From the NCBI GenBank assembly GCA_963717645.1, contig CAVQWQ010000001.1, positions 4,994 through 68,993 on the forward strand: DNA of 64,000 bases, read 5' to 3'. The position numbers and the translations under genes were made by a program. This document shows positions 1 through 64,000 of this stretch, in pieces. Source of the DNA: an uncultured Actinomycetes bacterium. GTDB lineage: Bacteria; Actinomycetota; Acidimicrobiia; Acidimicrobiales; AC-9. The notes under the pieces are model-generated. The model saw only the letters and a list, made by a program, of their open reading frames with translations, did no database searches and was not told the origin of the DNA. Positions within the stretch are counted from its first letter, which is position 1, and the number at the start of each line of letters is the position of its first letter.

Positions 1-906
1 CCGACCCCAGTCGGGGTGATCCTCGAGGTCGGCGACCTGATGAGGCCAGGCGAACGGCGTCGTGATCCGCTCCGCCTCGAGCAGCGCCAGCGACTCGCCC
101 GCCTCGAAGCGCTCCTGGAGCACCAGGCAGCCGCCGGCGGCCAGCGTGGCGCCCATCACCATGCTGAAACCGGCAGACCAGAACAACGGGTACGGGCTCC
201 ACACCCGCTCGTCGGCGCCCAGGCGGAGGTGACGCACGAAGCGCCAGCTCTGGAGGCTCGGCGCCCGGTGGCCGTGCAGGACACCCTTGGGGTTGGCCGT
301 CGATCCCGACGTGTAGATGACGATGGCGTCGTCAAAGGGGGAGACGCGTGCCGCGCAGGCGTGCAGGTGTTCCTCGGGCACGGTGTCGGCTGCTGCGAGG
401 AGGTCGGTCCAGGAGTCGGTCCCCAGGCACACCACCCGTCGCAGGAAGGGGAAACGGGTGGACCGCTGCCCGCTCCACATCGTGCGCACCTCATCGAGGT
501 AGGCGTGTCGACCGAGTCCCTCCTGGAGGAGCAGCACGGCGATGTCCGAGTGCGCCAGTACGTGCTCGAGCTCCCGCGGCTCGTAGAAGGTGTTCACCGG
601 GACGAGGACGCCCCCGGCCATTGCCACGCCGTAGGCAGCGGCCACCCACTCGGGGCGGTTGCCCATCAGGAGGCCGACCCGGGTTCCCTTCCCGACCTCT
701 GCGGCCAGGAGGGCCCGACCGATCCGCCGGGCCTCGCGACCGAGCTGCTCGTACGTCCACCGCGTCGTCGCCGCCGAGCCGGTCGGCCGCCAGGCCACCG
801 CCTCCCGGTACCCGTGACGCCTGACGACCTCGGCGAGGAAGCCTCCGAGGGTGAGCGCACCGATCCCGCCCTCGGTCTCCGGGGCTGGCCCGGAGAAGGT
901 CGTCAC
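1..906 (-). CDS. AMP-dependent acyl-CoA synthetase/ligase, N-terminal ~300 aa (3' end lies beyond window start)
   Basis: My own reverse-strand translation gives VTTFSGPAPETEGG...WTYEQLGREARRIGRALL...DDAIVIYTSGSTANPKGVLHGH, which contains the AMP-binding TSGSTxxPKG signature. It is missing from the ORF track because there is no stop in the window. The listed + ORF 16..1041 is its antisense shadow. The GTG start at 906 overlaps the upstream stop (GTGA). Confidence 0.8.
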   Translation of the reverse strand, partial: MTTFSGPAPETEGGIGALTLGGFLAEVVRRHGYREAVAWRPTGSAATTRWTYEQLGREARRIGRALLAAEVGKGTRVGLLMGNRPEWVAAAYGVAMAGGVLVPVNTFYEPRELEHVLAHSDIAVLLLQEGLGRHAYLDEVRTMWSGQRSTRFPFLRRVVCLGTDSWTDLLAAADTVPEEHLHACAARVSPFDDAIVIYTSGSTANPKGVLHGHRAPSLQSWRFVRHLRLGADERVWSPYPLFWSAGFSMVMGATLAAGGCLVLQERFEAGESLALLEAERITTPFAWPHQVADLEDHPDWGR

Positions 907-2069
907 GCCGGGATCTCGACCTCGACCGGCCCCTTGGCCATGACCGCGCCGTCCTGGGTGGTCATCACGACCTCGATGGTCACGACGCCGGCTCCGAGGG
1001 TGGGGTCGTGGCGGGTACCGGTGACCTCGCCGTCGAGGTAGGTCACGTCGCCCTCGAAGGCCGGGAAGCGGTACTGGACAGCCGAATGACGGGTCAGGGC
1101 GCGGTCGCCCGCCCACATGGCCACGTAGTCCAGGACCCAGGCGCCCATGGACGCCCCGTACCCGTACGCCCGGGGCATGCCGATCACCTGGGCGTGCTCG
1201 ACGTCGGTGTGCCCGCGCGAGGGCCCGCTGTACAGGCCGTCGCCCAGGGCCGGATCGGCCTTCGCCTCCTCCAGCTTGCGGTCCATCTCGGGCAGCCACC
1301 CGGCCTCGGTGAGGTGATCGGGACCTTCCTGAACGCTCGAGCCCCAGACGGTGAAGATGTAGGACCGCCACTCCGTGGCGAAGGTCGACAGGGTGTGGGG
1401 ACCGATCGGCCGAGTGGGGAGCCGCTGGCCCACCTCGACCTCCTCCAGCACCGGACCGGAGGATCCGGCCCGGCTGGCGACCCACGCCGACCGCTGCTCG
1501 GCCACCGCGGCCAGGCGCTCGGCCGTCCACGTCGGCCGGGGCGCGGCCTGCTCGAAGAACCCGCGGCGGCGAGCCTCCTCGGCCAGGTAGCGCACCGCCG
1601 TCGACCACTGCCGGGCGACCGTGTCCCCACGCTGGTTCGTGTAGACGGTCTCGCCCCGGCTGAACATGGTCGGTCCGGCGAACTTGGTGTCGGACACCTT
1701 GTAGTCCACGAAACGCCGGCGCATGCGCAGGTGGTCGCCCGGGTGGACTCGGGGCCCGGCGAACCACCACTCGTCGCCCCCGAAGATCATGTGGCTCCCG
1801 GGCAGGCTCCCCACGATGGCGGGACCGGCCCCGTGTCCGACGTCGCAGCAGATGGTGAACGACTGTGGTGCCACGATCCGCCCCAAGGGGCCGGCCGCCG
1901 CCACCTCGTCGTCGTAGTGGATCGGGTTCGGGTACTGCATGCCCTGCACCCAGCGTCGGATGTCCGTCACGGTGACGGGCTCCTTGAGCTGGCCCCCGCC
2001 GACGGGTCGCCCCACGTGGCGGTCCACGTCGCTGGTGTCGAGCACCACTGCGTCACCGACCTGCGTCAT
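903..2069 (-). CDS. MaoC-family double hot-dog (enoyl-CoA hydratase/dehydratase-like) protein
   Basis: This is the track ORF 903..2390, trimmed to the internal ATG (MTQVGDAVVLD...). The N-terminal half has VTVTDIRRWVQGMQYPNPIHYDDE (MaoC_dehydrat_N-like). The C-terminal half has GMPRAYGYGASMGAWVLDY...QYRFPAFEGD (MaoC-like). The discarded 107 N-terminal residues are Ser/Gly/Arg-rich junk. Confidence 0.7.
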   Translation of the reverse strand: MTQVGDAVVLDTSDVDRHVGRPVGGGQLKEPVTVTDIRRWVQGMQYPNPIHYDDEVAAAGPLGRIVAPQSFTICCDVGHGAGPAIVGSLPGSHMIFGGDEWWFAGPRVHPGDHLRMRRRFVDYKVSDTKFAGPTMFSRGETVYTNQRGDTVARQWSTAVRYLAEEARRRGFFEQAAPRPTWTAERLAAVAEQRSAWVASRAGSSGPVLEEVEVGQRLPTRPIGPHTLSTFATEWRSYIFTVWGSSVQEGPDHLTEAGWLPEMDRKLEEAKADPALGDGLYSGPSRGHTDVEHAQVIGMPRAYGYGASMGAWVLDYVAMWAGDRALTRHSAVQYRFPAFEGDVTYLDGEVTGTRHDPTLGAGVVTIEVVMTTQDGAVMAKGPVEVEIPA

Positions 2070-2223
2070 CCCAACCCCCTGATGCTCGCAGCACTCCCTG
2101 ACGGCTATGTCAGCAAGGACCCTACACCGGTGGCCCAGAACAAGCCCGGCGCGCGCTGTGTACCGGGTACAAGGCCCCCCCAAGAGCCCACCCGCAGAGC
2201 CGATCGTGCCAGGCTGTAGGGCC

Positions 2224-3309
2224 GTGGACCTTCCCGTCATGCCCCCGATCGAGCCCATGCTGGCCAAGCTGGCCCGCGAGCTGCCCACTGTGGCGGGCAC
2301 GCTGTACGAGCCCAAGTGGGACGGATTTCGCACCATCGTCTTCCGCGACGGGGACGAGGTGGAGCTCGGGAGCCGGAACGAGCGACCCATGACCCGTTAC
2401 TTTCCCGAGGTGCTCGACTCGGTGCGGGAGTCGCTGCCCGCGCGCTGCGTCGTCGACGGGGAGATCGTGATCGCCGGGGCGGCCGGCCTCGATTTCGACG
2501 CCTTGCAGCAGCGCATCCATCCCGCCGAGTCGCGGGTTCGACGCCTCGCCTCCGAGACGCCGGCGTCCTTCGTGGCCTTCGACCTGCTCGCCCTGGGCGA
2601 CAAGGACCTGCGGTCGGATCCCCTGCGCCGGCGGCGGGAGCACCTGGTCGGTGCCATGCGCTCCGCCCGCCCGCCCATCCACCTCACACCGGCCACCACC
2701 GACCGGGAGCTCGCTGAGCAATGGTTCTCACGCTTCGAGGGCGCCGGTCTCGACGGCATCGTCGCCAAGGGGCTCGAGGACACCTACCGGGAAGGCAAGC
2801 GGGCGATGCTCAAGGTGAAGCACGAGCGCACCGCGGACTGTGTCGTCGCCGGCTTCCGCTGGCACAAGCAAGGCGGCATCATCGGGTCCCTGCTCCTCGG
2901 CCTGTACGACGACGAGGGCACCCTGCACAACCTCGGGGTGACCGCGTCGTTCTCCATGGAGCGGCGCCGGCAGCTTGTCCTCGAGCTCGAGCCCTATCGC
3001 ACCGAGGACCTCAGCGGCCACCCCTGGAAGGGGTGGGCCGAGGCGGAAGTCGGCGCCGCAGCGGACGAAGGTCGCAAGCCGGGAGCCCGCAGCCGGTGGA
3101 ACGCAAAGAAGGACCTCAGCTGGGAGCCCCTCCGTCCTGAGCTGGTCTGCGAGGTGGCCTACGACCACCTCCAGGGGAACCGGTTCCGCCACGCCACGAC
3201 GTTCCGCCGGTGGCGCCCCGACCGCCGCCCCGAGACCTGCACCTACAGCCAGCTCGACACCGCCGTCCCCGAGGAGCTGGCGACGGTCTTCGGCACGCGC
3301 AGCGGGTGA
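2224..3309 (+). CDS. ligC: ATP-dependent DNA ligase, LigC-type (~361 aa)
   Basis: Contains VDLPVMPPIEPMLAKLARELP...YEPKWDGFRTIVFRDGDEVELGSRNERPMTRYFPEV, with the KxDG adenylation motif, followed by an OB-fold-like C-terminus. The start is assigned to GTG 2224; ATG 2239 is an alternative. Confidence 0.85.
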   Translation: MDLPVMPPIEPMLAKLARELPTVAGTLYEPKWDGFRTIVFRDGDEVELGSRNERPMTRYFPEVLDSVRESLPARCVVDGEIVIAGAAGLDFDALQQRIHPAESRVRRLASETPASFVAFDLLALGDKDLRSDPLRRRREHLVGAMRSARPPIHLTPATTDRELAEQWFSRFEGAGLDGIVAKGLEDTYREGKRAMLKVKHERTADCVVAGFRWHKQGGIIGSLLLGLYDDEGTLHNLGVTASFSMERRRQLVLELEPYRTEDLSGHPWKGWAEAEVGAAADEGRKPGARSRWNAKKDLSWEPLRPELVCEVAYDHLQGNRFRHATTFRRWRPDRRPETCTYSQLDTAVPEELATVFGTRSG

Positions 3310-3312
3310 GCG

Positions 3313-4038
3313 CTACGCGAAGCGGCGCGCGTCCTCGGCCGTGTAGGAAGCGACCGCGGCGTCGGCTCGCGCCGTCAACTCGAGCCGCTCGACCACCTCG
3401 GCCAGACGCGACGCAGGGATGGCGCAGGTCACCTCGCCGCTCGACATGCCGGTTCGGGTGCGGCTCAGCATGCAGCCGACGCTGGCGACCACCGCACCCT
3501 CCTCCTTGGCCGCGGCGACGATGTGGCACTGGGGCTTGCCCTCGACCCGGAGACCAGGCAGGGCATCGGAGAGGACCATCAAGGACTTTGCCGTGAGCCG
3601 GAGGAGGATCACGTCGGGGTCGACCGGCGTGTCGGCGAGGGGTCCGTAGGTGATGGCACCGGGGCGGTCTCGGACGACGGGGATGCTCGGGATCATGTCC
3701 GCCGTGATCCAGCCCGAGTCGAGGAGGGCAGCGATGTCGGTCCGGCCGCCGAGCTCGTCCATGGTCGCCAAACCGTGGGTCATGCTGCCCACGCTGCAGT
3801 TGCCGTGGTCCTCCGGTGCCGTGGTGAAGGTGCGCTCGGCTCCTCGCATCCAGAAGACGCAGCCCGCCGGCACCCGCCCGGTGCGCCCGTCCTCCGCGGG
3901 TGGCGGCATGGGCGCGTCGTAGGGCTCGACGCCGGCGGGCGCCTCGGCCGAGAACGTGATGGCGACCGGGGGCGCGCTGGGATGGAGGCTGGACTGGAGT
4001 GCGTCAGCGAGTGTGGTCCACATCGGAGCTCCGTTCAT
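3313..4038 (-). CDS. DUF169 family protein
   Basis: The pattern VAITFSAE...AGCVFWMRG...EDHGNCSVG...PDVILLRL...GCMLSRTRTGMSSGEVTCAIPASRLAEVVERLE matches my recollection of DUF169 proteins (~240 aa). Confidence 0.65.
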   Translation of the reverse strand: MNGAPMWTTLADALQSSLHPSAPPVAITFSAEAPAGVEPYDAPMPPPAEDGRTGRVPAGCVFWMRGAERTFTTAPEDHGNCSVGSMTHGLATMDELGGRTDIAALLDSGWITADMIPSIPVVRDRPGAITYGPLADTPVDPDVILLRLTAKSLMVLSDALPGLRVEGKPQCHIVAAAKEEGAVVASVGCMLSRTRTGMSSGEVTCAIPASRLAEVVERLELTARADAAVASYTAEDARRFA

Positions 4039-5654
4039 GGTGTCGGTGTCTCGTTGCCGTGGGCGGCGACGGCCATCGCCCGCAGGCGCCCGTAGTCGGC
4101 CTTGCCGTTGGCGGCCCTGCCGATCGTCTCTACGACGACGACGTGGCGAGGTGCCTTGTAGCTCGCCAGTCGATCCTTCACGTGGGCCGCGAGGTCGTCG
4201 CTGTCGAGCTTCGCGTCGGGGTCGACCTCGACGACGGCGCAGATGGCCTCACCGAAGCGCTCGTCCGGAATACCGACCACGATCGCGTCGCGCACGGCTG
4301 GATGAAGCTTGAGAACCTCCTCGACCTCCTCGGGAAAGACCTTCTCGCCTCCCGTGTTGATGCACACCGACCCGCGGCCGAGCACGCGCAGCGTGCCGTC
4401 GGCGTCGACGGTGGCGTTGTCGCCGGGGATCGAGTAGCGCGCCCCGTCGATGGTGCGAAAGGTCTGCGCCGTCTTGTCGGGATCCTTGTAGTAGCCCACG
4501 GGGTTGCGCCCGCGCACCGCGAGCCGGCCGACCTCGCCCGAGCCGGGCACGACGTCCCGCCCGTCGTCGCGGATGACCCTGGCGTTGCGGCCGAGCACGA
4601 AGCGCGCCGTACGGGCTCGCCCCTCTGAGCTGGAGATCGAGCGGCCCATGCCGAGGGCCTCCGAGGACGCGAAGGAGTCGACGAGGAGAAGGCCTGGATG
4701 GTGGCGCAGCAGCCCCTGCTTGGTCGGCTCGCTCCACATCACCCCCGAGGAGATCACCACGCCGAGGCTCGAGATGTCCCATCGGCCCGGTGCCTCGTCC
4801 AGCACCCGGAGGATCGGCTTGGCGAAGGCATCACCCACGATCGACGTGTTGTTGACGCGTTCGGCGGCCACGGTGGAGACGAACTCCTCGGGGTCGAAGG
4901 CACGGCCCGGCAGCAGGACGACCGATCCGCCCGAGCTGAGGCCCGTGAAAGCGGTGAAGGCGCCAGTGCCGTGCATGAGCGGACAGGCCGGAAGGAAGAC
5001 CGGTCCCGCGCCCGTGATGGCGCGCCGCACACCGGCGAGGCTGGCGTCCTCGTCGTGCTTGACCGCCGCCGCCACATTGAGGGCCGCGAACAGGTCGTCC
5101 TGGCGCCACATGACGCCCTTGGGCATGCCCGTGGTCCCGCCCGTGTAGAGCAGGTACAGATCGTCGCCGCTGCGACCCCAGGGCGGTGTCACCCGCCCGC
5201 CGCCTGACTTCACCGCGTCCTCGTAGGCGAGTGCCCAGTCGGGACAGGGGCCCGATCCGTCGTCCACCCACAGCCAGCCCTTGATCCGTGGAAGCCGCGG
5301 ACGAAGCCGCTCGATGCGCTCGCTGAAGGCGCCGTGGAAGACGACGGCCACGGTGTCGGCGTTGTCCCAGAGGTAGACCAGCTCGTCGTCGCCGTAGCGG
5401 TAGTTCGTGTTGACCGGGACGAGCCCCGCCTTGAAGGCGCCGAACACCGACTCTACGTACTCGGGGCAGTTGTAGAGGTACTGGGCCACCTTGTCCTGGG
5501 CGCCGACGCCGAGATCGAGCAGGGCGCGAGCCAGGCCGTTGGCCCGCTGGTCGATCTCGGCCCACGACCGACGGCGCTCGCCCTGTACCAGCGCGGGGGC
5601 GTCAGGAAGAGTCTCGGCCACGACCTCCCACACGTCGGCGAAGTTCCAAGGCAT
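4035..5654 (-). CDS. long-chain/medium-chain acyl-CoA synthetase (AMP-binding, FadD-like)
   Basis: 539-aa ORF with the YTGGTTGMPKGVMW AMP-binding motif and a typical C-terminal ...GEKVFPEEVEEVLKLHPAV...KAPRHVVVVETIGRAANGKADY. Its stop overlaps the DUF169 start. Confidence 0.85.
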   Translation of the reverse strand: MPWNFADVWEVVAETLPDAPALVQGERRRSWAEIDQRANGLARALLDLGVGAQDKVAQYLYNCPEYVESVFGAFKAGLVPVNTNYRYGDDELVYLWDNADTVAVVFHGAFSERIERLRPRLPRIKGWLWVDDGSGPCPDWALAYEDAVKSGGGRVTPPWGRSGDDLYLLYTGGTTGMPKGVMWRQDDLFAALNVAAAVKHDEDASLAGVRRAITGAGPVFLPACPLMHGTGAFTAFTGLSSGGSVVLLPGRAFDPEEFVSTVAAERVNNTSIVGDAFAKPILRVLDEAPGRWDISSLGVVISSGVMWSEPTKQGLLRHHPGLLLVDSFASSEALGMGRSISSSEGRARTARFVLGRNARVIRDDGRDVVPGSGEVGRLAVRGRNPVGYYKDPDKTAQTFRTIDGARYSIPGDNATVDADGTLRVLGRGSVCINTGGEKVFPEEVEEVLKLHPAVRDAIVVGIPDERFGEAICAVVEVDPDAKLDSDDLAAHVKDRLASYKAPRHVVVVETIGRAANGKADYGRLRAMAVAAHGNETPTP

Positions 5655-5698
5655 CGGTGGGCGATCTTATGGGCGCCACGCCGATACTCTGAACTGCC

Positions 5699-6865
5699 GT
5701 GGATCTCGAGCTGCCGCCGGAAGACCATCCCCAGCGGGTCGCGGTGCGGTCGTGGCTCGAGGACCACCCGCACGCAGCTGGCCGACAGCTGGCCGAGGCC
5801 GGCTATGTCGCCCCGCACTGGCCGAGGCCCTGGGGGCTCGAGGCCGATCCCATCGCCCAGCTGGTGATCGACGACGAGCTGCGCCGCGCCGGCGTGGCCC
5901 GACCGATCAACCCGATCGGTATCGGGTGGGCCGGTCCGACCCTGCTGCACGCCGGCACTCGAGCCCAGCAGGAGCGGTACCTGATGCCGATGCTGGCCGG
6001 CGAGGAGCTGTGGTGTCAGCTCTTCAGCGAGCCCGGGGCCGGATCGGACCTGGCTGACCTCTCGACCCGGGCCGTCCGGGACGGGGACACCTACGTGATC
6101 TCCGGCCAGAAGGTGTGGACCTCGTTGGCGCACCTGTCGCGCTTCGGGATCCTCCTCGCTAGGACGGACTCAGACGTCCCGAAGCACCAGGGGATCTCCT
6201 ACTTCGTGTGCCCGATGGACAGCGCTGGCATCACCATCCGTCCCATCGTCGAGATGACCGGCGTCCACCTGTTCAACGAGGTGTTCCTCGACGAGGTCCG
6301 TATCCCGGTGGAGAACCGTGTGGGCGACGAGAACAAGGGGTGGGCGCTGGCCAAGGTGACCCTCGGCAACGAGCGGGTGTCGCTGTCGGGGGAGGGCGCC
6401 CTGTGGGGACGCGGCCCGACGGCCGAGGACCTCCTGGCGCTGGCCCGAAAGGCTGGCGGTGTCTCCGACCCCCACCTGCGCCAGCACCTGGCCCAGCTGC
6501 ACATCGAGGCCGAGGTGCTCCGGCTCATCCGCCTCCGCGCCGTGACGGCGGCGGTGAAGGGGCGCCAGCCCGGCCCGGAGGCGTCTGTGCGCAAGGCGCT
6601 CGCCGACGAGCACGGTCAGCGCATCATGGGCCTGGCCAAGGATCTGGCCGGGGCACACGGCATGCTGGCGGGGTCGGCGCCGTTCGGGGTGACCGACACC
6701 GAGTGGTCCTACGGCTACCTCTTCTCGCCGGCGCTCACGATCGGTGGTGGCACGTCGGAGGTCCAGCGCAACATCATCGCCGAGCGGGCGCTGGGACTGC
6801 CCCACGACATCGACGTCGAGGCGGGCAAGACCTGGGCCGAGTCCCGGAGGGCCGTACGGGCCTGA
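5699..6865 (+). CDS. acyl-CoA dehydrogenase
   Basis: 388 aa with WCQLFSEPGAGSDLADLSTRAVRDGDTYVISGQKVWTS and a C-terminal IGGGTSEVQRNIIAERALGLP, both typical ACAD motifs. It is divergent from the fadD-like gene. Confidence 0.85.
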   Translation: MDLELPPEDHPQRVAVRSWLEDHPHAAGRQLAEAGYVAPHWPRPWGLEADPIAQLVIDDELRRAGVARPINPIGIGWAGPTLLHAGTRAQQERYLMPMLAGEELWCQLFSEPGAGSDLADLSTRAVRDGDTYVISGQKVWTSLAHLSRFGILLARTDSDVPKHQGISYFVCPMDSAGITIRPIVEMTGVHLFNEVFLDEVRIPVENRVGDENKGWALAKVTLGNERVSLSGEGALWGRGPTAEDLLALARKAGGVSDPHLRQHLAQLHIEAEVLRLIRLRAVTAAVKGRQPGPEASVRKALADEHGQRIMGLAKDLAGAHGMLAGSAPFGVTDTEWSYGYLFSPALTIGGGTSEVQRNIIAERALGLPHDIDVEAGKTWAESRRAVRA

Positions 6866-6884
6866 AGCGGGGCGTCGACCCTTC

Positions 6885-8099
6885 TCAGCGAAATGCTCCG
6901 GAGCCGCTCATCAACCCCCGCTCCCACCTCCACGGGGTGAGCGGCGCCGCTCGCGGATAGTCCTCGAACAGCCAGCGGGCGAAGGCGCGACGGGTCCAGT
7001 CCGTGGCCCCGACGACCCGGACGGCGCCGCGGGCGCCCTTGCGGTGGCGAAGGACGCGTGAGAGGGCGCTGGACAGGTGGTGGTTGAGGGCGAGATTTCG
7101 GGCCACGTCCCGGCGGTAGCGGCTGGCGACCCTGGCCGGGTCCTCGGCGCGACCGTCGAGGATGGCGTCGGCGGCCAGCACCGCAGTCTCCAGGGCCTGG
7201 GCGATGCCCTCGCCGGTCATCGGATCGGTGGCCCGGGCGGCGTCCCCGGCGAACAGGACCCGGCCTCCCGCCGCGGTGAGCGGGCTGGTCGTGACCCGGG
7301 CGGGGATGGGCCAGGCCCGGTGGGGCGACTCGGGCTCGGCCGCCGGGCCCAGCACGGCGCGAAGAGCGGGGCGGTCGGCCAGGCCGGCCCAGGTTCTGGC
7401 CATGTCGCCGGTGGGCCGCCCCGCCTCGCGAGGCAGGCCGAAGCCGACGTTGGCCCGACCGTCGGGAAGGGGAAAGGACCAGGCGTAGCCGGGCAGCAGG
7501 TCGGCCTCGAACCACACCCACATGTCGGCCGCGTCGGGGCCCACGTTGGCGAAGTACTGCCGGAAGGCGTGCCACTCGCCCAGATAGCCGGGCTCTTCGC
7601 CTTGGCCCAGGGCCTTGCGGAGCGGGGACCACATGCCGTCGGCGCCGATGGCGTGGCGGACCGCGAGCTGATCGACGCCGTCGGCCTCCAGGACCACCCT
7701 GTCGCCGGCCAGGCTCGCACCTCTGAGCGCGCGCCCGTCGAGGACGGTCGCGCCGGCGTCGCGGGCCAGCTCGACCAGGGCGGCGTCGAGGTCGCGGCGC
7801 TGGGCCACGGCCGCGAACGTGCCCTGGTCCCGGGGAAAGGGCAGCCGGGCCACGCGGCCCGACGGTGACCGGACCACGATGTCGTCCACCGCCTGCCAGG
7901 ACGCCACCGACTTGGGGTCGAGCCCGAGGCGGTCCAGTCGACGCAGGGCATCGGTGGTCAGGCCGTCGCCACAGCACTTGTCCCGCGGGAAGCGGGCCCG
8001 GTCCAGCACGACGACGTCGATGCCGGCCCGGGCCAGCCGGACAGCCGCGGCCGACCCTGCGGGACCGGCGCCCACAACGGCGACATCGGCATCGAGCAT
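6885..8099 (-). CDS. geranylgeranyl reductase-family FAD-dependent oxidoreductase
   Basis: Trimmed to MLDADVAVVGAGPAGSAAAVRLARAGIDVVVLDRARFPRDKCCGDGLT, a GxGxxG FAD fold with the CGDG motif typical of this family. Confidence 0.75.
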   Translation of the reverse strand: MLDADVAVVGAGPAGSAAAVRLARAGIDVVVLDRARFPRDKCCGDGLTTDALRRLDRLGLDPKSVASWQAVDDIVVRSPSGRVARLPFPRDQGTFAAVAQRRDLDAALVELARDAGATVLDGRALRGASLAGDRVVLEADGVDQLAVRHAIGADGMWSPLRKALGQGEEPGYLGEWHAFRQYFANVGPDAADMWVWFEADLLPGYAWSFPLPDGRANVGFGLPREAGRPTGDMARTWAGLADRPALRAVLGPAAEPESPHRAWPIPARVTTSPLTAAGGRVLFAGDAARATDPMTGEGIAQALETAVLAADAILDGRAEDPARVASRYRRDVARNLALNHHLSSALSRVLRHRKGARGAVRVVGATDWTRRAFARWLFEDYPRAAPLTPWRWERGLMSGSGAFR

Positions 8100-8213
8100 C
8101 GCCCCGAGGCTATGTCCTGGCGGCTTCGCCGCCCCGGTGGGGCCCCATCCCCGCCCTCCTCTGATTCTGGCCAACATCGGCGGCGGGGCCCAAGCCCGTC
8201 GCCGGCCGTGAGG

Positions 8214-9128
8214 TCAGCCGCCGAGGTCGGCGTCGAGCGCCCCCGCCAGGTCGGGATGGCGAAAGGTGTAGCCGGTCGCCTCCAGCCTGGCTGGCCGCAC
8301 TCGCTGGCTGACCAGCACGGTCTCCCTTGCCATCTCGGGGCCCAGGGCGGCCTCGAGGGCGAACCTCGGGACGCGGAGCATGGTGGGGCGTCCCAAGGCG
8401 GCGCCGAGGGTCCTGGTGAGCTCGGTGTTGGTGACGGGGTTGGGGGCGGTGGCGTTGAGGGGTCCCCGAACGCTGTCATGCGTGATGGCGTGGAGGATGG
8501 CGTCGACCTCGTCGGCCAGCGAGACCCAGCTGACGTACTGACGTCCCGCTCCCAGCTGGCCGCCGAGGCCGAGCTTGAAGAGCGGGAGCTGCTTGCCCAG
8601 TGCGCCTCCCTTGGCGCTGAGCACGATGCCCGAGCGCAGGTGGACGACTCGCACCCCGGCCGTCTCGGCCGCCGCCGTCGCCGCCTCCCAGGCCTGGGCG
8701 ACCTCGGCCAGGAAGCCCGTTCCCGGCTCGCTGTCCTCGGTGAGCACCTCGTCGCCCCGGTCGCCGTAGTAGCCGATGGCCGACCCGCTGACCATGACCG
8801 CGGGGGGTCGGTCCAGCTGGGCCAGGGCGGTGGCGAGCTGGGTCGTCCCTTCGACGCGGCTGTCGCGCAGGCGGGCCTTGTAGGCGGGCGACCAGCGGCG
8901 GGCCAGGCTCGCTCCCGCCAGGTGGACGAGGGCGTCGGCGCCCTCCATGGCCGCGGTGTCGATGGTGCGGGCCTCGATGTCCCAGCTCACGTGGCCGGGA
9001 CCCGAATGGGTCCCGGCGGGGCCGCGGACGATCGGCCCGACCTCGTCGCCCCTCGTCCGCAGGGTGCGGACGAGGGCAGTGCCGATCAAACCGTGGGAAC
9101 CGCTGACGAGGACCCGCATGGGTACCAT
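8214..9128 (-). CDS. TIGR01777-type NAD-dependent epimerase/dehydratase family protein (SDR with DUF1731 C-terminus)
   Basis: Has MRVLVSGSHGLIGTALVRTL (Rossmann GxxGxxG) and a C-terminal RVRPARLEATGYTFRHPDL, characteristic of the YfcH/TIGR01777 family. Confidence 0.75.
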   Translation of the reverse strand: MVPMRVLVSGSHGLIGTALVRTLRTRGDEVGPIVRGPAGTHSGPGHVSWDIEARTIDTAAMEGADALVHLAGASLARRWSPAYKARLRDSRVEGTTQLATALAQLDRPPAVMVSGSAIGYYGDRGDEVLTEDSEPGTGFLAEVAQAWEAATAAAETAGVRVVHLRSGIVLSAKGGALGKQLPLFKLGLGGQLGAGRQYVSWVSLADEVDAILHAITHDSVRGPLNATAPNPVTNTELTRTLGAALGRPTMLRVPRFALEAALGPEMARETVLVSQRVRPARLEATGYTFRHPDLAGALDADLGG

Positions 9129-9158
9129 CGTCGCGCCGTCGCGGGGTCCGCCGGCCCG

Positions 9159-9971
9159 TCAGCTGCCGCTGCCGAGCCGGCTCCGTTCGAGCGCCCGCCG
9201 CACGGTCGCAGCGAAGGCGTCCGGGTGGGTGAGGTGGGCCCCGTGGCCGGCGCCCTCGACCTCGACCAGCTCGGCGCCGGGGATGAGGCCGGCGAAGGCC
9301 TCGGCTCCCCTTCGATGGTGGGGTGCGGAGAGCTCGCCTCTGGCGATCACGGTGGGCACCGCCACGCCCGCCGGGTCGAACGGCGCACCGCCGTCGCGCA
9401 GCGACGTCATCTCGGCGATCAGCGCCGGCCCCTCATCGCGTCGCCGGGCCCGGGTGCGCTCGGGCAGTCGCTCCCAGCGGGCATCGCCGATCACGCGGCG
9501 CATGAAGCTCTCGGCCGCGTCCTCCGGTCCGCGGGCGTCGGCGGCGGAGCCGCCGGCGCTCCGCTTGGGCCACCACGGCAGCCACGGCGCCGGCGGTTCG
9601 TAGGCCACCACCGCACGGATCTGCTCTGGCCGCCGCCAGGCGGCGGCCAGAGCCATGGCTCCTCCGTAGCTGTGGCCGGCCGCCACTGCGTGGCGGCCGG
9701 CAAGGACCGCGAAGAGATCGTCCACGTGCTCATCGAGCGTGCGGGCGAGCGGGCGCGCATCCCTCGAGCGGTGGTAGCCGCGCCGGTCATAGGTGAGCAC
9801 CTGCAGGTCGCTCAGACGGGTCACGACACGCGAGAAGCTGGGGCCACGGTCCATCGACCCGTGGACGAGCGCCACGAGGTCGGCGCCCTCGGACGAGGCT
9901 CCGCGCACGTCCACGTGCAGGCCGGACGGAAGGAGCGGCACGCTCGTCGTGCTACCACCCGATGCGGCCAT
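9159..9971 (-). CDS. alpha/beta hydrolase
   Basis: Has LVHGSMDRGPSF...VAAGHSYGGAMAL (GxSxG nucleophile elbow)...GAGHGAHLTHPDAF. The start is trimmed to the internal ATG (MAASGG...). Confidence 0.7.
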   Translation of the reverse strand: MAASGGSTTSVPLLPSGLHVDVRGASSEGADLVALVHGSMDRGPSFSRVVTRLSDLQVLTYDRRGYHRSRDARPLARTLDEHVDDLFAVLAGRHAVAAGHSYGGAMALAAAWRRPEQIRAVVAYEPPAPWLPWWPKRSAGGSAADARGPEDAAESFMRRVIGDARWERLPERTRARRRDEGPALIAEMTSLRDGGAPFDPAGVAVPTVIARGELSAPHHRRGAEAFAGLIPGAELVEVEGAGHGAHLTHPDAFAATVRRALERSRLGSGS

Positions 9972-10035
9972 GCCGCCAGGCGCGCCGGCGTGGCCGAGGG
10001 TTAGTCTCCTGACGTTCGCGTCAGGAGGTGGCTCC

Positions 10036-11220
10036 ATGCGCTTCATCGACAGTGACGGCCACGTGCTCGAGCACCCCGACGGGATGCGGGCCTACGCCCC
10101 GAAGGGCTACGAGGACCGGGTCTGGCACGTCGAGACCGACGGCAAGGGCCGCGAGTGGATGATCATGGACGACGTGCGCATGCCCGCAAACGGCCTCGCC
10201 TTGGCCGGCACAGCGGGCATGTCGGACGAGGAGCGGGGCAGGGCCCAGCGGGGCGAGCTGCGCTACACCGAGGTGAGGCCGGCGGCCTACAACGCCAAGG
10301 CCCGTCTGGAGGACATGTCGACCGACGGCATCGACCAGTCCGTGGTGTACCCCACCTTCCTCCTCGGCATCCAGAGCCACCGCGACGTCGACTTCGCCAC
10401 GGCCCAGTGCCGGGCCTACAACGACTGGGTGTCGGACCACGTGGGTGACGGAGAGGGCCGGCTGTTCGCCGCCGCCGTGCTGCCCCAGCAGGACCTGGAC
10501 CGGGCGGCGGCCGAGATCCGGCGAGCGGCCGAGCTCCCGGGCGTCGTGGCGGTGTTCATTCGGCCCAACCCCACCGCGGACTGGAAGCAGTTCAACGACC
10601 CGGTGTACGACCCGATCTGGCGTGCCGCATCCGACACCGGGCTGCCCGTCGGACTGCACCCGTTCCTGGCCGCTGATCTTCCGGGCGCCTGCATCGGGAT
10701 GCACTTCAACCGCCTCGGGACCTCCGCCGCGCCTTTGCCCGAGGAAGGCGGCGCCGACGTCAACATCGACAACATCTACTTCACCCAGGCTCTGTCCAAC
10801 CCCTTCGACATGATGAGCTCGATGGCGTTCCTGCTCGCCGGCGGGGTGTGCGAGCGCTTCCCGGGCCTCAAGCTGATCTTCCTCGAGGCCAACGGGGGCT
10901 GGTTGGTGCCCTGGCTGGAGCGGCTCGACCACCACGCCGAGATCTTCTCGTGGGACGTCCCGTGGCTGAAGGAACGTCCCTCGGACTACTTCCGACGGCA
11001 GTGCTGGATCAGCTTCGACGCCGACGAGTCGACCCTGGCCTTCACCGCCAACTCGCCGCTGTGCGGCGCCGACCGGATCATCTGGGCGTCGGACTACCCG
11101 CATCCCGACGCCAAGTACCCGGGTGTGACGGCTGAGCTGGCCGAGGCGATCGAGGGCCTCACCAAGCAGCAGCAGGCCCTGATCGCCGGCGAGAACGCCG
11201 TCGCCCTCTACGGGCTGTAG
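10036..11220 (+). CDS. amidohydrolase-2 family metal-dependent hydrolase
   Basis: An AGGAGG RBS sits at 10023-10028, followed by MRFIDSDGHVLEHPD...IIWASDYPHPDA, the HxH and terminal D/H signatures of the amidohydrolase_2 family. The long track ORF upstream extension is rejected. Confidence 0.75.
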   Translation: MRFIDSDGHVLEHPDGMRAYAPKGYEDRVWHVETDGKGREWMIMDDVRMPANGLALAGTAGMSDEERGRAQRGELRYTEVRPAAYNAKARLEDMSTDGIDQSVVYPTFLLGIQSHRDVDFATAQCRAYNDWVSDHVGDGEGRLFAAAVLPQQDLDRAAAEIRRAAELPGVVAVFIRPNPTADWKQFNDPVYDPIWRAASDTGLPVGLHPFLAADLPGACIGMHFNRLGTSAAPLPEEGGADVNIDNIYFTQALSNPFDMMSSMAFLLAGGVCERFPGLKLIFLEANGGWLVPWLERLDHHAEIFSWDVPWLKERPSDYFRRQCWISFDADESTLAFTANSPLCGADRIIWASDYPHPDAKYPGVTAELAEAIEGLTKQQQALIAGENAVALYGL

Positions 11221-11232
11221 CAGAGCCCGATC

Positions 11233-11652
11233 GTGGGCGAGCGCATCTCTTTGGTCGACTACCTCGTCCTCGACGACGGCGAGCCCCACCTGATCGCCTT
11301 TTCCTGTCAAGGCTGCGGCGCGACGTATTTCGAGCGCCACAACGCATGTGGACGGTGCTTCGGGAGGAGCTTCGAGGGAAGACGGATGGCGAACACGGGC
11401 ACCGTGCGCTCCTACACCATCGTCCACCGCGCTGCGCCGGGGGTGGCCGTGCCCTATGTGTCGGCGATCGTCGAGCTCGACGGCGGGGGAGTGGTGAAGG
11501 CCAACCTCCGCGACGTGGAGGCCGAGCCCGGAGAGATCCAGCTCGGCATGCCGGTGGCGATGACGACCTTCGTGGCCGGGACCGACGACGACGGGACCGA
11601 GGCGGTGGCCTTCGGGTACTCGCCGGCGCAGGGGAAGGACAGCGATGCCTGA
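11233..11652 (+). CDS. DUF35 OB-fold/zinc-ribbon protein (thiolase partner)
   Basis: Has CQGCGATYFERHNACGRCFG (rubredoxin-like Zn ribbon) followed by an OB-like TVRSYTIVHRA...AIVELDGG. It overlaps the downstream thiolase-like gene by 8 nt, the classical DUF35-SCPx pairing. Confidence 0.75.
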   Translation: MGERISLVDYLVLDDGEPHLIAFSCQGCGATYFERHNACGRCFGRSFEGRRMANTGTVRSYTIVHRAAPGVAVPYVSAIVELDGGGVVKANLRDVEAEPGEIQLGMPVAMTTFVAGTDDDGTEAVAFGYSPAQGKDSDA

Positions 11653-12847
11653 CGACGTGTGGATCCTCGGTGTGTCGATGGTCAGGTTCGGCCGCTTCCC
11701 GGATCAGGACCTCATGGACATCGGCTCCGAGGCCGCCATGGGCGCCCTGGCGGACGCCGGGGCGTCCATGGCCGACATCGACATCCTCGCCGTCGGCAAC
11801 CAGCTCGAGCCCGTGGGTGGGGTGGGCCAGCGCCTGCAGAAGCAGATCGGCCAGACGGGCATCCCCGTCTACAACGTCACCAACGCCTGCGCCACGGGGG
11901 CCAGCGCCATCCGGGTCGTCTCCATGGCCATCAAGGCAGGCGAGGCGGAGATGGGTCTCGCCGTCGGGGTGGAGAAGATGGCCAAGGTCGGGCTCGCTGG
12001 CGGAAGCGGCGCCAAGCCCGGGAAGGTCGTGTACGAGCGCCACGGACGTACGGGCGCGGTGATGAGCGTCGAGGGGGTGCTGGGGACCGATTTCATGCCC
12101 GGGGTGTTCGCCCAGGCGGGCATGGAGTACGCCCGCGACAACGGTGGCGTGGGCTTCGAGCAGTTCGCCCGCGTGGCCGAGAAGAACCACGCCCACTCCT
12201 CGCTCAACCCCCTGGCCCAGTACCAGAAGGTCTTCAGCCTCGACGAGGTCATGGCCTCGCCGATGATGTCGTATCCCAACACGCTGCTCATGTGCTGTCC
12301 GACGGGGGACGGCTCGGCCGCCGCCGTCGTCGTCTCGGGCGAGAGGCTCGCCATGCTCGATCCCGAGGTGCGCAAGCGGGCGGTGAAGGTGTCGGCCTCG
12401 GTGCTTACCACCGACCCCTGGGTCGAGGGTGGCGAGCAGCAGCCCGACGTCAACACGCTCACCCGCCAGGCGGCCGACAAGGCCTACGAGCAGGCCGGCG
12501 TCGACCCGCATGACCTCGACCTGGTCGAGCTGCACGACTGCTTCGCCACCGCCGAGCTCATCCACTACGACAACCTGCGGCTGTGCGAGCCGGGTGGAGC
12601 GGGCGACTTCATCGACTCGCGCGGCCCGTGGCGCGACGGTCGCATCCCGGTGAACGTCTCGGGCGGTCTGATCTCCAAGGGCCACCCCATCGCCGCCACC
12701 GGCGTGGCCAACATCTACGAGATCGTCACCCACCTCCGGGGGGAGGCGGCCGACCGCCAGATCGAAGGGGCCAAGGTGGGCCTGGCCCACGTCATCGGGC
12801 TCGGCTCGACCTGCGCCGTGCACATCCTGGAGAAGGCGGCCGCCTGA
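11645..12847 (+). CDS. thiolase-like lipid-transfer protein (SCP-x type thiolase)
   Basis: 400 aa with VYNVTNACATGASAIR (active-site Cys region) and a C-terminal NVSGGLISKGHPIAATG, both typical of non-specific lipid-transfer/SCPx thiolases. Confidence 0.8.
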   Translation: MPDDVWILGVSMVRFGRFPDQDLMDIGSEAAMGALADAGASMADIDILAVGNQLEPVGGVGQRLQKQIGQTGIPVYNVTNACATGASAIRVVSMAIKAGEAEMGLAVGVEKMAKVGLAGGSGAKPGKVVYERHGRTGAVMSVEGVLGTDFMPGVFAQAGMEYARDNGGVGFEQFARVAEKNHAHSSLNPLAQYQKVFSLDEVMASPMMSYPNTLLMCCPTGDGSAAAVVVSGERLAMLDPEVRKRAVKVSASVLTTDPWVEGGEQQPDVNTLTRQAADKAYEQAGVDPHDLDLVELHDCFATAELIHYDNLRLCEPGGAGDFIDSRGPWRDGRIPVNVSGGLISKGHPIAATGVANIYEIVTHLRGEAADRQIEGAKVGLAHVIGLGSTCAVHILEKAAA

Positions 12848-12918
12848 GGGCCCAAGGGTCGGTATGGTAAGACATGACGTCCGTGTTAGGGAACTGACCG
12901 GGTCCAGAGAGGGGAGCG

Positions 12919-14166
12919 ATGACGACGCAAGGCGGGATCGCACCGTTCGACGACGCGACCTACGACCCGTTCGAGGTCTTCGAGAGAAGTGTCGGGGCGT
13001 CCAAGGTCGCCAACCCCTATCCCGACTTCGCCGAGCTCCGCCGGCAGGGCCCGGTGCACAAGCGCGACCTGGCCGAGCTCTACGAGCTGGAGAACATGGA
13101 GGGACTCGACCTGCCGGATGCCTACACGATCGTCACCCACGAGGCCGTGGAGAAGATCCTTCGCGACGGTCAGACCTTCTCCTCCTCGGGCTACGCCGAG
13201 AGCATGGGCATGGTCATGGGCCACAGCATCCTGGAGATGGACGAGCCGGAGCACCGCGCCTACCGCGGGCTCGTCCAGCAGGCCTTCACCCGCAAGGCCA
13301 TGGTCCGCTGGGAGTCCGAGCTGGTGCGGCCGATCGTCGACCGCTTCATCGACGTGTTCGCCGGTCGCGGTCGGGCTGATCTGGTGTCCGAGCTCACCTT
13401 CCCCTTCCCGGTGCGGGTGATCGCCGGGATGCTGGGCCTTCCCGAGGAGGACCTGGAGACGTTCCACGCCTGGGCCGTCGGGTTGATCAGCGTGGGTGCC
13501 GACTTCGATCACGGGATGGAGGCGTCCGCCAAGCTGCGGGACTACTTCGCCGGTATTCTCGCCGAGCGGCGGCGGCAGCCATCCGACGACGTGATCACCG
13601 CGCTGGCCCAGGCCGAGCTGGAGGGCAAGAGGCTGACCGACGAGGACATCTTCGCCTTCCTGCGGCTGTTGCTCCCCGCCGGGGCCGAGACGACCTACCG
13701 CTCGTCCAGCAACCTGCTGACCGGTCTGCTGACGAACCCACACCAGCTGGAGGCGGTGCGCGCCGATCGCTCGCTCATACCCCAGGCCATCGAGGAGGGT
13801 CTGCGGTGGGAGCCTCCGCTCACCGGCATCGCCCGCACGACGAGCCGCGAGGTCGACATCGGCGGGGTCACCCTGCCCGCCGGCGTGATCATCAACGTGA
13901 ACATGGGCGCGGCCAACCACGACCCGGCGAGGTACCCGAACCCCGAGCAGTTCGACATCTTCCGGGACCCCCAGCAGCACATGGCCTTCGCCTACGGGCC
14001 CCACATGTGCCTGGGCATGCACCTGGCCCGGATGGAGACGACCGTGGCTCTCAACGCCCTGCTCGACCGCCTGCCCGGCCTGCGACTCGACCCCGACGCC
14101 CCGCCGCCCGAGATCCGGGGCCTGGCCTTCCGGTCACCAAAGGAGCTGCGGGTCGCCTTCGACTGA
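12919..14166 (+). CDS. cytochrome P450
   Basis: Has an AGxET-like I-helix (LLPAGAETT), an ExxR (EEGLRWEPP) and the heme loop FAYGPHMCLGMHLAR. Its stop at 14164-14166 lies 3 nt from the stop of the convergent ACAD fragment. Confidence 0.9.
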   Translation: MTTQGGIAPFDDATYDPFEVFERSVGASKVANPYPDFAELRRQGPVHKRDLAELYELENMEGLDLPDAYTIVTHEAVEKILRDGQTFSSSGYAESMGMVMGHSILEMDEPEHRAYRGLVQQAFTRKAMVRWESELVRPIVDRFIDVFAGRGRADLVSELTFPFPVRVIAGMLGLPEEDLETFHAWAVGLISVGADFDHGMEASAKLRDYFAGILAERRRQPSDDVITALAQAELEGKRLTDEDIFAFLRLLLPAGAETTYRSSSNLLTGLLTNPHQLEAVRADRSLIPQAIEEGLRWEPPLTGIARTTSREVDIGGVTLPAGVIINVNMGAANHDPARYPNPEQFDIFRDPQQHMAFAYGPHMCLGMHLARMETTVALNALLDRLPGLRLDPDAPPPEIRGLAFRSPKELRVAFD

Positions 14167-14169
14167 GCG

Positions 14170-14535
14170 TCAGAGCCCGGAGAGGCGAGCCGGAAGGGTG
14201 GCGACGCGGGCGCGATGTTGGCGGGCCGTGCCGAACACGGCGTCGCCGGACTTCGCCCGCTTCACGTACAGGTGCATGTCGTGCTCCCAAGTGAAGCCGA
14301 TTCCGCCGAGGCTCTGTATCCCCTCCTGGGCTAGGAGACGCTGGCAGTCGCCGGCTGCCGCCTTGGCCATGGAGACGGCCAGAGTCCGACGCTCGTCGTC
14401 CTCGGCGAGGGTCGCCGACGCGAAGTAGCACACGGCCCGCGCTGACTCGAGGGCGACGAACATGTCGGCGAACTTGTGCTTCATGGCCTGAAAGGACCCG
14501 ATGGGCGAGCCGAACTGCTCGCGGGTCTTGGCGTG
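14170..14535 (-). pseudogene. orphan 3' fragment (last ~121 codons) of an acyl-CoA dehydrogenase gene, cut off by island insertion
   Basis: Translation ...HAKTREQFGSPIGSFQAMKHKFADMFVALESARAV...YVKRAKSGDAVFGTARQHRARVATLPARLSGL* matches the C-terminus of the intact ACAD at 36954..38081. By-eye alignment shows 14217-14535 identical to 36989-37307. Homology ends abruptly at 14535/14536. Confidence 0.9.
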
Positions 14536-14579
14536 TGCCAGTGCGCTGATCTGTAGCAGTAGGACCAGGAGGCGTCGAA
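14536..14579 (+). other. element-side junction motif (candidate att half-site) plus RBS of recombinase 1
   Basis: tgCCAGtGcGCTgATCTGTAGCAGTAGgaCCAGGAGGcgtcgaa-ATG. The same architecture recurs at 20162-20203 (CCAGcGtGCTaATCTGTAGCAGTAGcgCAGGAGGcacccaag-ATG). Confidence 0.7.
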
Positions 14580-15993
14580 ATGATGACCACACGCAAGCCT
14601 CGCAACGCAGCGGTTTACTGCCGGATCTCCCGGGACCGGGATGGCCAGGCGCTCGGCGTCGCCCGCCAGGAGAAGGACTGCGCCGAGTGGGCCGCCCGCC
14701 ACGGCTGGACCGTGACGAGCACGCTGGTCGACGATGACCTGTCCGCGTACAGCGGCCGGGCGCGACCGGGTTACCGCCGACTGCTCGCCGACATCGAGGC
14801 GGGTCGCACCGATGGCCTCGTCATCTGGCACCCTGACCGCTTGCACCGCCGGCCTGCCGAGCTCGAGAGCTTCATCGACCTCGTCGAGCGCACCGGGCTA
14901 CCGATCGGCTCCGTCCAGTCAGGCGAGGTCGACCTCACTACGCCAACCGGGCGCATGAGCGCGAGGATCGTGGGCGCCGTGGCCCGACACGAAAGCGAGC
15001 ACAAGGCGGCTCCCCAGGCCAGAAAGCACCGAGAGTTTGGCCGAGGAGGGCTTGCCGTCCGGGGGCGGGTCGCGACCCTTCGGTTACGAGGACGACAAGG
15101 TCACGGTGCGCGACGACGAGGCCGAGCTCATATGCCAGGCGGCCGATCGGCTGCTCGCCGGTGAGAGCCTGCGGGGGATCCTGCGCGACTGGAACGAGCA
15201 GGGGATCACCACCACCACCGGGCGTACCTGGGCGGTGACCGCCTTTCGTCGGATGTTGACCAGCGCCAGGGTTGCTGGTGACCGCGAGCACCACGGGGTC
15301 GTCACCCACGCCGACGCATGGCCCGCCATCCTCGACCGGTCGACATCGGCCCGGGTGCGGGCCGTGCTCTCGGACCCGTCCCGTAGACGGAAGCCCGGAC
15401 CGGCCTACCTGTTGACCGGCCTCGTCCGCTGTGGCCGGTGCGGGGCCGTCATGGTCGGCCGCCCCGTGTGGCGCGGCGGGAAGCGATTGCGCCGGTACTT
15501 CTGCGCCGCCGACCCCCCGGTCCGCGTCGGCTGCAACTCGGTCGGGATCGTCGCTGAGCCGCTCGAGGAGCTGGTATCGGAGGCCGGCCTGGTCGCCCTG
15601 GACGCCCCGGTGGTGCCGAAGGCACTATCCCGCAAGGCTGAGCCGAAGAACGGGGCGGAGGCCGCCCTGCGGGCGCTCGAGGGGCGTGAGGCGGAGTTGG
15701 CCTCCATGTGGGCGAGCGGCACGCTCACCAAGACGGCGTGGAGCGCGGCCCGCGATCAGCTGGCCAAGGAACTGGAGGCGGCGAGAGCCCGTGTGGCTGG
15801 CAGGGTGACCGAGGACGCGGCCGTGGCCTACGCGGGCAAGGGGGCGTCACTGCGCAAGCGGTGGCCGGACCTGTCGACCGATCAGCGCCGGGCAGTGATC
15901 GGGGCCGTGGTCGAGGCCGTGACGATCGCGCCCGTGACGCGCCGTGACAATCGCTTCGACGACAAGAGGGTCTCGATCACACGGCGGGTGTGA
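14580..15993 (+). pseudogene. large serine recombinase, interrupted by a +1 frameshift near 15035
   Basis: Track ORFs 14580..15164 and 15037..15993 together align along the whole intact paralog at 20204..21616. The motif is AVYCRISRDRDG...GLVIWHPDRLHRRP, with a resolvase-type catalytic Ser. Copy 1 has gagTTTGGCC where copy 2 has gagCTAGCC, one extra nt. Confidence 0.85.
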
Positions 15994-16121
15994 GGCCGCC
16001 GGTCAGATAAGTCGGGGAAATGGGTGCTCCTCTGAGGCCCAGATGACATGGCGTCCGGCGCTGGGCGGCTCCGCCATCCGCCAGCGGAGTGGCGGGATCC
16101 ATAGACCCACAACCGCGGTAT

Positions 16122-16200
16122 CTAGCCGTCCTCCTCACCGAGCAGCGCCCAGAGGCCGTCGCACAGGTGGTCGAGGCGGCCCTGCACCTCGCCCAGCCTG
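16122..16200 (-). repeat. R-family copy 1 (3'-terminal fragment only)
   Basis: The reverse strand reads ...LGEVQGRLDHLCDGLWALLGEEDG*, homologous to the C-terminal ends of copies at 16852, 18354, 18802 and 33491. Confidence 0.65.
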
Positions 16201-16247
16201 CTCCCGGCCGCCCCCTCATCGCGTTGACAGGGAAGCGTTAAGTGAGA

Positions 16248-16676
16248 TCAGCAGCGAGTGGAGGCGGCCTGGATGCCGTGCTGCGTCTGCCGGTTGGCGT
16301 TGCAGGGCGCTTGGGCAATGTCGAGGAGCCCGAAGCCGTTCCCGGCCTGATAGTTGCCCTTGACTGTGCCCGCCGGTAGTCCGATGGCGGCCGCTTGGTC
16401 CGGGGTGAGGCCGAGAACGCTGGCCGCCGTGCCGGGCGGCACCTTGTCCCACGCGGCGCCAGCGAAGGGGCCGCCATTGAAGTTTATGTACCACCAGTCG
16501 CCTTGGACGACCCAGATCGTTGGACCGCCCGAGGAGGAGAAATCGATCACCGGAGCCGAGGGTTGGGACGGCGGTGGGCGGCTGACGTTGACGCAGTCGA
16601 GCGCGTAGGCGCTGGTTGCGCTGGCGCCGAGTATGGCAGCGCTCAGCGCCAGGGTGAAGCCCGCTTTCCGAAGCAT
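16248..16676 (-). CDS. small secreted protein (signal peptide, Cys-containing), unknown function
   Basis: MLRKAGFTLALSAAILGASATSAYA|LDCVNVS... is a clear Sec-type signal with an AYA cleavage motif. The mature protein is about 117 aa with Cys near both ends. The track ORF upstream extension is rejected. Confidence 0.55.
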   Translation of the reverse strand: MLRKAGFTLALSAAILGASATSAYALDCVNVSRPPPSQPSAPVIDFSSSGGPTIWVVQGDWWYINFNGGPFAGAAWDKVPPGTAASVLGLTPDQAAAIGLPAGTVKGNYQAGNGFGLLDIAQAPCNANRQTQHGIQAASTRC

Positions 16677-16739
16677 GAGAAAAAGGGTCCTCTCGTAGAT
16701 TCGCCCGGGTGATCGGCCTCGCGACAATGCCGTCGAATC

Positions 16740-16800
16740 CTGACGATTCGCTGACCGGAAGCTGACTGTCTTCTGACTTTCTGACTTCTGACTGTCTGAC
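16740..16800. repeat. array of 7 CTGAC motifs (core TCTGACT repeated at 7-11 nt spacing)
   Basis: cCTGACgattcgCTGACcggaagCTGACtgtcttCTGACtttCTGACttCTGACtgtCTGACttg. It lies 65-125 nt upstream of the start of the secreted-protein gene on the opposite strand. Confidence 0.8.
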
Positions 16801-16851
16801 TTGTGCTTTCCGGACCGATCCGTGACAGATGAACCCGCCAAACACGCTGGG

Positions 16852-16990
16852 CTAGGCGGGTTCGTCGGCGAGCAGAGCCCGAAGGCCTTCGCAGAGCTAG
16901 TCGAGGCGGCCCCGCACCTCGCCGAGCTCGCCAAGCAGCTTCATGGCGTCCTCTCGTGTCATCGCCATTGAGCCGGGACTGAGCATGGCG
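16852..16990 (-). repeat. R-family copy 2 (in-frame stop, pseudogene-like)
   Basis: The reverse strand reads VAMLSPGSMAMTREDAMKLLGELGEVRGRLD*LCEGLRALLADEPA*, with a TAG where the other copies have a sense codon. Confidence 0.65.
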
Positions 16991-17275
16991 ACTGGACCGG
17001 CGATCGCTCAGTCACAGGCGCGTCCGCAGACGGCGTTTCGACGAACCCCAACCCGAGCAAAGGTGGAAATCTCGCTCCGAGGTTGGGCCAGGTCCATGGC
17101 GTAGCTGGCTCGATGCTTTGGGCGGCACCTAGCGCGGCCTGCTGACGTCCTCATAGGCGCCCCTGTCCCGTTAAGACGGACAGGCGTCTCCCCAGGAGGT
17201 CACGGCCGTGTCCATTGACCTCGCAGACAGGTATCTGATAGGCGCTCGAGTGCCATTCGGCTGAAGGGGGCCGTC

Positions 17276-18123
17276 ATGCGTCGCATGCTCGTGGTGGGAG
17301 CTGTAGTCGGGCTCACCTGGGGAGGAGTCGGGGCGCTAACGACGGCGGCACAAGCCGCCCCTGCATCGACCACCGTGGGCTGCACCAAAGGGGTAGGCGA
17401 CAGCAACAAGCTGGTGAGAGCCATCAATAAGGCCAACGACGGCGGCGCGAAGACCATCATTTTGCGCCAAAACTGCACTTACACGCTGACCAGCCCCGCT
17501 GAGGGCTCCGACGGCCTTCCTGTCATCACTGCCTCGATCACGCTCGAGGGCTCAGGTTCAACCATCACCCGAAGCGCCACGGCCCAGTTCCGGATCCTCG
17601 AGGTCGGATCCACCGGCACGCTCACGGCCTCCAATCTGACCGTGAGTGGCGGACACGCCCTTGATGGCGCCGACGGCACGACGGGCACGACGGGCACGAC
17701 GGCAACTGCAGTATTCCCCGACCCGCCCCTGGGGGCACCGGGGGCAACGGCACTGGCGGCAGCAACGGGGCCAATGGGGGCGGCATTCTCATCGACAGCG
17801 GTGGCGCCCTCAGCCTGAGTAACGGCACGGTGAGCAGCAACCTCGCCGGCAACGGTGGGGTCGGCGGCTCGGGTGGCGCTGGCGGTCCCGCCATCAACGA
17901 GGGCGGCCCGGGCGGCAACGGGGGGAACGGCGGGAATGGCGGCAATGGCGGCAATGGCGGGGGGATATTCGGCACAGTCAGCCTGCTGAACAGCTCCGTG
18001 ACCGGCAACAGCGCTGGCACTGGCGGCGCCGGCGGCCCGGGCGGTACAGGCGGTACCAGCCAAGGCAGCACTGCCGGTAATCCCGGGACCGACGGGACTG
18101 CTGGCACACCAGGCTCCCCTTGA
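17276..18123 (+). pseudogene. secreted glycine-rich right-handed beta-helix-type repeat protein, reading frame broken near 17700-17745
   Basis: A signal peptide (MRRMLVVGAVVGLTWGGVGALTTAAQA) is followed by CTKGVGDSNKLVRAINKANDGGAKTIILRQNCTYTL. The frame then runs into a stop at 17818. A second frame continues as GGTGGNGTGGSNGANGGGILIDSGGALSLSNGTVSSNLAGNGGVGGSGGAGG...GNGGNGGNGGNGGNGG. Confidence 0.6.
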
Positions 18124-18353
18124 GGGGATAGCCAAGGACGGAGCTAACCGCGGCCGCAAGGCGCTCAGGCACTCGCTCAAGCCTGGCCGCTATTAGCTCC
18201 AAGAGCCTCCGACGCTGGCTTCGTTCTACGAGCGGAGCCGGCGCGACACCAATTGACCCCCTAACAGTGACTCGCCTTTCCTCCCCGTGAAAAGCCACGG
18301 GGCATCCCCTCGATGCTGGGCGGGGGCGAGGTGGGGCGTCGAGGGGCTGTCGT

Positions 18354-18419
18354 CTAACCGTCCTCCTCGCGGAGCAACGTTCGCAGCCTTTCACGCAGCC
18401 GGTCGAGGGCACACGACAT
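18354..18419 (-). repeat. R-family copy 3 (21-codon 3' fragment)
   Basis: The reverse strand reads MSCALDRLRERLRTLLREEDG*, matching the ...LDRLRDGLRALLGEDV* end of the family. Confidence 0.55.
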
Positions 18420-18464
18420 TAGCCTTGGCTCTTTGACGATCACCCAGACAGGAGGGAGGCCACC

Positions 18465-18785
18465 ATGCCGAAGTACCTCTTCGTTTCTCGTCACACGTCC
18501 GAGGGTGCCCGAGGGCTACTGCGAGAGGGAGGGACCAGCCGACGGGCAGAAACGGATCGGGCGGTGAGCAGCGTCGGGGGCAAGTTGGAGGGCTTCTATT
18601 ACGCCTTCGGTAGCACCGACGTCTTCATCATTGCCGACCTGCCGGACAACGCCTCGGCTGCTTCCTTGAACATCGCCGTCGCTGCTACTGGCGCGATCAC
18701 CGGCGAGACGGTTGTCCTCTTGAGCCCGGAGGAGATCGACACGGCAACAAAGAAGGGTGCCGCATACCGGCCCCCTGGCGTCTAA
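18465..18785 (+). CDS. GYD domain-containing protein
   Basis: MPKYLFVSRHTSEGARGLLREGGTSRRAE...GGKLEGFYYAFGSTDVFIIADLPDN...YRPPGV is a full-length match to the GYD family pattern. A GGAGGGAGG RBS lies upstream. Confidence 0.85.
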   Translation: MPKYLFVSRHTSEGARGLLREGGTSRRAETDRAVSSVGGKLEGFYYAFGSTDVFIIADLPDNASAASLNIAVAATGAITGETVVLLSPEEIDTATKKGAAYRPPGV

Positions 18786-18801
18786 CCCGCGCGGCCATCT
18801 G

Positions 18802-19034
18802 CTATACGTCCTCGCCGAGCAACGCGCGGAGCCCGTCGCGCAGCCGGTCGAGCTGCCCTCGCACCTCGCCAGGTCACCGAGGAGCCGCATCGCGTCCTCT
18901 CGTTTCATGGCCAGTGAGCCCGGCTGGAGCATGGCGATAGACCGACGCAGCTGCTCGATCTCCTCCCGAGCGAGGTAAGGGCGGTCGGGCGGTGGCACGA
19001 ACGTATGTGCCCATCCGTGCGGCGAACGGGTCAA
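18802..19034 (-). repeat. R-family copy 4 (near full length, 1-nt deletion frameshift)
   Basis: MTRSPHGWAHTFVPPPDRPYLAREEIEQLRRSIAMLQPGSLAMKREDAMRLLGDLA, then out of frame. Restoring one G (ctgGcgaggtg versus ctaGGcgaggtg in copy 5) gives EVRGQLDRLRDGLRALLGEDV*. Confidence 0.7.
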
Positions 19035-19132
19035 GCCGGCAATTGACCAAAGTTGGCTTCATTGACGCTGTGCAGGCGGGGTGAGAGAGTCTGTCGGACG
19101 AGGCAGGAGAAACCGAGGCGGTGGGGGGATCG

Positions 19133-19669
19133 ATGGGACTGTCGACACGGCCGGTGCAGGCGAAGTCGCGACTGTACGGACTCTTCCGAGTCGCTCTAGG
19201 GGCCTCGGTACTCGGAGGCGGGATATGGCTCGGCACTGCAACCGTGGCCGCGCCCCCAGCAGGGGCAGCTCGAGGTTGCCTCACGACGTCAGTTGACGTA
19301 AAGACGCAGAACAAGACAAGCGTTCCGCTCGACCTAGATCGCGCAAGACACGGTCTTAGCAACACGTGGTGCACGTTGCCGGGCAACCCTGTTGGTCCAC
19401 ACAAAGTCGCTCGGTTTGAGGCAGGCGACGACTTCTTCGCAACGACGGTCAGTGTCTCATACGTGGCGCCAAACAATGACACTATCTCGTTGTTTGCGCA
19501 GTCCGGTTTCGATACCGATGGGGCGCGTTGCCTCGTTGTGCCAAACGGAAACTTGCCATCTCCGTACCGATGCAGCGCCACCTGGCGCGCCGACGTTCAA
19601 GATCGAGGAGCGATATTTGGACTCGGCACACATGTGGTGCTTGTCGACTGGGTGATTGAGGGCCCCTAG
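19133..19669 (+). CDS. secreted/membrane-anchored hypothetical protein
   Basis: Has an N-terminal hydrophobic segment (LFRVALGASVLGGGIWLGTATVAAPPAGAA) followed by a Cys-containing beta-rich domain. The segment 19280-19680 is visibly less GC-rich. I recognise no homolog. Confidence 0.5.
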   Translation: MGLSTRPVQAKSRLYGLFRVALGASVLGGGIWLGTATVAAPPAGAARGCLTTSVDVKTQNKTSVPLDLDRARHGLSNTWCTLPGNPVGPHKVARFEAGDDFFATTVSVSYVAPNNDTISLFAQSGFDTDGARCLVVPNGNLPSPYRCSATWRADVQDRGAIFGLGTHVVLVDWVIEGP

Positions 19670-19738
19670 AACGGCGACAGGTCCTGGCGGTTTTCCGGCG
19701 TAGGTCCTGAGTCGTCGGACGTTGGAGCTGCTTCTACC

Positions 19739-19945
19739 TTAAGCGACATTGGGCAACGCGATGTCGGTCTCGAAGACCTCCTCGGCGATCACCACCCGAA
19801 GTCCGGGATCGAGCTCCGCCGCACAACAGGACAGCAGCGTGGTCTTGCCGGAGCCGGGAGGTCCGGCGAACACGATCGACAGCCGGGCCCGGACACAGGC
19901 ACGGAGCAACTCGGCGGCGCTGGACGGCGCCGCCCTCGCTCGGGT
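19739..19945 (-). pseudogene. fragment of a CpaF/VirB11-family secretion ATPase (Walker A region only)
   Basis: AAELLRACVRARLSIVFAGPPGSGKTTLLSCCAAELDPGLRVVIAEEVFETDIALPNVA* resembles the ...NILVSGGTGSGKTTLLNAL...RIVTIEDTAEL core of these ATPases, but only about 65 residues remain. Confidence 0.6.
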
Positions 19946-20126
19946 GTTCCGGTCCGACGACTGGCACGCCATCGACGTCGTGATCCAGAGCATGGCCCTC
20001 GCCGAGGGTGCGGCCAAGGACGCCTGCACATGGCCGGGTGCGACCGCGGCCACTGCCGCCCACGGTCTCGAACCGTCGGCCAACGGCAACGGGCGGGCGC
20101 CGGCTGGGGCCTAGCGCAACGCCCTC

Positions 20127-20161
20127 TCAGAGCCCGGACAGGGTGGCCACGCGGGCGCGGT
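20127..20161 (-). repeat. 35-nt third copy of the ACAD gene 3' end (last 10 codons plus stop)
   Basis: tcagagcccggacagggtggccacgcgggcgcggt reverse-translates to RARVATLSGL*. Compare 36954-36988 (ttagagcccggagagggtggcgacccgggcgcggt, 4 mismatches) and 14170-14216 (which has a 12-nt insertion). Confidence 0.8.
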
Positions 20162-20203
20162 CCAGCGTGCTAATCTGTAGCAGTAGCGCAGGAGGCACCC
20201 AAG

Positions 20204-21616
20204 ATGATGACCACCCGCAAGCCCCGCAACGCAGCGGTCTACTGCCGGATCTCCCGCGACCGGGATGGCCAGGCGCTAGGCGTCGCCCGCCAGGAGAAGG
20301 ACTGCGCCGAGTGGGCCGCCCGCCACGGGTGGACCGTGACGAGCACGCTCGTAGACGATGACCTCTCCGCCTACAGCGGCCGGGCCCGCCCCGGCTATCG
20401 CCGACTGCTCGCTGACATCGACGCAGGGCGCACCGACGGCCTTGTCATCTGGCACCCTGACCGCCTGCACCGCCGGCCGGCCGAGCTCGAGTCATTCATC
20501 GACCTAGTCGAGCGCACCGGGCTACTGATCGGCAGCGTGCAGAGTGGCGAGGTCGACCTCACCACCCCGACGGGGCGCATGAGCGCGAGGATCGTGGGCG
20601 CGGTGGCGAGGCACGAGAGCGAGCACAAGGCGGCCCGGCAGGCTCGTAAGCACCGAGAGCTAGCCGAGGAGGGTTCCCCGTCCGGTGGCGGGTCTCGACC
20701 CTTCGGATACGAGGACGACAAAGTGACTGTTCGCGACGACGAGGCCGAGCTCGTCCTCGAGGCGGCGGAGCGGGTGCTCGCCGGTGAGAGCCTCCGGGGC
20801 ATCGCGAGGGATTGGAACGACCGCGGGATCACCACGACGCCGGGGCGCCCCTGGTCGGTGACTACCTTACGCCGGATGCTGACCTCGGCCCGTGTGGCTG
20901 GTGACCGGGAGCACCACGGCGTCGTCACCGCCGCGGACGCGTGGCCCGCCATCCTCGACCGCAAGACGTCGGCGAGGGTCCGCGCCGTGCTCTCGGACCC
21001 GTCTCGTAGACGTCGGCCCGGACCGACCTACCTGTTGACCGGCCTCGTGCGCTGCGGGCGCTGCGGAGCCGTCATGGTGGCCCGCCCCGTGTGGCGCGGT
21101 GGGAAGCGCCTACGCCGCTACTTCTGCGCGTCCGACCCGCCGGCCCGTATCGGATGCAACAGCGTCGGGATCACGGCTGAGCCGCTCGACGAGCTGGTCA
21201 CCGAAGCCGTCTTGACCCGCCTGGACAGCCCGGCGCTAGCTCGGGCCCTGTCCAAGAAGAGCCGACCTAAGAACGGCTCAGAGGCGACCCTCAGGGCCCT
21301 CGAGGAGCGCGAGGCCCAGCTGGCGGAGATGTGGGCCGCGGGCGAATTGACCCGCTCAGCGTGGTCGGCTGCTCGCGACCGGCTAGCCAAGGAGATCGAG
21401 GCAGCACGGGCGAAGGTGGCCGGCAAGGTAAGCGATGAGGCGACGAGCGACCTCGTCGGCAAGGGCGAGCAGCTACGCCGCCGCTGGCCCAAGCTGTCGG
21501 TCGAGCAGCGGCGGGTAATCATCGCCAGCGTGGTCGAGTCGGTCACCATCGCCCCGGTCACCCGGGCGCAGAATCGCTTCGACGCCGGCCGGGTTTCAGT
21601 CCTCTGGCGGGCCTAA
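20204..21616 (+). CDS. large serine recombinase (integrase), intact
   Basis: 470 aa. The N-terminal resolvase domain reads AVYCRISRDRDGQALGVARQE...GLVIWHPDRLHRRPAELE. It also has a recombinase domain, a zinc-ribbon (CGRCGAVMVARP...RYFCAS...GCNSV) and a coiled-coil tail. A CAGGAGG RBS precedes it. Confidence 0.9.
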   Translation: MMTTRKPRNAAVYCRISRDRDGQALGVARQEKDCAEWAARHGWTVTSTLVDDDLSAYSGRARPGYRRLLADIDAGRTDGLVIWHPDRLHRRPAELESFIDLVERTGLLIGSVQSGEVDLTTPTGRMSARIVGAVARHESEHKAARQARKHRELAEEGSPSGGGSRPFGYEDDKVTVRDDEAELVLEAAERVLAGESLRGIARDWNDRGITTTPGRPWSVTTLRRMLTSARVAGDREHHGVVTAADAWPAILDRKTSARVRAVLSDPSRRRRPGPTYLLTGLVRCGRCGAVMVARPVWRGGKRLRRYFCASDPPARIGCNSVGITAEPLDELVTEAVLTRLDSPALARALSKKSRPKNGSEATLRALEEREAQLAEMWAAGELTRSAWSAARDRLAKEIEAARAKVAGKVSDEATSDLVGKGEQLRRRWPKLSVEQRRVIIASVVESVTIAPVTRAQNRFDAGRVSVLWRA

Positions 21617-22052
21617 ACCGGGATGACGAGCGGCCGATCCGGCTCGGCGGCCGCCCGTACCATGACGGCTCGCTGGAAGTTGTCCGCCCTCATCTGTGGG
21701 GTGTGGCCACACCGGGAGCGCCAGTGCCAGGTCGGGTCGCCCTGGAAGTAGGAGACGAACAGAGTCTCCCGCTCAAGCCGCTCCGCCCAAGCGTCACGCC
21801 TGCCGGGGCGGGAGACCACTTTCCCCTTGGCCCGAAGGAAGTCACCAGCTGGTGAACCGGACGCCGGAACACCGCGGCTGCGATCGCCTGCCTTCACACC
21901 CGGCTTGCCCTTGTGCGCCGTCGGCCAGCTCCGGAGTTCAGTGACGGGCTCCCGGCCATCCGAACCAACCCAGGGGCCACCGGGGGGAGGTCTAGGCGCT
22001 CCCCACAGGACTGGCACAGAACCTCGACGCGGATGCGCGCTTTCGGACTCAT
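21613..22052 (-). CDS. hypothetical protein divergent from the XRE gene; apparently needs a frameshift to be read through
   Basis: An ATG at 22052 follows an AT-richer stretch (gattatctgaaaATG) and gives MSPKARIRVEVLCQSCGERLDLPP..., stopping at 21894. The adjacent frame continues as ELRSWPTAHKGKPG...AWAERLERETLFVSYFQGDPTWHWRSRCGHTPQMRADNF...LVIPV* to 21613. I recognise no family. Confidence 0.35.
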
Positions 22053-22152
22053 TTTCAGATAATCTACTCCCACAACCGAGCGGCCGGAAGCCCCGCAGGA
22101 ACCTTCCATTACCTGCCTCACCGGGCAGGGGCGGTAGCCATCCGCCGGGAGG
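22053..22152. promoter_or_regulatory. divergent intergenic control region (candidate lysogeny-type switch)
   Basis: This 100-nt spacer lies between oppositely oriented starts (22052 minus, 22153 plus). It holds the lowest-GC stretch of this part of E2 (ttttcagataatctactccc). No operator repeats were confidently identified. Confidence 0.35.
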
Positions 22153-22386
22153 TTGTCGTGGCCAGGTTCCCCGCCGGGCCGATCGTTCGCAGGCAGGCGC
22201 GAGGCCTTGGGATTCTCGCCAGCGCTCGTCGCCGCCAAGGTCCATCGCACTGAGCAGTCGGTCGAAGGTTGGGAGGCCGGACGGCACCGGCCACCGCGAG
22301 CCGTCCTCGTCGCGCTTGCGCGGATCCTTGAGTTGCCCTTGCACGTCTTGGATGACGTTGACGATGACGTCGAGGTGTCAGCATGA
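22153..22386 (+). CDS. XRE-family helix-turn-helix transcriptional regulator
   Basis: GRREALGFSPALVAAKVHRTEQSVEGWEAGRHRPPRAVLVALARILELPLHVL fits the HTH_3 pattern (LS..eLA..vgvs...is.wE.G...P). The start codon (TTG 22153) is uncertain. Confidence 0.6.
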   Translation: MSWPGSPPGRSFAGRREALGFSPALVAAKVHRTEQSVEGWEAGRHRPPRAVLVALARILELPLHVLDDVDDDVEVSA

Positions 22387-22610
22387 GCCGGCCCGAGGAC
22401 GTCCGCCGGCTGATTGACCAGGCCGTCGCGCAGGGGCTTCCCAAGCACGTCGAGGACGTCCCGACCCTCGAGCGCGTCGCCGCCGTGGCGTGGGCCGGAC
22501 GCGAAACAGGGCCCCCTTCGGGGCCCTGTTCGGATTCTGGCTTGACCAGCCACCCTCGCCCCCCTGCCTCCCGTGCCAAGGAGGGAGGTCGACGTGTCTC
22601 CTCAGGGTAG
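22383..22610 (+). CDS. hypothetical small protein
   Basis: An ATGA overlap with the XRE gene suggests translational coupling. The N-terminus MSRPEDVRRLIDQAVAQGLPKHVEDVPTLERVAAV looks protein-like, but the C-terminal half is low complexity and contains a perfect hairpin. Confidence 0.4.
   Translation: MSRPEDVRRLIDQAVAQGLPKHVEDVPTLERVAAVAWAGRETGPPSGPCSDSGLTSHPRPPASRAKEGGRRVSSG
22505..22530 (+). other. perfect 11-bp stem / 4-nt loop hairpin
   Basis: AACAGGGCCCC-cttc-GGGGCCCTGTT. It lies inside ORF 22383..22610, has no convincing U-tract, and sits 64 nt before the strong RBS and GTG of the next gene. Confidence 0.7.
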
Positions 22611-22926
22611 CCGAAAGCCATCCCTCGGCGAGATTCGAGGGCAGCGACCGCCGCCTGAGCCGAGGTACCGGCCGATCCCCCGGAGGATCGCTGAGGGCAG
22701 GATCCGGGCCCTCGAGGACCTGTCCGAAATCATCGTGGCCGACATCGTCGAGTCAATCAACACGATGGTGGCCAGCGGTGCCACCCCGCATGATGCCGGC
22801 GTCACCGTCGTCGCCTGGTGGGGGAAGACGTGGTTCGCCGAGACCGTCGCCGCCGGGGCGATGAGGTGGGAGCTCGAGAACTGGAGCGTCAGCGAACTGC
22901 TCGAGCTGGGGGAGGAGGGGCCATGA
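22594..22926 (+). CDS. hypothetical protein
   Basis: An AAGGAGGGAGG RBS lies 6 nt before GTG 22594. A protein-like core reads RIRALEDLSEIIVADIVESINTMVASGATPHDAGVTVVAWWGKTWFAETV. I recognise no family. Confidence 0.45.
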   Translation: MSPQGSRKPSLGEIRGQRPPPEPRYRPIPRRIAEGRIRALEDLSEIIVADIVESINTMVASGATPHDAGVTVVAWWGKTWFAETVAAGAMRWELENWSVSELLELGEEGP

Positions 22927-23189
22927 AGCCTGACCACCTCCTCGGCCTGCCGAACGCTCAAGGCCCTCGCTGCCCCCTCGAGAGCGAGTTCCCGAAGATC
23001 AGCTACGCCATCGGCAACTGGCGCGAAGCCTGCGAGCGGCTCGAGGAGATCGCAGGCATCTTCGAGGACCGTGGTGGTCTGCCTCCAGGTAGCCAAGCCG
23101 AGATGCGGCAGGCACTCCGTCAGGCTGGCCAGGACGCCCTCGCCAAGATGCTGGACGACCTTGAGGCAGCTTGGGACGCGGAGCCATGA
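22923..23189 (+). CDS. hypothetical protein
   Basis: ATGA overlap with the preceding ORF. The sequence is MKPDHLLGLPNAQGPRCPLESEFPKISYAIGNWREACERLEEIAGIFEDRGG...; no family recognised. Confidence 0.45.
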   Translation: MKPDHLLGLPNAQGPRCPLESEFPKISYAIGNWREACERLEEIAGIFEDRGGLPPGSQAEMRQALRQAGQDALAKMLDDLEAAWDAEP

Positions 23190-25855
23190 GCGCCGTCGAG
23201 ATCATTGCGGCCTACGCCGAGCGGCTGTGGGACAACCGGGTCGGATGGGTCTTCGTCGCTAGCGGTGAGCCGTACGACGACGGCAAGGTACGCCATCGCG
23301 GCTGGGCCGAGCGGGCGTTCGCCTGGCCCCGTCACCGGGACGAGCTCGTCGAGACAATCACGACCATGTCGACTGGGCGCGACGTGTTCGTCACGCCGGG
23401 GATGTCAGAGAACCCGCTTCGCGACTCGAAGAAGCGCCGCGACCTGCCGACCTCGTACTTGTGGGCGGACCTCGATCGCGTCACTGATGAGGTGCACGAT
23501 CGCGTGACCGCGCTGGCTGACGGGGGAGGGTTTGTCGTCGACTCAGGCAGCGATGAGCACTGTCATGTCTACATCGAACTCGCCCAGCCGGCACAGCCGG
23601 CCCAGGCTGCCGAGCTCAACCGCCGACTCGCCCAGTACCTGGACGGCGACCCGAGCCCGGCCGCGCTCAACGCCTTCCTACGCCCGCCGGGCTCGCTCAA
23701 CTGGAAGCCATTCGTACTCGACCTAGCGGACGAGCCGGCGCCTGTGAGGACGACCTACGAAGCAGGGAGGGGCTGGCCGCTCGAGGAGCTGGACCGTCTG
23801 CTCCCGCCCGTACGAGCTACCCGCCATCGGACGGCCGACGAGGCCGAGGCGGAGCCGGTCGGTGACGTGCCGGCGGCTGTGGCCGTCTTCCTCGCCGACG
23901 CCGCGGACGTGGACGACCGATCGGCCCGCCATTACAACTTCGTCGGCGCGGCAACGGCCGCGGGCATGAGCGACGGCCAGATCTTGACCCTCGTCAAAGA
24001 CCACAAGCCGTCGACGGCCAAGTACGGCGAGCGCGTGGAGGAGGAGACGCGGCGCACGCTCGGCAAGTTCGTGACCGAGGAGCCAGAAGCCACAACGGGC
24101 AACGGCTGGCACCCGCCCGGGTGGATTGAGCCGGGCGACTGGGACGAGGACACCGTCGATGAGGACGTGTCTACCAAGGTAGACACATCGACCGGGGGCA
24201 AGGCGGGGATCATCAGCGCCGGCCGGCCGCCGATAGAGATAGAGACAAGCGAGGGCGAGTCCAGGAGCAGCATCGTTCGCAGGCTCCTAGCGACGAGCGA
24301 TGTCGCCGGAGCGGACGAGGTGGGTGTCGGCCCGGACGGGCTGCGCTTCACCGATGCCGGTAACGCCGCTCGCCTCCTGCGCGTGGCCGAGGGTCGTGTT
24401 CGCTTCGTCCACGCCTGGGGCAAGTGGATCGTCTACGGGCAGGGACGATGGGCCGTCGACTTCGGCGACGTGCTCGTCGGCGAGTTCGCCAAGCAGGTCG
24501 CCACCGAGCTGTTCGCTCGGGTCCCGTCGCTTCACGATCGCGAACGGGACCAGGTCTTCGCCTGGGCGAAGCGTTGCGAGACGAGAAGCACGATCGGCGC
24601 CATGGTCCACCTCGCCCGGGGCGCGGCGGTGATCGGGCACGAGGAGCTCGATACCGACCCCTGGATCCTGAACGTCGCCAACGGCACGGTTGATCTACGC
24701 ACCGGCCATCTCCGATCGCATCGGCCCGACGACCTGTGCACGATGCAGGTCCCGGTCGCCTACGACCCGGGCGCCCGGGCGCCGCTGTGGGAGGCGTGCC
24801 TCGAGCGCTGGCAGCCCGATCCCGAGGTGCGGGCCTATCTCCAACGCGAGGCCGGAGCAGGCGCCACCGGTCGCCCGACCGAGATCCTCGCCGTCCACCA
24901 CGGTGGGGGAGGCAACGGCAAGTCGAGGTACTTCGGTGCATTGGGTCGCACCCTCGGTCCCTACTTCGTCGTGCCCCACCGATCGCTCCTCGTCCGCCAG
25001 CGCCACGAACAGCACGACACGGTGCGGGCTGACCTGTTCCGTCGTCGTCTGGCCGTGGCCGCGGAGACCGACTCCGGGGCCCGCATCGACGAGGAGAAGG
25101 TGAAGGCCCTCACCGGAGGCGACCGGATCAAGGGCCGCCGCATGCGTGAGGACCCCTGGGAGTTCTGGCCCACGCACACTCTCGCCCTGTTCTCCAACTA
25201 CCGCCCGCGGGTGAAGGGAGAGGACACCGGCATCTGGCGTCGGCTGGTGCTGGTGCCGTGGAACGTGGAGATCCCACCCGGCGAACGGGACGACAACCTC
25301 GCCACCAAGTTGGAGACAGAGGCGCCGGGCATCCTCGCCTGGATCGTCGAGGGCGCGCGCCAGTTTTGCGAACGGGGTCTCGACCCACCGGAGGTAGTCA
25401 GGATGGCCACGGAGTCGTATCGAGCTAGTGAGGACACTTTCTCCCGCTTCGTCGAGGAGCGTTGCGAGCTCGACCCGGAGGCCCGGGCCAAGGCCGGTGA
25501 CCTGTGGGAGGCGTGGACCGATTACTGCCGGACCGAGGAGGAGCAGCCAGGGCGGAAGCAGGACGTCATGGCTCGGCTGGACACTCGATTCGCGCTGGCT
25601 GAACACCGCGTGGAGACAAGTCATCTTCAAGGGCGTCAGGGTCCAAGAGGAGGGGGGTCGACTGCCGTGAATCGTAACGCTCTGACCAGGGGGTTTTCGC
25701 GGCGACCAGGACTTTTGCGCAAGGCACGCAGGACTCGTCCCTATACCCACGCGAGGGCCCTATCTCTATGGGCGAACCGCCCGAGACCTGCGAGACCTGC
25801 AGCGATGACAGTTCCGGGTCTGAGGCGTGCCATGACAGTTCGAGGTGGACGATGA
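23186..25855 (+). CDS. replication protein: AEP-type primase-polymerase N-terminus fused to D5_N/P4-family SF3 helicase
   Basis: The AEP motifs are YLWADLDRV (DxD) and DSGSDEHCHVYIEL (sGxGxHxY). The D5_N-like region reads FTDAGNAARLL...WGKWIVYGQGRWAVD...NVANGTVDLRTG...YDPGARAPLWEACLERW. Walker A is HHGGGGNGKSRY. ATGA start overlap. The 3' end is uncertain (see findings). Confidence 0.85.
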   Translation: MSAVEIIAAYAERLWDNRVGWVFVASGEPYDDGKVRHRGWAERAFAWPRHRDELVETITTMSTGRDVFVTPGMSENPLRDSKKRRDLPTSYLWADLDRVTDEVHDRVTALADGGGFVVDSGSDEHCHVYIELAQPAQPAQAAELNRRLAQYLDGDPSPAALNAFLRPPGSLNWKPFVLDLADEPAPVRTTYEAGRGWPLEELDRLLPPVRATRHRTADEAEAEPVGDVPAAVAVFLADAADVDDRSARHYNFVGAATAAGMSDGQILTLVKDHKPSTAKYGERVEEETRRTLGKFVTEEPEATTGNGWHPPGWIEPGDWDEDTVDEDVSTKVDTSTGGKAGIISAGRPPIEIETSEGESRSSIVRRLLATSDVAGADEVGVGPDGLRFTDAGNAARLLRVAEGRVRFVHAWGKWIVYGQGRWAVDFGDVLVGEFAKQVATELFARVPSLHDRERDQVFAWAKRCETRSTIGAMVHLARGAAVIGHEELDTDPWILNVANGTVDLRTGHLRSHRPDDLCTMQVPVAYDPGARAPLWEACLERWQPDPEVRAYLQREAGAGATGRPTEILAVHHGGGGNGKSRYFGALGRTLGPYFVVPHRSLLVRQRHEQHDTVRADLFRRRLAVAAETDSGARIDEEKVKALTGGDRIKGRRMREDPWEFWPTHTLALFSNYRPRVKGEDTGIWRRLVLVPWNVEIPPGERDDNLATKLETEAPGILAWIVEGARQFCERGLDPPEVVRMATESYRASEDTFSRFVEERCELDPEARAKAGDLWEAWTDYCRTEEEQPGRKQDVMARLDTRFALAEHRVETSHLQGRQGPRGGGSTAVNRNALTRGFSRRPGLLRKARRTRPYTHARALSLWANRPRPARPAAMTVPGLRRAMTVRGGR

Positions 25856-26484
25856 GCCGCGGTGTGGCGGGCCCCGGTGTGCCTCGATGCGGTGTGCCGA
25901 GGCGTCGGAACGGCGACGGCGAGCGAGTCGACTACGGCGAGGGCGAGCCATGTGAACGGCCGGCCGGATGGGGAACGCCGAACGCCGGCGTGCCCGGCAC
26001 GCCATGCAAGCTGCACGGGGGATCGCTCCCCAACAACGTGAGTGCCGCCACCCGCCGGCGCGTCGAGTTGGAGTGCACCGCGCTGCTCGCTGAGCACGAC
26101 GTCACGCCCGTCACTGACTCTGTCGCCGAGCTCGAAGTGCTCGCCGGCGAGGTGCTCGCTTGGCGCGATCTTCTACGGCAGCGCTTGGGCGAACTGCATC
26201 CCGAGGACTGGCGGTACGCGGGCAAGGTCGGCGAGGAGTTGCACGCGACGGTCGCCCTCTACGAGCGGTCGCTCGACAAGGCGGAGCGGATCCTGACCAG
26301 CATGTCGAAGTTGGGGATCGCCGGCCGCAAGGTCCAACTCGAGGAGGCGAGGTTCGACCTGATGGCCAACCTGGTCGAGCTCACCCTGGCCGACCTCGGC
26401 GTCGACGCCGCCGACCGGGACGTCCGAGCGGTGCTCCATCGCCACGCCACCGCCCTCGAGGCAGCCAGCGAGGAGCACTTCTAG
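25852..26484 (+). CDS. terminase small subunit-like protein
   Basis: It lies directly upstream of the large terminase. The N-terminal Cys/Gly motif RCGVP...GEPCERPAGWGTPNAGVPGTPCKLHGGSLPN resembles the C...PC...C.HGG motif I associate with actinophage TerS/DNA-binding proteins. A helical C-terminus follows. GAGGTGG RBS. Confidence 0.55.
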   Translation: MSRGVAGPGVPRCGVPRRRNGDGERVDYGEGEPCERPAGWGTPNAGVPGTPCKLHGGSLPNNVSAATRRRVELECTALLAEHDVTPVTDSVAELEVLAGEVLAWRDLLRQRLGELHPEDWRYAGKVGEELHATVALYERSLDKAERILTSMSKLGIAGRKVQLEEARFDLMANLVELTLADLGVDAADRDVRAVLHRHATALEAASEEHF

Positions 26485-26578
26485 TGACACGTTGGCCGAC
26501 CCCAACGTTCGGTGTAGAAGCCAGCGCCCGAATAGGCAGGCAGCATGCGGGGTCTAGTTACACCCTCCAGGAGCGACC

Positions 26579-27328
26579 ATGACCCGCCTGGGCCGCCGCT
26601 GGGCACCACCGCCGCCCGCCATCGACGCCGTCGGCCTCATGCAACAGGCAGCGATGACGCCTGACCCATGGCAGTGCGACCTTCTCAACGCCAGACCGGC
26701 ACGGGCGTTGGTCAACTGCGCGCGCCAGACGGGCAAGAGCACGGTCGCCTCGGCGATGAGCATCCATGAGGCGATCGTCGATGAGGGATCGACGACGCTG
26801 ATGGTCAGCCCATCCCAACGCCAGTCGAGCGAGCTCCTTGGCCGCGTGCGGGCTCTCCTGTCCCGCCTGCCCGACCCACCAGCCGTCGTCAACGAGTCGG
26901 CACTCCAGATCCGGCTCGAGAACGGGAGCCGGATCCTGTCGTTGCCCGGCAAAGAGGGCACGATCAGGGGCTACACGGCGTCGACGTTGGTGCTGGACGA
27001 AGCGGGGCGAATCCCGGATGAGCTCATCGAAGCCACGAGGCCAATGCTCGCGGCAAGCGGTGGAAGGCTCATCGCCATGAGCACGCCGGCCGGTGCCAGA
27101 GGCTGGTGGTGGGAGGCCTGGGTCGGTGCAGGGCAGTGGCATCGGGTGGAAGTGCCCGCCGCCCAGTGTCCTCGCATCTCGCCGACGTTCCTCGCCGAAG
27201 AACGAGCCACCTTGCCCGACGTGGTGTACCGGGCCGAATACTGCTGCGAGTTCACCGACGCCGTCGACAGCGCGTTCCGAGCCGAGGACATCGACGCCTG
27301 CCTGTCCGACGAGGTCGAGCCGCTGTGA
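26579..27328 (+). CDS. terminase large subunit, ATPase domain only
   Basis: Walker A is NCARQTGKSTVAS and Walker B is STLVLDEAG, then MSTPAGARGWWWEAW. It stops at 27326-27328, while the nuclease domain continues in another frame from GTG 27325. Confidence 0.75.
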   Translation: MTRLGRRWAPPPPAIDAVGLMQQAAMTPDPWQCDLLNARPARALVNCARQTGKSTVASAMSIHEAIVDEGSTTLMVSPSQRQSSELLGRVRALLSRLPDPPAVVNESALQIRLENGSRILSLPGKEGTIRGYTASTLVLDEAGRIPDELIEATRPMLAASGGRLIAMSTPAGARGWWWEAWVGAGQWHRVEVPAAQCPRISPTFLAEERATLPDVVYRAEYCCEFTDAVDSAFRAEDIDACLSDEVEPL

Positions 27329-28247
27329 CTCGCCTCTGCGTCGGCATCGATTTAGGCAAGGTTCACGACCGCAGCGCCATCGTCGTCATCGACCGTCACC
27401 CACCCGGCTCCCGCGCTCGCCGCGTCGGGCGCCTAACATCCGCGCCGCCGAACGGCTAGGGCTCGGTCAGGCCTACGGAGCCCAGCTCGACCAGATAGCC
27501 GCCATCCTCGAGCGCACCGACGTGGCTGGAGAATGGCGCCGGATCGCCATCGACTCGACAGGCTTGGGCATCCCGGTGCTGGAGCAGGCCAGAGAGCGTT
27601 TGCGCCCGAGTCCCTATGGGATCAGCATCACCAGCGGCGCCAGCCCCAACGTCGACGGCCAGGATTGGCGTGTGCCTAAGGCCGACCTCGTTGGTGCTCT
27701 CCAGGTCGCCCTCCAGAATCGCAGGCTGCGCATCGCCCGCTCCCTGCCCGAGCGCGGCGTCTGGGTCAACGAGATGAAGGCCTTCAGGGCGACCATGACC
27801 GCCAGCGGCACCACCTACGGCAACGATCCCAGCAAGTCCCAACATGACGACCTCGTCGTCGCCACCATGCTGGCCACCTACCTGGCCAAGCGTTGCGAGG
27901 GCGGCGCACAGAGCTACTTCGAGTCGCTCAGCTGGACGTGCGAAGCCTGCGGCCTGCCGACCAGCAACCAGCTCCAGAACTGCGTCTCCTGTGGTGCCGC
28001 CCGACCGCCCCTCATCGACCCCGAGGAGCCGCTGCCGCCCGAGCCGCAGCCGTGGGTCTGTTCCAACTGCCTGAGCCGCGGCATCCACACCGAGAACCCT
28101 GGCACCAGAGACCGCTGCCGGTGTGGCTGGCGGGTCCGTGACGCTCCGGAGCCCACGAACACGATCGACGCCCAGACGCATGTCCCGCCCGTCCGCCGCC
28201 CTGCGTTCCCGCACCCACGTGACCCGCGCACCTGGTGGCCAGGGTGA
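27325..28247 (+). pseudogene. terminase large subunit nuclease domain (frameshifted near 27400-27450) with a C-terminal double zinc-ribbon extension
   Basis: Frame 1 reads VTRLCVGIDLGKVHDRSAIVVIDRHP..., an RNaseH-like first Asp strand, stopping at 27459. Frame 0 continues as AERLGLGQAYGAQLDQIAAIL...IAIDSTGLGIPVLE...HDDLVVATMLATYLA. Then come WTCEACGLPTSNQLQNCVSCGA and WVCSNCLSRGIHTENPGTRDRCRCGW. Confidence 0.65.
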
Positions 28248-28627
28248 GAATCGCCCTCGGTGACCAGGGTGGCACGTGGGTCCCCGACCGCTACGCCGGT
28301 CTAGGCGCCTGGCTGTGGGAGCTCGCCGTGCATCACCTTGAACGCAACGAGGGATGGCGGGTACCCGAGGAGTTCGTGGCGATGGTCGAGGAGTTGCACC
28401 AGGCCGGCGAGGCTCGTGCAGCACGAGCGGCGGGTTGCGGGAAAGCAACGAAACAGGTTTCGGAACCTAGCGGTCCTGCCATAGTGGGCGAGAAGTTACT
28501 GACTACTCGAGAGGCCGCAGCACGAGCCAACGTCTCAGAGCAGGCGATCAGAAGGGCCGCGAACGAGGGCCGATTGCCTGGAAGGAGACACGGAAAGGTG
28601 CGGGTATTCGAGGAGAGAGGATATTGA
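28235..28627 (+). CDS. excisionase-family helix-turn-helix DNA-binding protein (candidate recombination directionality factor)
   Basis: The C-terminal LLTTREAAARANVSEQAIRRAANEGRLPGRRHGKVRVFEE matches the Xis/MerR-type HTH_17 pattern (lt..EaA..lgVs..ti.r....G.lp......r.f). Confidence 0.6.
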   Translation: MARVRIALGDQGGTWVPDRYAGLGAWLWELAVHHLERNEGWRVPEEFVAMVEELHQAGEARAARAAGCGKATKQVSEPSGPAIVGEKLLTTREAAARANVSEQAIRRAANEGRLPGRRHGKVRVFEERGY

Positions 28628-28654
28628 CGCATACATTGCGCGCCGTAACGCGGC

Positions 28655-29086
28655 GTGACCCCCTCGATGAAGGGCTCGAGATGTTCGGCAACAACCGGGC
28701 TACCGGCTGGGCAAGCGAAAGGCGCCCCTCGAGCCGCCACCCCGGCGGCTGTTGAGGCGGCACAGTTGGCCCGCGCCATCGTCACAGCGAGACTCGGCCT
28801 GACCAACGATGTAGCGAGCCAGGCCGTGCTGGCCAACCTCGTCGACGAGGCCGTCACTGACCCGGACACAGCCCGGAACGTGGTGTGTGCGCTGTCAGCC
28901 TTGGCCGGCATCAACATGGCTAGGTGGCTCGTCATGGTGGGCCTCGAGGCCGAGCCGTCGGTTGAGATAACCCAGACCTTCTGGCAGACGTGCGCCCAGT
29001 GGGCGGCGAGATCGGAGCTGACCATCTGGATGGCGTACATGCACGATGACGACAAGCCCGTTCGACGCTGGCCGAACCGACGGTAA
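28655..29086 (+). CDS. hypothetical protein
   Basis: An open frame with a helical-looking core (LARAIVTARLGLTNDVASQAVLANLVDEAVTDPDTARNVVCALSALAGINMARWLV). The start is uncertain and I recognise no family. Confidence 0.35.
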   Translation: MTPSMKGSRCSATTGLPAGQAKGAPRAATPAAVEAAQLARAIVTARLGLTNDVASQAVLANLVDEAVTDPDTARNVVCALSALAGINMARWLVMVGLEAEPSVEITQTFWQTCAQWAARSELTIWMAYMHDDDKPVRRWPNRR

Positions 29087-29426
29087 AGAAACGACACCTT
29101 GAACCCGTCGCCGCCAACGCCGAAGCCAGGCCAGGCGGATGCCCACGGCAGGATCACGCTGCCATCGGGACGACGGGCGAGACTGAAAACCGGGACCCCG
29201 CAACGCTCACTATCAATGAGCGCAACACGCTAGGCGAACACCGTGAGGCCGGGCATCGATGACAGCGCCGGACGCCGAGCGGTTGTGTCGGTGGTCGGCG
29301 CAAAGCTGCCAGACGGTGTCAAAAGATCGTCCGAGCAGTTGCCGAGGGAGGACTACGAGGCCTTGGTTTCGGCGTCGTCGGTGCTGTCACCAAGCCTACC
29401 TCGAGCAGCTCCCGGGCGGCAGCAAG

Positions 29427-29750
29427 ATGGTCGAAGCCGGTCGCCTCGAGGTCGAAGCGGCGAAGTGCGCCGGCTACGACCCGAACCGCGAACGCCAGCT
29501 CCTCCTTGATGCCTCGAGGCTCCGGCGCGAGGCGAACGACACGATCGAGATAGTGCGCGAGGTCGACCAGCTCAACAAGGTCGCCGCCGCCGACACCGCC
29601 GACACTGTGTTCGCGATGCGTCGGGTTCGAGCGGCCGAGTACCGGGCGAAGGCCCACCAACACGTCCATGATCGACGACCTGTTTCGGCTTACAGCCTGA
29701 AGAGAGCATACCGCGCGAGCGCGGTGAGGACTAACCGAGGAGGACCATGA
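29427..29750 (+). CDS. hypothetical coiled-coil protein
   Basis: MVEAGRLEVEAAKCAGYDPNRERQLLLDASRLRREANDTIEIVREVDQLNKV.... The upstream part of track ORF 29259.. is Arg/Cys-rich junk, so an upstream frameshifted extension is possible. Confidence 0.4.
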   Translation: MVEAGRLEVEAAKCAGYDPNRERQLLLDASRLRREANDTIEIVREVDQLNKVAAADTADTVFAMRRVRAAEYRAKAHQHVHDRRPVSAYSLKRAYRASAVRTNRGGP

Positions 29751-30043
29751 GACAGGTCGTCGCGAAGAACATCGTCGCTAGCGGCAACACTGGAGCGGCC
29801 GAGTACCGGGAGGGTGTCGCCGTGGACATCGTCCGATGGGGCTCCGTGCCTGTGCAGATTCAGTTCGGCTATACCGCTGCAGACCGGTTCAGGATCACCA
29901 ACGTTCGTACTGGCTTCTGGGCTGAAGGTGACAGCGAGGCGGTGCTCCTCGTCGACGAGGAGCACCGGTACCGCCCCGCCGATGGTCGCGCCGTGGATGT
30001 CGGCCAGTTCCAGGGCCTCGAGCCCCAGCTGAGCTGGCCGTAA
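29747..30043 (+). CDS. hypothetical small beta-rich protein
   Basis: A GGAGGA RBS and ATGA overlap with the preceding ORF. The sequence is MRQVVAKNIVASGNTGAAEYREGVAVDIVRWGSVPVQIQFGYTAADRFRITNVRTGFWAEGD.... It is followed by an A-tract and hairpin cluster. Confidence 0.5.
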   Translation: MRQVVAKNIVASGNTGAAEYREGVAVDIVRWGSVPVQIQFGYTAADRFRITNVRTGFWAEGDSEAVLLVDEEHRYRPADGRAVDVGQFQGLEPQLSWP

Positions 30044-30064
30044 AAAAAGAAATCGGGACTGGCG

Positions 30065-30170
30065 GCAGCGGGGCAGGGCTGCCTCGCTGCGCCGTCTCGA
30101 CGGGGGGAGGGGTTTCTCGGCCCCTCCCTCCGACGACGGGGGCGGGGCTCGCCTCCTGGTCCCCGCCCCC
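30065..30170 (+). terminator. cluster of three GC-rich hairpins after an A-tract (module-end terminator candidates)
   Basis: taaaaaaagaaatc comes first. Then GCAGCGgGGCAGggCTGCCtCGCTGC (30065-30089), GGGAGGGG-tttctcgg-CCCCTCCC (30103-30130) and GGGGGCGGGG-13 nt-CCCCGCCCCC (30138-30170). Confidence 0.55.
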
Positions 30171-30558
30171 GTCACGGGCTGGGGACCCGGCAATAACGAC
30201 AGATCGAAAGATGTGATTGCGCACACGTCGTCGACAGATGGAGACCGAGCCAAACCGCTCCCTGCCGGGCGCTTCCTGAGTGTCCCCGCTCCGGTCGCTC
30301 GCCACGCCGAGGCGCACCTCATCGGCGGCCCCGGTGAGGAGACGCCCCACATCAAGATCTGAGATCACCCCGGCCGGTCCATGGCCCGCACCTGGCGTAC
30401 GGGTCGCAGGCGGGCGTGCTGCACGTTTCCACGGCGCGCACCGCTCGTCTGCCCGGCCGGGCCCCACGGGTCCACGACGTTTCGTGACGGGGGCGTCGCC
30501 GCGGCGAACGGACGGCCGCGGCCCCGGCCGGGTCCCGGTGGGGCAGAGGGCGTCCGTT

Positions 30559-30576
30559 GGGCATGTGCACATGCCC
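30559..30576. promoter_or_regulatory. perfect 18-bp palindrome GGGCATGTGCACATGCCC
   Basis: Self-complementary on inspection. It lies in a ~700-nt stretch without a convincing gene, just upstream of a zinc-ribbon coding remnant. Confidence 0.5.
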
Positions 30577-30792
30577 GCTATCCCGGGTCAGAGGGAGAGC
30601 CGATACCCGAGCTCGAGCGACTGCCTTGCCCGAGCTGCTCGAGCACTGAGATCGTCGGAATGCGCGACGGGTTTCCGGCGACGGCTATCTGTCGCGCCTG
30701 CCAGCACCGATTTCAGCTGGCGGTACGGGACCGACATTCACAACCGTGAGACGGCCACCGTCGGCGACAACGTCTTCGGTGCCCCGCCAGAG

Positions 30793-31700
30793 TCACGGCA
30801 CCGCGAACTCCGCCGGGGTGACGTAGCTGGCGTCGTGGGTGATCTCGCCGTGGAGCGCGGCGGTGGTTGAACCAGTCGACGTAGGTGAGCGTGGCGAACT
30901 CGACGTCCTCGACACCCCTCCAGGGGCCCCGGTGGTGGATGAGCTCGAACTTGTAGAGCCCGATGAAGCTCTCGGCCATGGCGTTGTCGTACGAGTCGCC
31001 TCTGGATGCCGACCGAGGCGCACGATGTCGTTCTCGGCGAGGCGCTCGGTGAAGCGAATGGACAGATATTGACTGCCCGGTTCAATGCGATGGACCAGGA
31101 AGATCGAGATCTGGCCGGCTCCGGTGCAGTCGAGACGGCCATCTCGAGGTGCGTCGTCGCAAGGCTGAGCTCAGACGGGCGACGATCTTCCATCCAACGA
31201 GCCTTGCGGGAGAACGGCTGTTGAGGATGGATGCGGCGTACACCCAGCCCGGAATGCGTCTTCACGTAGGTCAAGTCGGCCACCCAGAGCCGGTTTGGGG
31301 CCCGGTGCCTTGAAGTTGCGCTCGACGAGGTCGTCGGGGCGGTGCTGGCGGTCATCGGCATGCGGTCGTGACCTTGTAGGTCCGTCCCCGCCGGCGCCCA
31401 CAAAGGCCCAGCTCACGCATCAGGCGCTCGACAGTGCAGCGGGCGACTCTGGTGCCCTCTCGGTTGAACTGGGTCCAGACCTTGTCGACCCCGTAGACGG
31501 AGAGGTTGTCGGCGTGGACCCGCGGCGATGGCCACCTTGAACTGCTGGTCGTCTCCGCTCGCGGGCTCGAGCGGCGGACGCTTCTTGGCCACCCAGTAGG
31601 TGTTCGGGGCGATCTTGCAGCCGTGCTCGGTGAGCACCCGGCAGATCGGCTCGACCCCGAAGCGGTCCCGGTGTGCGTCGATGAAGGCGACGATCAGCGC
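30793..31700 (-). pseudogene. IS3-family transposase OrfB (DDE), at least 3-4 frameshifts
   Basis: Pieces occur in three frames: [41 protein letters not shown]; NLSVYGVDKVWTQFNREGTRVARCTVERLMRELGL; PNRLWVADLTYVKTHSG; DSYDNAMAESFIGLYKFELIHHRGPW...YVDWFNHRR; LHGEITHDASYVTPAEF. Confidence 0.8.
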
Positions 31701-32041
31701 TGTTGGCGGTCGAGCTCCGCCCCGAAGAAATGGGCTGCTGACTTGAGGATTTCGTTGGCCCGCCGCAGCTCCTTCACCTCACGTTCGAGCTCCTTCATCT
31801 TCACCCGTTCGTCGGTGGTGAGCCCGGGCCGCTCCCCAGCGTCGATTTCCGCCCGACGGACCCACTGGCGGAGCGTCTCGTGGTTGATCGAGAGCTTCGC
31901 CGAGATCGACTCGATGGCCTTCCACTGCGACGGGTACTCGTCCTGGTGGTCGAGGACCATCCGCACGGCCCGTTCCCGGACCTCCGGTGGGTACGGCGGC
32001 CGCCGGCCCTCCTCTTCCCTGGCATGGCTCCATCCTCTCAA
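31694..32041 (-). CDS. IS3-family transposase OrfA (HTH)
   Basis: [95 protein letters not shown] is the classical IS3/IS911 OrfA pattern. Confidence 0.85.
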
Positions 32042-32075
32042 GAGAAAAACAAGGGACCGCAGTGGGCCTTTACTA

Positions 32076-33185
32076 TCAGAAGAGTCTGTCCAACAGGTAC
32101 GCGAAATTGGACCCCCAGACGTGCCCGCCAGCGACGGCTAGCCGGGGGAGCAACACGGCGGCTACGAACGTCAAAGCCGTCACTCTCCGAACAAGAGGAG
32201 TGCTGAAGGCCCGGGTCGAGTACAACGCGAACCACAGCGTGACAGGCCACATGAGCAAAGCGAATACTCGCGTCTCGTCGTTTGTGAACATTGTGGCGAC
32301 CGTGGCCGCGCCGAAGGCTGAAAAGAGTACCCGTCTCACACGCCTATCTGGCAGCCGGGTCCACAGTGATGCGACAAACACCCAGAACGCGCTCATCGTA
32401 GTGTAGAGCCAAGTAGGCAATTCGTAGAGGAAAGACTTGAACAGTCTAGCGGGGCCAACAAGAGAGATGTATGAGCCACGGGCCTCCAAACCGGCACCGG
32501 CGTGCGCGACATACAGCTCTACGCCAACGGCCCCGCCAACCAGACCAGCCAGCCCTGGAACTGAGGCGGTCCAGCTAGTGCGTCTGGTCGTATCTACTGC
32601 TCGCAATGCCAAGAGTATTGCAATCGTAAAGACGCCGACCTCTAGGTGGCTGATTGCCAGCCCGAACCCAGCGACCAAGCCCATGAATGGAGACTCAAAG
32701 AGGACGGCCAGGGACGCGAAAAGGAAGGTAAAGGGATCTTGGGCGAACAGCGTCATCAGGACGTTCGACAGGGGTGTGGCGAAGAGGGCGATGATGCCGA
32801 CACCCAGCCCCATGCGCCCTCCCGTACGCCAGAGGCCAAGGGCTAGTACGACGAGCGCAACGACGAGCACCGTCAGCTCCATCGCAGCATACGCGGTTCG
32901 CCCGTGAAGGCCTAGTACATGCGCGAGAGCGGGGCCGATCGGGGAGCCCTGCATCCACCGCTCTCCTCTTGGAAGACCAGGATTGCCAGGGAATGCGGCG
33001 CTGATCCTCAGCCAGGAATGCACATCCAGCTCGGTTAACCCGTTCTTGAAGAGGTTCAGTACAGCGACGACGGAGAGGAAGAGCCATGCCGGGGATTCGA
33101 ACACGAACCATTCGAGTCGGTCCACGGTACGTTGCCACCAGGATGGCGTGGTAACCACACCGTGGGTACTTCGAAGCTCATCCAT
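32076..33185 (-). CDS. polytopic integral membrane protein (about 9-10 predicted TM segments), unknown function
   Basis: 369 aa with many hydrophobic stretches ([120 protein letters not shown]). It is visibly lower in GC than its surroundings. Confidence 0.65.
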
Positions 33186-33490
33186 CTCCTGAGGACTCTC
33201 CCGAGCACGGGGGCTTCATGCAACAGAAGACGGCGAGCATCGGCAGAAGGTTACGTGGGTCGTGGCCTAGATGCGCTCGACTGGAGCAGCCCCCGCATCC
33301 TTCTCACGCCGACCGAGCGGGCGTAGGCTGGCGCCCAGCGCCCGATGAGATTCCCGCCACCCTCCGACGCACGATGGCACGCAGGGACCAGGCCCTCTCC
33401 TACGTCGCCGCCATCGACCGCTGGGCGCTGCCCCGGGTGTGGAAGACCGACCCGGCGGCCATGGGCGAACTGATCGGCGAGATGATGTCG

Positions 33491-33754
33491 CTCCTTGGCA
33501 AGCAAGGCCCGGAGGCCGTTAGAGAGCCGGTCAAGACGGCGCTGCACCTCGCCTAGGTCGCCGAGCAGCCGCATGGCGTCCTCGCGCTTCATCGCCAGTG
33601 CGCCGGGCTGAAGCATGGCGACCGACCGACGCAGCTGCTCGATCTCCTCTTTGGCGAGGTGAGGCCGGCGGGGCGCTGGCACGAACGTATGTCCCCATCC
33701 GAGCTGGAGAGGGTCAAGCCGATCAGCCGTTCGGGAGCGGGCACCTACCGCCAC
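33491..33754 (-). repeat. R-family copy 5 (most complete; canonical stop lost, reads on to 33251)
   Basis: ...LGWGHTFVPAPRRPHLAKEEIEQLRRSVAMLQPGALAMKREDAMRLLGDLGEVQRRLDRLSNGLRALLAKE... aligns residue-for-residue with copy 4 (18802-19034). After LRALL it diverges from the GEDV* end of the other copies. Confidence 0.65.
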
Positions 33755-34910
33755 CGGGTGCGGGCCACGGTCGGCTCCCAGGCCCGAGTGGCGATGGACG
33801 GGGTACTGTAGGAGACGATCCGCGTGAGCTGTGAGACAACCAAGCCGTGGCCCGGCCAGGTCGTTAGCAGGTCAGGCACCTATGTCGTCATCAACCAACG
33901 CTGCGTACGGGCGCCCGACCATCCGGGCGAGCGGTGCGCGTGCAGCGAAAAATGGTCGGCGTGACTGGCGAGGAGGCTGGACGCCATTGAGGCCAACGCC
34001 AAGAATCGCATCGGCAAGCCGCTGCGGCAAGGAGGTCAAGTGAGGCGAGCGCTTGTCCTGCTCGCCCTCGTGGCAGCGGTCGCTCTGCTGTCCGTGCCAC
34101 CCGCCGAGGCAGCGGGGCGCACCGTCCACGTCTCGGGCCTGACGCCCTGAGAGATCGCAGGGGGAGCGGCCGGAGCAGCTGACTGCGCCCCAGCAGGGAA
34201 GCCGGGCGGCGGCCTTACCTGTCTGACAGGACACAGTGAGACCACCTTCACCCGTCGAGGGAGGGGCTAGCCTCGGCTTCCTCTTCGCTCGCCTATCCGA
34301 GGGTGACCCCGATGGACGGGCTAGCTAGGGCGTCCACTCTTATACCCACCATCGGCCAGTCCGCCAGGGCGCCTGCTGAGGTGGGTCGATGCAGGGGGGA
34401 CGCATTCCGGGGTGTAGGCGCCCCCGTGAGCCCCCCGGACAGGAGGGCCGGCACTAGATACCCCCAATATGTGCAGACCCTCGGGGTAGCCTCGACACTC
34501 GGTGCTCCCCGCCGCCGACCCTGCCCCCAAGTCCTTCCACCGGGCCGTTGAGCGCCGCAACGCCGCCCTGGACGGCCCCGCACTGGCTCGTCTGTAGCAG
34601 GCCAGGCCCGACGCCATGCTGGAGGTCACCTCGACCATGGTGGACGAGAACCTGGCCGGCGTGTGGGGCGGCCTGCGCGTTCCCCGACACCGTCTTCCCC
34701 GACATCGAGCTCACGACACCGTTCTTCCGCGTCTCCCACACCGGCAACGTGGCGCGGATGATCTGCTCGAGGTGCGCGGTCAGCCACCACCTCCGGTTGT
34801 GACGCTTGTCATGGTGAACCCCAACCTCGCCCAGGCGTACGCTCCGCATAGCCATGCTGTCCGGCCGTCCTCCTGGGGCCGGCCATGACGGGCTCGAGTG
34901 GAGGAGCGAC

Positions 34911-36128
34911 ATGTCCGATCTCGCCGTCACCTACAACCCCTTCGAGCCGGGGTTCGCCAGCAATCCCTACCCCCACTACCAGGCCCTGCGAGAGGCCGAC
35001 CCGGTCCACCACAGCCCGCTGGGATTCTGGATGCTCTTTCGCCACGACGACGTCCTGCGCTTCCTGCGCGATCCCGGGCTCAGCGTCGAGGACCGGCGGG
35101 CGACCCCGACGCCTTTGGACGACCTGGCTCGCGAGGTGCAGGGCGATCGGGCTGAGCGTGGAAGCCTCGCCATGCTCAATCGCGATCCGCCTGACCACAC
35201 CCGCCTGCGGCGGCTTGTCTCCAAGGCGTTCACCCCGAAGGTGATCGACGGGCTACGACCCCGAATCGGTCGCCTGGTGGAGGACAAGCTGGACGCCATC
35301 GAGGCGGCCGGGGAGGTCGAGCTGATCAGCGCCCTCGCCTTCCCCCTGCCCTTCGAGGTGATTTCAGAGATGCTGGGCATGCCGGACGGCGACCGCGACC
35401 AGCTCCGCGAGTGGTCAGGCACGCTCGTCAAGAGCCTCGAGCCGATGTTCGACGTCGAGCAGCTGCAGGCGATCGTCGAGGCTGGCGACGCCATGCGGGA
35501 GTACACCACCGACGTCATCTCGTGGAAGCGGCGCAACCCAGCCGAGGACCTCCTCTCCGCCCTCGTCGCGGCGGAGGAGCAGGGTGACGCCCTCTCCGAC
35601 GAGGAACTGCTCGAGCAGGTCATGCTCCTCTACATCGCCGGCCACGAGACCACCGTGAACCTGATTGGCAACGGCACCCTCGCCCTGATGACCAACCCCG
35701 ACGAGCTCGAGCGCCTCCGCGCCGACCCGTCCCGCGACGCCAACGCCGTGGAGGAGCTGCTGCGCTACGACAGCCCAGTGCAGATGTCCCGACGCATCAC
35801 CCTGGTCGAGGTCGAGATCGACGGCAAGCTCATCGAGCCTGGCAGCTTCGTGGGCCTGGGGCTTGCGTCGGCGAACCGAGACCCGGTCCACTGGGGCGAG
35901 AGCGCCGACGAGCTCGACCTCGCCCGGCAGGGTGCTGGCCAGCACGTATCGTTCGGCGGCGGACCGCACTATTGCCTGGGTGCGGCGCTGGCTCGCCTCG
36001 AGGGGCAGCTGGCCATCGGCGGCTTGATCCGGCGGTTCGCCAATCTCGAGCTGGTGGGCGAGCCGCAATGGAACGGCCGCCTCAACCTGCGGGGCCTGGC
36101 CGGACTGCCGGTCGCAGCCCGGCGCTGA
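34911..36128 (+). CDS. cytochrome P450 (island cargo)
   Basis: A GGAGGAG RBS precedes MSDLAVTYNPFEPGF...LNRDPPDHTRLRRLV...YIAGHETTVNLI (I-helix)...EELLRYDSP (ExxR)...VSFGGGPHYCLGAALAR (heme Cys loop). Confidence 0.9.
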   Translation: MSDLAVTYNPFEPGFASNPYPHYQALREADPVHHSPLGFWMLFRHDDVLRFLRDPGLSVEDRRATPTPLDDLAREVQGDRAERGSLAMLNRDPPDHTRLRRLVSKAFTPKVIDGLRPRIGRLVEDKLDAIEAAGEVELISALAFPLPFEVISEMLGMPDGDRDQLREWSGTLVKSLEPMFDVEQLQAIVEAGDAMREYTTDVISWKRRNPAEDLLSALVAAEEQGDALSDEELLEQVMLLYIAGHETTVNLIGNGTLALMTNPDELERLRADPSRDANAVEELLRYDSPVQMSRRITLVEVEIDGKLIEPGSFVGLGLASANRDPVHWGESADELDLARQGAGQHVSFGGGPHYCLGAALARLEGQLAIGGLIRRFANLELVGEPQWNGRLNLRGLAGLPVAARR

Positions 36129-36260
36129 GGCCGGCCACGAGTGCCGGCGCTTCGCCCTGGCCCGTCCGGCCTTGCGCGGCATCTGGGGCGGCCTCACCGA
36201 GGACGAGCAGGAGGAGTGGCGGGCACTGTATAGGGAGATGGCTCCTCGCCATCCGGCCCG

Positions 36261-36545
36261 TCACTGTTGACGGTACTCGTCCACCTGGTCCTGAAAGCTC
36301 TGCAGCACGTCTTGCATCTCCCTCTCGCCGCCGCGGGCCCGAATGACACTGAGGCTGTGCCCGGCGATGCCGAACGCTACCGACGACATGGCTGCCAGTG
36401 AGCGAGGATCCGTCGGTGCGGTGGCGTCGATCTGCGCTACTGCCAGTTGATCGCCAGATAGCCACGCCTTCAAGCGCTGGAGGGTGCGGTCGGTGGCGTC
36501 CGCAATGAGCTGTCGGTCTGCCGGGCTCGGGGGGTCGTCAGCCAT
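36261..36545 (-). CDS. hypothetical small protein
   Basis: A 94-aa ORF with reasonable composition (MADDPPSPADRQLIADATDRTLQRLKAWLSGDQLAVAQIDATAPTDPRSLAAM...MQDVLQSFQDQVDEYRQQ). No family recognised. Confidence 0.45.
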   Translation of the reverse strand: MADDPPSPADRQLIADATDRTLQRLKAWLSGDQLAVAQIDATAPTDPRSLAAMSSVAFGIAGHSLSVIRARGGEREMQDVLQSFQDQVDEYRQQ

Positions 36546-36658
36546 GCAGTAATGGTCTCACGGAGGGATGGCCTTGATCCGGGGCATGGAGACCCCTTGG
36601 AGGGCAGGGTGCCCTCGTTCTCCTTGTTTCGCGTTCAGTCACCTAGGCTCGACCTTCT

Positions 36659-37066
36659 GTGGCCATCGCCGCCGAACCAATCTGGCCGCAGGGAGGTCAG
36701 GCTTCCCCCGTCGCCGGGGCGGATTGGCTGGACTGGGCCAAGCCCCCGGCGTGGGCGGCCGATGCCGCGTGCAAGGAGCACCCGGAGCTCGACTTCGTGC
36801 CTCCGTCCGGCGTCTACCTGGCTTCTCTCCGGGCGGTCTGCGAGGGGTGCCTCGTGCGCCGGGAGTGCCTGGCCTACGCCATGGCTGACGCGACCCTGCA
36901 GGGCGTGTGGAGTGGGACGACGGAGCGGGAGCGGAAGGCGATGCGGGGTCGGCTTAGAGCCCGGAGAGGGTGGCGACCCGGGCGCGGTGTTGGCGGGCCG
37001 TGCCGAACACGGCGTCGCCGGACTTCGCCCGCTTCACGTACAGGTGCATGTCGTGCTCCCAAGTGA
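36659..37066 (+). CDS. WhiB-like (Wbl) iron-sulfur transcription factor; the 3' end reads across the island/host junction
   Basis: The Cys pattern C-x24-C-x2-C-x5-C (AACKEHPELDF...AVCEGCLVRREC) and the GVWSGTTERER motif (G[VI]WGG..ER) are Wbl hallmarks. The start (GTG 36659) is uncertain. The last ~37 codons are antisense to the ACAD gene end. Confidence 0.7.
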   Translation: MAIAAEPIWPQGGQASPVAGADWLDWAKPPAWAADAACKEHPELDFVPPSGVYLASLRAVCEGCLVRRECLAYAMADATLQGVWSGTTERERKAMRGRLRARRGWRPGRGVGGPCRTRRRRTSPASRTGACRAPK

Positions 37067-38081
37067 AGCCGATTCCGCCGAGGCTCTGTATCCCCTCCTG
37101 GGCTAGGAGACGCTGGCAGTCGCCGGCTGCCGCCTTGGCCATGGAGACGGCCAGAGTCCGACGCTCGTCGTCCTCGGCGAGGGTCGCCGACGCGAAGTAG
37201 CACACGGCCCGCGCTGACTCGAGGGCGACGAACATGTCGGCGAACTTGTGCTTCATGGCCTGAAAGGACCCGATGGGCGAGCCGAACTGCTCGCGGGTCT
37301 TGGCGTGCTCGAGGGCGATATCGAAGATCGACTGGCAGGTCCCCACCATCTCCAGCGCCAGCGCCGTCGACGCCTCCTCGACGACGCGGGCGAGCACCAG
37401 CGCGCAGCTTCCCGGCTCGCCCAGCGCGCGGTCGGGACCGACGGTCACGCCGTCGAGGCTCACCGTCGCGTACTGGCGGCTGGCGTCGAGTGTCTGGACG
37501 GCGGTCGCCACGACAGCGTCCCGGGGGACGACGAACAAGGCCAGACCGTCGGGTCCCTCCGTGCCATCGAGTCGGGCCGCGACCACCAGCTCTGTGGCGG
37601 TGGCGCCCTCGGCGACATAGTGCTTCGAGCCGTCGAGGAGCCAGCCATCCCCATGGCGGCGGGCCACCAGTCCGACGTCCTCACCCGCCCAGCTCCCCGA
37701 CTCCTCGGCCACCGCCAGGGTGCCGGTGATGCGACCGGCCGCCACGTCACCGAGGAACCGTTGCTGCTGCGCTGTGGTGCCCGCTTCACGGATCGCGGGG
37801 ACGAACTGGGACACCGTCGGCAGGAACGGTCCGGGAGCGATCGCCCGTCCGAGCTCCTCGACGACGACGGCCAGCTCGACGAATCCAAGCCCCAGGCCCC
37901 CGTGCTCCGGATCGATCGTCAGCGCCGTCCAGTCGAGGTCGACCATGGCCGCCCAGAGGTCGTCGGCCGAGGCGCCCTTCTCGACCACCTCGCGCACGAA
38001 GCTGGGCGGGCACTCGCGTGCGAGCACGGCCCGCACCGACGTGCGCAGCTCCTCCTGGTCGGCTGTGAACTCGAGGTCCAT
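36954..38081 (-). CDS. acyl-CoA dehydrogenase (integration target; intact reading frame)
   Basis: Trimmed to MDLEFTADQEELRTSVRAVL.... ACAD motifs run throughout, and the C-terminus reads ...EHAKTREQFGSPIGSFQAMKHKFADM...GGIGFTWEHDMHLYVKRAK...ATLSGL*. The upstream 174 codons of track ORF 36954..38603 overlap queE antisense and are rejected. Confidence 0.9.
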   Translation of the reverse strand: MDLEFTADQEELRTSVRAVLARECPPSFVREVVEKGASADDLWAAMVDLDWTALTIDPEHGGLGLGFVELAVVVEELGRAIAPGPFLPTVSQFVPAIREAGTTAQQQRFLGDVAAGRITGTLAVAEESGSWAGEDVGLVARRHGDGWLLDGSKHYVAEGATATELVVAARLDGTEGPDGLALFVVPRDAVVATAVQTLDASRQYATVSLDGVTVGPDRALGEPGSCALVLARVVEEASTALALEMVGTCQSIFDIALEHAKTREQFGSPIGSFQAMKHKFADMFVALESARAVCYFASATLAEDDERRTLAVSMAKAAAGDCQRLLAQEGIQSLGGIGFTWEHDMHLYVKRAKSGDAVFGTARQHRARVATLSGL

Positions 38082-38133
38082 GGAAGGTGTCCCAAAGCTG
38101 ACGTCGGCGTCACGGTAGCAGCTGAAGCTCGGA

Positions 38134-38895
38134 TCAGAGCTGACAGATGAGCTTGTGCGTCTGGGGAACGACCCGGACGCGCGGGTGGAGTCGCAGCGCC
38201 CGCTCCTGCAGCTCCAGCACCTGGCCCGGACTGGGCGCGGCGGTGACGTCGGCGAAGGGCGTGACCGGCTGGAGGAAGACCTCGGTCTCCGGAGCCACCT
38301 GGTGGACCATGGCCACGGCGCGGTCCAGCTCGTCGGGAATCGTCGTCGGCCCGATGACCACCTTGACGAAGAGTCGCCGACCGGCCCCGGCTTGCAGGAA
38401 GCGGCGATGCGTATCGAGGTCGACGGATTCGTGGTCGACGCTGTCGAGCTTGATGTCCATGCCGATGTGGTCGACCCACTCCAGCACCGACGCCAGACCG
38501 CCGGGGAGCGTGCCGTTGGTCTCGAGGTAGATCGGCTGGCGTCTCTGGGCCAGCAGCGGGAACAGCGCGCCGAGGCGTCGGGCCTGGAGCAGGGGCTCGC
38601 CACCGGTCACGCTCACCGAATGGTGCGGGACGGCGCGCCACAACCGATCGACGGCGTCTGCCACCTCGGCGACGGGAAGCGGGCTCTGCCGCCAGCACCA
38701 GTCCCGACGCCCCGCCGTCTGCTCGAGGCGGCACGGACCCGGACGCTTCTCGAGGGCCTCCGGCTGATCGCAGTAGGCGCAGCGGATGTTGCAGCCGGTG
38801 AGGCGGAGGAAGACCTGACGCTCACCGACGAGCGCCCCTTCGCCCTGGATCGCCGAGAAGACCTCCGTCACCAGCAGGGTGCTGGCGTCGGTCAC
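38134..38895 (-). CDS. queE: 7-carboxy-7-deazaguanine synthase (radical SAM)
   Basis: VFSAIQGEGALVGERQVFLRLTGCNIRCAYCD carries the CxxxCxxC radical-SAM cluster in QueE context. It is the last gene of a queD-queC-queE string with overlapping junctions. Confidence 0.85.
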   Translation of the reverse strand: MTDASTLLVTEVFSAIQGEGALVGERQVFLRLTGCNIRCAYCDQPEALEKRPGPCRLEQTAGRRDWCWRQSPLPVAEVADAVDRLWRAVPHHSVSVTGGEPLLQARRLGALFPLLAQRRQPIYLETNGTLPGGLASVLEWVDHIGMDIKLDSVDHESVDLDTHRRFLQAGAGRRLFVKVVIGPTTIPDELDRAVAMVHQVAPETEVFLQPVTPFADVTAAPSPGQVLELQERALRLHPRVRVVPQTHKLICQL

Positions 38896-39590
38896 GGCGT
38901 CGGCAAGGCCGGGTCGGTCACGCCGGCTTCGGCGAAGCCGCGCGCCCGCAGGTGGCAGGCGTCACAGGCCCCGCACGGATCCGGGCCGGCGCGATAGCAC
39001 GACCAGCTCAGCTCGAGGGGGGCACCGAGGTCGAGGGCGAGGCGGATGATCTGGGCCTTGGTGAGGTCGACCAGCGGTGTGCGGATGTCGACGGGTCGGC
39101 CCTCGAGCCCTCTTTTCTGGCCCACCGCCGCCACGGTGCGGAAGGCGTCGACGAACGCCGGCCGGCAGTCGGGGTAGCCGCTGTAGTCCAGGGCGTTGAC
39201 GCCGAGGTACACGGCGTCGGCATCACGGGCCTCGGCGACGCCGAGGGCGACGGCGAGGAAGATGCTGTTGCGGGCGGGCACGTACGTCACCGGTATGTCG
39301 ACAGCGTCGGGCTCGCCGCCGCCCGCCGGAGCCGTTGGTCGCGGTATATCGACCGAGGAGTCGGTGAGGGCCGAGCCACCCCAGGCCCGCGTGTCGATGG
39401 CGACGAGGAGGGGCTCGGCGCCGTAGCGGGCCGCCACCTTGGCGGCACGCTCGAGCTCGATTCTGTGCGACTGGCCGTAGTCGAAGCTGAGGGCCAGCGG
39501 CGGACGATCGGCATCCCTCGCCGCCAGGGCCATGCAGGTGGTGGAGTCGAGCCCGCCCGAGAGGATGACCACCTGCCGGTCCGGGTTCAT
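38892..39590 (-). CDS. queC: 7-cyano-7-deazaguanine synthase
   Basis: Trimmed to MNPDRQVVILSGGLDSTTC (SGGxDS PP-loop), with ...YVPARNSIFL...DYSGYPDCRP...CYRAGPDPCGACDACHLR (Zn-binding Cys cluster). ATGA overlap with the queD stop. Confidence 0.9.
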   Translation of the reverse strand: MNPDRQVVILSGGLDSTTCMALAARDADRPPLALSFDYGQSHRIELERAAKVAARYGAEPLLVAIDTRAWGGSALTDSSVDIPRPTAPAGGGEPDAVDIPVTYVPARNSIFLAVALGVAEARDADAVYLGVNALDYSGYPDCRPAFVDAFRTVAAVGQKRGLEGRPVDIRTPLVDLTKAQIIRLALDLGAPLELSWSCYRAGPDPCGACDACHLRARGFAEAGVTDPALPTP

Positions 39591-39943
39591 TCGGCCAACA
39601 GCTCGACCATGGACTGCGGGGTCTCCCAGAGACGGACCGAGACCAGGTCCAGACCCGCCGCCTCGAGATGCTTCCACGCCTGGTGGGCAATCCGCTCGGC
39701 GGTGGGGTTGTCCACGATGTCGTTCAGCAGGCGGTGGTCGTAGCGGCTCACGACGTCGCGCTCGACGATCGCCGCCAGGTCGTCGAAGTCCATGACGACG
39801 CCGTGCTCGTTGACGGGCCCCTCGACGGTGACCTCGAGGCGGTAGCTGTGGCCGTGCAATCGCTGGCACTTACCGGCGTGCCAGGGCAGATGATGGGCCG
39901 CCTCGAAGGCGAACGAGCGGCTGACCTGGGTGCGCATGCGCAC
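39587..39943 (-). CDS. queD: 6-carboxy-5,6,7,8-tetrahydropterin synthase
   Basis: SFAFEAAHHLPWHAGKCQRLHGHSYRLEVTVEG...VMDFDDL has the typical QueD/PTPS His and Cys motifs, at 118 aa. Confidence 0.9.
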   Translation of the reverse strand: MRMRTQVSRSFAFEAAHHLPWHAGKCQRLHGHSYRLEVTVEGPVNEHGVVMDFDDLAAIVERDVVSRYDHRLLNDIVDNPTAERIAHQAWKHLEAAGLDLVSVRLWETPQSMVELLAE

Positions 39944-39958
39944 CCAGGCTATCCCCGG

Positions 39959-40225
39959 CTACCTGTGGTCGGCGCGGCCCTGATCCGAGTCAGGCGAGCC
40001 GTAGGGCTCGCCTGACTCCTGGTAGCAGTCGGCGTGGTAGTGCTCCACCCGGTCCCACGTGCCGTTGACATAGACGTTGGCGATGACCTGGCGGAGCTGG
40101 GCGCGGGCGACGAACTTCACCGGAGCGCCGCAGTGGGCGCAGATGGCTGAGCTGCCGGGCTCCACCGTTCGGACGACAGCTCGACTCTCGGTCACGCTTC
40201 TTATTCCGCCCGCCTTCTTGCTCAC
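39959..40225 (-). CDS. small Cys/His-containing hypothetical protein
   Basis: An 88-aa ORF, ...SAICAHCGAPVKFVARAQLRQVIANVYVNGTWDRVEHYHADCY..., lying 15 nt upstream of queD on the same strand. No family recognised. Confidence 0.5.
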   Translation of the reverse strand: MSKKAGGIRSVTESRAVVRTVEPGSSAICAHCGAPVKFVARAQLRQVIANVYVNGTWDRVEHYHADCYQESGEPYGSPDSDQGRADHR

Positions 40226-40316
40226 GTCGCCCCCCCAGCCGCGCCAGGGATCTGCTGCGGCTCAGCACCAGACTAGTCAACTGATCCGGCGTCAGGCCAT
40301 CATCTGGCGGGGTCGG

Positions 40317-42002
40317 TCACACGCCCCTGACGAGCGGCTTGTAACGGATGCGGTGGGGCTGGTCGGCGGCCGCCCCGAGCCGGCGCCGGCGCTCGGCCTC
40401 GTAATCGCTGAAGTTCCCCTCGAACCAGTGCACCATTGACTCGCCCTCGAAGGCGAGCACGTGTGTCGCGATCCGGTCGAGGAACCACCGGTCGTGGGTG
40501 ATCACGACGGCGCAGCCGGCGAAGGCCACGAGCGCGTCCTCTAGGGCCCGGAGCGTGTCGACGTCGAGGTCGTTGGTCGGCTCGTCGAGCAGGAGCACGT
40601 TGCCACCCGAGCGCAGGACCTTGGCCAGATGGATGCGGTTGCGCTCACCGCCGGAGCAGTCGCCGACCTTCTTCTGGTGGTCGGATCCGGTGAAGTTGAA
40701 CCCGGCCACGTACGCCCGTCCGTGGATCTCCCGGCCGCCGACCATCAGGCGGTCCTGGCCGCCGGTGATCTCCTCGTAGACCGTTACGGACGGATCGAGG
40801 GTCTGGCGCGACTGGTCCACGTAGGCCAGGCTCACCGTCGGTCCGACGACCAGGCTGCCGTCGTCGGGCTTCTCCTGGCCGGTGATCATGCGCAGGAGCG
40901 TGGTCTTGCCCGCCCCGTTGGGGCCGATCACGCCGACGATCCCCCCTCGGGGCAGCGAGAAGTCGAGCGTGTCGATGAGCAGACGCTCGCCGTAGCCCTT
41001 GCTCAGCTCGGTCGCCTCGACCACGAGGTCGCCCAGGCGGGGCCCCGGCGGTATGGCCAGCTCCAGCCGCTCCTCCCGGGCGGGAGCAGCGGCTGACTCG
41101 GCCAGCAGCGCCTCGTAGGCCGACAGGCGGGCCTTGCCCTTGGCCTGGCGCGCGCGGGGGGAGAGGCGGACCCACTCGAGCTCACGCTCGAGGGTGCGAC
41201 GGCGCGCCGAGTCGGCCTTCTCCTCGTTGGCGAGCCGGGCCTGCTTCTGCTCCAGCCACGAGGAGTAGTTGCCCTCCCACGGCAGTCCGGCCCCCCGGTC
41301 GAGCTCGAGGATCCACCCGGCCACGTTGTCGAGGAAGTAGCGGTCGTGGGTGACCGCCACGACCGTTCCCTCGTAGTCGTGCAGGAACCGCTCGAGCCAG
41401 GCCACCGACTCGGCATCGAGGTGGTTGGTCGGCTCGTCGAGCAGGAGGAGGTCGGGCCGGCTGAGCAGCAGGCGGCACAGGGCGACCCGGCGGCGCTCGC
41501 CGCCCGAGAGCGTGTCCACGCCGGCGTCGCCGGGCGGGAGCCGGAGGGCGTCCATGGCGACCTCGAGGGTCCGGTCCAGCTCCCAGGCTGCGATGGCCTC
41601 GATGCGGTCCTGGCACTCGCCCTGCTCGGCAAGCAGCCGGTCCATCTCCTCGGGGCCTGCCGATCCCAGCTGTTCGCTGATCTCCTCGAAGCGCCGGAGC
41701 AGCGCCGTCGCCTCGCCCATCCCGGCGGCCACGTTTCCAAGGACGTCACGGGTCGCATCGAGCGTGGGCTCCTGGGGCAGATGTCCCACCGTGAAGCCCG
41801 GGGAGAGCCTGGCCTGTCCGGTGTACCCGTCGTCCTCGCCTGCCATGATGCGAAGCAGCGAGGACTTCCCCGACCCGTTGGCGCCGATCACGCCGATCTT
41901 CGCTCCCGGGTAGAAGGACAGGTTGATCCCCTTCAACACCTCCCGGTCGGGGGGGTAGAAACGGCGGAGGTCCCGCATCACGTAGATGAACTGCGCCGGC
42001 AC
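40317..42002 (-). CDS. ettA: energy-dependent translational throttle protein EttA (ABC-F ATPase)
   Basis: Trimmed to a GTG start: [55 protein letters not shown].... It has two ABC cassettes ([28 protein letters not shown]) and is about 561 aa, typical of EttA. Confidence 0.9.
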
Positions 42003-42043
42003 GGTCCCGACGGTAGCGGCTCGGGTCGCCGGTAGGATCGAAG

Positions 42044-45000
42044 GTGATGCCAGAGCCGCGTACCGACGAGTCGTTCGGAGGTTTTGGCCCCAACGCCTGG
42101 CTCGTCGACGACATGTACGAGCAGTACCGGCGCGACCCCTCGTCGGTGAGTGAGAGCTGGCAGGAGTTCTTCGCCGACTACCGACGAGGGGACGGAGCGG
42201 CGCACATGGCCGACGCCGCCCCATCGTCGACCGACGGGGCGGCGACCGCAGCGGCGTCGCCTGCGCCACCTCGAGCACCGGTTGTCGAACCCACTGTGAC
42301 CCCCGCCGAGGCGCCTGCCCGACCTGTGGTCGGACCGCAGGCACCATCTGCGGTGCCGTCCGAGGAGCGACCCCGCCCCGCGCCGCCGGAGGTACCGGAG
42401 GCCCCCCAGCCCACACCCATCCGCGGTGCCGGGGCTCGCATCGTCTCCAACATGGAGGCCAGCCTCGGTGTGCCGACCGCCACCAGCGTGCACCAGGTGC
42501 CGGCGAAGTTGCTCGAGGTCAACCGCACGATCCTGAACAACCACCTGTCGCGCACCAGCGGCGGCAAGGTGAGCTTCACGCACCTGATCGGCTTCGCCGT
42601 GGTCAAGGCCCTGGAGTCGGTCCCGGCCATGAACGCCAGCTTCGTGCCCGACGCCGACGGCAAGGGGACGCCGGGTGTCCTACGTCACCCGCACGTCGGC
42701 CTGGGGATCGCCGTGGATGTCGAGCGGTCCGACGGGTCGCGGACCCTCCTGGTCCCGTGCATCAAGGCGGCCGACACCTTGGACTTTCGCGGCTTCCTCG
42801 TGGCCTACGAGGAGCTGATCCGCAAGGTACGGACGAACAAGATCGGCGTCGAAGACTTCGCCGGCACCACGGTCAGCCTGACCAACCCGGGGACGGTCGG
42901 CACGGCGATGTCGGTGCCGAGACTGATGGCTGGCCAGGGCCTGATCGTGGGCGTCGGGTCTGTCGACTATCCCGTCGAGTACGAGGCCGCCGATCGCCAC
43001 ATGCTGGCCCAGCTGGGCGTGAGCAAGATCATCACCCTGACCTCGACCTACGACCACCGCATCATCCAGGGCGCCGAGTCGGGGAAGTACCTGTCGAGGA
43101 TCCATCAACTGCTGCTCGGTGAGAACGGCTTCTACCAGGACGTTTTCCGGTCGATGGGCGTGCCCTACGAGCCCGTCGAGTGGCGGCCCGACGTCAACCC
43201 CGTCGATCAGGAGCGCGGCCATCTGGTCAAGCAGATGCACGTGCAGACGCTCATCAACATGTACCGGGTCAGAGGCCACCTGATCGCCGACCTCGATCCG
43301 CTGGAGGCCCGTCCGCCGAGGATGCACCCGGAGCTCGATCCTGCGACCTACGGCCTCACCCTGTGGGACCTCGACCGCGAGTTCCTCACCGACGGCCTGG
43401 CCGGGCGGGACATGCTCACGCTGGGCGAGACGCTCGGCATTCTGCGCGACGCCTACTGCCGGACCGTCGGCGTCGAGTACATGCACATCCAGGAGCCCGA
43501 CCAGAAGCGTTGGATCCAGGACCACGTCGAGGGCGTCCCGACCAGGCCCAGCCAGGACGAGCAGCGTCACCTCCTCGGCCGGCTGAACGCGGCGGAGGCG
43601 TTCGAGCGATTCCTTCACAGCAAGTACATCGGCCAGAAGCGGTTCGGCCTCGAGGGAGCCGAGTCGGCCATCCCACTGCTCGACGCGGTCCTCGACGAGG
43701 CGGCCAAGGCCGGGGTGACCGAGGCCTTCATGGGCATGGCCCACCGGGGCCGGCTCAACGTGCTGGCCAACATCGTGGGCAAGTCGTACGGAGAGATCTT
43801 CCGTGAGTTCGAAGGCGACATCGACCCGGCATCGGTGCAGGGATCGGGCGACGTCAAGTACCACAGGGGCGCCTCCGGCAAGTTCGTGGGTCTCTCGGGC
43901 GCCGAGCTGCCCGTCACCCTGGCGTCGAACCCCTCTCACCTCGAGGCGGTGGACCCGGTCGTCGAGGGGATGGCCCGGGCCCGCCAGGACCTGTCGGACG
44001 AGCCGGCCACTTTCCCCGTGCTCTCGTTGCTGGTGCACGGAGATGCCGCCTTCGCCGGGCAGGGTGTGGTCGCCGAGACCTTCAACCTTTCCAATCTGCG
44101 CGGCTACCGGACGGGCGGGACCGTCCATCTCGTGATCAACAACCAGCTCGGCTTCACGACCGCGCCCGAAGCCGCACGCTCGAGCCTCTACGCCACCGAC
44201 GTGGCCAAGATGGTTCAGGCGCCGATCTTCCATGTCAACGGCGACGACCCGGAGGCGTGCGTGCGTGTGGGCAGGCTGGCCTTCGCCTTCCGTCAGGCCT
44301 TCCGCAAGGACGTCGTCATCGACATGGTCTGCTACCGGCGCTTCGGCCACAACGAGGGAGACGAGCCGAGCTACACCCAGCCCCAGATGTACGAGCGGAT
44401 CGAGAGCAAGCGGTCCGTGCGCAAGCTCTACACCGAGGCTCTGGTGAAGCGGGGGGACATCACCCTGGAGGACGCCGAGCGCGCCCTGGACGATTTCTCG
44501 GCCCGCCTCGAGGCCGCTCTCGACCAGACGCGGTCGTCAGCCCCACCCCGGCCCACCACGCTGCCCGAGGTGAAGCCGCCGGCGGCCCCGGTGGCGCCGA
44601 TCGGTACGGCCGTCGATCGGGCCGTGCTCGATCGCATCGCCGACCGCCTGCACCAGGCGCCCGAAGGTGTCAGCGTCCATCCCAAGCTGGCCCGCCAGCT
44701 GGAGGCCAGGGCGAGCGTCTACGCCGGGGGAGAGGTGGACTGGTCGCTGGCCGAGGCCCTGGCCTTCGGGTCGATGCTCCTCGAAGGCACCGACATCCGC
44801 CTCACCGGACAGGACACCCGCCGGGGGACCTTCAGCCAGCGCCACGCCGTGCTGGTCGACTACCACACGGGCGCCGAGCACCTGCCGCTGGGCGCCCTGG
44901 CCGCCGAGGGTGGCAACGGTCGCCGCGGGCGGTTCTTCGTCTACGACTCGTCGCTATCCGAGTACGCCGCCCTCGGCTTCGAGTACGGCTACTCGGTGGT

Positions 45001-45814
45001 CCACGGCGACGCCCTGGTCGCATGGGAAGCCCAGTTCGGCGACTTCATCAACGAAGCCCAGGTCGTGGTGGACGAGTTCATCATGGCGGCCGAGGACAAG
45101 TGGGGGCAGAGCTCGTCGCTGGTGCTGCTGCTGCCCCACGGCTACGAGGGCCAGGGTCCCGATCACTCCTCCGCCCGGATGGAGCGCTTTCTGACCCTGG
45201 CGGCCGAGGCCAACTCCTGCCTGGTGAACCTCACGACCGCAGGCCAGTACTTCCACCTTCTGCGATCCCAGGTGCGCCGCGAGATGCGTCGTCCGCTGGT
45301 GATCTTCACGCCCAAGTCACTGCTGCGGTCGCGGGCAGCCCGCACGGCGATCGAGGACCTGACCGAGGGACACTTCCGGGCCGTGCTCGACGACCCCGCG
45401 ACCGGCGAGCCCGGCGGCCCGCTGGATCCCGGCACCGTCGAGCGCGTGGTCCTCTGCGCTGGCAAGGTCGCCTACGACGCCATGGCCGCCCGCGACGCCC
45501 GGCTCGAGCAGGGCAACGGTCCGGTGACTGCGGTGGTCCGGCTCGAGCAGCTGTACCCGTGGCCCGAGGACGGCATCGCCACGCTGCTGGCCCGCTACGA
45601 GAAGGCCAGCGAGGTGGTGTGGCTCCAAGAGGAGCCGGAGAACATGGGCGCGTGGGCCTTCGTGCACGGACGGCTCCATCGACTGCTTCGCAACGACTTC
45701 ACGCTCCGCCACGTGAGCCGGATCGAGGCGGGGAGCCCGGCCACGGGCAGCGCGGCGATGCACCAGCTGGAAGCGAAGGACCTGCTGGCCCGCGCCCTGG
45801 AGCCGTTCGACTGA
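42044..45814 (+). CDS. kgd: multifunctional 2-oxoglutarate metabolism enzyme (Kgd/OdhA type: E2-like acyltransferase segment fused to the E1 2-oxoglutarate decarboxylase)
   Basis: 1256 aa. The order is N-terminal [15 protein letters not shown], an Ala/Pro linker, a catalytic E2-like block ([16 protein letters not shown]), then an E1 TPP domain ([14 protein letters not shown]...[12 protein letters not shown]...[18 protein letters not shown]). Confidence 0.9.
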
Positions 45815-45818
45815 GCGG

Positions 45819-46439
45819 CTACCGGAGCGCGAACCCCACCACGGCTTCCAGCTCGGCGATGGCTCGAGCGGGGTCGCCCACCTTGATGGTTGTCATGCCC
45901 AGGGCCCGGGCCGACTTCAGGTTGACGCCCAGATCATCGAGGAACACCGACTCGCTCGGGGCGACACCCAGCTCGGCGCAGGCCAGCTCGTAGAAGCGGG
46001 GGTCGGGCTTGCGAACCCCGATCCGACTCGACTCGATGATCACGTCGAACAGCTCGCGGATCTCACCCATCGCCGGATCGCCGTCCGGAAGGGTGAAGTT
46101 GTTCGTGAGCGCCGCAGTGCGCACCCGTTCCTGGCAGCGGCGCACCGCGGTGATCATGGCCGGGCGGATCTCGCCGGCCAGCAGACCCATCACGGCGGCG
46201 GCGTCGAGGTCGTGGCCAGCGCCGCGGGCCTCGGCCTCGAAGAGCCGGCAGAACTCGTCGAAGGCGACGGCGTTGCGCTCGAGGCGGGCCCAGGCATTGT
46301 CGTCGGAGTTGGTGGCGTTCAGCGATCGGATGAAGCCGGCCGGCAGCCCGTGGGCCCGCTCGTAGTCGGCGAAGGCCTCGAATGGGCTGGTCACGATCAC
46401 CCCACCGAGGTCGAAGAGGACGGCCTTCAGCTCGGTCAT
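45819..46439 (-). CDS. HAD-superfamily hydrolase
   Basis: KAVLFDLGGVIV (DxG/DxD motif I), ...ALTNN (motif II) and ...FLDDLGVNLKSARALGM (motif IV). Confidence 0.8.
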   Translation of the reverse strand: MTELKAVLFDLGGVIVTSPFEAFADYERAHGLPAGFIRSLNATNSDDNAWARLERNAVAFDEFCRLFEAEARGAGHDLDAAAVMGLLAGEIRPAMITAVRRCQERVRTAALTNNFTLPDGDPAMGEIRELFDVIIESSRIGVRKPDPRFYELACAELGVAPSESVFLDDLGVNLKSARALGMTTIKVGDPARAIAELEAVVGFALR

Positions 46440-46542
46440 TGCCCAATCGTAAGGAAGCGGCCAGCCCAGACCGGGCCACCCGCCCCCGCTCGCTCCCGTC
46501 CCGATCGCCCACAGGGTCGCCGCCGGATGGTTGACTCAGGAA

Positions 46543-47997
46543 ATGGCATATCGGCGCGTCGTCGTGGACGGGTCCAACATCGCCACCGAGGGTCGCTCAG
46601 TGCCGAGCCTGGCCCAGCTTGACGAGGCGGTCCGGGAATTTCAGCGCGAGTACCCGGACGCCGAGGTGACCGTGGTGGTCGACGCCTCGTTCGGGCATCG
46701 GATCGACGAGTCGGAGCGCCCTGCGTTCGACGAGGCCGAGGCCCACGGAGAGATCGTGTCTCCGCCCGCTGGCGCCATCGGCAGGGGCGACGCCTTCCTC
46801 CTGCGTATCGCAGAGAAGACTGGTGCAACCGTGCTCTCCAACGACTCCTTTCAGGAGTTCCACGGCGAGCACGACTGGCTGTTCTCACAGTCCCGCCTGG
46901 TCGGGGGCAAGCCGGTGCCCAGCGTGGGCTGGATCTTCACCCCTCGCACGCCGGTCAGGGGCCCACGCAGTCGTGTGGCGACAAAGGACGCCAAGCGCAC
47001 CCGGGTGCGCGTCGGCTCCAAGGAAGCGTCGAAGCCGATGCCGGTACCCGCGGTCCCGCCGCCCGGCCGAGGCCGGCGGGACGGCGGGCCGAAGGAGCCC
47101 GACGACGGCGCCGGGGCGGTCAGGGACGCCACGCCTCCGGCCGATCCCAAGGTTCGCCAGGCCATCGCCGCCGCCACCGAGGAGGTCGTCTCACCAGAGA
47201 CGTCTTCGGGGGGTCGTCGTCGCCGGCGAGGGTCCGGGCCCCCGCCCCAGGCTGTCAACGATCCCCTGACGTTCATCAGGTTCATCGCCGAGCACCCTCT
47301 CGGCCAGCTGGTCGAGGGGGAGGTGGAGAGCTTCACGTCGCACGGTGCATTCGTCCGGGTCGAGGACGCGCAGGCTTACGTCCCGGTCTCCGGTCTCGGC
47401 GACCCGCCGCCGCGCAGCGCCCGGCGGGCCCTGCGGCGCGGGGAGCGCCGGCCCTTCGTGCTCCAGGCCCTGGACCCGCAGCGGCGGGGGGTGGAGCTGG
47501 CCCTGCCGGAGTTCGCCCACGTGGCCGGGTCGCCCAGCGAGGAGACGGTGGAGGCCGAGATCTCAGGGGCGACCGGCTCCGATGAGGTCGTTCCCGACGC
47601 CGAGCAGGGCCCGGCGCGTCAACGGGGCCGGAAGGCGAGGGCTGGGGAGAAGGCGGAGGCCGGGAAGGGCAGGAAGCGGGCCGAGAAGGCGGACGGGTCG
47701 GCCCAGGCGGCGAAGGCGGTGACAGCCAAGAAGCCCAAGGCGGCCGCGGGCAAGGCGGCCGCGGGCAAGGCGGCGAAGGCCCCGGCCAAGGCGGGGGCGA
47801 AGGTCTCGGCGAAGGCCGCGAAGACGACCAAGCCATCAACGGCGAGCAAGGCCAAGGCGTCGACGGCGACCAAAGCGTCGAAGGCGGGCAAGGCGAAGGC
47901 GTCTACGGCGGGGGAGACGACCAAGAGAGCCAAGAAGACGGCGGAGAAGGCGACGGCGAAGGTCGCGAAGAAGGCCGCGAAGAAGAAGACGAAGTGA
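46543..47997 (+). CDS. NYN-domain (Zc3h12a-like) ribonuclease fused to an S1-like domain and a Lys/Ala-rich basic tail
   Basis: YRRVVVDGSNIATEG...VTVVVDASFGHRID...AFLLRIAEKTGATVLSNDSFQEF has the NYN/PIN-like acidic residues. An S1-like segment reads GQLVEGEVESFTSHGAFVRVEDAQAYVPVSGL. The C-terminal ~120 aa is AKKPKAAAGKAAAGKAAKAPAKAGAKV...KKAAKKKTK. Confidence 0.7.
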   Translation: MAYRRVVVDGSNIATEGRSVPSLAQLDEAVREFQREYPDAEVTVVVDASFGHRIDESERPAFDEAEAHGEIVSPPAGAIGRGDAFLLRIAEKTGATVLSNDSFQEFHGEHDWLFSQSRLVGGKPVPSVGWIFTPRTPVRGPRSRVATKDAKRTRVRVGSKEASKPMPVPAVPPPGRGRRDGGPKEPDDGAGAVRDATPPADPKVRQAIAAATEEVVSPETSSGGRRRRRGSGPPPQAVNDPLTFIRFIAEHPLGQLVEGEVESFTSHGAFVRVEDAQAYVPVSGLGDPPPRSARRALRRGERRPFVLQALDPQRRGVELALPEFAHVAGSPSEETVEAEISGATGSDEVVPDAEQGPARQRGRKARAGEKAEAGKGRKRAEKADGSAQAAKAVTAKKPKAAAGKAAAGKAAKAPAKAGAKVSAKAAKTTKPSTASKAKASTATKASKAGKAKASTAGETTKRAKKTAEKATAKVAKKAAKKKTK

Positions 47998-48043
47998 CCG
48001 AGGGCGGGGATCTCGGCTCAGCACGACCCGCCTATGCGACAAG

Positions 48044-48850
48044 ATGGCGCTGATGCGGATCGCCACATGGAACGTCAACTCGCTGCACGTCCGGCTGCCC
48101 AGGGTGGAGGAGTGGATCCGGTACGCCCAGCCGGACGTGCTGTGCATGCAGGAGACCAAGGTCGCGGATGCCACGTTCCCGGCGATGGCCTTCGCCACCC
48201 TGGGGTACGAGGCGGCCCACCACGGCACGGGCCGGTGGAACGGGGTGGCGATCGCCAGCCGGGTCGGCATCAAGGACGTGTCGGCCGGCTTCGCCGACGA
48301 GGGCGGGAGCAAGGCCGCCGAGGGTCGCTTCGTCAGCGCGATCTGTGGCGACGTGCGGGTGTCGAGCGTCTACGTCCCGAACGGGCGGACCGTCGGCAGT
48401 GAGCACTACCAGGCCAAGCTGGAGTGGCTGGCGGAGCTGCGCGCCCATCTGATGCAGAACTGCGATCCGACGGCACCCATGGCCGTCTGCGGTGACTTCA
48501 ACGTCGCTCCCGAGGACCGCGATCTCTGGGACCCGTCACGCTTCGAGGGGGCCACGCACGTGAGCGAGCCCGAGCGAAGGGCCCTCGCTGAGCTGGAGGA
48601 ATGGGGCCTGGTGGACGCCTTTCGTCAGCGATACGACGAAGAGGGCCTGTTCTCGTGGTGGGACTACCGGGCCGGTGACTTCCACCAGCACCGAGGGATG
48701 CGCATCGACCTGATCCTCGTCACAAGACCTCTCGCCGGGCGGGTCGGGTTCGCTCTGATCGACCGCTTCGCCCGCAAGGGCAAGTTGCCGTCAGATCACG
48801 CACCCGTCCTCGTCGACTTCAACTTCGAGGGCGCGGCGGTCACTCCCTGA
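48044..48850 (+). CDS. xthA: exodeoxyribonuclease III
   Basis: MRIATWNVNSLHVRLPRVEEWI...PDVLCMQETK...GDFNVAP...SWWDYRAGDFHQHRGMRIDLIL...PSDHAPV, the full EEP-family Xth pattern. Confidence 0.9.
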   Translation: MALMRIATWNVNSLHVRLPRVEEWIRYAQPDVLCMQETKVADATFPAMAFATLGYEAAHHGTGRWNGVAIASRVGIKDVSAGFADEGGSKAAEGRFVSAICGDVRVSSVYVPNGRTVGSEHYQAKLEWLAELRAHLMQNCDPTAPMAVCGDFNVAPEDRDLWDPSRFEGATHVSEPERRALAELEEWGLVDAFRQRYDEEGLFSWWDYRAGDFHQHRGMRIDLILVTRPLAGRVGFALIDRFARKGKLPSDHAPVLVDFNFEGAAVTP

Positions 48851-48874
48851 CGTTCGACCGCGAGGGAGATCGGA

Positions 48875-48890
48875 CGGGCACCGGTGCCCG
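48875..48890. terminator. palindromic hairpin between convergent genes
   Basis: CGGGCACC/GGTGCCCG is a perfect 16-nt palindrome, flanked by the outer inverted CTGACGT...ACGTCAG. It sits between the xthA stop (48850) and the stop of the minus-strand gene (48903). Confidence 0.4.
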
Positions 48891-48902
48891 ACCGGCCCGA
48901 CG

Positions 48903-49223
48903 TCAGATCAGCTGGGTGCGGAGCTTGGTCAGTCCCGATCCGAGGCTGGCCCGCAGATCGGCGCGGGACAACCCGGTGTCAGCGTGAAGCTGCTTCATGG
49001 ACCTGATCTCGTGACCCCCGACCCCGAAGCGGGCACCGATCAGGAGCCGCTCGAGTGGTTCGAGGTCCTCCAGGACCCGGTCAGGGAGGGAACGCACGGA
49101 GACGAGGTCCTCGTCGATGTCGGCGGCGGGGTCCACGAGCTCGCCGTCGTCGTCCGGGTAGGGCCAGCCGTCCTCACTCGGCCACATGAACGAACGCATG
49201 CCACTTTCTCGCGCCGTTGGCAT
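48903..49223 (-). CDS. hypothetical protein with a sigma-70 region-4-like HTH C-terminus
   Basis: LEPLERLLIGARFGVGGHEIRSMKQLHADTGLSRADLRASLGSGLTKLRTQL resembles sigma region 4 (er.vl..rfGl......s..eia...gvs.e.vrq.....l.kLr). Confidence 0.45.
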   Translation of the reverse strand: MPTARESGMRSFMWPSEDGWPYPDDDGELVDPAADIDEDLVSVRSLPDRVLEDLEPLERLLIGARFGVGGHEIRSMKQLHADTGLSRADLRASLGSGLTKLRTQLI

Positions 49224-49256
49224 CCGCCGTCAACCCTCCGAACAGGTGAGGCGCGG

Positions 49257-51362
49257 CTACGCGGACCGCTTGTGCTGGGACACCAGGTCGAGCAGCGCCT
49301 CGCCGTACCGGGCGGCCTTCACTGGTCCCAGTCCGGGCAGGGCGAGGAGCTCATCGTGGGACGCCGGCAGGGCGCTGGCGACGGCGGCCAGCGTGGTGTC
49401 GTGGCAGATCACATATGCGGGTACGCCCGACAGCCGGGCGGCCGAGGCCCGCCACGCCCGTAGGGCGGCGATCATGGCGGGATCGGCGGCCTCCACCATG
49501 GCCGCACCCGGGCTGCGGGGTCGGGTGCGGCGTTGGCCGGCCGCCTGCTGGCGTCCGAGCCGGGAGCGCTCGGCCTGGATGAGCCGCATCGGGTCCGTCC
49601 CCTGCGGGGCCTGGGTGAGCGCCCGGCGGGCCAGGTCGACCGCCTCGAGGTACGGGGAGCGGGTCCTGCTCATGGTGCGCGATCCGAACGTCCGTCGCTC
49701 GGCCCACGAGCAGTGCAGCTCCCGTTCGGCGCGGGTCAGGGCCACGTACAGGAGGCGGCGTTCCTCCTCCTCGGCCGCCGGTGTCGCGGCGTGCCCGATT
49801 GGCACCAGGCCGCGCTCCAGCCCGGCGAGAAACACCACGGGCCACTCCAGCCCCTTGGCGCGGTGGAACGTCGTCAGCTCGACCGCGTCGGCCCCGGCGT
49901 CGGCGCCTTCGCTGCGCACAGTGGCCGCCAACCAGGCTGAGAACCCCTCGGCCGATGCCGCCTGGTCCACGGCCTCGTACTCGTGACCGAGTCGGACCAG
50001 GCCCTCCAGATGCGACCGACGGTCCGCGATCTCTTGCCCCCCTCCCGGGCCGGCTGGCGCGTCCTGGCCGGCGGCCGGGTCGAGGTCTGCGACCCGGCCC
50101 TCGAGGTCGGCCAGGCGGGCGGCGAACGGCATCCCGGCCGGCGCCCTCCGCAGCTCGTGCAGGGCGTCCTTGACCTCGGGCCGCTCCAGGAAGGCTTCGC
50201 CGCCCGAGACCCGGTAGGGGATCCGGGCCACGCGCAGGGCCTCCTCGAGCAGCACCAGCTGGGCGTTGGTGCGGGTCAGGACGGCCAGATGGGCCCAGGG
50301 CATGCCCGGGCGGCGGGCCCGGCGCAATCTGCCGGCGATCGTGCGGGCCTCGGCCACATCGGTGTCCGAGGCCGTGACCGTCGGCACCGGCCCGTCGGGC
50401 TGGGTCGCCCGGAGCATGTCGGTCGGTGCGGTCCGGCCCTGGGCCAGCACCGCCGCAGCCACCGTGAGGACCTGGGGGGACGATCGGTAGTTGTGGTCGA
50501 GGCGCACGACCCCGGCGGAGGGATAGCGGCGGGAGAAGTGGCCCAGCAGCGAGGGGTCGGCCCCGTTCCACGAATAGATCGCCTGGTTGGGGTCCCCGAC
50601 CACGCACAGATCGAGACGGTCGCCCATCCAGCCCTGCAGGAGCCGGAACTGGGCCGGGTTGACGTCTTGGAACTCGTCGACGAACAGGTGTCGAAAGCGC
50701 CAGCGCTGGGCGGCGGCGAAGCCCGGGTCCTGCTCGAGGTCGTTGCTGCACGCCACCAGCAGGTCGTCGAAGTCGACGAGTCCCTGGCGGGCCTTCTCCT
50801 CCTCGTAGCGGCTGTAGAGGGCGGCCATCTCGTCGGCGGGCACGGGCGGCCGCCGGCCGGCGGCGACGAGCGCCTCCGGGTAGCCGTCGGGGCCGACCAT
50901 CCTGGCCTTCGCCCACTCGATCTCCGCGGCCAGGTCGGCGAGGGACGGGCCCGCCCTTGCCGGCCCAGATGTGCTCCGCCCGCTGTCGCGGCGCGCCACC
51001 AGGCGGGCGAGCAGTCGCACCTTGCGATCGAGCAAGGCGGGCGGGCGCGCGCCCAGGTCGGCCCACCGCTGGCGGAGCTGGCCGTAGGCGATGCCGTGGA
51101 AGGTCCCCGCCGTCACCTGTTGGCGGACCCCGAGGGCCCGGAGGCGGGACCGCAGCTCGCCGGCTGCTTTGCGGGTGAACGTCAGGGCCAGGACATGGCG
51201 CGCATCGGCGGTGTCCTGCTCGATGCGCCAGGCGACGCGCCGGGTGAGGACGCGGGTCTTGCCCGATCCCGCGCCGGCCAGCACGCACAGGGGGCTGGCG
51301 TCGGACGTCACCGCGTGGCGCTGCGCGTCGTTGAGGTCGTCCAACAACGCCGTGTCACCCAT
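49257..51362 (-). CDS. UvrD/Rep/PcrA-family ATP-dependent DNA helicase with an HRDC-like C-terminus
   Basis: Trimmed to MGDTALLDDLNDAQRHAVTSDASPLCVLAGAGSGKTRVLTRRVAW (Q motif plus Walker A). It also has FVDEFQDVNPAQ (motif II), NYRSSPQV and TFHRAKGLEWPVVF. The C-terminal ICHDTTLAAVASALPASHDELLALPGLGPVK is HRDC/HhH-like. Confidence 0.85.
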   Translation of the reverse strand: MGDTALLDDLNDAQRHAVTSDASPLCVLAGAGSGKTRVLTRRVAWRIEQDTADARHVLALTFTRKAAGELRSRLRALGVRQQVTAGTFHGIAYGQLRQRWADLGARPPALLDRKVRLLARLVARRDSGRSTSGPARAGPSLADLAAEIEWAKARMVGPDGYPEALVAAGRRPPVPADEMAALYSRYEEEKARQGLVDFDDLLVACSNDLEQDPGFAAAQRWRFRHLFVDEFQDVNPAQFRLLQGWMGDRLDLCVVGDPNQAIYSWNGADPSLLGHFSRRYPSAGVVRLDHNYRSSPQVLTVAAAVLAQGRTAPTDMLRATQPDGPVPTVTASDTDVAEARTIAGRLRRARRPGMPWAHLAVLTRTNAQLVLLEEALRVARIPYRVSGGEAFLERPEVKDALHELRRAPAGMPFAARLADLEGRVADLDPAAGQDAPAGPGGGQEIADRRSHLEGLVRLGHEYEAVDQAASAEGFSAWLAATVRSEGADAGADAVELTTFHRAKGLEWPVVFLAGLERGLVPIGHAATPAAEEEERRLLYVALTRAERELHCSWAERRTFGSRTMSRTRSPYLEAVDLARRALTQAPQGTDPMRLIQAERSRLGRQQAAGQRRTRPRSPGAAMVEAADPAMIAALRAWRASAARLSGVPAYVICHDTTLAAVASALPASHDELLALPGLGPVKAARYGEALLDLVSQHKRSA

Positions 51363-51916
51363 GTCTCCCGACCGTATCGACGGGGTGTGACAACGCGGTG
51401 GATGCTCGCCGACGAAGGGGAGCCCGGAACGAGATCGGCCCCAAGTAGCCGTGGGGCCTTCGCCCCCCGGACTCCTCGGGGCCGGTCTTCGGGCCACCTC
51501 TCGACCTGTCGGTCGCCTGCCGGCAACCGCCAGGCCCGGCTGAGCACCTATCGGCGCCCGAACCAAGCGACAACCCTGACGCAACCCTCGTCAGTCCTAC
51601 TGACCACATCGGGCGGGGACCTGTGGCCCATCCTGACCCCGGTGGTCGGTTCGACCTCCTCCGGTTGCGCTAGCCGCAGTCTGCACCCGCGCGCTTGGCG
51701 CGTCAAGAGCTTCGTTGGCCGGTCATCGGGACCACGGCCGGCCCGGGAGGATGGCCCCGGATGGCGGCGTCGGGAGCACGGCCCGACACCATGGAAAGCG
51801 TGTCGGGCGCGAGCGGATATCGTCGTGGTGCAGGTGGGGCGGCGGGCGCCGGCCGACCGCCCGCTCACGTCGATGTCCGTTTCTCAACCCGCTCCCTCGC
51901 CCGTCCCCGCCTGGCC

Positions 51917-52747
51917 ATGCTGAAGGCCTTCGACGGAGGCCGGCTCTTCGGCGCGTCCTACGGTGCCGACGGTGTGCCGTGGGTGCTCGCACTGCACGGG
52001 TGGGCACGCACGCACCAGGACTGGCGCGCCGTGCTGGGGGCGCGAGACGCGGGAACGGTGCCGCCGGGGGGCTCTCCAGTGCCCCAACCCTCTCGGTTCG
52101 GTGACGCATCGGCCGACGAGTCGGCAGGTCTGGGCGCGATGGCCGCGGTGGCGCTGGACCTCCCCGGCTTCGGAGCGACCCCGCCTCCGCCCGAGGCCTG
52201 GGGATCGGCCGACTACGCGGCCGCCGTCGTACCGTTGCTCGCCGAGCTGCGGGTGCCGGCTGTGGTCGTGGGCCACTCGTTCGGTGGACGGGTGGCCGTC
52301 CACTTGGCCGCCGCCCACCCGGAGCTGGTGAAGGCGCTCGTGCTGACCGGCGTCCCCCTCGGACGCCGGGCCCCAGGAACCCGCCGCCCACCGCTGCGCT
52401 ATCGAGTCGGTAGAGCCTTGTACGGGCGGGGGCTCGTCGGCGAGGCCCGGATGGAGGTGCTGCGCCAGCGCTACGGCTCGCCCGACTACCGGGCTGCCAC
52501 GGGCGTCATGCGCCAGGTCCTCGTCCGGACCGTGAACGAGACCTACGATGACCAGCTGCGCGCCGTGCGCTGCCCGGTCGAGCTCGTGTGGGGCGACGAC
52601 GACACCGAGGTTCCCGTCTCGGTGGCCGAGACGGCGGCGGGGCTGCTGGCTCGCCCCAACCTGACCGTGTGTCGGGGTGCGGGCCATCTCGTCCCACTCA
52701 CCGCCCCCGACGCGCTCCGCGTGGCTATCGAGCGCCACCGGCCATGA
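51917..52747 (+). CDS. alpha/beta hydrolase
   Basis: WVLALHGWARTHQDW...VVVGHSFGGRVAV (GxSxG)...GAGHLVPLTAPD. Its stop overlaps the next gene's start (ATGA). Confidence 0.7.
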   Translation: MLKAFDGGRLFGASYGADGVPWVLALHGWARTHQDWRAVLGARDAGTVPPGGSPVPQPSRFGDASADESAGLGAMAAVALDLPGFGATPPPPEAWGSADYAAAVVPLLAELRVPAVVVGHSFGGRVAVHLAAAHPELVKALVLTGVPLGRRAPGTRRPPLRYRVGRALYGRGLVGEARMEVLRQRYGSPDYRAATGVMRQVLVRTVNETYDDQLRAVRCPVELVWGDDDTEVPVSVAETAAGLLARPNLTVCRGAGHLVPLTAPDALRVAIERHRP

Positions 52748-54477
52748 GCGCTCTCGACATCGCAGTCGTCGCCAGCGCGGTGGCGGGCTCAGCTCTGGCT
52801 GGCCTGCGCTGGCTTCGCGTCGCGCAGCGGGAGCACTACCTGGCCGGTTCTGTCACCAGGTTCGCCCTCCGCTGGTGGTGGGGAGCGGTCAGCTTCAACC
52901 GACTACTCGCGATCATGGCGGTCCTTGGCTTCCTGGTCACGCTCTCGTTCGCCCCGGCCGGGTTCGCCCCCGCGGCCGTGGTGGCCATCGGGCCCGTGGG
53001 GCTCTCGGTGCGTGGGCGCACCGCCAAGCTGGTGTGGACCAGGCGCCTCCGAACACTGGCCGCGGTGTGGGCCGCGCTCCAGGCGGTCGTCGTCGTGGCC
53101 GGAGTGGCGGGAGGAGTCGGCCCCGTCGTGGCGGTCGTCGGCGCCCTGCTCGTACCGGCCCTCGTTGACGCCGCCTGCGCCCTGACCGCCCCGTTCGAGC
53201 GCCGCTTGGCCGACCGCTTCGTCGCGGCGGCGACCACCAAGCTGCGCCGGCTGGCGCCGACGGTCGTGGGGATCACCGGCTCGTACGGAAAGACCTCCAC
53301 CAAGGGATACGTGGGCTACCTCCTCGCCTCGACTCGAACCGTCCTGGTGAGCCCCGCGAGCTACAACAACCGGGCCGGGCTGGCCCGCACGGTCAACGAG
53401 CACCTGGCTCCGGGAACCGAGATCCTGGTCGCCGAGATGGGGACCTACGGGCCCGGGGAGATCGCCGATCTCTGCTCGTGGCTGACGCCTCGCGTCGGCG
53501 TGATCACGGCCATCGGCCCCGTGCACCTGGAGCGCTTCGGGTCCGAGGAACGCATCGTCGAGGCCAAGGCGGAGATCCTCCATCGGGCAGAGACAGCGGT
53601 GCTGAACGTCGACGACGCCCGTCTGCGGGCGGTTGCCGATCGGGCTGCGGCCGCGGGCAAGCGGGTGTGGAGGTGCTCAGCGGTCGACCACGACGCCGAT
53701 GTGTGCGCGGTCGTCGACGGCCCCGCACTGGAGGTTCATCGCAAGAGCACGCTGATGGCCCGGGTCGACGTCGCCGACGTTCGCCCCACCAACGTGGCCT
53801 GTGCCGTGGCCGTGGCGCTCGAGCTGGGCGTGGCGGAGGCGGAGGTTGCTCGGCTGCTGCCCGGGCTGCCAGTCACCCCCAACCGCCTGAACGTGGCGGT
53901 CGCGCCCACCGGCATCACTGTTGTCGACGATACGTACAACTCCAACCCGGCGGGCTGTCGCGCGGCCCTCGACGTCATGGGCCGCCACGGGCGCGACGGC
54001 CACCGGCGAGTGGTCGTCACCCCCGGGATGGTCGAGCTGGGCGACCGCCAGCACCCCGAGAACGTCGCCTTCGCCGCCGCGGCGAGGGCACTCGCCACCG
54101 ACCTGGTCATCGTCGGCTTCACCAACCGCAAGGCGCTGCTGGAGGGAGCCGGCGAGCACAACGTCAGGATCAGCGGGTGGCGGGCCGGAGCCGGCGGGTA
54201 CACCATCGCTCCCGACGACGACGACGAGGACGACGAGCAGGACGGAGAGACTGGCCCCGCCGCAGGAGGCGCGCCGGGTCCCAAGCCCGAAGGCGCCAAG
54301 GCCGAAGGCGCCAAGACCGACGGGGACACGACGGACGCCGCGGGGGTCCCGGCGGCCCACGCCGCCCAGGTGGTCCTGGTCGGCAGCCGCGACGAGGCGG
54401 TGAGCTGGGTGAAGGCCCACCTGGGGGAGGGCGACGTCGTGCTCTACGAGAACGATCTGCCCGACCACTTCGCATGA
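52744..54477 (+). CDS. Mur ligase family protein (MurF-like) with an N-terminal membrane-spanning region and an acidic insert
   Basis: The first ~140 aa are hydrophobic (LLAIMAVLGFLVTLSF, AAVWAALQAVVVVAGVAGGV...). Then come VVGITGSYGKTSTKG (Mur P-loop), ...VAEMGTYGPGEI, ...DDTYNSNP and ...VTPGMVELG. The insert is PDDDDEDDEQDGETGPAAGGAPGPKPEGAKAEGAKTDGD. Confidence 0.75.
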   Translation: MSALDIAVVASAVAGSALAGLRWLRVAQREHYLAGSVTRFALRWWWGAVSFNRLLAIMAVLGFLVTLSFAPAGFAPAAVVAIGPVGLSVRGRTAKLVWTRRLRTLAAVWAALQAVVVVAGVAGGVGPVVAVVGALLVPALVDAACALTAPFERRLADRFVAAATTKLRRLAPTVVGITGSYGKTSTKGYVGYLLASTRTVLVSPASYNNRAGLARTVNEHLAPGTEILVAEMGTYGPGEIADLCSWLTPRVGVITAIGPVHLERFGSEERIVEAKAEILHRAETAVLNVDDARLRAVADRAAAAGKRVWRCSAVDHDADVCAVVDGPALEVHRKSTLMARVDVADVRPTNVACAVAVALELGVAEAEVARLLPGLPVTPNRLNVAVAPTGITVVDDTYNSNPAGCRAALDVMGRHGRDGHRRVVVTPGMVELGDRQHPENVAFAAAARALATDLVIVGFTNRKALLEGAGEHNVRISGWRAGAGGYTIAPDDDDEDDEQDGETGPAAGGAPGPKPEGAKAEGAKTDGDTTDAAGVPAAHAAQVVLVGSRDEAVSWVKAHLGEGDVVLYENDLPDHFA

Positions 54478-54540
54478 TCTCCTCGGGCTCCGATCCGGGG
54501 CTAGTTTCCTGGGTTGGCGCCGAGTACCGGAGAGTGACCC

Positions 54541-55650
54541 GTGAGCGACAGCGCAGTCATCTTTGGCGGGCCGTCACCCGAGCACGACGTGAGCGTGTTG
54601 ACCGGGCTCCAGGTGACGCGCGCCCTGAGCATGACTGGGTCCGAGCGGATCAGGCCGCTGTACTGGACCAAGTCGGGAGACTGGTTCGAGGTCGCGCCCG
54701 ATCTCGAGGGGGAGGCCTTCGTCGAAGGCGTGCCGTACGGCTCGACGCCCCTCCGACTCGAGGCCGACGCCGGCGGGGGGTTCCAGGCCAGGGCTGGCCT
54801 CACCGGCCGGGCCCGACCACTTGATCTCTCCGCCGTCGTCATCTGCTGCCACGGCGGTCCCGGTGAGGATGGGACGCTCCAGTCTGCGCTCGATCTCGCC
54901 GGCGTCCGCTATACGGGCCCCACCGCCGCTGGGGCCGCGCTGGGGATGGACAAGCTGGCGTTCGCCGGCCTGGCCATCGCGGCTGGACTCCCGACGCTGC
55001 CGCGGATCCAGCTCACCGACGCCGCCCGGCCCGACTTCCCCGGCCCCTACATCGTCAAGCCCCGGTTCGGCGGCTCGTCCATCGGCATCGAGGTCGTCGA
55101 GGACCTGGCCACGGCCGCGGCGCGGCTGCTGAACAACGCCCATCTCCGGCGGGGCGCGGTGGCCGAGCCCTACCGCCCCGATCTGTTCGACCTCAACGTG
55201 TCGGTCAGGAGCTGGCCCGAGGTCAGGCTGTCCGCCATCGAGCGCCCGATCCGCTCACAGGCGTCCTCCGACATCCTCAGCTACGCCGACAAGTACGTGG
55301 GTGGCGAGGGCATGGCCAGCGCACCGCGTGAGCTGCCCGCCGAGCTGGACAGCGGCCTCGAGGCGCGGCTCACCGAGGCTGCCCACCTCGTGGCCCGGCT
55401 TGTCGACCTGCGCGGCGTGGCGCGCATCGATTTCCTCTCCGACGGCAAGGACCTGTTCGTCAACGAGGTCAACACGATTCCGGGCTCGATGGCCAAGTAC
55501 CTGTGGGTGGCTCCTCCGGTCGCCTTCAGCACGCTGCTGGCGGACATGCTTGCCGAGGCGATGGCCCGACCGGCGGTGCAGCACCTGGCCGTCGGGGCCG
55601 ACGGCGCCGTCCTGCGGTCGGCGGGGAGCATCGCCAGCAAGCTGGCCTGA
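54541..55650 (+). CDS. D-alanine--D-alanine ligase family (ATP-grasp) protein
   Basis: AVIFGGPSPEHDVSVLTG...HGGPGEDGTLQSALDLAGVRYTG...IVKPRFGGSSIGIEVV...ARIDFL...LFVNEVNTIPGS, the Ddl pattern. GTG start. Confidence 0.8.
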   Translation: MSDSAVIFGGPSPEHDVSVLTGLQVTRALSMTGSERIRPLYWTKSGDWFEVAPDLEGEAFVEGVPYGSTPLRLEADAGGGFQARAGLTGRARPLDLSAVVICCHGGPGEDGTLQSALDLAGVRYTGPTAAGAALGMDKLAFAGLAIAAGLPTLPRIQLTDAARPDFPGPYIVKPRFGGSSIGIEVVEDLATAAARLLNNAHLRRGAVAEPYRPDLFDLNVSVRSWPEVRLSAIERPIRSQASSDILSYADKYVGGEGMASAPRELPAELDSGLEARLTEAAHLVARLVDLRGVARIDFLSDGKDLFVNEVNTIPGSMAKYLWVAPPVAFSTLLADMLAEAMARPAVQHLAVGADGAVLRSAGSIASKLA

Positions 55651-55786
55651 CTCGGCTCGACGGGCCTGCACCGAAGCATTATCGGACAGCCCGCGGCGTC
55701 CCGGCGGCCGAGTCGCCGACGAAGGCGGGGCGCCACCTTGCCTCCACGGTGCCGTGGGAGCGAGCAGGGCGGTCGATACCCTTTCC

Positions 55787-56413
55787 GTGGTGCCGATCCC
55801 CCGAAAGCTGCTGAACGAGGGCGAGGAGGTCGTCGTCGACCTCCGCCCGCACTGGTCCTTCCTCATCGGGCCGGTCCTGGGGGCGATCGGCGTCATCGTC
55901 CTGGCCGTGGCGATCCTCGTGGCGTTCCCGTCCGCCCCGGGAGTCGTCATCGTCGCGGTGCTGCTGTTCCTCGCCGGCGCCATGGTCTGGCTCGCCGGCC
56001 GCTATGCCCGCTGGGCCAGCACCAGCTTCGTGCTCACCAACCGCCGCGTCGTGTACCGGACCGGCGTCCTCGCCCGTCACGGACGCGAGATCCCCCTGGA
56101 GCGGCTGAACGACATCACCGTCCACCAGTCGATCCTCGAGCGGCTCGTGGGCTCGGGTCGGCTGTTCGTCGAGTCGGCAGGACGGATGGGGGAGGAGGCG
56201 TTCATCGGGGTGCCCCACTGCGTCGCCGTGCAGAAGGCGATCCACCAGCAGTTGGAGCAGTCTCGGCGACGGTGGGCCGATCAGCCGGCGGGCCGCGTCC
56301 CCCTCACCGTCCCCGAGCAGCTCGAGAAGCTCGACGAGCTGTGTCGACGTGGTGTGATCACCAGGGCGGAGTTCGACGCGGAGAAAGCCCGGCTCCTCGA
56401 CCACCTCCGCTGA
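55787..56413 (+). CDS. membrane PH-domain (bPH_2/YdbS-like) protein with a C-terminal SHOCT motif
   Basis: LLNEGEEVVVDLRPHWSFLIGPVL is followed by two TM segments. Then come FVLTNRRVVYRTGVLARHGREIPLERLNDITVHQSILERLVGSGRLFVES (bPH_2) and EQLEKLDELCRRGVITRAEFDAEKARLL (SHOCT). Confidence 0.65.
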   Translation: MVPIPRKLLNEGEEVVVDLRPHWSFLIGPVLGAIGVIVLAVAILVAFPSAPGVVIVAVLLFLAGAMVWLAGRYARWASTSFVLTNRRVVYRTGVLARHGREIPLERLNDITVHQSILERLVGSGRLFVESAGRMGEEAFIGVPHCVAVQKAIHQQLEQSRRRWADQPAGRVPLTVPEQLEKLDELCRRGVITRAEFDAEKARLLDHLR

Positions 56414-56437
56414 ACGACAGGCCCCCGGCACCAGCCT

Positions 56438-57478
56438 CTACGGAGAGTCGACGACCTCGACCGACGCTCCCTCCGAGGCCCGCACGACCCACCCGCGGCG
56501 GTTGCCGGGGACGACGACGCCAGGCTCGGTGAGCGCGACCACACAGCCACCGAACCCCCCACCCGTCATTCGGGCACCGAGCACGCCCGGTGTGGTCAGC
56601 AGCTCGTCCACGAGGGCATCGAGCGACCGCGTGGAGACCTCGAAGTCCTCGGCGAGGCTGCGGTGGCTGGCGGTCATCTCCGCGCCCGCCGATGCGAGGT
56701 CGCCCGCGGCGATGGCCTGTGCAGCCGCCCGGACCCGGGCGTTCTCGGTGATGACGTGGCGGGCCCGCCGTCGGAGGACCGGATCCCGGATCGACTGGAC
56801 GTCGGCGAGCGTCGCCTCGCGCAGTGGTCCGACAGCGGCGGCGGCGGCTTCGCACTCTGCCCGCCGCGCGGCATAGGCGGAGCCGGCCAGGCCTCGGGCC
56901 CGCCCGGAATGGAGGGCCACGACCTCGACGTCGTCCGGCAGCCGGATCGGCGAGACGACCAGCGATTCGCAGTCGAGCAGCAGGGCGTGACCCTGACGAC
57001 CGCATGCCGACGTGAGCTGGTCCATCACGCCGCACGGCACCCCGGATGCCACCTGCTCGGCCCGCTGGCAGGCCTGGGCCAGCTGCACCGGCGTGCCCTC
57101 GAAACCGAGGGCCAGGGCCACCGCCACCTCCAGTGCGGCGCTCGACGCCAGCCCGGCGCCGATCGGCAAGGTCGAGCTGATCGTGCCGACGCCACCCGAC
57201 CGTGGCGTGACCGTCTCGACCACGCCGGCGACGTAGCTGGCCCAGCGCGGCGCGTCCTCGCCAACGCTGGCGAGGGGCTGGGCCCGGTCGATCGTGGCCC
57301 GTCCCGGCCGGTCGCCGGAGGTGAGCTCCACCCGGCCCATGGCCTCGTCCCGCTCGAGCGTCACGTCGATGCCGAGGTCGATCGCCATCGGGAGTGCCAG
57401 GCCGCCCGTGTAGTCGGTGTGGTCGCCGATGAGGTTGACCCGCCCGGGGGCGTGGGCTCGAGCCCGGCAGGCGCTCAT
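56438..57478 (-). CDS. galK: galactokinase (GHMP kinase)
   Basis: Trimmed to MSACRARAHAPGRVNLIGDHTDYTGGLALPMAI (galactokinase signature GRVNLIGEHTDY), with ...PIGAGLASSAALEVA (GHMP ATP motif) and ...ARMTGGGFGGCVVAL. Confidence 0.8.
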   Translation of the reverse strand: MSACRARAHAPGRVNLIGDHTDYTGGLALPMAIDLGIDVTLERDEAMGRVELTSGDRPGRATIDRAQPLASVGEDAPRWASYVAGVVETVTPRSGGVGTISSTLPIGAGLASSAALEVAVALALGFEGTPVQLAQACQRAEQVASGVPCGVMDQLTSACGRQGHALLLDCESLVVSPIRLPDDVEVVALHSGRARGLAGSAYAARRAECEAAAAAVGPLREATLADVQSIRDPVLRRRARHVITENARVRAAAQAIAAGDLASAGAEMTASHRSLAEDFEVSTRSLDALVDELLTTPGVLGARMTGGGFGGCVVALTEPGVVVPGNRRGWVVRASEGASVEVVDSP

Positions 57479-57516
57479 GTGAGAAGAGCTTCGCACGACG
57501 CCATAGCCTGGGCGCA

Positions 57517-58302
57517 ATGGCCTCGGCGAGCTCGCGATGGGCCGAAGCCCTGCAGGCGTGGGCCATCCCACCGGAGATCCTGGCGAAGGCGCCGGAGTCG
57601 CCGTGGGGCTTTCCGTCCCGGCTGTTCGCCGCTCCTGAGGTATCGGCATCGACGCCGTCGAGGGACCGAGCCCTCCAGGCGCTGCCCCAGGGCGGGTCCG
57701 TGCTGGACGTCGGCGTGGGTGCGGGTGCCGCCAGCCTCGGCCTGGTCCCTCCGGCCGCCCGGCTCGTCGGGGTGGACGAGAGCGTCGACATGCTGGCCCG
57801 CTTCACCGCCGCCGCCTCCCGCTTGGGACTCGCCGTTCGCACCGTCCGCGCCAGCTGGCCCGCCGGCGCCGACGAGGCGGGACGGGCCGACGTCGTGGTG
57901 TGTCATCACGTGCTGTACAACGCGGCCGACCTCGTCCCGTTCGTTCGAGCCCTCACCTCGGCTGCACGTCGCCGCGTCGTCGTCGAGCTCACCGCCGAGC
58001 ACCCCCAGGCTGCCCTCAATCCCCTGTGGCTCCACTTTCACGGGCTCGAGCGGCCCACCGGGCCGAACGTCCAGGACGTCGTGGCCGTGCTCGAGGAGAT
58101 CGGCATCCTGCCTGAGGTCGAGCGCTTCAGCCAGCCGTCGCAACGGGCAGAGGTAGACCGAGGCGAACACGTCGCCTTCGCCCGACGTCGCCTGTGCCTT
58201 CCCGCCGACCGCGACCCCGAGGTCGACTCCCTGCTGCCAGAGAACGCCGGCCTGCCGAGGCGAGAGCTGGCCTGCCTGTGGTGGCCTGCCGCTCCCGCTT
58301 GA
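57517..58302 (+). CDS. class I SAM-dependent methyltransferase
   Basis: GGSVLDVGVGAGAASLGL (motif I GxGxG), ...VVVCHHVLYN. 261 aa. Confidence 0.6.
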   Translation: MASASSRWAEALQAWAIPPEILAKAPESPWGFPSRLFAAPEVSASTPSRDRALQALPQGGSVLDVGVGAGAASLGLVPPAARLVGVDESVDMLARFTAAASRLGLAVRTVRASWPAGADEAGRADVVVCHHVLYNAADLVPFVRALTSAARRRVVVELTAEHPQAALNPLWLHFHGLERPTGPNVQDVVAVLEEIGILPEVERFSQPSQRAEVDRGEHVAFARRRLCLPADRDPEVDSLLPENAGLPRRELACLWWPAAPA

Positions 58303-58333
58303 CCGGCTGGTCAAGACACGACAGCATCCGGTC

Positions 58334-59212
58334 ATGGCCACCGCGCGCGCCAATGGCATCGACATCGAATACGACACGTTCGGCGATCCGGCCGACCGGC
58401 CCATGCTGCTCATCATGGGCCTCGGCGGTCAGCTCATCGCCTGGGACGACGAGCTGTGCAGCCGGCTGGCCGGTCACGGGTTTCGCGTCGTCCGCTTCGA
58501 CAACCGCGACGTCGGCCTCAGCACCAAGATCGAAGGCGCTCCCGTACCCGACATCATGGCCGTCGTACAGGGCGACCGGTCGTCGGTCCCGTACTCCCTC
58601 GAGGACATGGCCGCCGACGCCACCGGCCTCCTAGATGCCCTCGGCATCGAGAAGGCGCACGTCGTCGGCGTGTCGATGGGAGGGATGATCGCCCAGGTGG
58701 TGGCCATCGATCATCCGGACAGAGTGCTCAGCCTGGCGTCGATCATGTCCACCATGGGCGATCCGAGTGTCGGCGCTCCGACGCCTGAGGCCATGGCGGT
58801 GCTCATGAGGCCGCCGCCGCAGGAGCGGGACGAGGTGATCGCGCGCGAAGTCGAGACCCACAAGGCCATCGGGTCGCCCGGGTTCCCCGTCGACGAGGAG
58901 CGGACGCGCCGCCGGGCCGCGGCGGCCTACGACCGCAGCTTCTACCCGCAAGGCGTGGCCCGTCAGGTGGCAGCCGTCGTGGCGGCCAGCGACCGCACCG
59001 AGGAGCTCTCCCACGTCGACGTGCCGACGGTCGTCATCCATGGGACCACCGACCCGCTGGTCACCCCGAGCGGCGGCGAAGCCACCGCCAAGGCCATCCC
59101 CGGCGCCGAGCTGATCATGATCGAGGGAATGGGCCACGAGCTTCCACCCGGGGCGTGGCCGACCGTCGTCGACGCCGTCGTGGGCAACGCCGCCAAGGGC
59201 GGTTCCAGATGA
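58334..59212 (+). CDS. alpha/beta hydrolase
   Basis: PMLLIMGLGGQLIAWD...HVVGVSMGGMIAQ (GxSxG)...IEGMGHELPP. Confidence 0.8.
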   Translation: MATARANGIDIEYDTFGDPADRPMLLIMGLGGQLIAWDDELCSRLAGHGFRVVRFDNRDVGLSTKIEGAPVPDIMAVVQGDRSSVPYSLEDMAADATGLLDALGIEKAHVVGVSMGGMIAQVVAIDHPDRVLSLASIMSTMGDPSVGAPTPEAMAVLMRPPPQERDEVIAREVETHKAIGSPGFPVDEERTRRRAAAAYDRSFYPQGVARQVAAVVAASDRTEELSHVDVPTVVIHGTTDPLVTPSGGEATAKAIPGAELIMIEGMGHELPPGAWPTVVDAVVGNAAKGGSR

Positions 59213-60354
59213 GCGGGCCGCTCGAGGGCATGCGCGTCGTCGAGATCGCCGGCATCGGCCCCGGACCGTTCGCGGCGATGATGCTGGCGGACATGGGCGC
59301 CGATGTCGTACGCGTCGACCGGGCCCAGAAGGTGGCGGGCGGCGACCCCGCGCACCCTCCGATCGACCTTCTCGGGCGGGGACGCCGCTCGGTGGGGGTC
59401 GACCTCAAGCATCCCGAGGGCGCGGGGGTTGTGCTCAAACTTGTGGAGCACGCCGACGTCCTGATCGAGGGGTTTCGCCCCGGAGTGATGGAGCGGCTCG
59501 GGATCGGGCCCGAGGAGTGCATGGCTCGCAATCCGCGCCTCGTCTACGGCCGCATGACGGGCTGGGGCCAGGAAGGACCGTACGCCGACGCCTCCGGCCA
59601 CGACATCAATTACATCGCCCTGGCCGGAGCCCTCGATCCGATCGGACGGGCCGGTGAGCGACCGGTTCCCCCCCTCAACCTGGTGGGAGACTTCGGAGGC
59701 GGGGGCATGTTCATGGCCTACGGGGTGGTGTGCGCCCTGCTGGAGGCCGGTCGCTCGGGTCAGGGCCAGGTGGTCGACGCGGCGATGGTCGACGGCGCCG
59801 CGGTGCTGACGACGTTCATCCACAGCTTGCGGGCCATCGGCCTCTGGACCGACGAGCGGGGAACCAACCTCCTCGACACCGGTGCGCATTTCTACGACGT
59901 GTACGAGACGGCTGACCATCGCTACGTCTCGATCGGGTCGATCGAGCCGCAGTTCTATGCCGAGCTGCTGCGTCTGTCCGGGCTGGAGGGGGAGGAGCTC
60001 CCCGGACAGATGGATCGCACCCAGTGGCCAGCCCTGAAGGAACGGGTGGCCGAGGTGTTCCGGACCAAGACCCGAGACGAGTGGTGTGCCCTCATGGAGG
60101 GGACCGACGTGTGCTTCGCCCCCGTGCTGTCCATGGGCGAGGCGCCAGCACACCCGCACAACCGCCAACGTCAGACGTTCGTGGAGGTGGCGGGGGTGTC
60201 CCAGCCCGCTCCCGCCCCCAGGTTCGATCGGACGCCCGGAGCGATCGGTGGTCCGCCGCCACACTTCGGCCAGCACACCGATGACACCCTGGCAGAGTGG
60301 GGGTTCACGACCGGCGAGCGGGAGAAGCTCCGCCAGGCCGGGGCGATCGCCTGA
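59209..60354 (+). CDS. family III CoA-transferase (alpha-methylacyl-CoA racemase-like)
   Basis: MSGPLEGMRVVEIAGIGPGPFAAMMLADMGADVVRVDR...LIEGFRPGVMERLGIGPE...TGWGQEGPYA...GHDINYIALAG, the CaiB/BaiF/MCR pattern. ATGA start overlap. Confidence 0.85.
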   Translation: MSGPLEGMRVVEIAGIGPGPFAAMMLADMGADVVRVDRAQKVAGGDPAHPPIDLLGRGRRSVGVDLKHPEGAGVVLKLVEHADVLIEGFRPGVMERLGIGPEECMARNPRLVYGRMTGWGQEGPYADASGHDINYIALAGALDPIGRAGERPVPPLNLVGDFGGGGMFMAYGVVCALLEAGRSGQGQVVDAAMVDGAAVLTTFIHSLRAIGLWTDERGTNLLDTGAHFYDVYETADHRYVSIGSIEPQFYAELLRLSGLEGEELPGQMDRTQWPALKERVAEVFRTKTRDEWCALMEGTDVCFAPVLSMGEAPAHPHNRQRQTFVEVAGVSQPAPAPRFDRTPGAIGGPPPHFGQHTDDTLAEWGFTTGEREKLRQAGAIA

Positions 60355-60371
60355 GGGCCTGAAGGATCGTC

Positions 60372-61481
60372 GTGGACGGCTCCTGGACCCACACCGGGTA
60401 CGCGCAGCGCATCCACTTCGGGGCCGGGAGCCTGGACGAGCTGGCCGACGTGGTGAAGGAGACCGGTGCCCGCCGGGTGATGCTGGTGACGACCGCGGGG
60501 CGGGCCGAGTCCGACGCCGGCCGGCGTGTGGTCAGTCTGCTCGGAAGGCAGCTCGCCTCCACCTTCGCCGGTGTGCTCTCCCACGTCCCGACCTCCACGG
60601 TGCAAGCGGCCGTGCGCCAGGCCCAGGCCGACGGGGTCGACGGGCTGGTGTCCTTCGGGGGCGGTTCGTGTGCCGATCTTGGCAAGGCGGTGTCCTTCTT
60701 CGTCGAGCAGCAGGCGGGAACGCCCGGCATGTCGCCGCTGGACCGCCCCGCCCTGTCGCACGTGGCCGTACCAACGGCGTACTCGGGAGCCGAGCTGACG
60801 CCGTTCTTCGGCATGACCGATCTCGCCGCCCGCCGAAAGAGCGGAGCCGGAGGTCCGACCGTGGCCCCCGTGGCCGCCGTGTACGACCCGCTCGTGACGC
60901 TGGACACGCCGCCTCGGGTCAGCGCCGAGACGGGGATGAACGCCCTCGCCCACGGGGTCGAGGCCGTCTACGCGACCCGCCGCACACCGGAGGCCGAGGC
61001 CGTCGCCCTGGCCTGTGTCGAGCGGGTGGCGACCTCGCTGCCGGAGGTGGTGGACGATCCCGCTGACGTGACCGCCCGGGCGGCGATGCTGACGGGCGCG
61101 GCCCTGGGTGGCCGGGCGCTGCAGAACGCCAGCATGGGCGTGCACCACGGGCTGGCCCAGCTCCTCGGCGGCCGCACCGGCATCGCCCACGGCCTGGCCA
61201 ACGCCGTGCTGCTGTCCCACGTCCTGGGCTTCAACGCCGAGGCGGCGCCCGTGGAGGTGGCCCGGATCGGCGCCGCCCTGGGCGACCCAGACGACCCCGC
61301 CGGCGCCTGCGACCGGCTGCGCAGCCGCCTCGGGCTGCCTGGCCGGCTGTCCGAGTGTGGGGTGACCGAGGAGGATCTCGACGCCGTGGCCCGAATGTCG
61401 CAGGGCAACTTGAACGTCGGGTTCAACCCCCGCCCGGTGACCGAGGAGACCGCTCGTCAGATCCTCGCCGCCGCCTGGTGA
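60372..61481 (+). CDS. iron-containing alcohol dehydrogenase family (maleylacetate reductase-like)
   Basis: RIHFGAGSLDELADVVKETGARRVMLVTT...VSFGGGSCADLGKAV...VPTAYSGAE...GMNALAHGVEA...HHGLAQLLGG, the Fe-ADH fold motifs. Confidence 0.75.
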   Translation: MDGSWTHTGYAQRIHFGAGSLDELADVVKETGARRVMLVTTAGRAESDAGRRVVSLLGRQLASTFAGVLSHVPTSTVQAAVRQAQADGVDGLVSFGGGSCADLGKAVSFFVEQQAGTPGMSPLDRPALSHVAVPTAYSGAELTPFFGMTDLAARRKSGAGGPTVAPVAAVYDPLVTLDTPPRVSAETGMNALAHGVEAVYATRRTPEAEAVALACVERVATSLPEVVDDPADVTARAAMLTGAALGGRALQNASMGVHHGLAQLLGGRTGIAHGLANAVLLSHVLGFNAEAAPVEVARIGAALGDPDDPAGACDRLRSRLGLPGRLSECGVTEEDLDAVARMSQGNLNVGFNPRPVTEETARQILAAAW

Positions 61482-61528
61482 GGGCGGGGGAGTAGGATCA
61501 AGTTCCAATCACCTCACGAGGGGGCGTC

Positions 61529-62347
61529 ATGAAGCGGATGCTGTCGGTCGACGATCTGGCCCGTGACGAGCGGTTCGAGCGGATCCAGATCGAGGACGTG
61601 GTGTTCGACGCCCGAAGGTCGGGCAGCGATCGGCGGAACGTCCTCGACCATCGGGACACGGAGTCGCCCGACGCCGCCCGGGCGCTGATGCACGGCATCT
61701 TCGTGGGGGAGATCCAGGCCCTCGAGGGAGCGGGACGGACGTGCTACGACTTCGACACGGGGGCCGGCCGCGACGAGATCCCGTTCGCCATGAAGCTGGA
61801 CATGGCCCGCCAATGTTGGGACGAGGCCCGTCACGTGGAGATCTCGGTGAAGCTGACCGAGCACATGGGCACAGCGATCGGCGAGTTCTCCGAGCAGACC
61901 ATGCTGTTCCAGGCGGCCTGCAACTCCGACCCGGTGCTCAGGCTCACGGGGGTCAACCGGGCGCTCGAAGGTCTCGCCATCGACGTGTTCAACACCATGA
62001 GGGACTACGGGGACAACGTGTCGGACCCGGTGCTCTACTTTTGCGAGGACTGGATGCTCGCCGACGAGGTGACCCACGTGAAGATGGGCTCGGACTGGCT
62101 GCGACGGCTGACGGCCACCGACAAGGATCGGCAGACCCAGGCCCTGGAGTTCCAGCGCACGGTGGACAAGCTCTTCAGCTTCGGCGGGCTGCGCGGCGAG
62201 GGCGAGGACAACCCGGTGCACCTGGCCCGGAAGTTCAGGACAATGGCCGGGTTCAGCGATGACGAGATCGTCGAGCTGGTTGACATCGCCGCTCAGGCCC
62301 AAGCCGAGGCCGAGGCCAACTCGGCCGCGGCTGCGCCCGCCGGCTAG
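61529..62347 (+). CDS. ferritin-like DUF455 family protein
   Basis: FVGEIQALEGAGR...MARQCWDEARHVEISVKLTEHMG...ALEGLAIDVF...DEVTHVKMGSDWL. The paired ExxH motifs indicate a di-iron four-helix-bundle family. The family name is from memory. Confidence 0.6.
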   Translation: MKRMLSVDDLARDERFERIQIEDVVFDARRSGSDRRNVLDHRDTESPDAARALMHGIFVGEIQALEGAGRTCYDFDTGAGRDEIPFAMKLDMARQCWDEARHVEISVKLTEHMGTAIGEFSEQTMLFQAACNSDPVLRLTGVNRALEGLAIDVFNTMRDYGDNVSDPVLYFCEDWMLADEVTHVKMGSDWLRRLTATDKDRQTQALEFQRTVDKLFSFGGLRGEGEDNPVHLARKFRTMAGFSDDEIVELVDIAAQAQAEAEANSAAAAPAG

Positions 62348-62580
62348 AGGTTGACCACCGGGCAGGTGAGGGTGCGGGTGATGCCCTCGATGAGCTGGAC
62401 CCGGCTCACGACCATCTTGCCCAGATCATCGACCGAGCCGGCCTCGGCGCGCACGATCACGTCGTAGGGACCTGTGACGTCCTCGGCCGAGACCACGCCC
62501 TGGATCTTGGAGACCTCCGCCGCGACCTGAGCGGCCTTGCCGACCTCGGTCTGGATGAGCACGTAAGCAATTACGGACAC
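62344..62580 (-). CDS. Lrp/AsnC ligand-binding (RAM) domain protein, stand-alone
   Basis: A GAGGAGG RBS precedes a GTG. VSVIAYVLIQTEVGKAAQVAAEVSKIQGVVSAEDVTGPYDVIVRAEAGSVDDLGKMVVSRVQLIEGITRTLTCPVV is the typical ~78-aa AsnC_trans_reg domain. Confidence 0.7.
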   Translation of the reverse strand: MSVIAYVLIQTEVGKAAQVAAEVSKIQGVVSAEDVTGPYDVIVRAEAGSVDDLGKMVVSRVQLIEGITRTLTCPVVNL

Positions 62581-62672
62581 CGGATCCTCCTCGCCTCGCG
62601 GAGCCCGCATCGTAGTGCCAGCTCCTCGTGGCAGTCTGGGCAACGGCCGGGCGCGCCTGATAGCCAGTCCGT

Positions 62673-64000
62673 ATGGTCGACCTGATCCCCCGAGACGTGC
62701 TGTTCGGCAACCCGGAGCGGGTGAGCCCGAGGGTGTCGCCCGACGGGAGCCGGCTGGCCTGGCTGGCGGCGGTCGAGGGCGTGCTCAACGTGTGGGTGGC
62801 CGACCTGGCGACAGCCGGCCCCGGAGGCCGGCCCTATGACATGGAAGGCGCCACACCGGTGACCGACGACCGCGATCGTGGCATCCGCAGCTTCGTCTGG
62901 GCCCACGACGGGATCCACATCCTGTACCTGCAGGACCGCGGAGGGGACGAGAACTGGCGTCTCTACGACGTGGACCTGGAGACGATGGCCCGCCGCGACC
63001 TCACGCCGTTCGAAGACGTCCAGGCCCAGCTGCTGGCGGTGGACAAGCGCTTCCCGACCGATGTCCTGGTCGGGCTCAACCGGGACAACCCAGAGCTCCA
63101 CGACGTGTACCACCTCGACCTCGTGAGCGGGGAGCTCGTCAAGGTCGTCGACAACCCGGGACTCGTCGGCTGGCTGGTCGACGCCGACCTGGTGGTGCGC
63201 GCCGGGCTCGCTCCCGAGGCCGACGGCGGCTTCGTCGTCATGGTGCGCGACACCGCTGCGGCGGACTGGCGTCCCTACCAGCGGGTGCCGGCGGAGGACG
63301 CCCTGTCGAGCTCGCCGGTGGCCTTCACGCGGGACGGCGGGAGCCTCCTGGCGATCAGCTCGATCGACGCCAACACTGGTCGTCTCGTGCGCGCTGACCT
63401 GAGCACCGGCTCGATCGACGTGATAGCCGAGGACCCGGTCAACGACATCTCCGACGTGCGCCTCCATCCCGACACACGCCAGGTCCAGGTGGTCACCTTC
63501 GCCCGCGACCGGGCCGACTTTCTCGTGCTCGATGCCGAGGTCGAGGACGACATCGTCGCCGTCCGCTCGCTGCATCCCGGTGACCCGGTGCTCGAGGGGC
63601 ACGATGACGCAGATGCCACCTGGCTGGTGGGCTTCACCAACGACGCCGGACCCATCCCGTACTACGCCTACGACCGGCGAGCCAAGGAGGGCCGGCTGCT
63701 CTTCGAGCATCGGCCGAGCTTGCGGAGCTATCAGCTGGCGGCGATGGAGCCGTTCTCCTACGAGGCTCGCGACGGCTTGGCGATCCACGGCTACCTGACC
63801 TTTCCCGTAGGGGAGCCCCGGGCACGACTGCCGGCGGTGCTCGTCGTCCACGGCGGCCCGTGGGCTCGCGACGAGTGGGGGTTTCAACCCGAGACCCAGT
63901 GGCTCGCCAATCGGGGCTACCTGTGCGTGCAGGTCAACTTCCGTGGGTCGACGGGCTACGGCAAGGCGTTCGTCAACGCCGGCGACCACGAGTGGGGCGC
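62673..64000 (+). CDS. S9-family serine peptidase (prolyl oligopeptidase/acylaminoacyl-peptidase type), N-terminal beta-propeller and start of the catalytic domain; runs off window end
   Basis: My own translation gives MVDLIPRDVLFGNPERVSPRVSPDGSRLAWLA...NVWVADL...DRGIRSFVWAHDG...YLQDRGGDENWRLY...PAVLVVHGGPWARDEWGFQPETQWLANRGYLCVQVNFRGSTGYGKAF. It is not in the track because there is no stop in the window. The minus ORF 62571..63989 is its shadow. Confidence 0.8.
   Translation, partial: MVDLIPRDVLFGNPERVSPRVSPDGSRLAWLAAVEGVLNVWVADLATAGPGGRPYDMEGATPVTDDRDRGIRSFVWAHDGIHILYLQDRGGDENWRLYDVDLETMARRDLTPFEDVQAQLLAVDKRFPTDVLVGLNRDNPELHDVYHLDLVSGELVKVVDNPGLVGWLVDADLVVRAGLAPEADGGFVVMVRDTAAADWRPYQRVPAEDALSSSPVAFTRDGGSLLAISSIDANTGRLVRADLSTGSIDVIAEDPVNDISDVRLHPDTRQVQVVTFARDRADFLVLDAEVEDDIVAVRSLHPGDPVLEGHDDADATWLVGFTNDAGPIPYYAYDRRAKEGRLLFEHRPSLRSYQLAAMEPFSYEARDGLAIHGYLTFPVGEPRARLPAVLVVHGGPWARDEWGFQPETQWLANRGYLCVQVNFRGSTGYGKAFVNAGDHEWG

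Follow-up and report, generated by a model that had tools for sequence, protein, structure and literature searches.

How did the 3' end of a single acyl-CoA dehydrogenase (ACAD) gene come to be present three times in one stretch of Acidimicrobiales DNA, and how does the gene nevertheless stay open? We analysed this in a stretch of 64,000 nucleotides (the window), for which a sequence-only reading had proposed two related large serine recombinase (LSR) elements, here called E1 and E2, stacked in the gene. The segments in question are as follows.

12919-14166, plus strand: P450-1, the native downstream neighbour of ACAD and left chromosomal flank (Pfam p450; empty-site synteny)
14170-14535, minus strand: copy A, the displaced native ACAD 3' end, with 117 codons, a four-codon in-frame insertion and the stop (alignment)
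20127-20161, minus strand: tail B, the last 10 ACAD codons and stop, the displaced end of the ACAD copy on the E1 side (BLAST)
36954-36988, minus strand: tail C, the last 10 codons and stop of the functional ACAD gene, probably borne by E2 (alignment)
36989-37307, minus strand: ACAD segment of 319 nt, identical to 14217-14535 (alignment)
36954-38081, minus strand: ACAD, the intact gene, 375 aa (Pfam; comparison with orthologues)

The ACAD gene is indeed intact: its full-length product contains three ACAD Pfam domains and is 90-91% identical, end to end, to its orthologues. Copy A (14187-14535) matches the intact gene (36957-37307) with 98.9% identity over 351 nt (E ~1e-180), and not one of 319 positions differs between 14217-14535 and 36989-37307, the perfect identity beginning at 36989, exactly at the E2 junction. 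This copy had been read as the last ~121 codons of the gene. A copy does lie at 14170-14535, but the outer break in the intact gene falls 117 codons plus the stop (354 nt) from the gene end, and copy A measures 366 nt because of a 12-nt insertion, which is in frame. The third copy, tail B, was recovered in a BLAST search against the whole window (E = 4e-7), with ~89-91% identity to the last 35 nt of ACAD (alignments of 32/36 and 30/33); no fourth copy of the ACAD 3' end occurs in the 64 kb. When the three copies were aligned, their tails (at 14170, 20127 and 36954) were collinear, as had been claimed. All substitutions among them are synonymous, including those at the four sites where tail C differs from tail B, and all three encode the same peptide (..RARVATLSGL and stop), as expected for genuine ACAD ends of different alleles. 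ACAD homology breaks at 14535/14536 and 20161/20162, and each break is followed by a related arm of ~27 nt (TGCCAGTGCGCTGATCTGTAGCAGTAGG and CCAGCGTGCTAATCTGTAGCAGTAGC), an AGGAGG and an LSR gene; the arrangement had been described correctly at both breaks, except that the first LSR gene is frameshifted. The described features were thus confirmed as present and far beyond chance.

Four related Acidimicrobiales contigs (L002, L013, L211 and L212), whose ACAD proteins are 83-91% identical to that of the window, carry the empty site that the earlier reading had proposed to look for. In each, the ACAD stop is separated by a spacer of ~22-27 nt from a convergent orthologue of P450-1, and synteny is kept on both sides. 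The native locus is therefore a convergent ACAD/P450 gene pair, and since this pair is uninterrupted in all four relatives, ~22.4 kb has been inserted in the window: the DNA that separates copy A from the intact ACAD gene is an insertion. Its first part, next to copy A, is E1.

14536-14562, plus strand: P' arm at the left end of E1, followed by a ribosome-binding site (arm comparison)
14580-15993, plus strand: SR1, LSR pseudogene (ORFs, alignment)
15994-19723, no strand assigned: E1 cargo, small ORFs (ORF scans)
19724-19756, plus strand: P-arm-like right end of the E1 body, with a probable crossover at ~19755/19756 (alignment with P arms of relatives)
19757-20110, minus strand: internal fragment of a T2SSE/CpaF-like ATPase gene, a pseudogene (Pfam T2SSE positions 127-185)

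SR1 is a paralogue of SR2, the recombinase of E2 (80% identical), and shares its domain composition. Owing to a 1-nt insertion at 15036, however, it now reads as two ORFs, and one nearly invariant Arg has become Pro. Among the small ORFs of the E1 cargo are one for a GYD-domain protein (18465-18785), a Gly-rich ORF with a secreted-like product and a small-ORF module repeated in four copies. E1 had been drawn as simply 14536-20126; instead, its body ends near 19755 in P-arm-like sequence joined to the T2SSE/CpaF-like fragment. This right end (CTACCTT..GAC.TTGG) aligns with the P arm of the attP of L082, with the end of contig_201037 and with the attR of L088. The window has no second site of this kind, and no inverted partner for the one at 19724-19756 scored above shuffled controls in a Smith-Waterman scan. 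The T2SSE fragment ends at ..LPNVA, the attB position of related LSR elements, and is cut at the exact codon where these interrupt that gene elsewhere; the same junction was matched in five LSR elements of soil Actinomycetota that lie in the T2SSE ATPase gene (L083, L084, L085, L088 and L167). Other relatives, such as L093, lie in comM. Judging from these alignments, the right end of E1 appears to be a junction of attR type formed with a T2SSE gene, the recurrent target of related LSRs. E1 is made up of a body of 5.2 kb containing the frameshifted LSR, the captured T2SSE-ATPase fragment and tail B, and probably also carried the 319 nt. Because E1 is flanked by ACAD sequence on the left but by sequence of another gene, T2SSE, on the right, one clean LSR event does not explain it.

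The remainder of the insertion, from tail B to tail C, is E2.

20162-20188, plus strand: P' arm of E2, followed by a ribosome-binding site (arm comparison)
20204-21616, plus strand: SR2, intact LSR, 470 aa (Pfam, residue mapping)
23171-25855, plus strand: primase/helicase with D5_N and the C-terminal domain of P4-family primases (domain search)
26579-28247, plus strand: terminase large subunit in two ORFs, ATPase then nuclease (domain search)
31605-32041, minus strand: IS3-family remnant, orfA with an ALIL frameshift pseudoknot (sequence scans)
34854-36128, plus strand: P450-2, cargo, 33% identical to P450-1 (Pfam)
36136-36262: WhiB C-terminal fragment after P450-2
36659-36953, plus strand: WhiB gene at the right end of E2, whose ORF extends through tail C, antisense to ACAD

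Large serine recombinases consist of a resolvase catalytic domain with a nucleophilic serine, a recombinase domain and a zinc ribbon. SR2 matched the Pfam families Resolvase (3.7e-29), Recombinase (2.2e-13) and Zn_ribbon_recom (3.1e-11), and the columns invariant across 35 sequences aligned with it were mapped onto SR2, including S17 in YCRIS; by domains and residues it is a complete LSR. Assignment of SR2 to the Ccr recombinases was rejected, the NCBIfam scores being 59 bits for CcrB (cut-off 900), 51 for CcrA (700) and 30 for CcrC (900). E2 is thus a 16.8 kb element with an intact LSR, a P4-type primase, WhiB and a split terminase, the last also present in contig_201037, its closest relative. 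A prophage would combine such replication and packaging genes with genes for virion structure, which a phage satellite lacks. No capsid, portal or tail matches were found among the other E2 ORFs tested (Pfam, and PHROGs for some), and several IMG/VR viral contigs, 26-45 kb long, carry relatives of its LSR. When the ends of E2 are joined, the order is WhiB, att region and recombinase gene, identical to that in L082. The canonical P arm found in its relatives (L082 and the end of contig_201037) is missing from E2, and the ACAD tail stands in its place.

The attP site of serine integrases spans ~40-50 bp, has two imperfect inverted arms around a central dinucleotide and adjoins the integrase gene; canonical LSRs recombine a P-type with a B-type site, giving the junctions attL (B|P') and attR (P|B'). 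Both left junctions in the window are of attL type and lie at homologous P' arms, which are ~85% identical between E1 and E2 (14536-14562 and 20162-20187), and the 5' sequences of the two recombinase genes are 91% identical. Both ACAD-homology breaks fall within 2 nt of the equivalent position of these arms and 7-10 nt from a GCT(A/G)A motif, which in related attL sites lies 9-11 nt from the crossover. This layout suggests that the recombinases made these junctions. However, the presumed element-side left arm is ~90% identical to the target arm for E2 and identical for E1, so that the presumed attP resembles attL, against the canonical P x B scheme.

A contig of another strain (L210) matches window positions 12855-20160 and separates the history of E1 from that of its flank. 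Across the P450 gene and copy A there are ~65 differences (flank divergence of 3.2%), 40 of them within 1236 nt of the P450 gene, where 31 are at third codon positions. Over the 5.6 kb from 14536 to 20160, in contrast, only four differences occur. In the flank no difference is seen beyond 14510, and divergence thus drops from ~3% to 0.07% between 14510 and 14536, at the E1 junction. Copy A of L210 is ~3% diverged, as is the adjacent P450 gene, so copy A is host-lineage DNA, whereas E1 is nearly identical in the two strains and carries its T2SSE scar. Tail B agrees with the native L210 tail at 36 of 36 positions. The split SR1 ORFs are shared, and therefore E1 did not spread by its own enzyme after the frameshift. 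L210 ends exactly at tail B and neither shows nor excludes E2.

The related LSR elements of soil Actinomycetota resemble those of the window in the LSR itself (49-61% identical to SR2), in a target on the opposite strand whose broken side abuts the recombinase start, in similar P' and P arm motifs and in similar cargo (P4-type primase or Prim-Pol, split terminase, WhiB). Many of their contigs end right at the recombinase gene. In L088, both ends of which are visible, attP is palindromic and only an 11-nt core is shared. Unlike the window elements, these relatives plainly interrupt their targets and have no replacement end within 10 kb: of the ~37 related loci whose downstream sequence was long enough, none had a flank repeat, and gene-restoring ends are therefore not a general trait of the family. 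Nor did a set of 80 ACAD loci yield another example of an LSR adjoining ACAD.

From these observations, we consider it probable that two related LSR integrative elements were added in a nested manner, E2 within the ACAD 3' end on the E1 side, with ACAD staying open throughout. E1, a mini-element earlier resident in a T2SSE-ATPase gene, would have retained ~350 nt of flanking sequence from there, inserted into ACAD 117 codons short of the stop (14535/14536) and brought on its far side an ACAD 3' end, the 319 nt plus tail B; the native end, copy A, would thereby have been pushed next to P450-1. E2, a phage- or satellite-like element, would then have entered the functional copy on the E1 side 10 codons before its stop (20161/20162), leaving tail B on its left and supplying tail C on its right. 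The sequence-only reading was right that two related elements are present, but the layout is nested and not side by side. It had left the order of events undecided; E1 first, with its own ACAD 3' end, and then E2 is the only sequential order that fits the layout.

The proposal that surrogate 3' ends keep ACAD open holds insofar as an ACAD 3' end does stand on the element side at both junctions, and these ends may well have been element-borne. It needs amendment for the 319 nt, which show no differences between the window copies compared with 6-12% in relatives and ~3% in copy A of the other strain, and so are either not foreign or homogenised. An element-borne origin of this part thus requires an extra step, gene conversion or a conspecific donor, and we favour later conversion between the two direct copies. 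As direct repeats, the 319 nt offer a RecA-dependent route to deletion of the whole 22.8 kb, restoring the empty site.

The same identity is also an argument for a different origin of the long duplication, by homologous recombination and not by a serine recombinase, which we regard as unlikely. An E1-derived circle carrying ~354 nt of a conspecific ACAD 3' end, after aberrant or RecA-mediated excision, would have re-entered an intact ACAD gene by a Campbell-type single crossover, and the recombinase would explain only the end of the captured fragment beside the P' arm. The match of tail B to the native tail of L210, a dead SR1 in both strains, an attL-like site that is not a canonical LSR substrate and the lack of flank repeats in other family members agree with this origin. 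However, a simple conspecific Campbell event does not predict tails that differ while the adjoining 319 nt do not, the sharp switch in L210 divergence is a prediction of site-specific insertion at a single position in two hosts, and the 35-nt repeat of E2 with its four synonymous differences would be left unexplained.

Even within the nested arrangement, E1 and E2 might have arrived together, E2 having inserted in the ACAD tail on a free E1 circle to form a 22.8 kb cointegrate that entered once at the site 117 codons before the stop. Such a pre-formed cointegrate would give the same final layout, the E1-borne copy would offer E2 an intact tail/319-nt site, and the similarity of the recombinase 5' sequences suggests past contact; but no near-identical E2 was found in the databases searched, whereas a copy of E1 is known, which fits independent histories, and we judge joint arrival improbable. 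That an assembler threaded an empty-site chromosome and a separate circle with the 319 nt into one linear path is very unlikely: exact repeats of 319 nt are well known to cause mis-joins and many related contigs break at the recombinase gene, but the independent L210 contig also runs from P450 through copy A and SR1 to tail B, the tail of copy A has diverged in its own way, and a circle bearing host ACAD sequence would still derive from an integrated state.

How does the nested insertion compare with known systems? Actinophage serine integrases, such as Bxb1 and phiC31, are the same three-domain enzymes (the best phage matches, from mycobacteriophages and Streptomyces phages, are 32-36% identical), have protein-coding targets, e.g. 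groEL1 for Bxb1, and are encoded next to attP. Their attP and attB sites are short with little similarity, and these phages are not known to rebuild the target gene, whereas in the window the element side reproduces 10 or 117 target codons. An element-carried substitute 3' end is known from e14 and phage 21 in E. coli icd and from tRNA-targeting islands: the end that the element brings differs mainly at synonymous sites, so that the gene keeps its function, and of the native end a fragment persists. These elements use tyrosine integrases, which need an identical attP/attB core, whereas serine recombinases need only a shared central dinucleotide. An island of this type was rejected for the window, as both boundary genes encode serine recombinases and no Phage_integrase match was found among the ORFs scanned.

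The staphylococcal SCCmec/SCC and enterococcal ECC cassettes, which also rely on LSRs, enter the protein-coding gene rlmH at its 3' end, with imperfect direct repeats including the gene end at their flanks, composite arrays and remnants without a working recombinase (PMC6222049, PMC12648241), and the rarity earlier ascribed to 3'-end restoration and accretion by LSRs at a protein-coding target was thus overstated. As in these cassettes (CcrAB, CcrC; target rlmH/orfX 3' end), insertion in the window is at the 3' end of a protein gene that remains functional and target-end direct repeats lie at element boundaries; the three tails are the counterpart of the repeated att sites in composite SCC, and E1 that of a member with a dead recombinase. 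The window differs in its target, an ACAD gene of Acidimicrobiales and not rlmH, in one site lying 117 codons inside the gene with a 354-nt replacement end, in the second element lying inside the replacement end of the first, and in the phage-like replication and packaging genes of E2. On this comparison, the principle seen here, an LSR, a protein gene with an open 3' end and accretion, matches one already known from the SCC/ECC cassettes.

We identified three copies of the 3' end of a single acyl-CoA dehydrogenase (ACAD) gene around two elements with large serine recombinases (LSRs), E1 and E2, in a window whose G+C content is ~70%:

36954-38081, minus strand: intact ACAD gene, 375 aa, with three ACAD Pfam domains; its last 10 codons plus stop, at 36954-36988, are tail C
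14170-14535, minus strand: displaced ACAD 3' end (copy A), adjoining the P450-1 gene; its terminal part is tail A
20127-20161, minus strand: last 10 codons plus stop of ACAD (tail B)

Orthologs matched the window ACAD end to end, with 90-91% identity. BLAST aligned 14187-14535 with 36957-37307 at 98.9% identity, a direct count revealed 0 differences between 14217-14535 and 36989-37307 (319 nt), and copy A had a 12-nt in-frame insertion. Segment 20127-20161 was ~89-91% identical to the last 35 nt of ACAD (BLAST alignments 32/36 and 30/33; E = 4e-7 against the whole window). All three tails encoded one peptide, every substitution being synonymous, and no fourth copy of the ACAD 3' end was found within the window. 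The claim of the sequence-only reading that this 3' end is present three times was thus borne out by BLAST, the direct count and the common tail peptide. Short direct repeats (81-92% identical, ~850-960 nt apart) were also observed inside one 734-codon ORF (40317-42518, minus strand), outside the E1/E2 finding:

40558-40595 and 41410-41447: first pair of direct repeats
40873-40936 and 41833-41896: second pair of direct repeats

At each homology break, an arm (related between the two breaks) came first, then AGGAGG and a recombinase gene:

14580-15993: SR1, the recombinase gene of E1, 80.5% identical to SR2 in DNA, with 1 nt inserted at 15036 and with Pro in place of a nearly invariant Arg
20204-21616: SR2, the complete LSR gene of E2

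The order of arm, ribosome-binding site and LSR gene noticed earlier was therefore present at both breaks, with the correction that SR1 is frameshifted and carries the Arg-to-Pro change. The best homologs of SR2 were only 61% identical, phage integrases were 32-36% identical, and Ccr models scored SR2 far below their cut-offs. Exact-sequence look-ups found no record of the window SR2 or ACAD sequences.

The ACAD loci closest to that of the window came from Acidimicrobiales metagenome-assembled genomes. In four loci (L002, L013, L211 and L212; ACAD 83-91% identical), the ACAD stop was followed by a ~22-27 nt spacer and a convergent P450-1 ortholog, with QueC/radical-SAM genes upstream and AMP-binding and amidohydrolase genes beyond P450. 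Judging from this gene order, these loci are empty sites, such as the sequence-only reading had proposed to look for in relatives, and empty-site alleles thus exist. Another locus, L001 (ACAD 90% identical), had a different 1.47 kb insert at the same spot, without a recombinase; the ACAD/P450 intergenic spot is thus variable, including in this other lineage. The L001 insert (6233-7700, DASXYV010000306.1), which lies between the ACAD and P450 stops, contained a 429-aa secreted-protein gene.

A second strain was represented by L210 (contig_152158, sample ERZ25039489), which also encodes the C-terminal ORF of SR1. This contig aligned to window positions 12855-20160, ending at the exact end of tail B. 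Differences between the two strains were unevenly distributed: ~65 were found in P450 and copy A (within P450, 40/1236 nt, including 31 third codon positions, with 8 amino-acid changes) and only 4 from 14536 to 20160. The last flank difference, at 14510, was 25 nt from the E1 junction. Copy A is therefore host-lineage DNA; L210 copy A contained frameshifting indels, in keeping with a pseudogene fragment. The region from 14536 to tail B, including a fragment of a T2SSE gene, behaves as one recently shared unit, and the switch in divergence provides the strongest evidence for the left boundary of E1 and for its mobility. An alternative is that this region was retained by descent and the flank was replaced by homologous recombination; such replacement would need a crossover inside the last 25 nt of homology. 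As for recent spread of E1 itself, the SR1 frameshift was common to both strains, in which E1 is dead; it would only have been possible with SR2 or some other enzyme acting in trans, or if the whole chromosomal segment was transferred.

The P450-proximal tail of L210 was identical to tail B (36/36) and was preceded by a partial tandem tail copy, of which the 12-nt insertion in the window is a degenerate form. On the P450 side, the native ACAD tail had a ~17-nt tandem partial duplication that included the stop codon (window 14170-14216; L210 1334-1390); it was intact in L210, fused in frame through a 6-nt loss in the window, and replaced the P450-ACAD spacer of relatives (~22-27 nt, hairpin-like).

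In metagenomic relatives, the recombinase gene began beside the broken edge of a protein-coding gene that lay on the other strand; three targets were seen:

T2SSE/CpaF-like ATPase gene: L083, L084, L085, L088 and L167
ComM gene: L093, L094, L105, L115, L134 and L163
Relaxase-like gene: L164

Both ends were visible in L088, where the T2SSE gene was merely interrupted at ..LPNV/A..; attL and attR shared an 11-nt common core, and the joined ends formed a 50-bp palindromic attP. No flank repeats were found within 10 kb in ~37 related LSR loci with enough sequence; carrying a replacement end is thus no trait of the family as a whole. Among 80 ACAD loci, none had an SR homolog beside ACAD. The comM-inserted subgroup (comM encodes a Mg-chelatase-like ATPase) was 44-48% identical to SR2, and its insertions, in the six loci listed, were at the ..HGVLFLDE.. 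Walker-B region in a single orientation throughout. Many contigs with recombinase relatives (L084-L163) began 100-400 nt upstream of the recombinase start codon; assemblies thus tend to break at the integration junction, which would be expected of populations mixed for element presence.

A trace of the T2SSE target was found in E1:

19757-20110, minus strand: internal fragment of a T2SSE/CpaF-like ATPase gene, Pfam T2SSE positions 127-185

This fragment lacked the first ~67 codons and stopped at ..LPNVA, the codon of the L088 attR junction and of the attL junctions of L083, L084, L085 and L167; tail B was ~16 nt further on. The adjoining 30 nt on the left (CTTCTACCTTAAGCGACATTGGGC) aligned with the P arm of the L082 attP, with the end of contig_201037 (the closest relative of E2) and with the L088 attR, and no second P-arm-like site of this kind was found within the window. 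From this alignment and the T2SSE stop, the E1 body begins with the P' arm at 14536 and ends in a P-arm-like sequence near 19755. Smith-Waterman searches across the window for an inverted counterpart to the P' arms, the hand-aligned E1 P arm included, gave nothing above shuffled queries; therefore, the E1 P-arm call rests on homology to relatives. The right flank of the E1 body is T2SSE DNA, not ACAD, and the mobile unit thus carries two successive foreign flank pieces, T2SSE and then ACAD. Hand comparisons of the two ACAD sites, which might mimic the T2SSE attB (GCCACG, GCGAT.TCG), were rejected, as registers were inconsistent and many offsets were tried. We also observed a module of 110-230 nt encoding a conserved small-protein C-terminus (..LAMKREDAMRLLGELGEVQGRLDRL.DGLRALL..), with four copies in E1, one in E2 and three in contig_201037. 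Its copies were up to 93.5% identical, neighboring DNA being ~75% identical, and it had no Pfam match:

16128-16202, 16861-17121, 18364-18407, 18808-19038 and 33491-33721: module in the window
3378-3508, 4443-4592 and 6270-6335: module in L081

E2 carried the intact SR2 and a P4-family primase, for which no close relatives were found (none above 70% identity over part of the protein), so that no second context of E2 came to light. Its terminase large subunit was encoded by two ORFs; an interpretation of this pair as a decay frameshift was withdrawn because contig_201037 has the same two-gene arrangement. P450-2, located in E2, was rejected as a duplicate of P450-1, being only 33% identical. 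Additional features of E2 were as follows:

31605-32041, minus strand: IS3-family remnant, Rfam ALIL programmed-frameshift pseudoknot (74.5 bits) overlapping an HTH_Tnp_1 orfA
36136-36262, plus strand: WhiB C-terminal fragment, starting 8 nt past the P450-2 stop
36659-37066, plus strand: complete WhiB ORF at the extreme right of E2, ending 112 nt inside ACAD

No orfB (integrase-core) frame was recognized downstream of the IS3 orfA. Rfam and tRNA scans detected no tRNA or tmRNA target, the ALIL pseudoknot being the only hit. The WhiB fragment suggests that P450-2 was inserted into, or beside, a pre-existing WhiB gene. The complete WhiB ORF passed through tail C, antisense to ACAD, overlapping the ACAD stop region. 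When 36988 was joined to 20162, the order was WhiB, att region and SR2, as in L082, and the WhiB frame closed at a TAA in the P' arm. WhiB was followed by a canonical P arm in L082 and contig_201037 and by the ACAD tail in E2. WhiB-attP-SR as a family-wide architecture was rejected, since it was found only in L082.

On the plus strand, the order was P450, (tail A + 319 nt), P'-SR1-cargo-P, T2SSE fragment and tail B, followed on the right by P'-SR2-...-WhiB, tail C, 319 nt and the ACAD body. E1 would have inserted at 37307/37308, bringing (tail B + 319 nt), and E2 would then have inserted at the tail/319 boundary of the E1-brought copy, bringing tail C. This is the only sequential scheme that yields the layout; a cointegrate of E1 and E2 formed beforehand leads to the same product. 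Homology between E1 and E2 started at 14531 = 20157, and the conserved GCTAA motif had a spacing of 7-11 nt, which together place the crossover in the E2 attL at the right end of the tail. Tail B is therefore target-derived and tail C presumably element-derived, in line with the assumption of the sequence-only reading.

The 319 nt were identical between copies, and the tails differed at ~10% of sites. Against the 319 nt, L210 copy A differed by ~3% and other species by 6-12%. These values are most simply reconciled by gene conversion between the direct copies, with the E1 junction as one limit of the converted tract and the E2-borne tail and indel as the other. Alternatives that would also account for the identity are a captured fragment of conspecific origin and Campbell-type re-entry.

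In formal terms, a site that combines a target-like left arm with P' is an attL. Canonical LSRs are not known to carry out attL x attB recombination. Ccr recombinases, whose att sites are ~50-bp direct repeats, are the known exception (PMC6222049). It is conceivable, although we consider it rather unlikely, that the stack records a serine-integrase element changing its target while sparing the host gene. In each aberrant excision, the enzyme would pair the element's own attL with a pseudo-site located a few hundred bases inside the right flank, and the element would leave with the captured flank, first ~350 nt of T2SSE and later 354 nt of ACAD. Insertion into the same pseudo-site of naive genomes would follow, the captured piece becoming the replacement gene end. 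Such a change of target would require that the site rules of an actinobacterial LSR be relaxed in the manner of Ccr, so that attL-type sites recombine with attB-type sites, and, if true, would be a general route to gene-preserving integration sites.

If the insertion model is right, gene-sparing, stackable serine-recombinase integration extends beyond the cassettes of Firmicutes, to phage-like elements of uncultured Actinomycetota from soil, with a replacement end (117 codons) much longer than known for SCC. Together, the T2SSE scar and the comparison of the two strains offer a rare view of an LSR element with a changed target, which bears on the origin of new attB specificities and on LSR mining for genome engineering, SR2 having candidate attP and attB sequences. 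The general phenomenon is already known, the case opens no long-standing question, and recombination by SR2 or SR1 is putative here. The architecture is real and instructive, with testable candidate att sites, and its principle was established beforehand.

A parallel case is that of e14 and phage 21 in icd, which involves a tyrosine instead of a serine enzyme. In the SCC/ECC array, a serine recombinase places cargo in a conserved protein gene, at its 3' end (PMC6222049, PMC12648241). As in that array, the gene end is rebuilt, repeats are present at each boundary, and elements and remnants pile up (PMC6222049, PMC12648241). The present case does not belong to that family, since SR2 falls outside the Ccr proteins and ACAD, not rlmH, is the target. 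The features that distinguish it are the 117-codon replacement end, the nesting in that end, the target-switch scar and the Acidimicrobiales host.

Follow-up and report, generated by a model that had tools for sequence, protein, structure and literature searches.

Analysis of the window, that is, the whole stretch of 64,000 nt to whose positions all coordinates refer, reveals two elements, E1 and E2, arranged in tandem inside an acyl-CoA dehydrogenase (ACAD) gene of a high-GC actinobacterial chromosome. The tandem is flanked by a 347-bp direct repeat of the ACAD 3' end, the two copies being 99% identical (344/347 bases). The first-pass annotation had ended E2 at 36988; its actual right end is at 37308, where it closes with the 347-bp copy of the target-gene 3' end. 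The features of the integration site and of E1 are the following.

14190..14536 (-): left repeat copy, the displaced original ACAD 3' end (last ~115 codons), part of ORF 14170-14592(-)
14537..20160 (+): E1, degraded sister of E2 and its tandem neighbour
18465-18785: GYD protein, E1 cargo (Pfam)
19739-20089 (-): T2SSE ATPase fragment, E1 cargo (Pfam)
20161-37308: E2, whole element, ~17 kb
20161..20203 (+): E2 end next to the integrase, carrying the conserved motif CCAGYGYGCTRATCTGTAGCAGTAG; putatively the element's arm of attL
36961-37308 (-): right repeat copy, element-borne ACAD 3' end, joined in frame to the gene body 36954-38603(-)

Since E2 brings a replacement 3' end in frame, the ACAD gene remains open, and the full gene matches the Acyl-CoA_dh_1 domain. 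The motif CCAGYGYGCTRATCTGTAGCAGTAG lies directly 5' of both integrase genes (14539 in E1, 20162 in E2), whose 5' regions share 88% DNA identity. The E1 serine integrase (14580-15993) carries a frameshift near 15040, the integrase of the relative locus L003 (L-numbers denote such loci) aligning there in two frames, and the junction sequences show that only the last ~11 ACAD codons and the stop codon are left at the right edge of E1 (20127-20160). The genes and other features of E2 are listed below.

20204-21616 (+): large serine integrase, 470 aa, intact; Resolvase, Recombinase and Zn_ribbon_recom, phrog_95 (E 8e-105)
22153-22386 (+): XRE-type HTH regulator, 77 aa; HTH_31 (E 3.5e-10)
22383-22610, 22573-22926 and 22923-23189 (+): three small coupled ORFs (22383..23189), with ATGA overlaps at 22383, 22923 and 23186
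23186-25855 (+): primase-helicase, 889 aa; D5_N (E 3e-26) and DUF5906 (SF3 helicase), phrog_2478 (E 8.5e-104)
25852-26484 (+): Zn-ribbon and long-helix protein, 210 aa, in the position usual for TerS; function putative
26579-27328 (+): TerL ATPase-only gene, 249 aa, intact; Terminase_6N, phrog_7579 (E 7e-60)
27325-28247 (+): TerL nuclease, ~307 aa, with a Cys-rich C-terminal tail; Terminase_6C, phrog_27743
28235-28627 (+): HTH_17 protein, 130 aa; HTH_17 (E 1.7e-7), phrog_66 excisionase, weak match to phrog_57 TerS
28655..29086 (+): small conserved ORF, conserved part 28763-29008
29030-29750 (+): pseudogene; the intact gene encodes a family-specific helical protein of ~233 aa (alignment to the L003 233-aa protein, 53% identity)
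29747..30043 (+): 98-aa ORF, GC3 0.80
30053-30173 (+): cluster of three consecutive G+C-rich hairpins, -102.6 kcal/mol, z = -6.0
30713..32041 (-): IS3-family remnant, OrfA intact, ALIL pseudoknot present, OrfB fragmentary
31605-31736 (-): ALIL frameshift pseudoknot, RF01497, 74.5 bits
31694-32041 (-): IS3 OrfA, HTH_Tnp_1
32076..33185 (-): hydrophobic 369-aa cargo protein (translation)
33251..33754 (-): one copy of a repeated module of small genes, repeat families D4-D6
34854-36128 (+): cytochrome P450, cargo; PF00067
36659-36958 (+): WhiB-family regulator, right end of E2; PF02467 (E 7.8e-15)

Gene identities were checked with Pfam and PHROGs, which bear out the gene order first proposed, with corrections: serine integrase, XRE regulator, three small ORFs and D5/P4-type primase-helicase are followed by a packaging region (Zn-ribbon/helical protein, TerL, HTH_17 protein) and a cargo arm (IS3 remnant, membrane protein, P450, WhiB). 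All five start/stop overlaps that had been reported are found in the sequence (ATGA at 22383, 22923, 23186 and 25852, GTGA at 27325). The divergent small gene placed beside the XRE gene shrinks to a stretch of ~50 codons (21620-21770(-)) whose GC3 is coding-like and for which no homologue was found, and WhiB, correctly recognized, is encoded at 36659-36958(+) and not by ORF 36261-36545(-), which has no Pfam match. The three small ORFs downstream of the regulator gave no match in Pfam, PHROGs or PADLOC. The integrase shares 58% identity with that of L003. The primase-helicase also matches phrog_1156 (E ~1e-103) and is 37–39% identical to mycobacteriophage primases; its N-terminal region is probably a primase-polymerase.

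The identification of TerL holds, but the single gene first described is in fact two. In the ATPase, the phrog_7579 match spans profile positions 3–237 of 239 and every invariant motif residue is present (RQxGKS, DE, STP); close homologues are almost all ~250 aa in length. The nuclease gene retains the family-conserved residues D9, D15, D77, K119, E150 and HDD174–176 but, relative to the L003 homologue, contains a 1-nt frameshift near 27436 that breaks it: the 308-aa L003 protein aligns in two different frames, to 27325-27435 and to 27438-28244. The preceding gene, 25852-26484, had been called TerS-like; it does occupy the TerS position, the assignment being by position only as no TerS match was obtained. 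Only 17 homologues of this protein were retrieved, all with the motif C..C.RPAGWGT.H.G.G.CKLHGG, and its AlphaFold model (mean pLDDT 85.5) gave no fold match. The gene lies 5' of the terminase in E2, L003, L013, L015, L173, L174 and L180, and the protein also occurs in L175–L177, elements without a recorded terminase family.

On the 3' side of the terminase, the HTH_17 protein, kept in L003 (44%) and L174 (57%), is a candidate for an excision factor (RDF/Xis) or for a protein that recognises DNA. Two of the three small ORFs described after it stand, the middle one (29030-29750) being a pseudogene with in-frame stops at ~29084 and ~29231 and a change of frame between 29374 and 29394. For its intact 233-aa homologue in L003, the protein collection searched yielded no relatives, and the model of that protein shows a helical fold that matched nothing in the viral structure library. 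The ORF 28655..29086 shares 38% identity with an 83-aa protein of L003 and 34% with its L174 counterpart and has no family match; neither has the 98-aa ORF, PADLOC included. The strong terminator cluster reported here is real as a structure, since none of 200 shuffled sequences folds equally well. Its hairpins lack a U-tract and are therefore overlooked by a simple terminator scan; the cluster closes the + strand operon, likely as a terminator of this kind or as another cis site, and the DNA at 30085-30177 is 81% identical to L003 13895-13991.

In the cargo arm, the reported IS3 is represented by OrfA and the pseudoknot, OrfB being reduced to an rve_2 fragment (30713-30979). The 369-aa protein, from its hydrophobic sequence probably a multi-pass membrane protein, is encoded in the stretch of lowest GC within E2 (0.605) and has no family match, PADLOC included. 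The small-gene module, which has no Pfam match, is also present in E1 and L003, with 93% identity between 33592-33719 and L003 17154-17282. The E2 P450 shares only 33% identity with the host enzyme encoded at 12919-14166 and is thus not a local duplication. A WhiB homologue lies at the right end of the available L003 and L174 sequences too. Taken together, the nuclease frameshift, the pseudogene and the IS3 remnant reveal a decaying copy, by which self-packaging has probably been lost and which is headed the same way as E1. This decay, the split TerL and the tandem placement had all been overlooked in the earlier reading.

Screening of the E2 ORFs with Pfam, PHROGs and PADLOC revealed no portal, capsid, protease, tail or lysis gene, in agreement with the first-pass annotation. 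Nor was there any FtsK/Tra, Spd or relaxase match in E2, or a PADLOC defence family in the ten ORFs tested (uncharacterized and cargo ORFs and the Zn-ribbon protein). Of the genomic loci L003–L092, none yielded a portal or major capsid protein, or a fragment of one, in a search outside E2 that used crude ORF calls with BLASTP or HMMs from related phages and that very divergent capsids could escape. This raises the question of whether E2-type elements are complete miniature viruses, whose shell would be built from unrecognized small-ORF proteins. Several ORFs indeed have no homologues or family matches, and a tape-measure gene is found in a few relatives, so that the absence of structural genes is not universal. 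However, the conserved block of E2 leaves only ~5 small ORFs (75–143 aa) and one ~240-aa pseudogene unexplained, the two uncharacterized proteins modelled with AlphaFold are predicted to be Zn-ribbon/helical and helical, neither HK97-like nor jelly-roll, and the smallest relatives bounded by att sites (7.0–8.6 kb) are too small for a morphogenetic module. We consider a miniature virus very improbable.

The first reading had also proposed, as an alternative, that E2 is a prophage remnant, that is, a temperate actinophage from which head, tail and lysis genes were deleted after the terminase, near the IS3. Real phages with the same terminase type exist, the neighbour E1 is clearly a remnant, and the signs of decay in E2 include, besides the nuclease frameshift and the pseudogene, an IS3 remnant right after the conserved block. 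Against this, L003 shares with E2 the integrase, ATPase (73%), nuclease (60%), HTH_17 protein, the next two ORFs and WhiB, and L174 the Zn-ribbon protein, HTH_17 protein, ~230-aa protein and WhiB; in both, as in E2, the terminase is followed by the HTH_17 gene, genes for proteins of ~100 and ~230 aa and lastly WhiB. L174 has no recorded family of capsid, portal or tail type, nor do the called genes of L003 include such a Pfam family. Any truncation point would thus have to be common to diverged elements, whose replication modules differ. In L174 the terminase differs as well: its TerL is fused, 556 aa in length and only 27% identical to the E2 terminase, so terminase function survived a module replacement. 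Moreover, fourteen relatives of 7.0–16.5 kb bounded by tRNA-derived direct repeats of 17–65 bp end soon after the nuclease gene, with no recognisable portal or capsid. No full-length relative of E2 closer than its best ATPase matches (73% and 65% identity) was found, and the ATPase tree places E2 inside a clade of capsid-less actinobacterial elements only, without phage. A private truncation near 30 kb is not upheld by these comparisons, and we regard a prophage remnant as quite unlikely.

The split terminase module was found at 46–56% identity in at least 540 loci of species-representative genomes, from Actinomycetota, Chloroflexota, Acidobacteriota, Proteobacteria, Bacillota, Planctomycetota, Deinococcota and methanogenic archaea, and the ATPase profile is matched by 2,442 clusters (50% identity) at E <= 1e-30. 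A census of 35 loci with long flanks showed an integrase in 26, a large upstream ORF in 28 and an adjacent nuclease gene in 31. The small protein in the TerS position is nearly always encoded directly 5' of the split terminase, and representatives of two clusters of these proteins match TerS PHROG families. Many IMG/VR contigs likewise carry a TerL split into ATPase and nuclease with a small TerS-position ORF ahead; there, 31 of 80 loci match an HMM made from the protein clusters encoded next after the terminase, and representatives of four of these clusters were confirmed to be portal or major head proteins. Such matches indicate a plausible helper lineage and show that structural genes are detectable where present. 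The closest isolated phages (Thermus phage Riverbug and Meiothermus phages MMP7 and MMP17) have a fused TerL, with an ATPase 48–50% identical to that of E2; for the actinobacterial clade itself, the searches brought up no helper phage. In phages of this terminase lineage the portal, protease and major capsid genes come right after the terminase, whereas in E2 this place is taken by an HTH gene, small ORFs and cargo.

Members of the family also exist as circular forms, namely contigs with terminal repeats (11.7 and 15.1 kb) and, from cultured hosts, the 11.2-kb plasmid pSR11 of Salinibacter ruber and a 16.3-kb plasmid of Streptomyces virginiae that carries an integrase, a primase-polymerase, a split terminase and, annotated next to last, a WhiB family regulator. 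It is conceivable, then, that E2 is an integrative plasmid-like element (cf. AICE) in which ATPase and nuclease serve the element itself or interfere with phages and no capsid is hijacked, possible roles being the resolution of replication concatemers or the blocking or cutting of incoming phage DNA. ParA is encoded by plasmid members (pSR11; L112), the S. virginiae plasmid carries DUF2637, which is typical of actinomycete conjugative-plasmid spread proteins, and VirB4/TraG-like conjugation genes in the relatives L010–L012 show that the module is not bound to one transfer route. Interference that targets the terminase is documented for satellites and for prophage-encoded defence. On the other hand, the ATPase/nuclease pair has the complete catalytic signature of a packaging terminase and is 48–50% identical to the TerL of isolated phages, the TerS-position protein nearly always precedes it, and E2 gave the negative transfer and defence searches described above. 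This explanation is possible but, in our view, doubtful.

Among known systems, PICIs (for example SaPIs and Gram-negative PICIs) resemble E2 as small integrative islands with a cargo arm and without structural or lysis genes, in the order integrase at the end, regulator, primase-replicase and packaging module. They encode at most TerS or a TerS-redirecting protein and use the TerL of the helper, whereas E2 encodes a full TerL (ATPase and nuclease); E2 further differs in its serine integrase and its site inside a protein-coding gene, and its genes showed no sequence relationship to those of PICIs. In the SatelliteFinder models terL separates cfPICI from PICI (PMC10085698), and the TerL of E2 excludes it from the latter. 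The cfPICIs do encode their own terminase, which makes packaging independent of that of the helper, but also a major capsid protein, portal, protease and head-tail connectors (PMC10085698; PMC10690885), none of which is detectable in E2 or its relatives. Of the PICI-like satellite first proposed, the satellite-like character fits much better than a private truncation; identity with a PICI in the strict sense has to be given up.

The mycobacterial element phiRv1 uses a serine integrase, together with an HTH excision factor, and also encodes a primase and a terminase. Like E2, the mycobacterial PICI-like elements, phiRv1 and phiRv2 included, are actinobacterial, small and integrative, and a serine integrase has been described in one candidate mycobacterial PICI (PMC10654092), which weakens the earlier remark that such an actinobacterial element would be unusual. 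[quoted passage not shown] MulchRoom and MiniFlayer, satellites of Actinomycetota phages, have their own TerS and TerL, the latter in common with E2, together with portal, capsid and scaffold genes and no primase (PMC10690885); E2, with a primase-helicase and no capsid module, is their mirror image. Satellite P4 and P4-like elements share with E2-type elements an integrase, a P4/D5-family primase-helicase, a size of ~10 kb and a plasmid or integrated state. P4 is packaged through cos sites and encodes Psu and Delta. It also encodes Sid and uses the terminase of the helper (PMC10690885); no Sid, Psu or Delta was seen in E2.

We therefore favour, with a probability of roughly 0.55, the reading that E2 belongs, as a partly decayed copy, to a widespread group of small, self-replicating and usually integrative elements that have their own packaging enzyme and no procapsid genes. 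As judged from sequence comparison, the integrase/primase/terminase layout is a discrete recurrent architecture and not a private deletion. The packaging enzyme of the class is a TerL, normally encoded by separate ATPase and nuclease genes, with the gene of a small DNA-recognition protein ahead. E2-type elements are best read as an undescribed satellite-like class, for which we infer a satellite lifestyle. Upon a signal from a helper phage, the serine integrase would excise the element, probably assisted by the HTH_17 protein as directionality factor, and the excised circle would be copied by the primase-helicase. The terminase of the element would then recognise and cut element DNA and dock on the portal of procapsids of the helper, which may be a related split-terminase phage lineage, so that element DNA would enter these procapsids instead of phage DNA. 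A satellite strategy of this type would need only the heads and tails of the helper.

The element under study, E2 (20161-37308), lies in a window of about 70% G+C throughout, and its genes were therefore called by third-position G+C and checked with Pfam and PHROGs. They are listed below in order.

20204-21616, + strand: large serine integrase (Resolvase, Recombinase, Zn_ribbon_recom)
22153-22386, + strand: XRE/HTH_31 regulator (Pfam)
22383-23189, + strand: three small ORFs, no family match
23186-25855, + strand: primase-helicase, 889 aa (D5_N, DUF5906; phrog_2478, E 8.5e-104)
25852-26484, + strand: 210-aa protein, no family match
26579-27328, + strand: terminase ATPase domain, 249 aa (Terminase_6N; phrog_7579 over the entire profile)
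27325-28247, + strand: terminase nuclease domain (Terminase_6C; phrog_27743)
28235-28627, + strand: HTH_17 protein (Pfam)
28655-30043, + strand: small ORFs, no family match
Cargo arm: IS3 remnant (OrfA, ALIL pseudoknot, OrfB fragmentary)
Cargo arm: hydrophobic 369-aa protein, probably membrane-bound
Cargo arm, 34854-36128: cytochrome P450
Cargo arm, 36659-36958, + strand: WhiB gene

The replication and packaging genes are tied together by start/stop overlaps, and all five ATGA or GTGA overlaps reported in the first-pass annotation are present in the sequence. That annotation had recognised no portal, capsid, protease, tail or lysis gene, and none is matched by any ORF of E2 in Pfam, PHROGs or PADLOC; the PADLOC search gave no match to defence families either among the ORFs searched. 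The strong terminator cluster proposed for the end of the operon corresponds to three G+C-rich hairpins at 30053-30173 (-102.6 kcal/mol, z -6.0) that are visible only on folding, a simple terminator scan of the window having returned fewer sites than in shuffles. A role beyond that of a likely terminator, such as that of a packaging or replication site, is also conceivable. Its counterpart in L003 (13895-13991), which together with L174 is a close relative of E2, is 81% conserved. An Rfam scan of 13000-39000 gave the IS3 pseudoknot as its sole match.

The terminase of E2 is encoded by two genes that overlap by a GTGA at 27325 and in which the ATPase and nuclease motif residues are conserved. 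This division is the norm in a split-terminase lineage that we define by an ATPase of about 250 aa and a nuclease of about 220-300 aa, encoded by separate adjacent genes with the break at the domain boundary. More than 1,400 relatives of the E2 ATPase were found, the closest being 73% and 65% identical, and the best 120 are all 195-312 aa in length. When 1.84 billion cluster representatives were searched with a profile, 2,442 clusters (at 50% identity) were recovered with E <= 1e-30; of the best 150 representatives, about five sixths are shorter than 395 aa and contain little beyond the ATPase domain, the remaining sixth or so (395 aa or more) presumably being fused TerL proteins. The 172 collected loci contain 156 ATPase genes (median 264 aa) and 132 nuclease genes (median 229 aa), which cluster separately and are adjacent to one another. 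The split being the family norm, its interpretation as a pseudogenising frameshift was rejected. A small ORF usually precedes the terminase genes, and representatives of two clusters of such ORFs match TerS PHROG families. Among isolated phages the nearest are Thermus phage Riverbug and Meiothermus phages MMP7 and MMP17, at 48-50% identity; their TerL is fused and is followed by portal and capsid genes.

In E2 the position of TerS is occupied by the 210-aa protein (25852-26484), previously described as TerS-like. This label is not borne out by family searches, since Pfam, PHROGs and PADLOC give no TerS match and only a weak one to an unknown PHROG. The protein has 17 relatives sharing a conserved Cys/His motif, and its structure is modelled with confidence as an N-terminal Zn-ribbon-like part followed by long helices, for which Foldseek finds no fold match at E <= 0.001 in PDB or BFVD. 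The protein or a homologue is encoded directly upstream of the terminase in E2 and the related loci L013, L015 and L180, one or two ORFs upstream in L003, L173 and L174, and also in small tyrosine-integrase elements for which no terminase family is recorded. From its position, this protein is a possible TerS. Another protein of about 233 aa, intact in L003, was considered as a hidden capsid and rejected, its model being helical and matching nothing in a library of viral structures; no further relative of it was found in the protein collection searched.

E2 is preceded in tandem, on its 5' side, by a degraded sister element, E1, and the array is flanked by a 347-bp direct repeat, 99% identical, at 14190-14536 and 36961-37308, with E1 (14537-20160) and E2 (20161-37308) between the copies. 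Of the span first assigned to E2, 20162-36988, the left end is thus practically retained, whereas the right end moves to 37308, where the repeat ends. The repeat corresponds to the 3' end, ~115 codons, of the gene for acyl-CoA dehydrogenase (ACAD) at 36954-38603 on the - strand: the right copy runs in frame into the body of this gene, and the left copy is its displaced original tail. Since a tRNA scan of the window finds no tRNA genes, a tRNA was rejected as the target. A second cytochrome P450 gene lies in the host flank (12919-14166) beside the displaced tail; it is only 33% identical to the one in the cargo of E2, and duplication of host DNA comprising a P450 and the gene tail was rejected accordingly.

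The motif CCAGYGYGCTRATCTGTAGCAGTAG stands at the start of both elements, ahead of related serine integrase genes whose opening ~470 bp, as compared, share 88% DNA identity. Further features identified in E1 are the following.

About 15040: frameshift in the serine integrase gene, related to that of E2
17830-18123: cargo, Gly-rich repeat ORF, after an ORF at 17276-17818
18465-18785: cargo, GYD-domain gene
19739-20089, - strand: cargo, T2SSE ATPase fragment

The junction between E1 and E2 retains only the last ~11 codons of ACAD and the stop codon (~34 bp of tail), a pattern that would result from deletion of ~320 bp between two short similar sequences, GGCGCG and GGCGTG. We infer that the element carries a copy of the ACAD tail next to its attachment site; integration would therefore rebuild both an intact gene and an attB-like site, and the latter would permit a second, tandem integration. 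Such regeneration of the site, with restoration of the intact 3' end of the gene, would be a simple route to tandem arrays and may explain E1-E2. The crossover point cannot be placed within the near-identical bases of the repeat, and homologous recombination through the 347-bp segment is a possible alternative route of entry. A small-gene module is moreover repeated on the - strand, with four copies in E1 and one in E2 (16122-16197, 16852-16992, 18354-18429, 18799-19020 and 33482-33704) and two in L003 (17040-17860). Its protein, which has no Pfam family, contains ...EEIEQLRRS.AMLQPG.LAMKREDAMRLLGDL..., and in the window the majority of copies have a frameshift or no longer have a stop codon. 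In one segment of the module, E2 and L003 share 93% DNA identity, compared with 65-81% for other alignable DNA of the two.

Comparison with L003 reveals several lesions: a frameshift in the E1 integrase gene, a 1-nt frameshift at ~27436 in the E2 nuclease gene, and two in-frame stops with a frame change in the E2 homologue (29030-29750) of the ~233-aa protein. The nuclease frameshift is common to the window and to L008, a second and noisier assembly of E2 that shows 53 indels relative to the window over 10.6 kb, and may be either a real lesion or an assembly error. General assembly noise was rejected as the source of the frameshifts because the Pfam domains of eight flanking host ORFs show no sign of them; the lesions therefore appear to be confined to E1 and E2. 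In E2, the genes for integrase, primase-helicase and ATPase are intact, and after conceptual repair its nuclease has every family-conserved residue. E2 thus appears to have been disabled recently, and E1 to have been dead for long. L008 is 98.6-99.9% identical to E2 over most of the element and 92.8% over the IS3/membrane-protein segment (30801-34148), with ~785 bp extra at window position 34148/34149, which suggests population variants in the cargo arm.

Among related loci, the 80 best per collection were examined; their ORFs are the longest ones weighted by GC3, a crude procedure, and structural genes were sought by BLAST and by HMMs built from related phages. Among the IMG/VR contigs, 31 of the 80 loci match an HMM from the clusters that follow the terminase there, and for four of these clusters the representatives proved to be portal or major head proteins; the carriers with portal or head genes after the terminase are phages. 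The module also occurs in at least 540 loci of species-representative genomes, from Actinomycetota to Methanoperedens and Methanospirillum, and neither BLASTP nor the phage-derived HMMs detected a portal or capsid gene in the 80 best of these genomic loci or in ten obtained by other routes. Among 35 loci with long flanks, an integrase is found in 26, a large upstream ORF (commonly a primase) in 28 and an adjacent nuclease gene in 31. Fourteen elements, 7.0-16.5 kb in size, have tRNA-derived direct repeats of 17-65 bp at their boundaries. A PHROG scan of 93 further ORFs from these fourteen listed primases, helicases, methyltransferases and excisionases, with no head family among the 25 families with most members, a weak test as single-member families fall outside the list.

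Circular forms also occur: two contigs of 11.7 and 15.1 kb from IMG/VR that have terminal repeats, the 11.2-kb plasmid pSR11 of Salinibacter ruber M8, and a 16.3-kb plasmid of Streptomyces virginiae (NZ_CP108092.1) that encodes an integrase, a primase-polymerase, a homologue of the Zn-ribbon protein, a split terminase and WhiB. Such forms bring to mind plasmid-like elements that use the enzyme for processing of their own DNA or for interference with phages, a reading that we regard as unlikely. From these loci we propose a class defined by a replication module with an integrase (or partition genes), a small ORF with TerL, and att repeats within ~7-17 kb, devoid of portal and capsid; E2 itself combines the replication module, integrase, small ORF with TerL and att-type repeats, and has no portal or capsid gene. 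A cryptic mini-virus would be a very improbable description of elements so constituted.

Several variants were observed. A tape-measure gene lies downstream of the terminase in L065 (12411-15182), L071 (9742-12465) and pSR11 (7132-9015), with PHROG E-values of 2e-40 and 3e-119 and a weak 9e-9 for pSR11; one carrier is a Methanomicrobiales archaeon, and all are still without portal or capsid. Three loci (L010, L011 and L012) have the small ORF and split terminase alongside Prim-Pol, DEAD helicase, VirB4/TraG-like and T4SS coupling-protein genes, so that packaging and conjugation genes co-occur on one replicon. A minimal version, L006 (7898-11382), comprises a tyrosine integrase, one small ORF, the ATPase and the nuclease in ~3.5 kb, and an Acidimicrobiaceae MAG (L004/L014, 393-11490) has three tandem integrase units ahead of a single terminase module.

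In a rough neighbour-joining (distance) tree of the ATPase, the E2 clade contains only capsid-less elements. Its members with a named source (L004, on the same contig as L014, L013, L015, L029 and L038) belong to Acidimicrobiaceae or Thermoleophilia MAGs, the others being L003, L006 and L173; outside the clade, phage and element terminases interleave. L003, L008, L173 and L174 stem from one soil assembly (ENA ERZ25039489), and the isolate prefix MFD is shared by several related MAGs. L003 and L174 share with E2 the post-terminase genes and WhiB. However, L174 encodes at 6708-8378 a fused, unrelated-looking TerL of 556 aa with a Zn-ribbon tail, 27% identical to the E2 ATPase, among neighbouring genes that are 34-57% identical to those of E2; the gene was replaced and the terminase function kept. 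Replication modules differ likewise, with a D5-type primase in E2, DUF3854 in L003, Prim-Pol/DUF3987 in L174 and a DnaG-like primase with AAA_25 in L173. Because modules are exchanged while the architecture stays constant, these comparisons argue for a selected design and not debris. The other reading offered by the first-pass annotation, a prophage truncated after the terminase, finds a parallel in the phages that carry head genes at this place; it is nevertheless improbable, as E2 contains no morphogenetic fragments and its nearest relatives, L003 and L174, are equally capsid-less.

E2 was further compared with known systems. Besides an integrase and the P4 primase, the P4-like core comprises sid, psu, delta, alpA and epsilon, and of this set the general Pfam and PHROG scan saw only the integrase and a D5/P4-type primase in E2. 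AICEs combine an integrase, Xis and Rep with an FtsK-like Tra translocase, Spd spread proteins and, in many cases, a Nudix gene, whereas no FtsK_SpoIIIE, Spd or Nudix match was found among the ORFs of E2. The PICI-like layout originally suggested holds in part. PICIs are small islands of ~10-15 kb with an integrase at one end, and E2, of 17.1 kb in total with a ~10-kb conserved block, has its integrase as first gene, followed by a regulator (HTH_31) and a primase-replicase (D5_N/DUF5906). This integrase is a serine and not a tyrosine recombinase, two types that SatelliteFinder treats as exchangeable (PMC10085698). The likeness fails at the packaging module, which in PICIs is limited to TerS, Rpp or capsid remodelling, whereas E2 has both TerL ATPase and nuclease; PICIs are without terL, a marker of cfPICIs, which also carry capsid genes (PMC10085698). 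PICIs rely on helper phages to be induced, replicated and packaged. The cfPICI set of major capsid protein, portal, protease and connectors with TerS/TerL is not that of E2 either, no head family being found in any ORF. Marine VEIMEs have small terminase subunits and 'motor-like ATPases' (PMC9618062), the Streptomyces satellites MulchRoom and MiniFlayer have capsid and terminase genes and no primase (PMC10690885), and mycobacterial PICI-like elements, one of them with a serine integrase, are defined, together with phiRv1 and phiRv2, by an integrase and a capsid gene (PMC10654092). In the literature searched we found no description of a capsid-less, terminase-carrying class, although a paper elsewhere could exist; the one related statement concerns small plasmids of S. 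ruber, which are said to encode terminases (PMC6060240).

The analysis establishes what E2-type elements encode and how they are integrated, that they recur with bounded sizes and in circular form, and that a headed phage lineage is related to them. The most far-reaching reading, with a probability of roughly 0.4, is that they may constitute an undescribed class of satellites in both prokaryotic domains: small integrative or plasmid replicons of bacteria and of methanogenic or methanotrophic archaea that would possess their own packaging motor (a recognition protein and a split TerL) and no capsid, and would take helper procapsids at the portal, with neither capsid remodelling nor redirection of the helper terminase, some adding tape-measure or conjugation genes. 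After excision and replication, the element's own terminase would package its DNA into procapsids of the helper phage, whose portal would have to accept the terminase lineage of E2.

To our knowledge, a phage satellite relies on the helper terminase (P4, cos-type SaPIs) or, in PICIs, redirects it by TerS or Rpp, or else forms capsids of its own (cfPICI, MulchRoom). A whole packaging enzyme without a capsid would be a fourth strategy, with a different division of labour between helper and satellite, and is testable in two cultured carriers, Salinibacter ruber M8 (pSR11) and Streptomyces virginiae NBC_00248 (the 16.3-kb plasmid). An island finder would misclassify such elements if it takes the presence of a terminase gene to prove a prophage; the elements could also explain some 'viral' IMG/VR contigs without structural genes. 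We know of no description of head-tail phage satellites in some of the phyla, or in the archaea, reached by the module. The module being present in no fewer than 540 species genomes and in 2,442 clusters (50% identity), its carriers would, if they are satellites, make up a large uncounted part of the mobilome.
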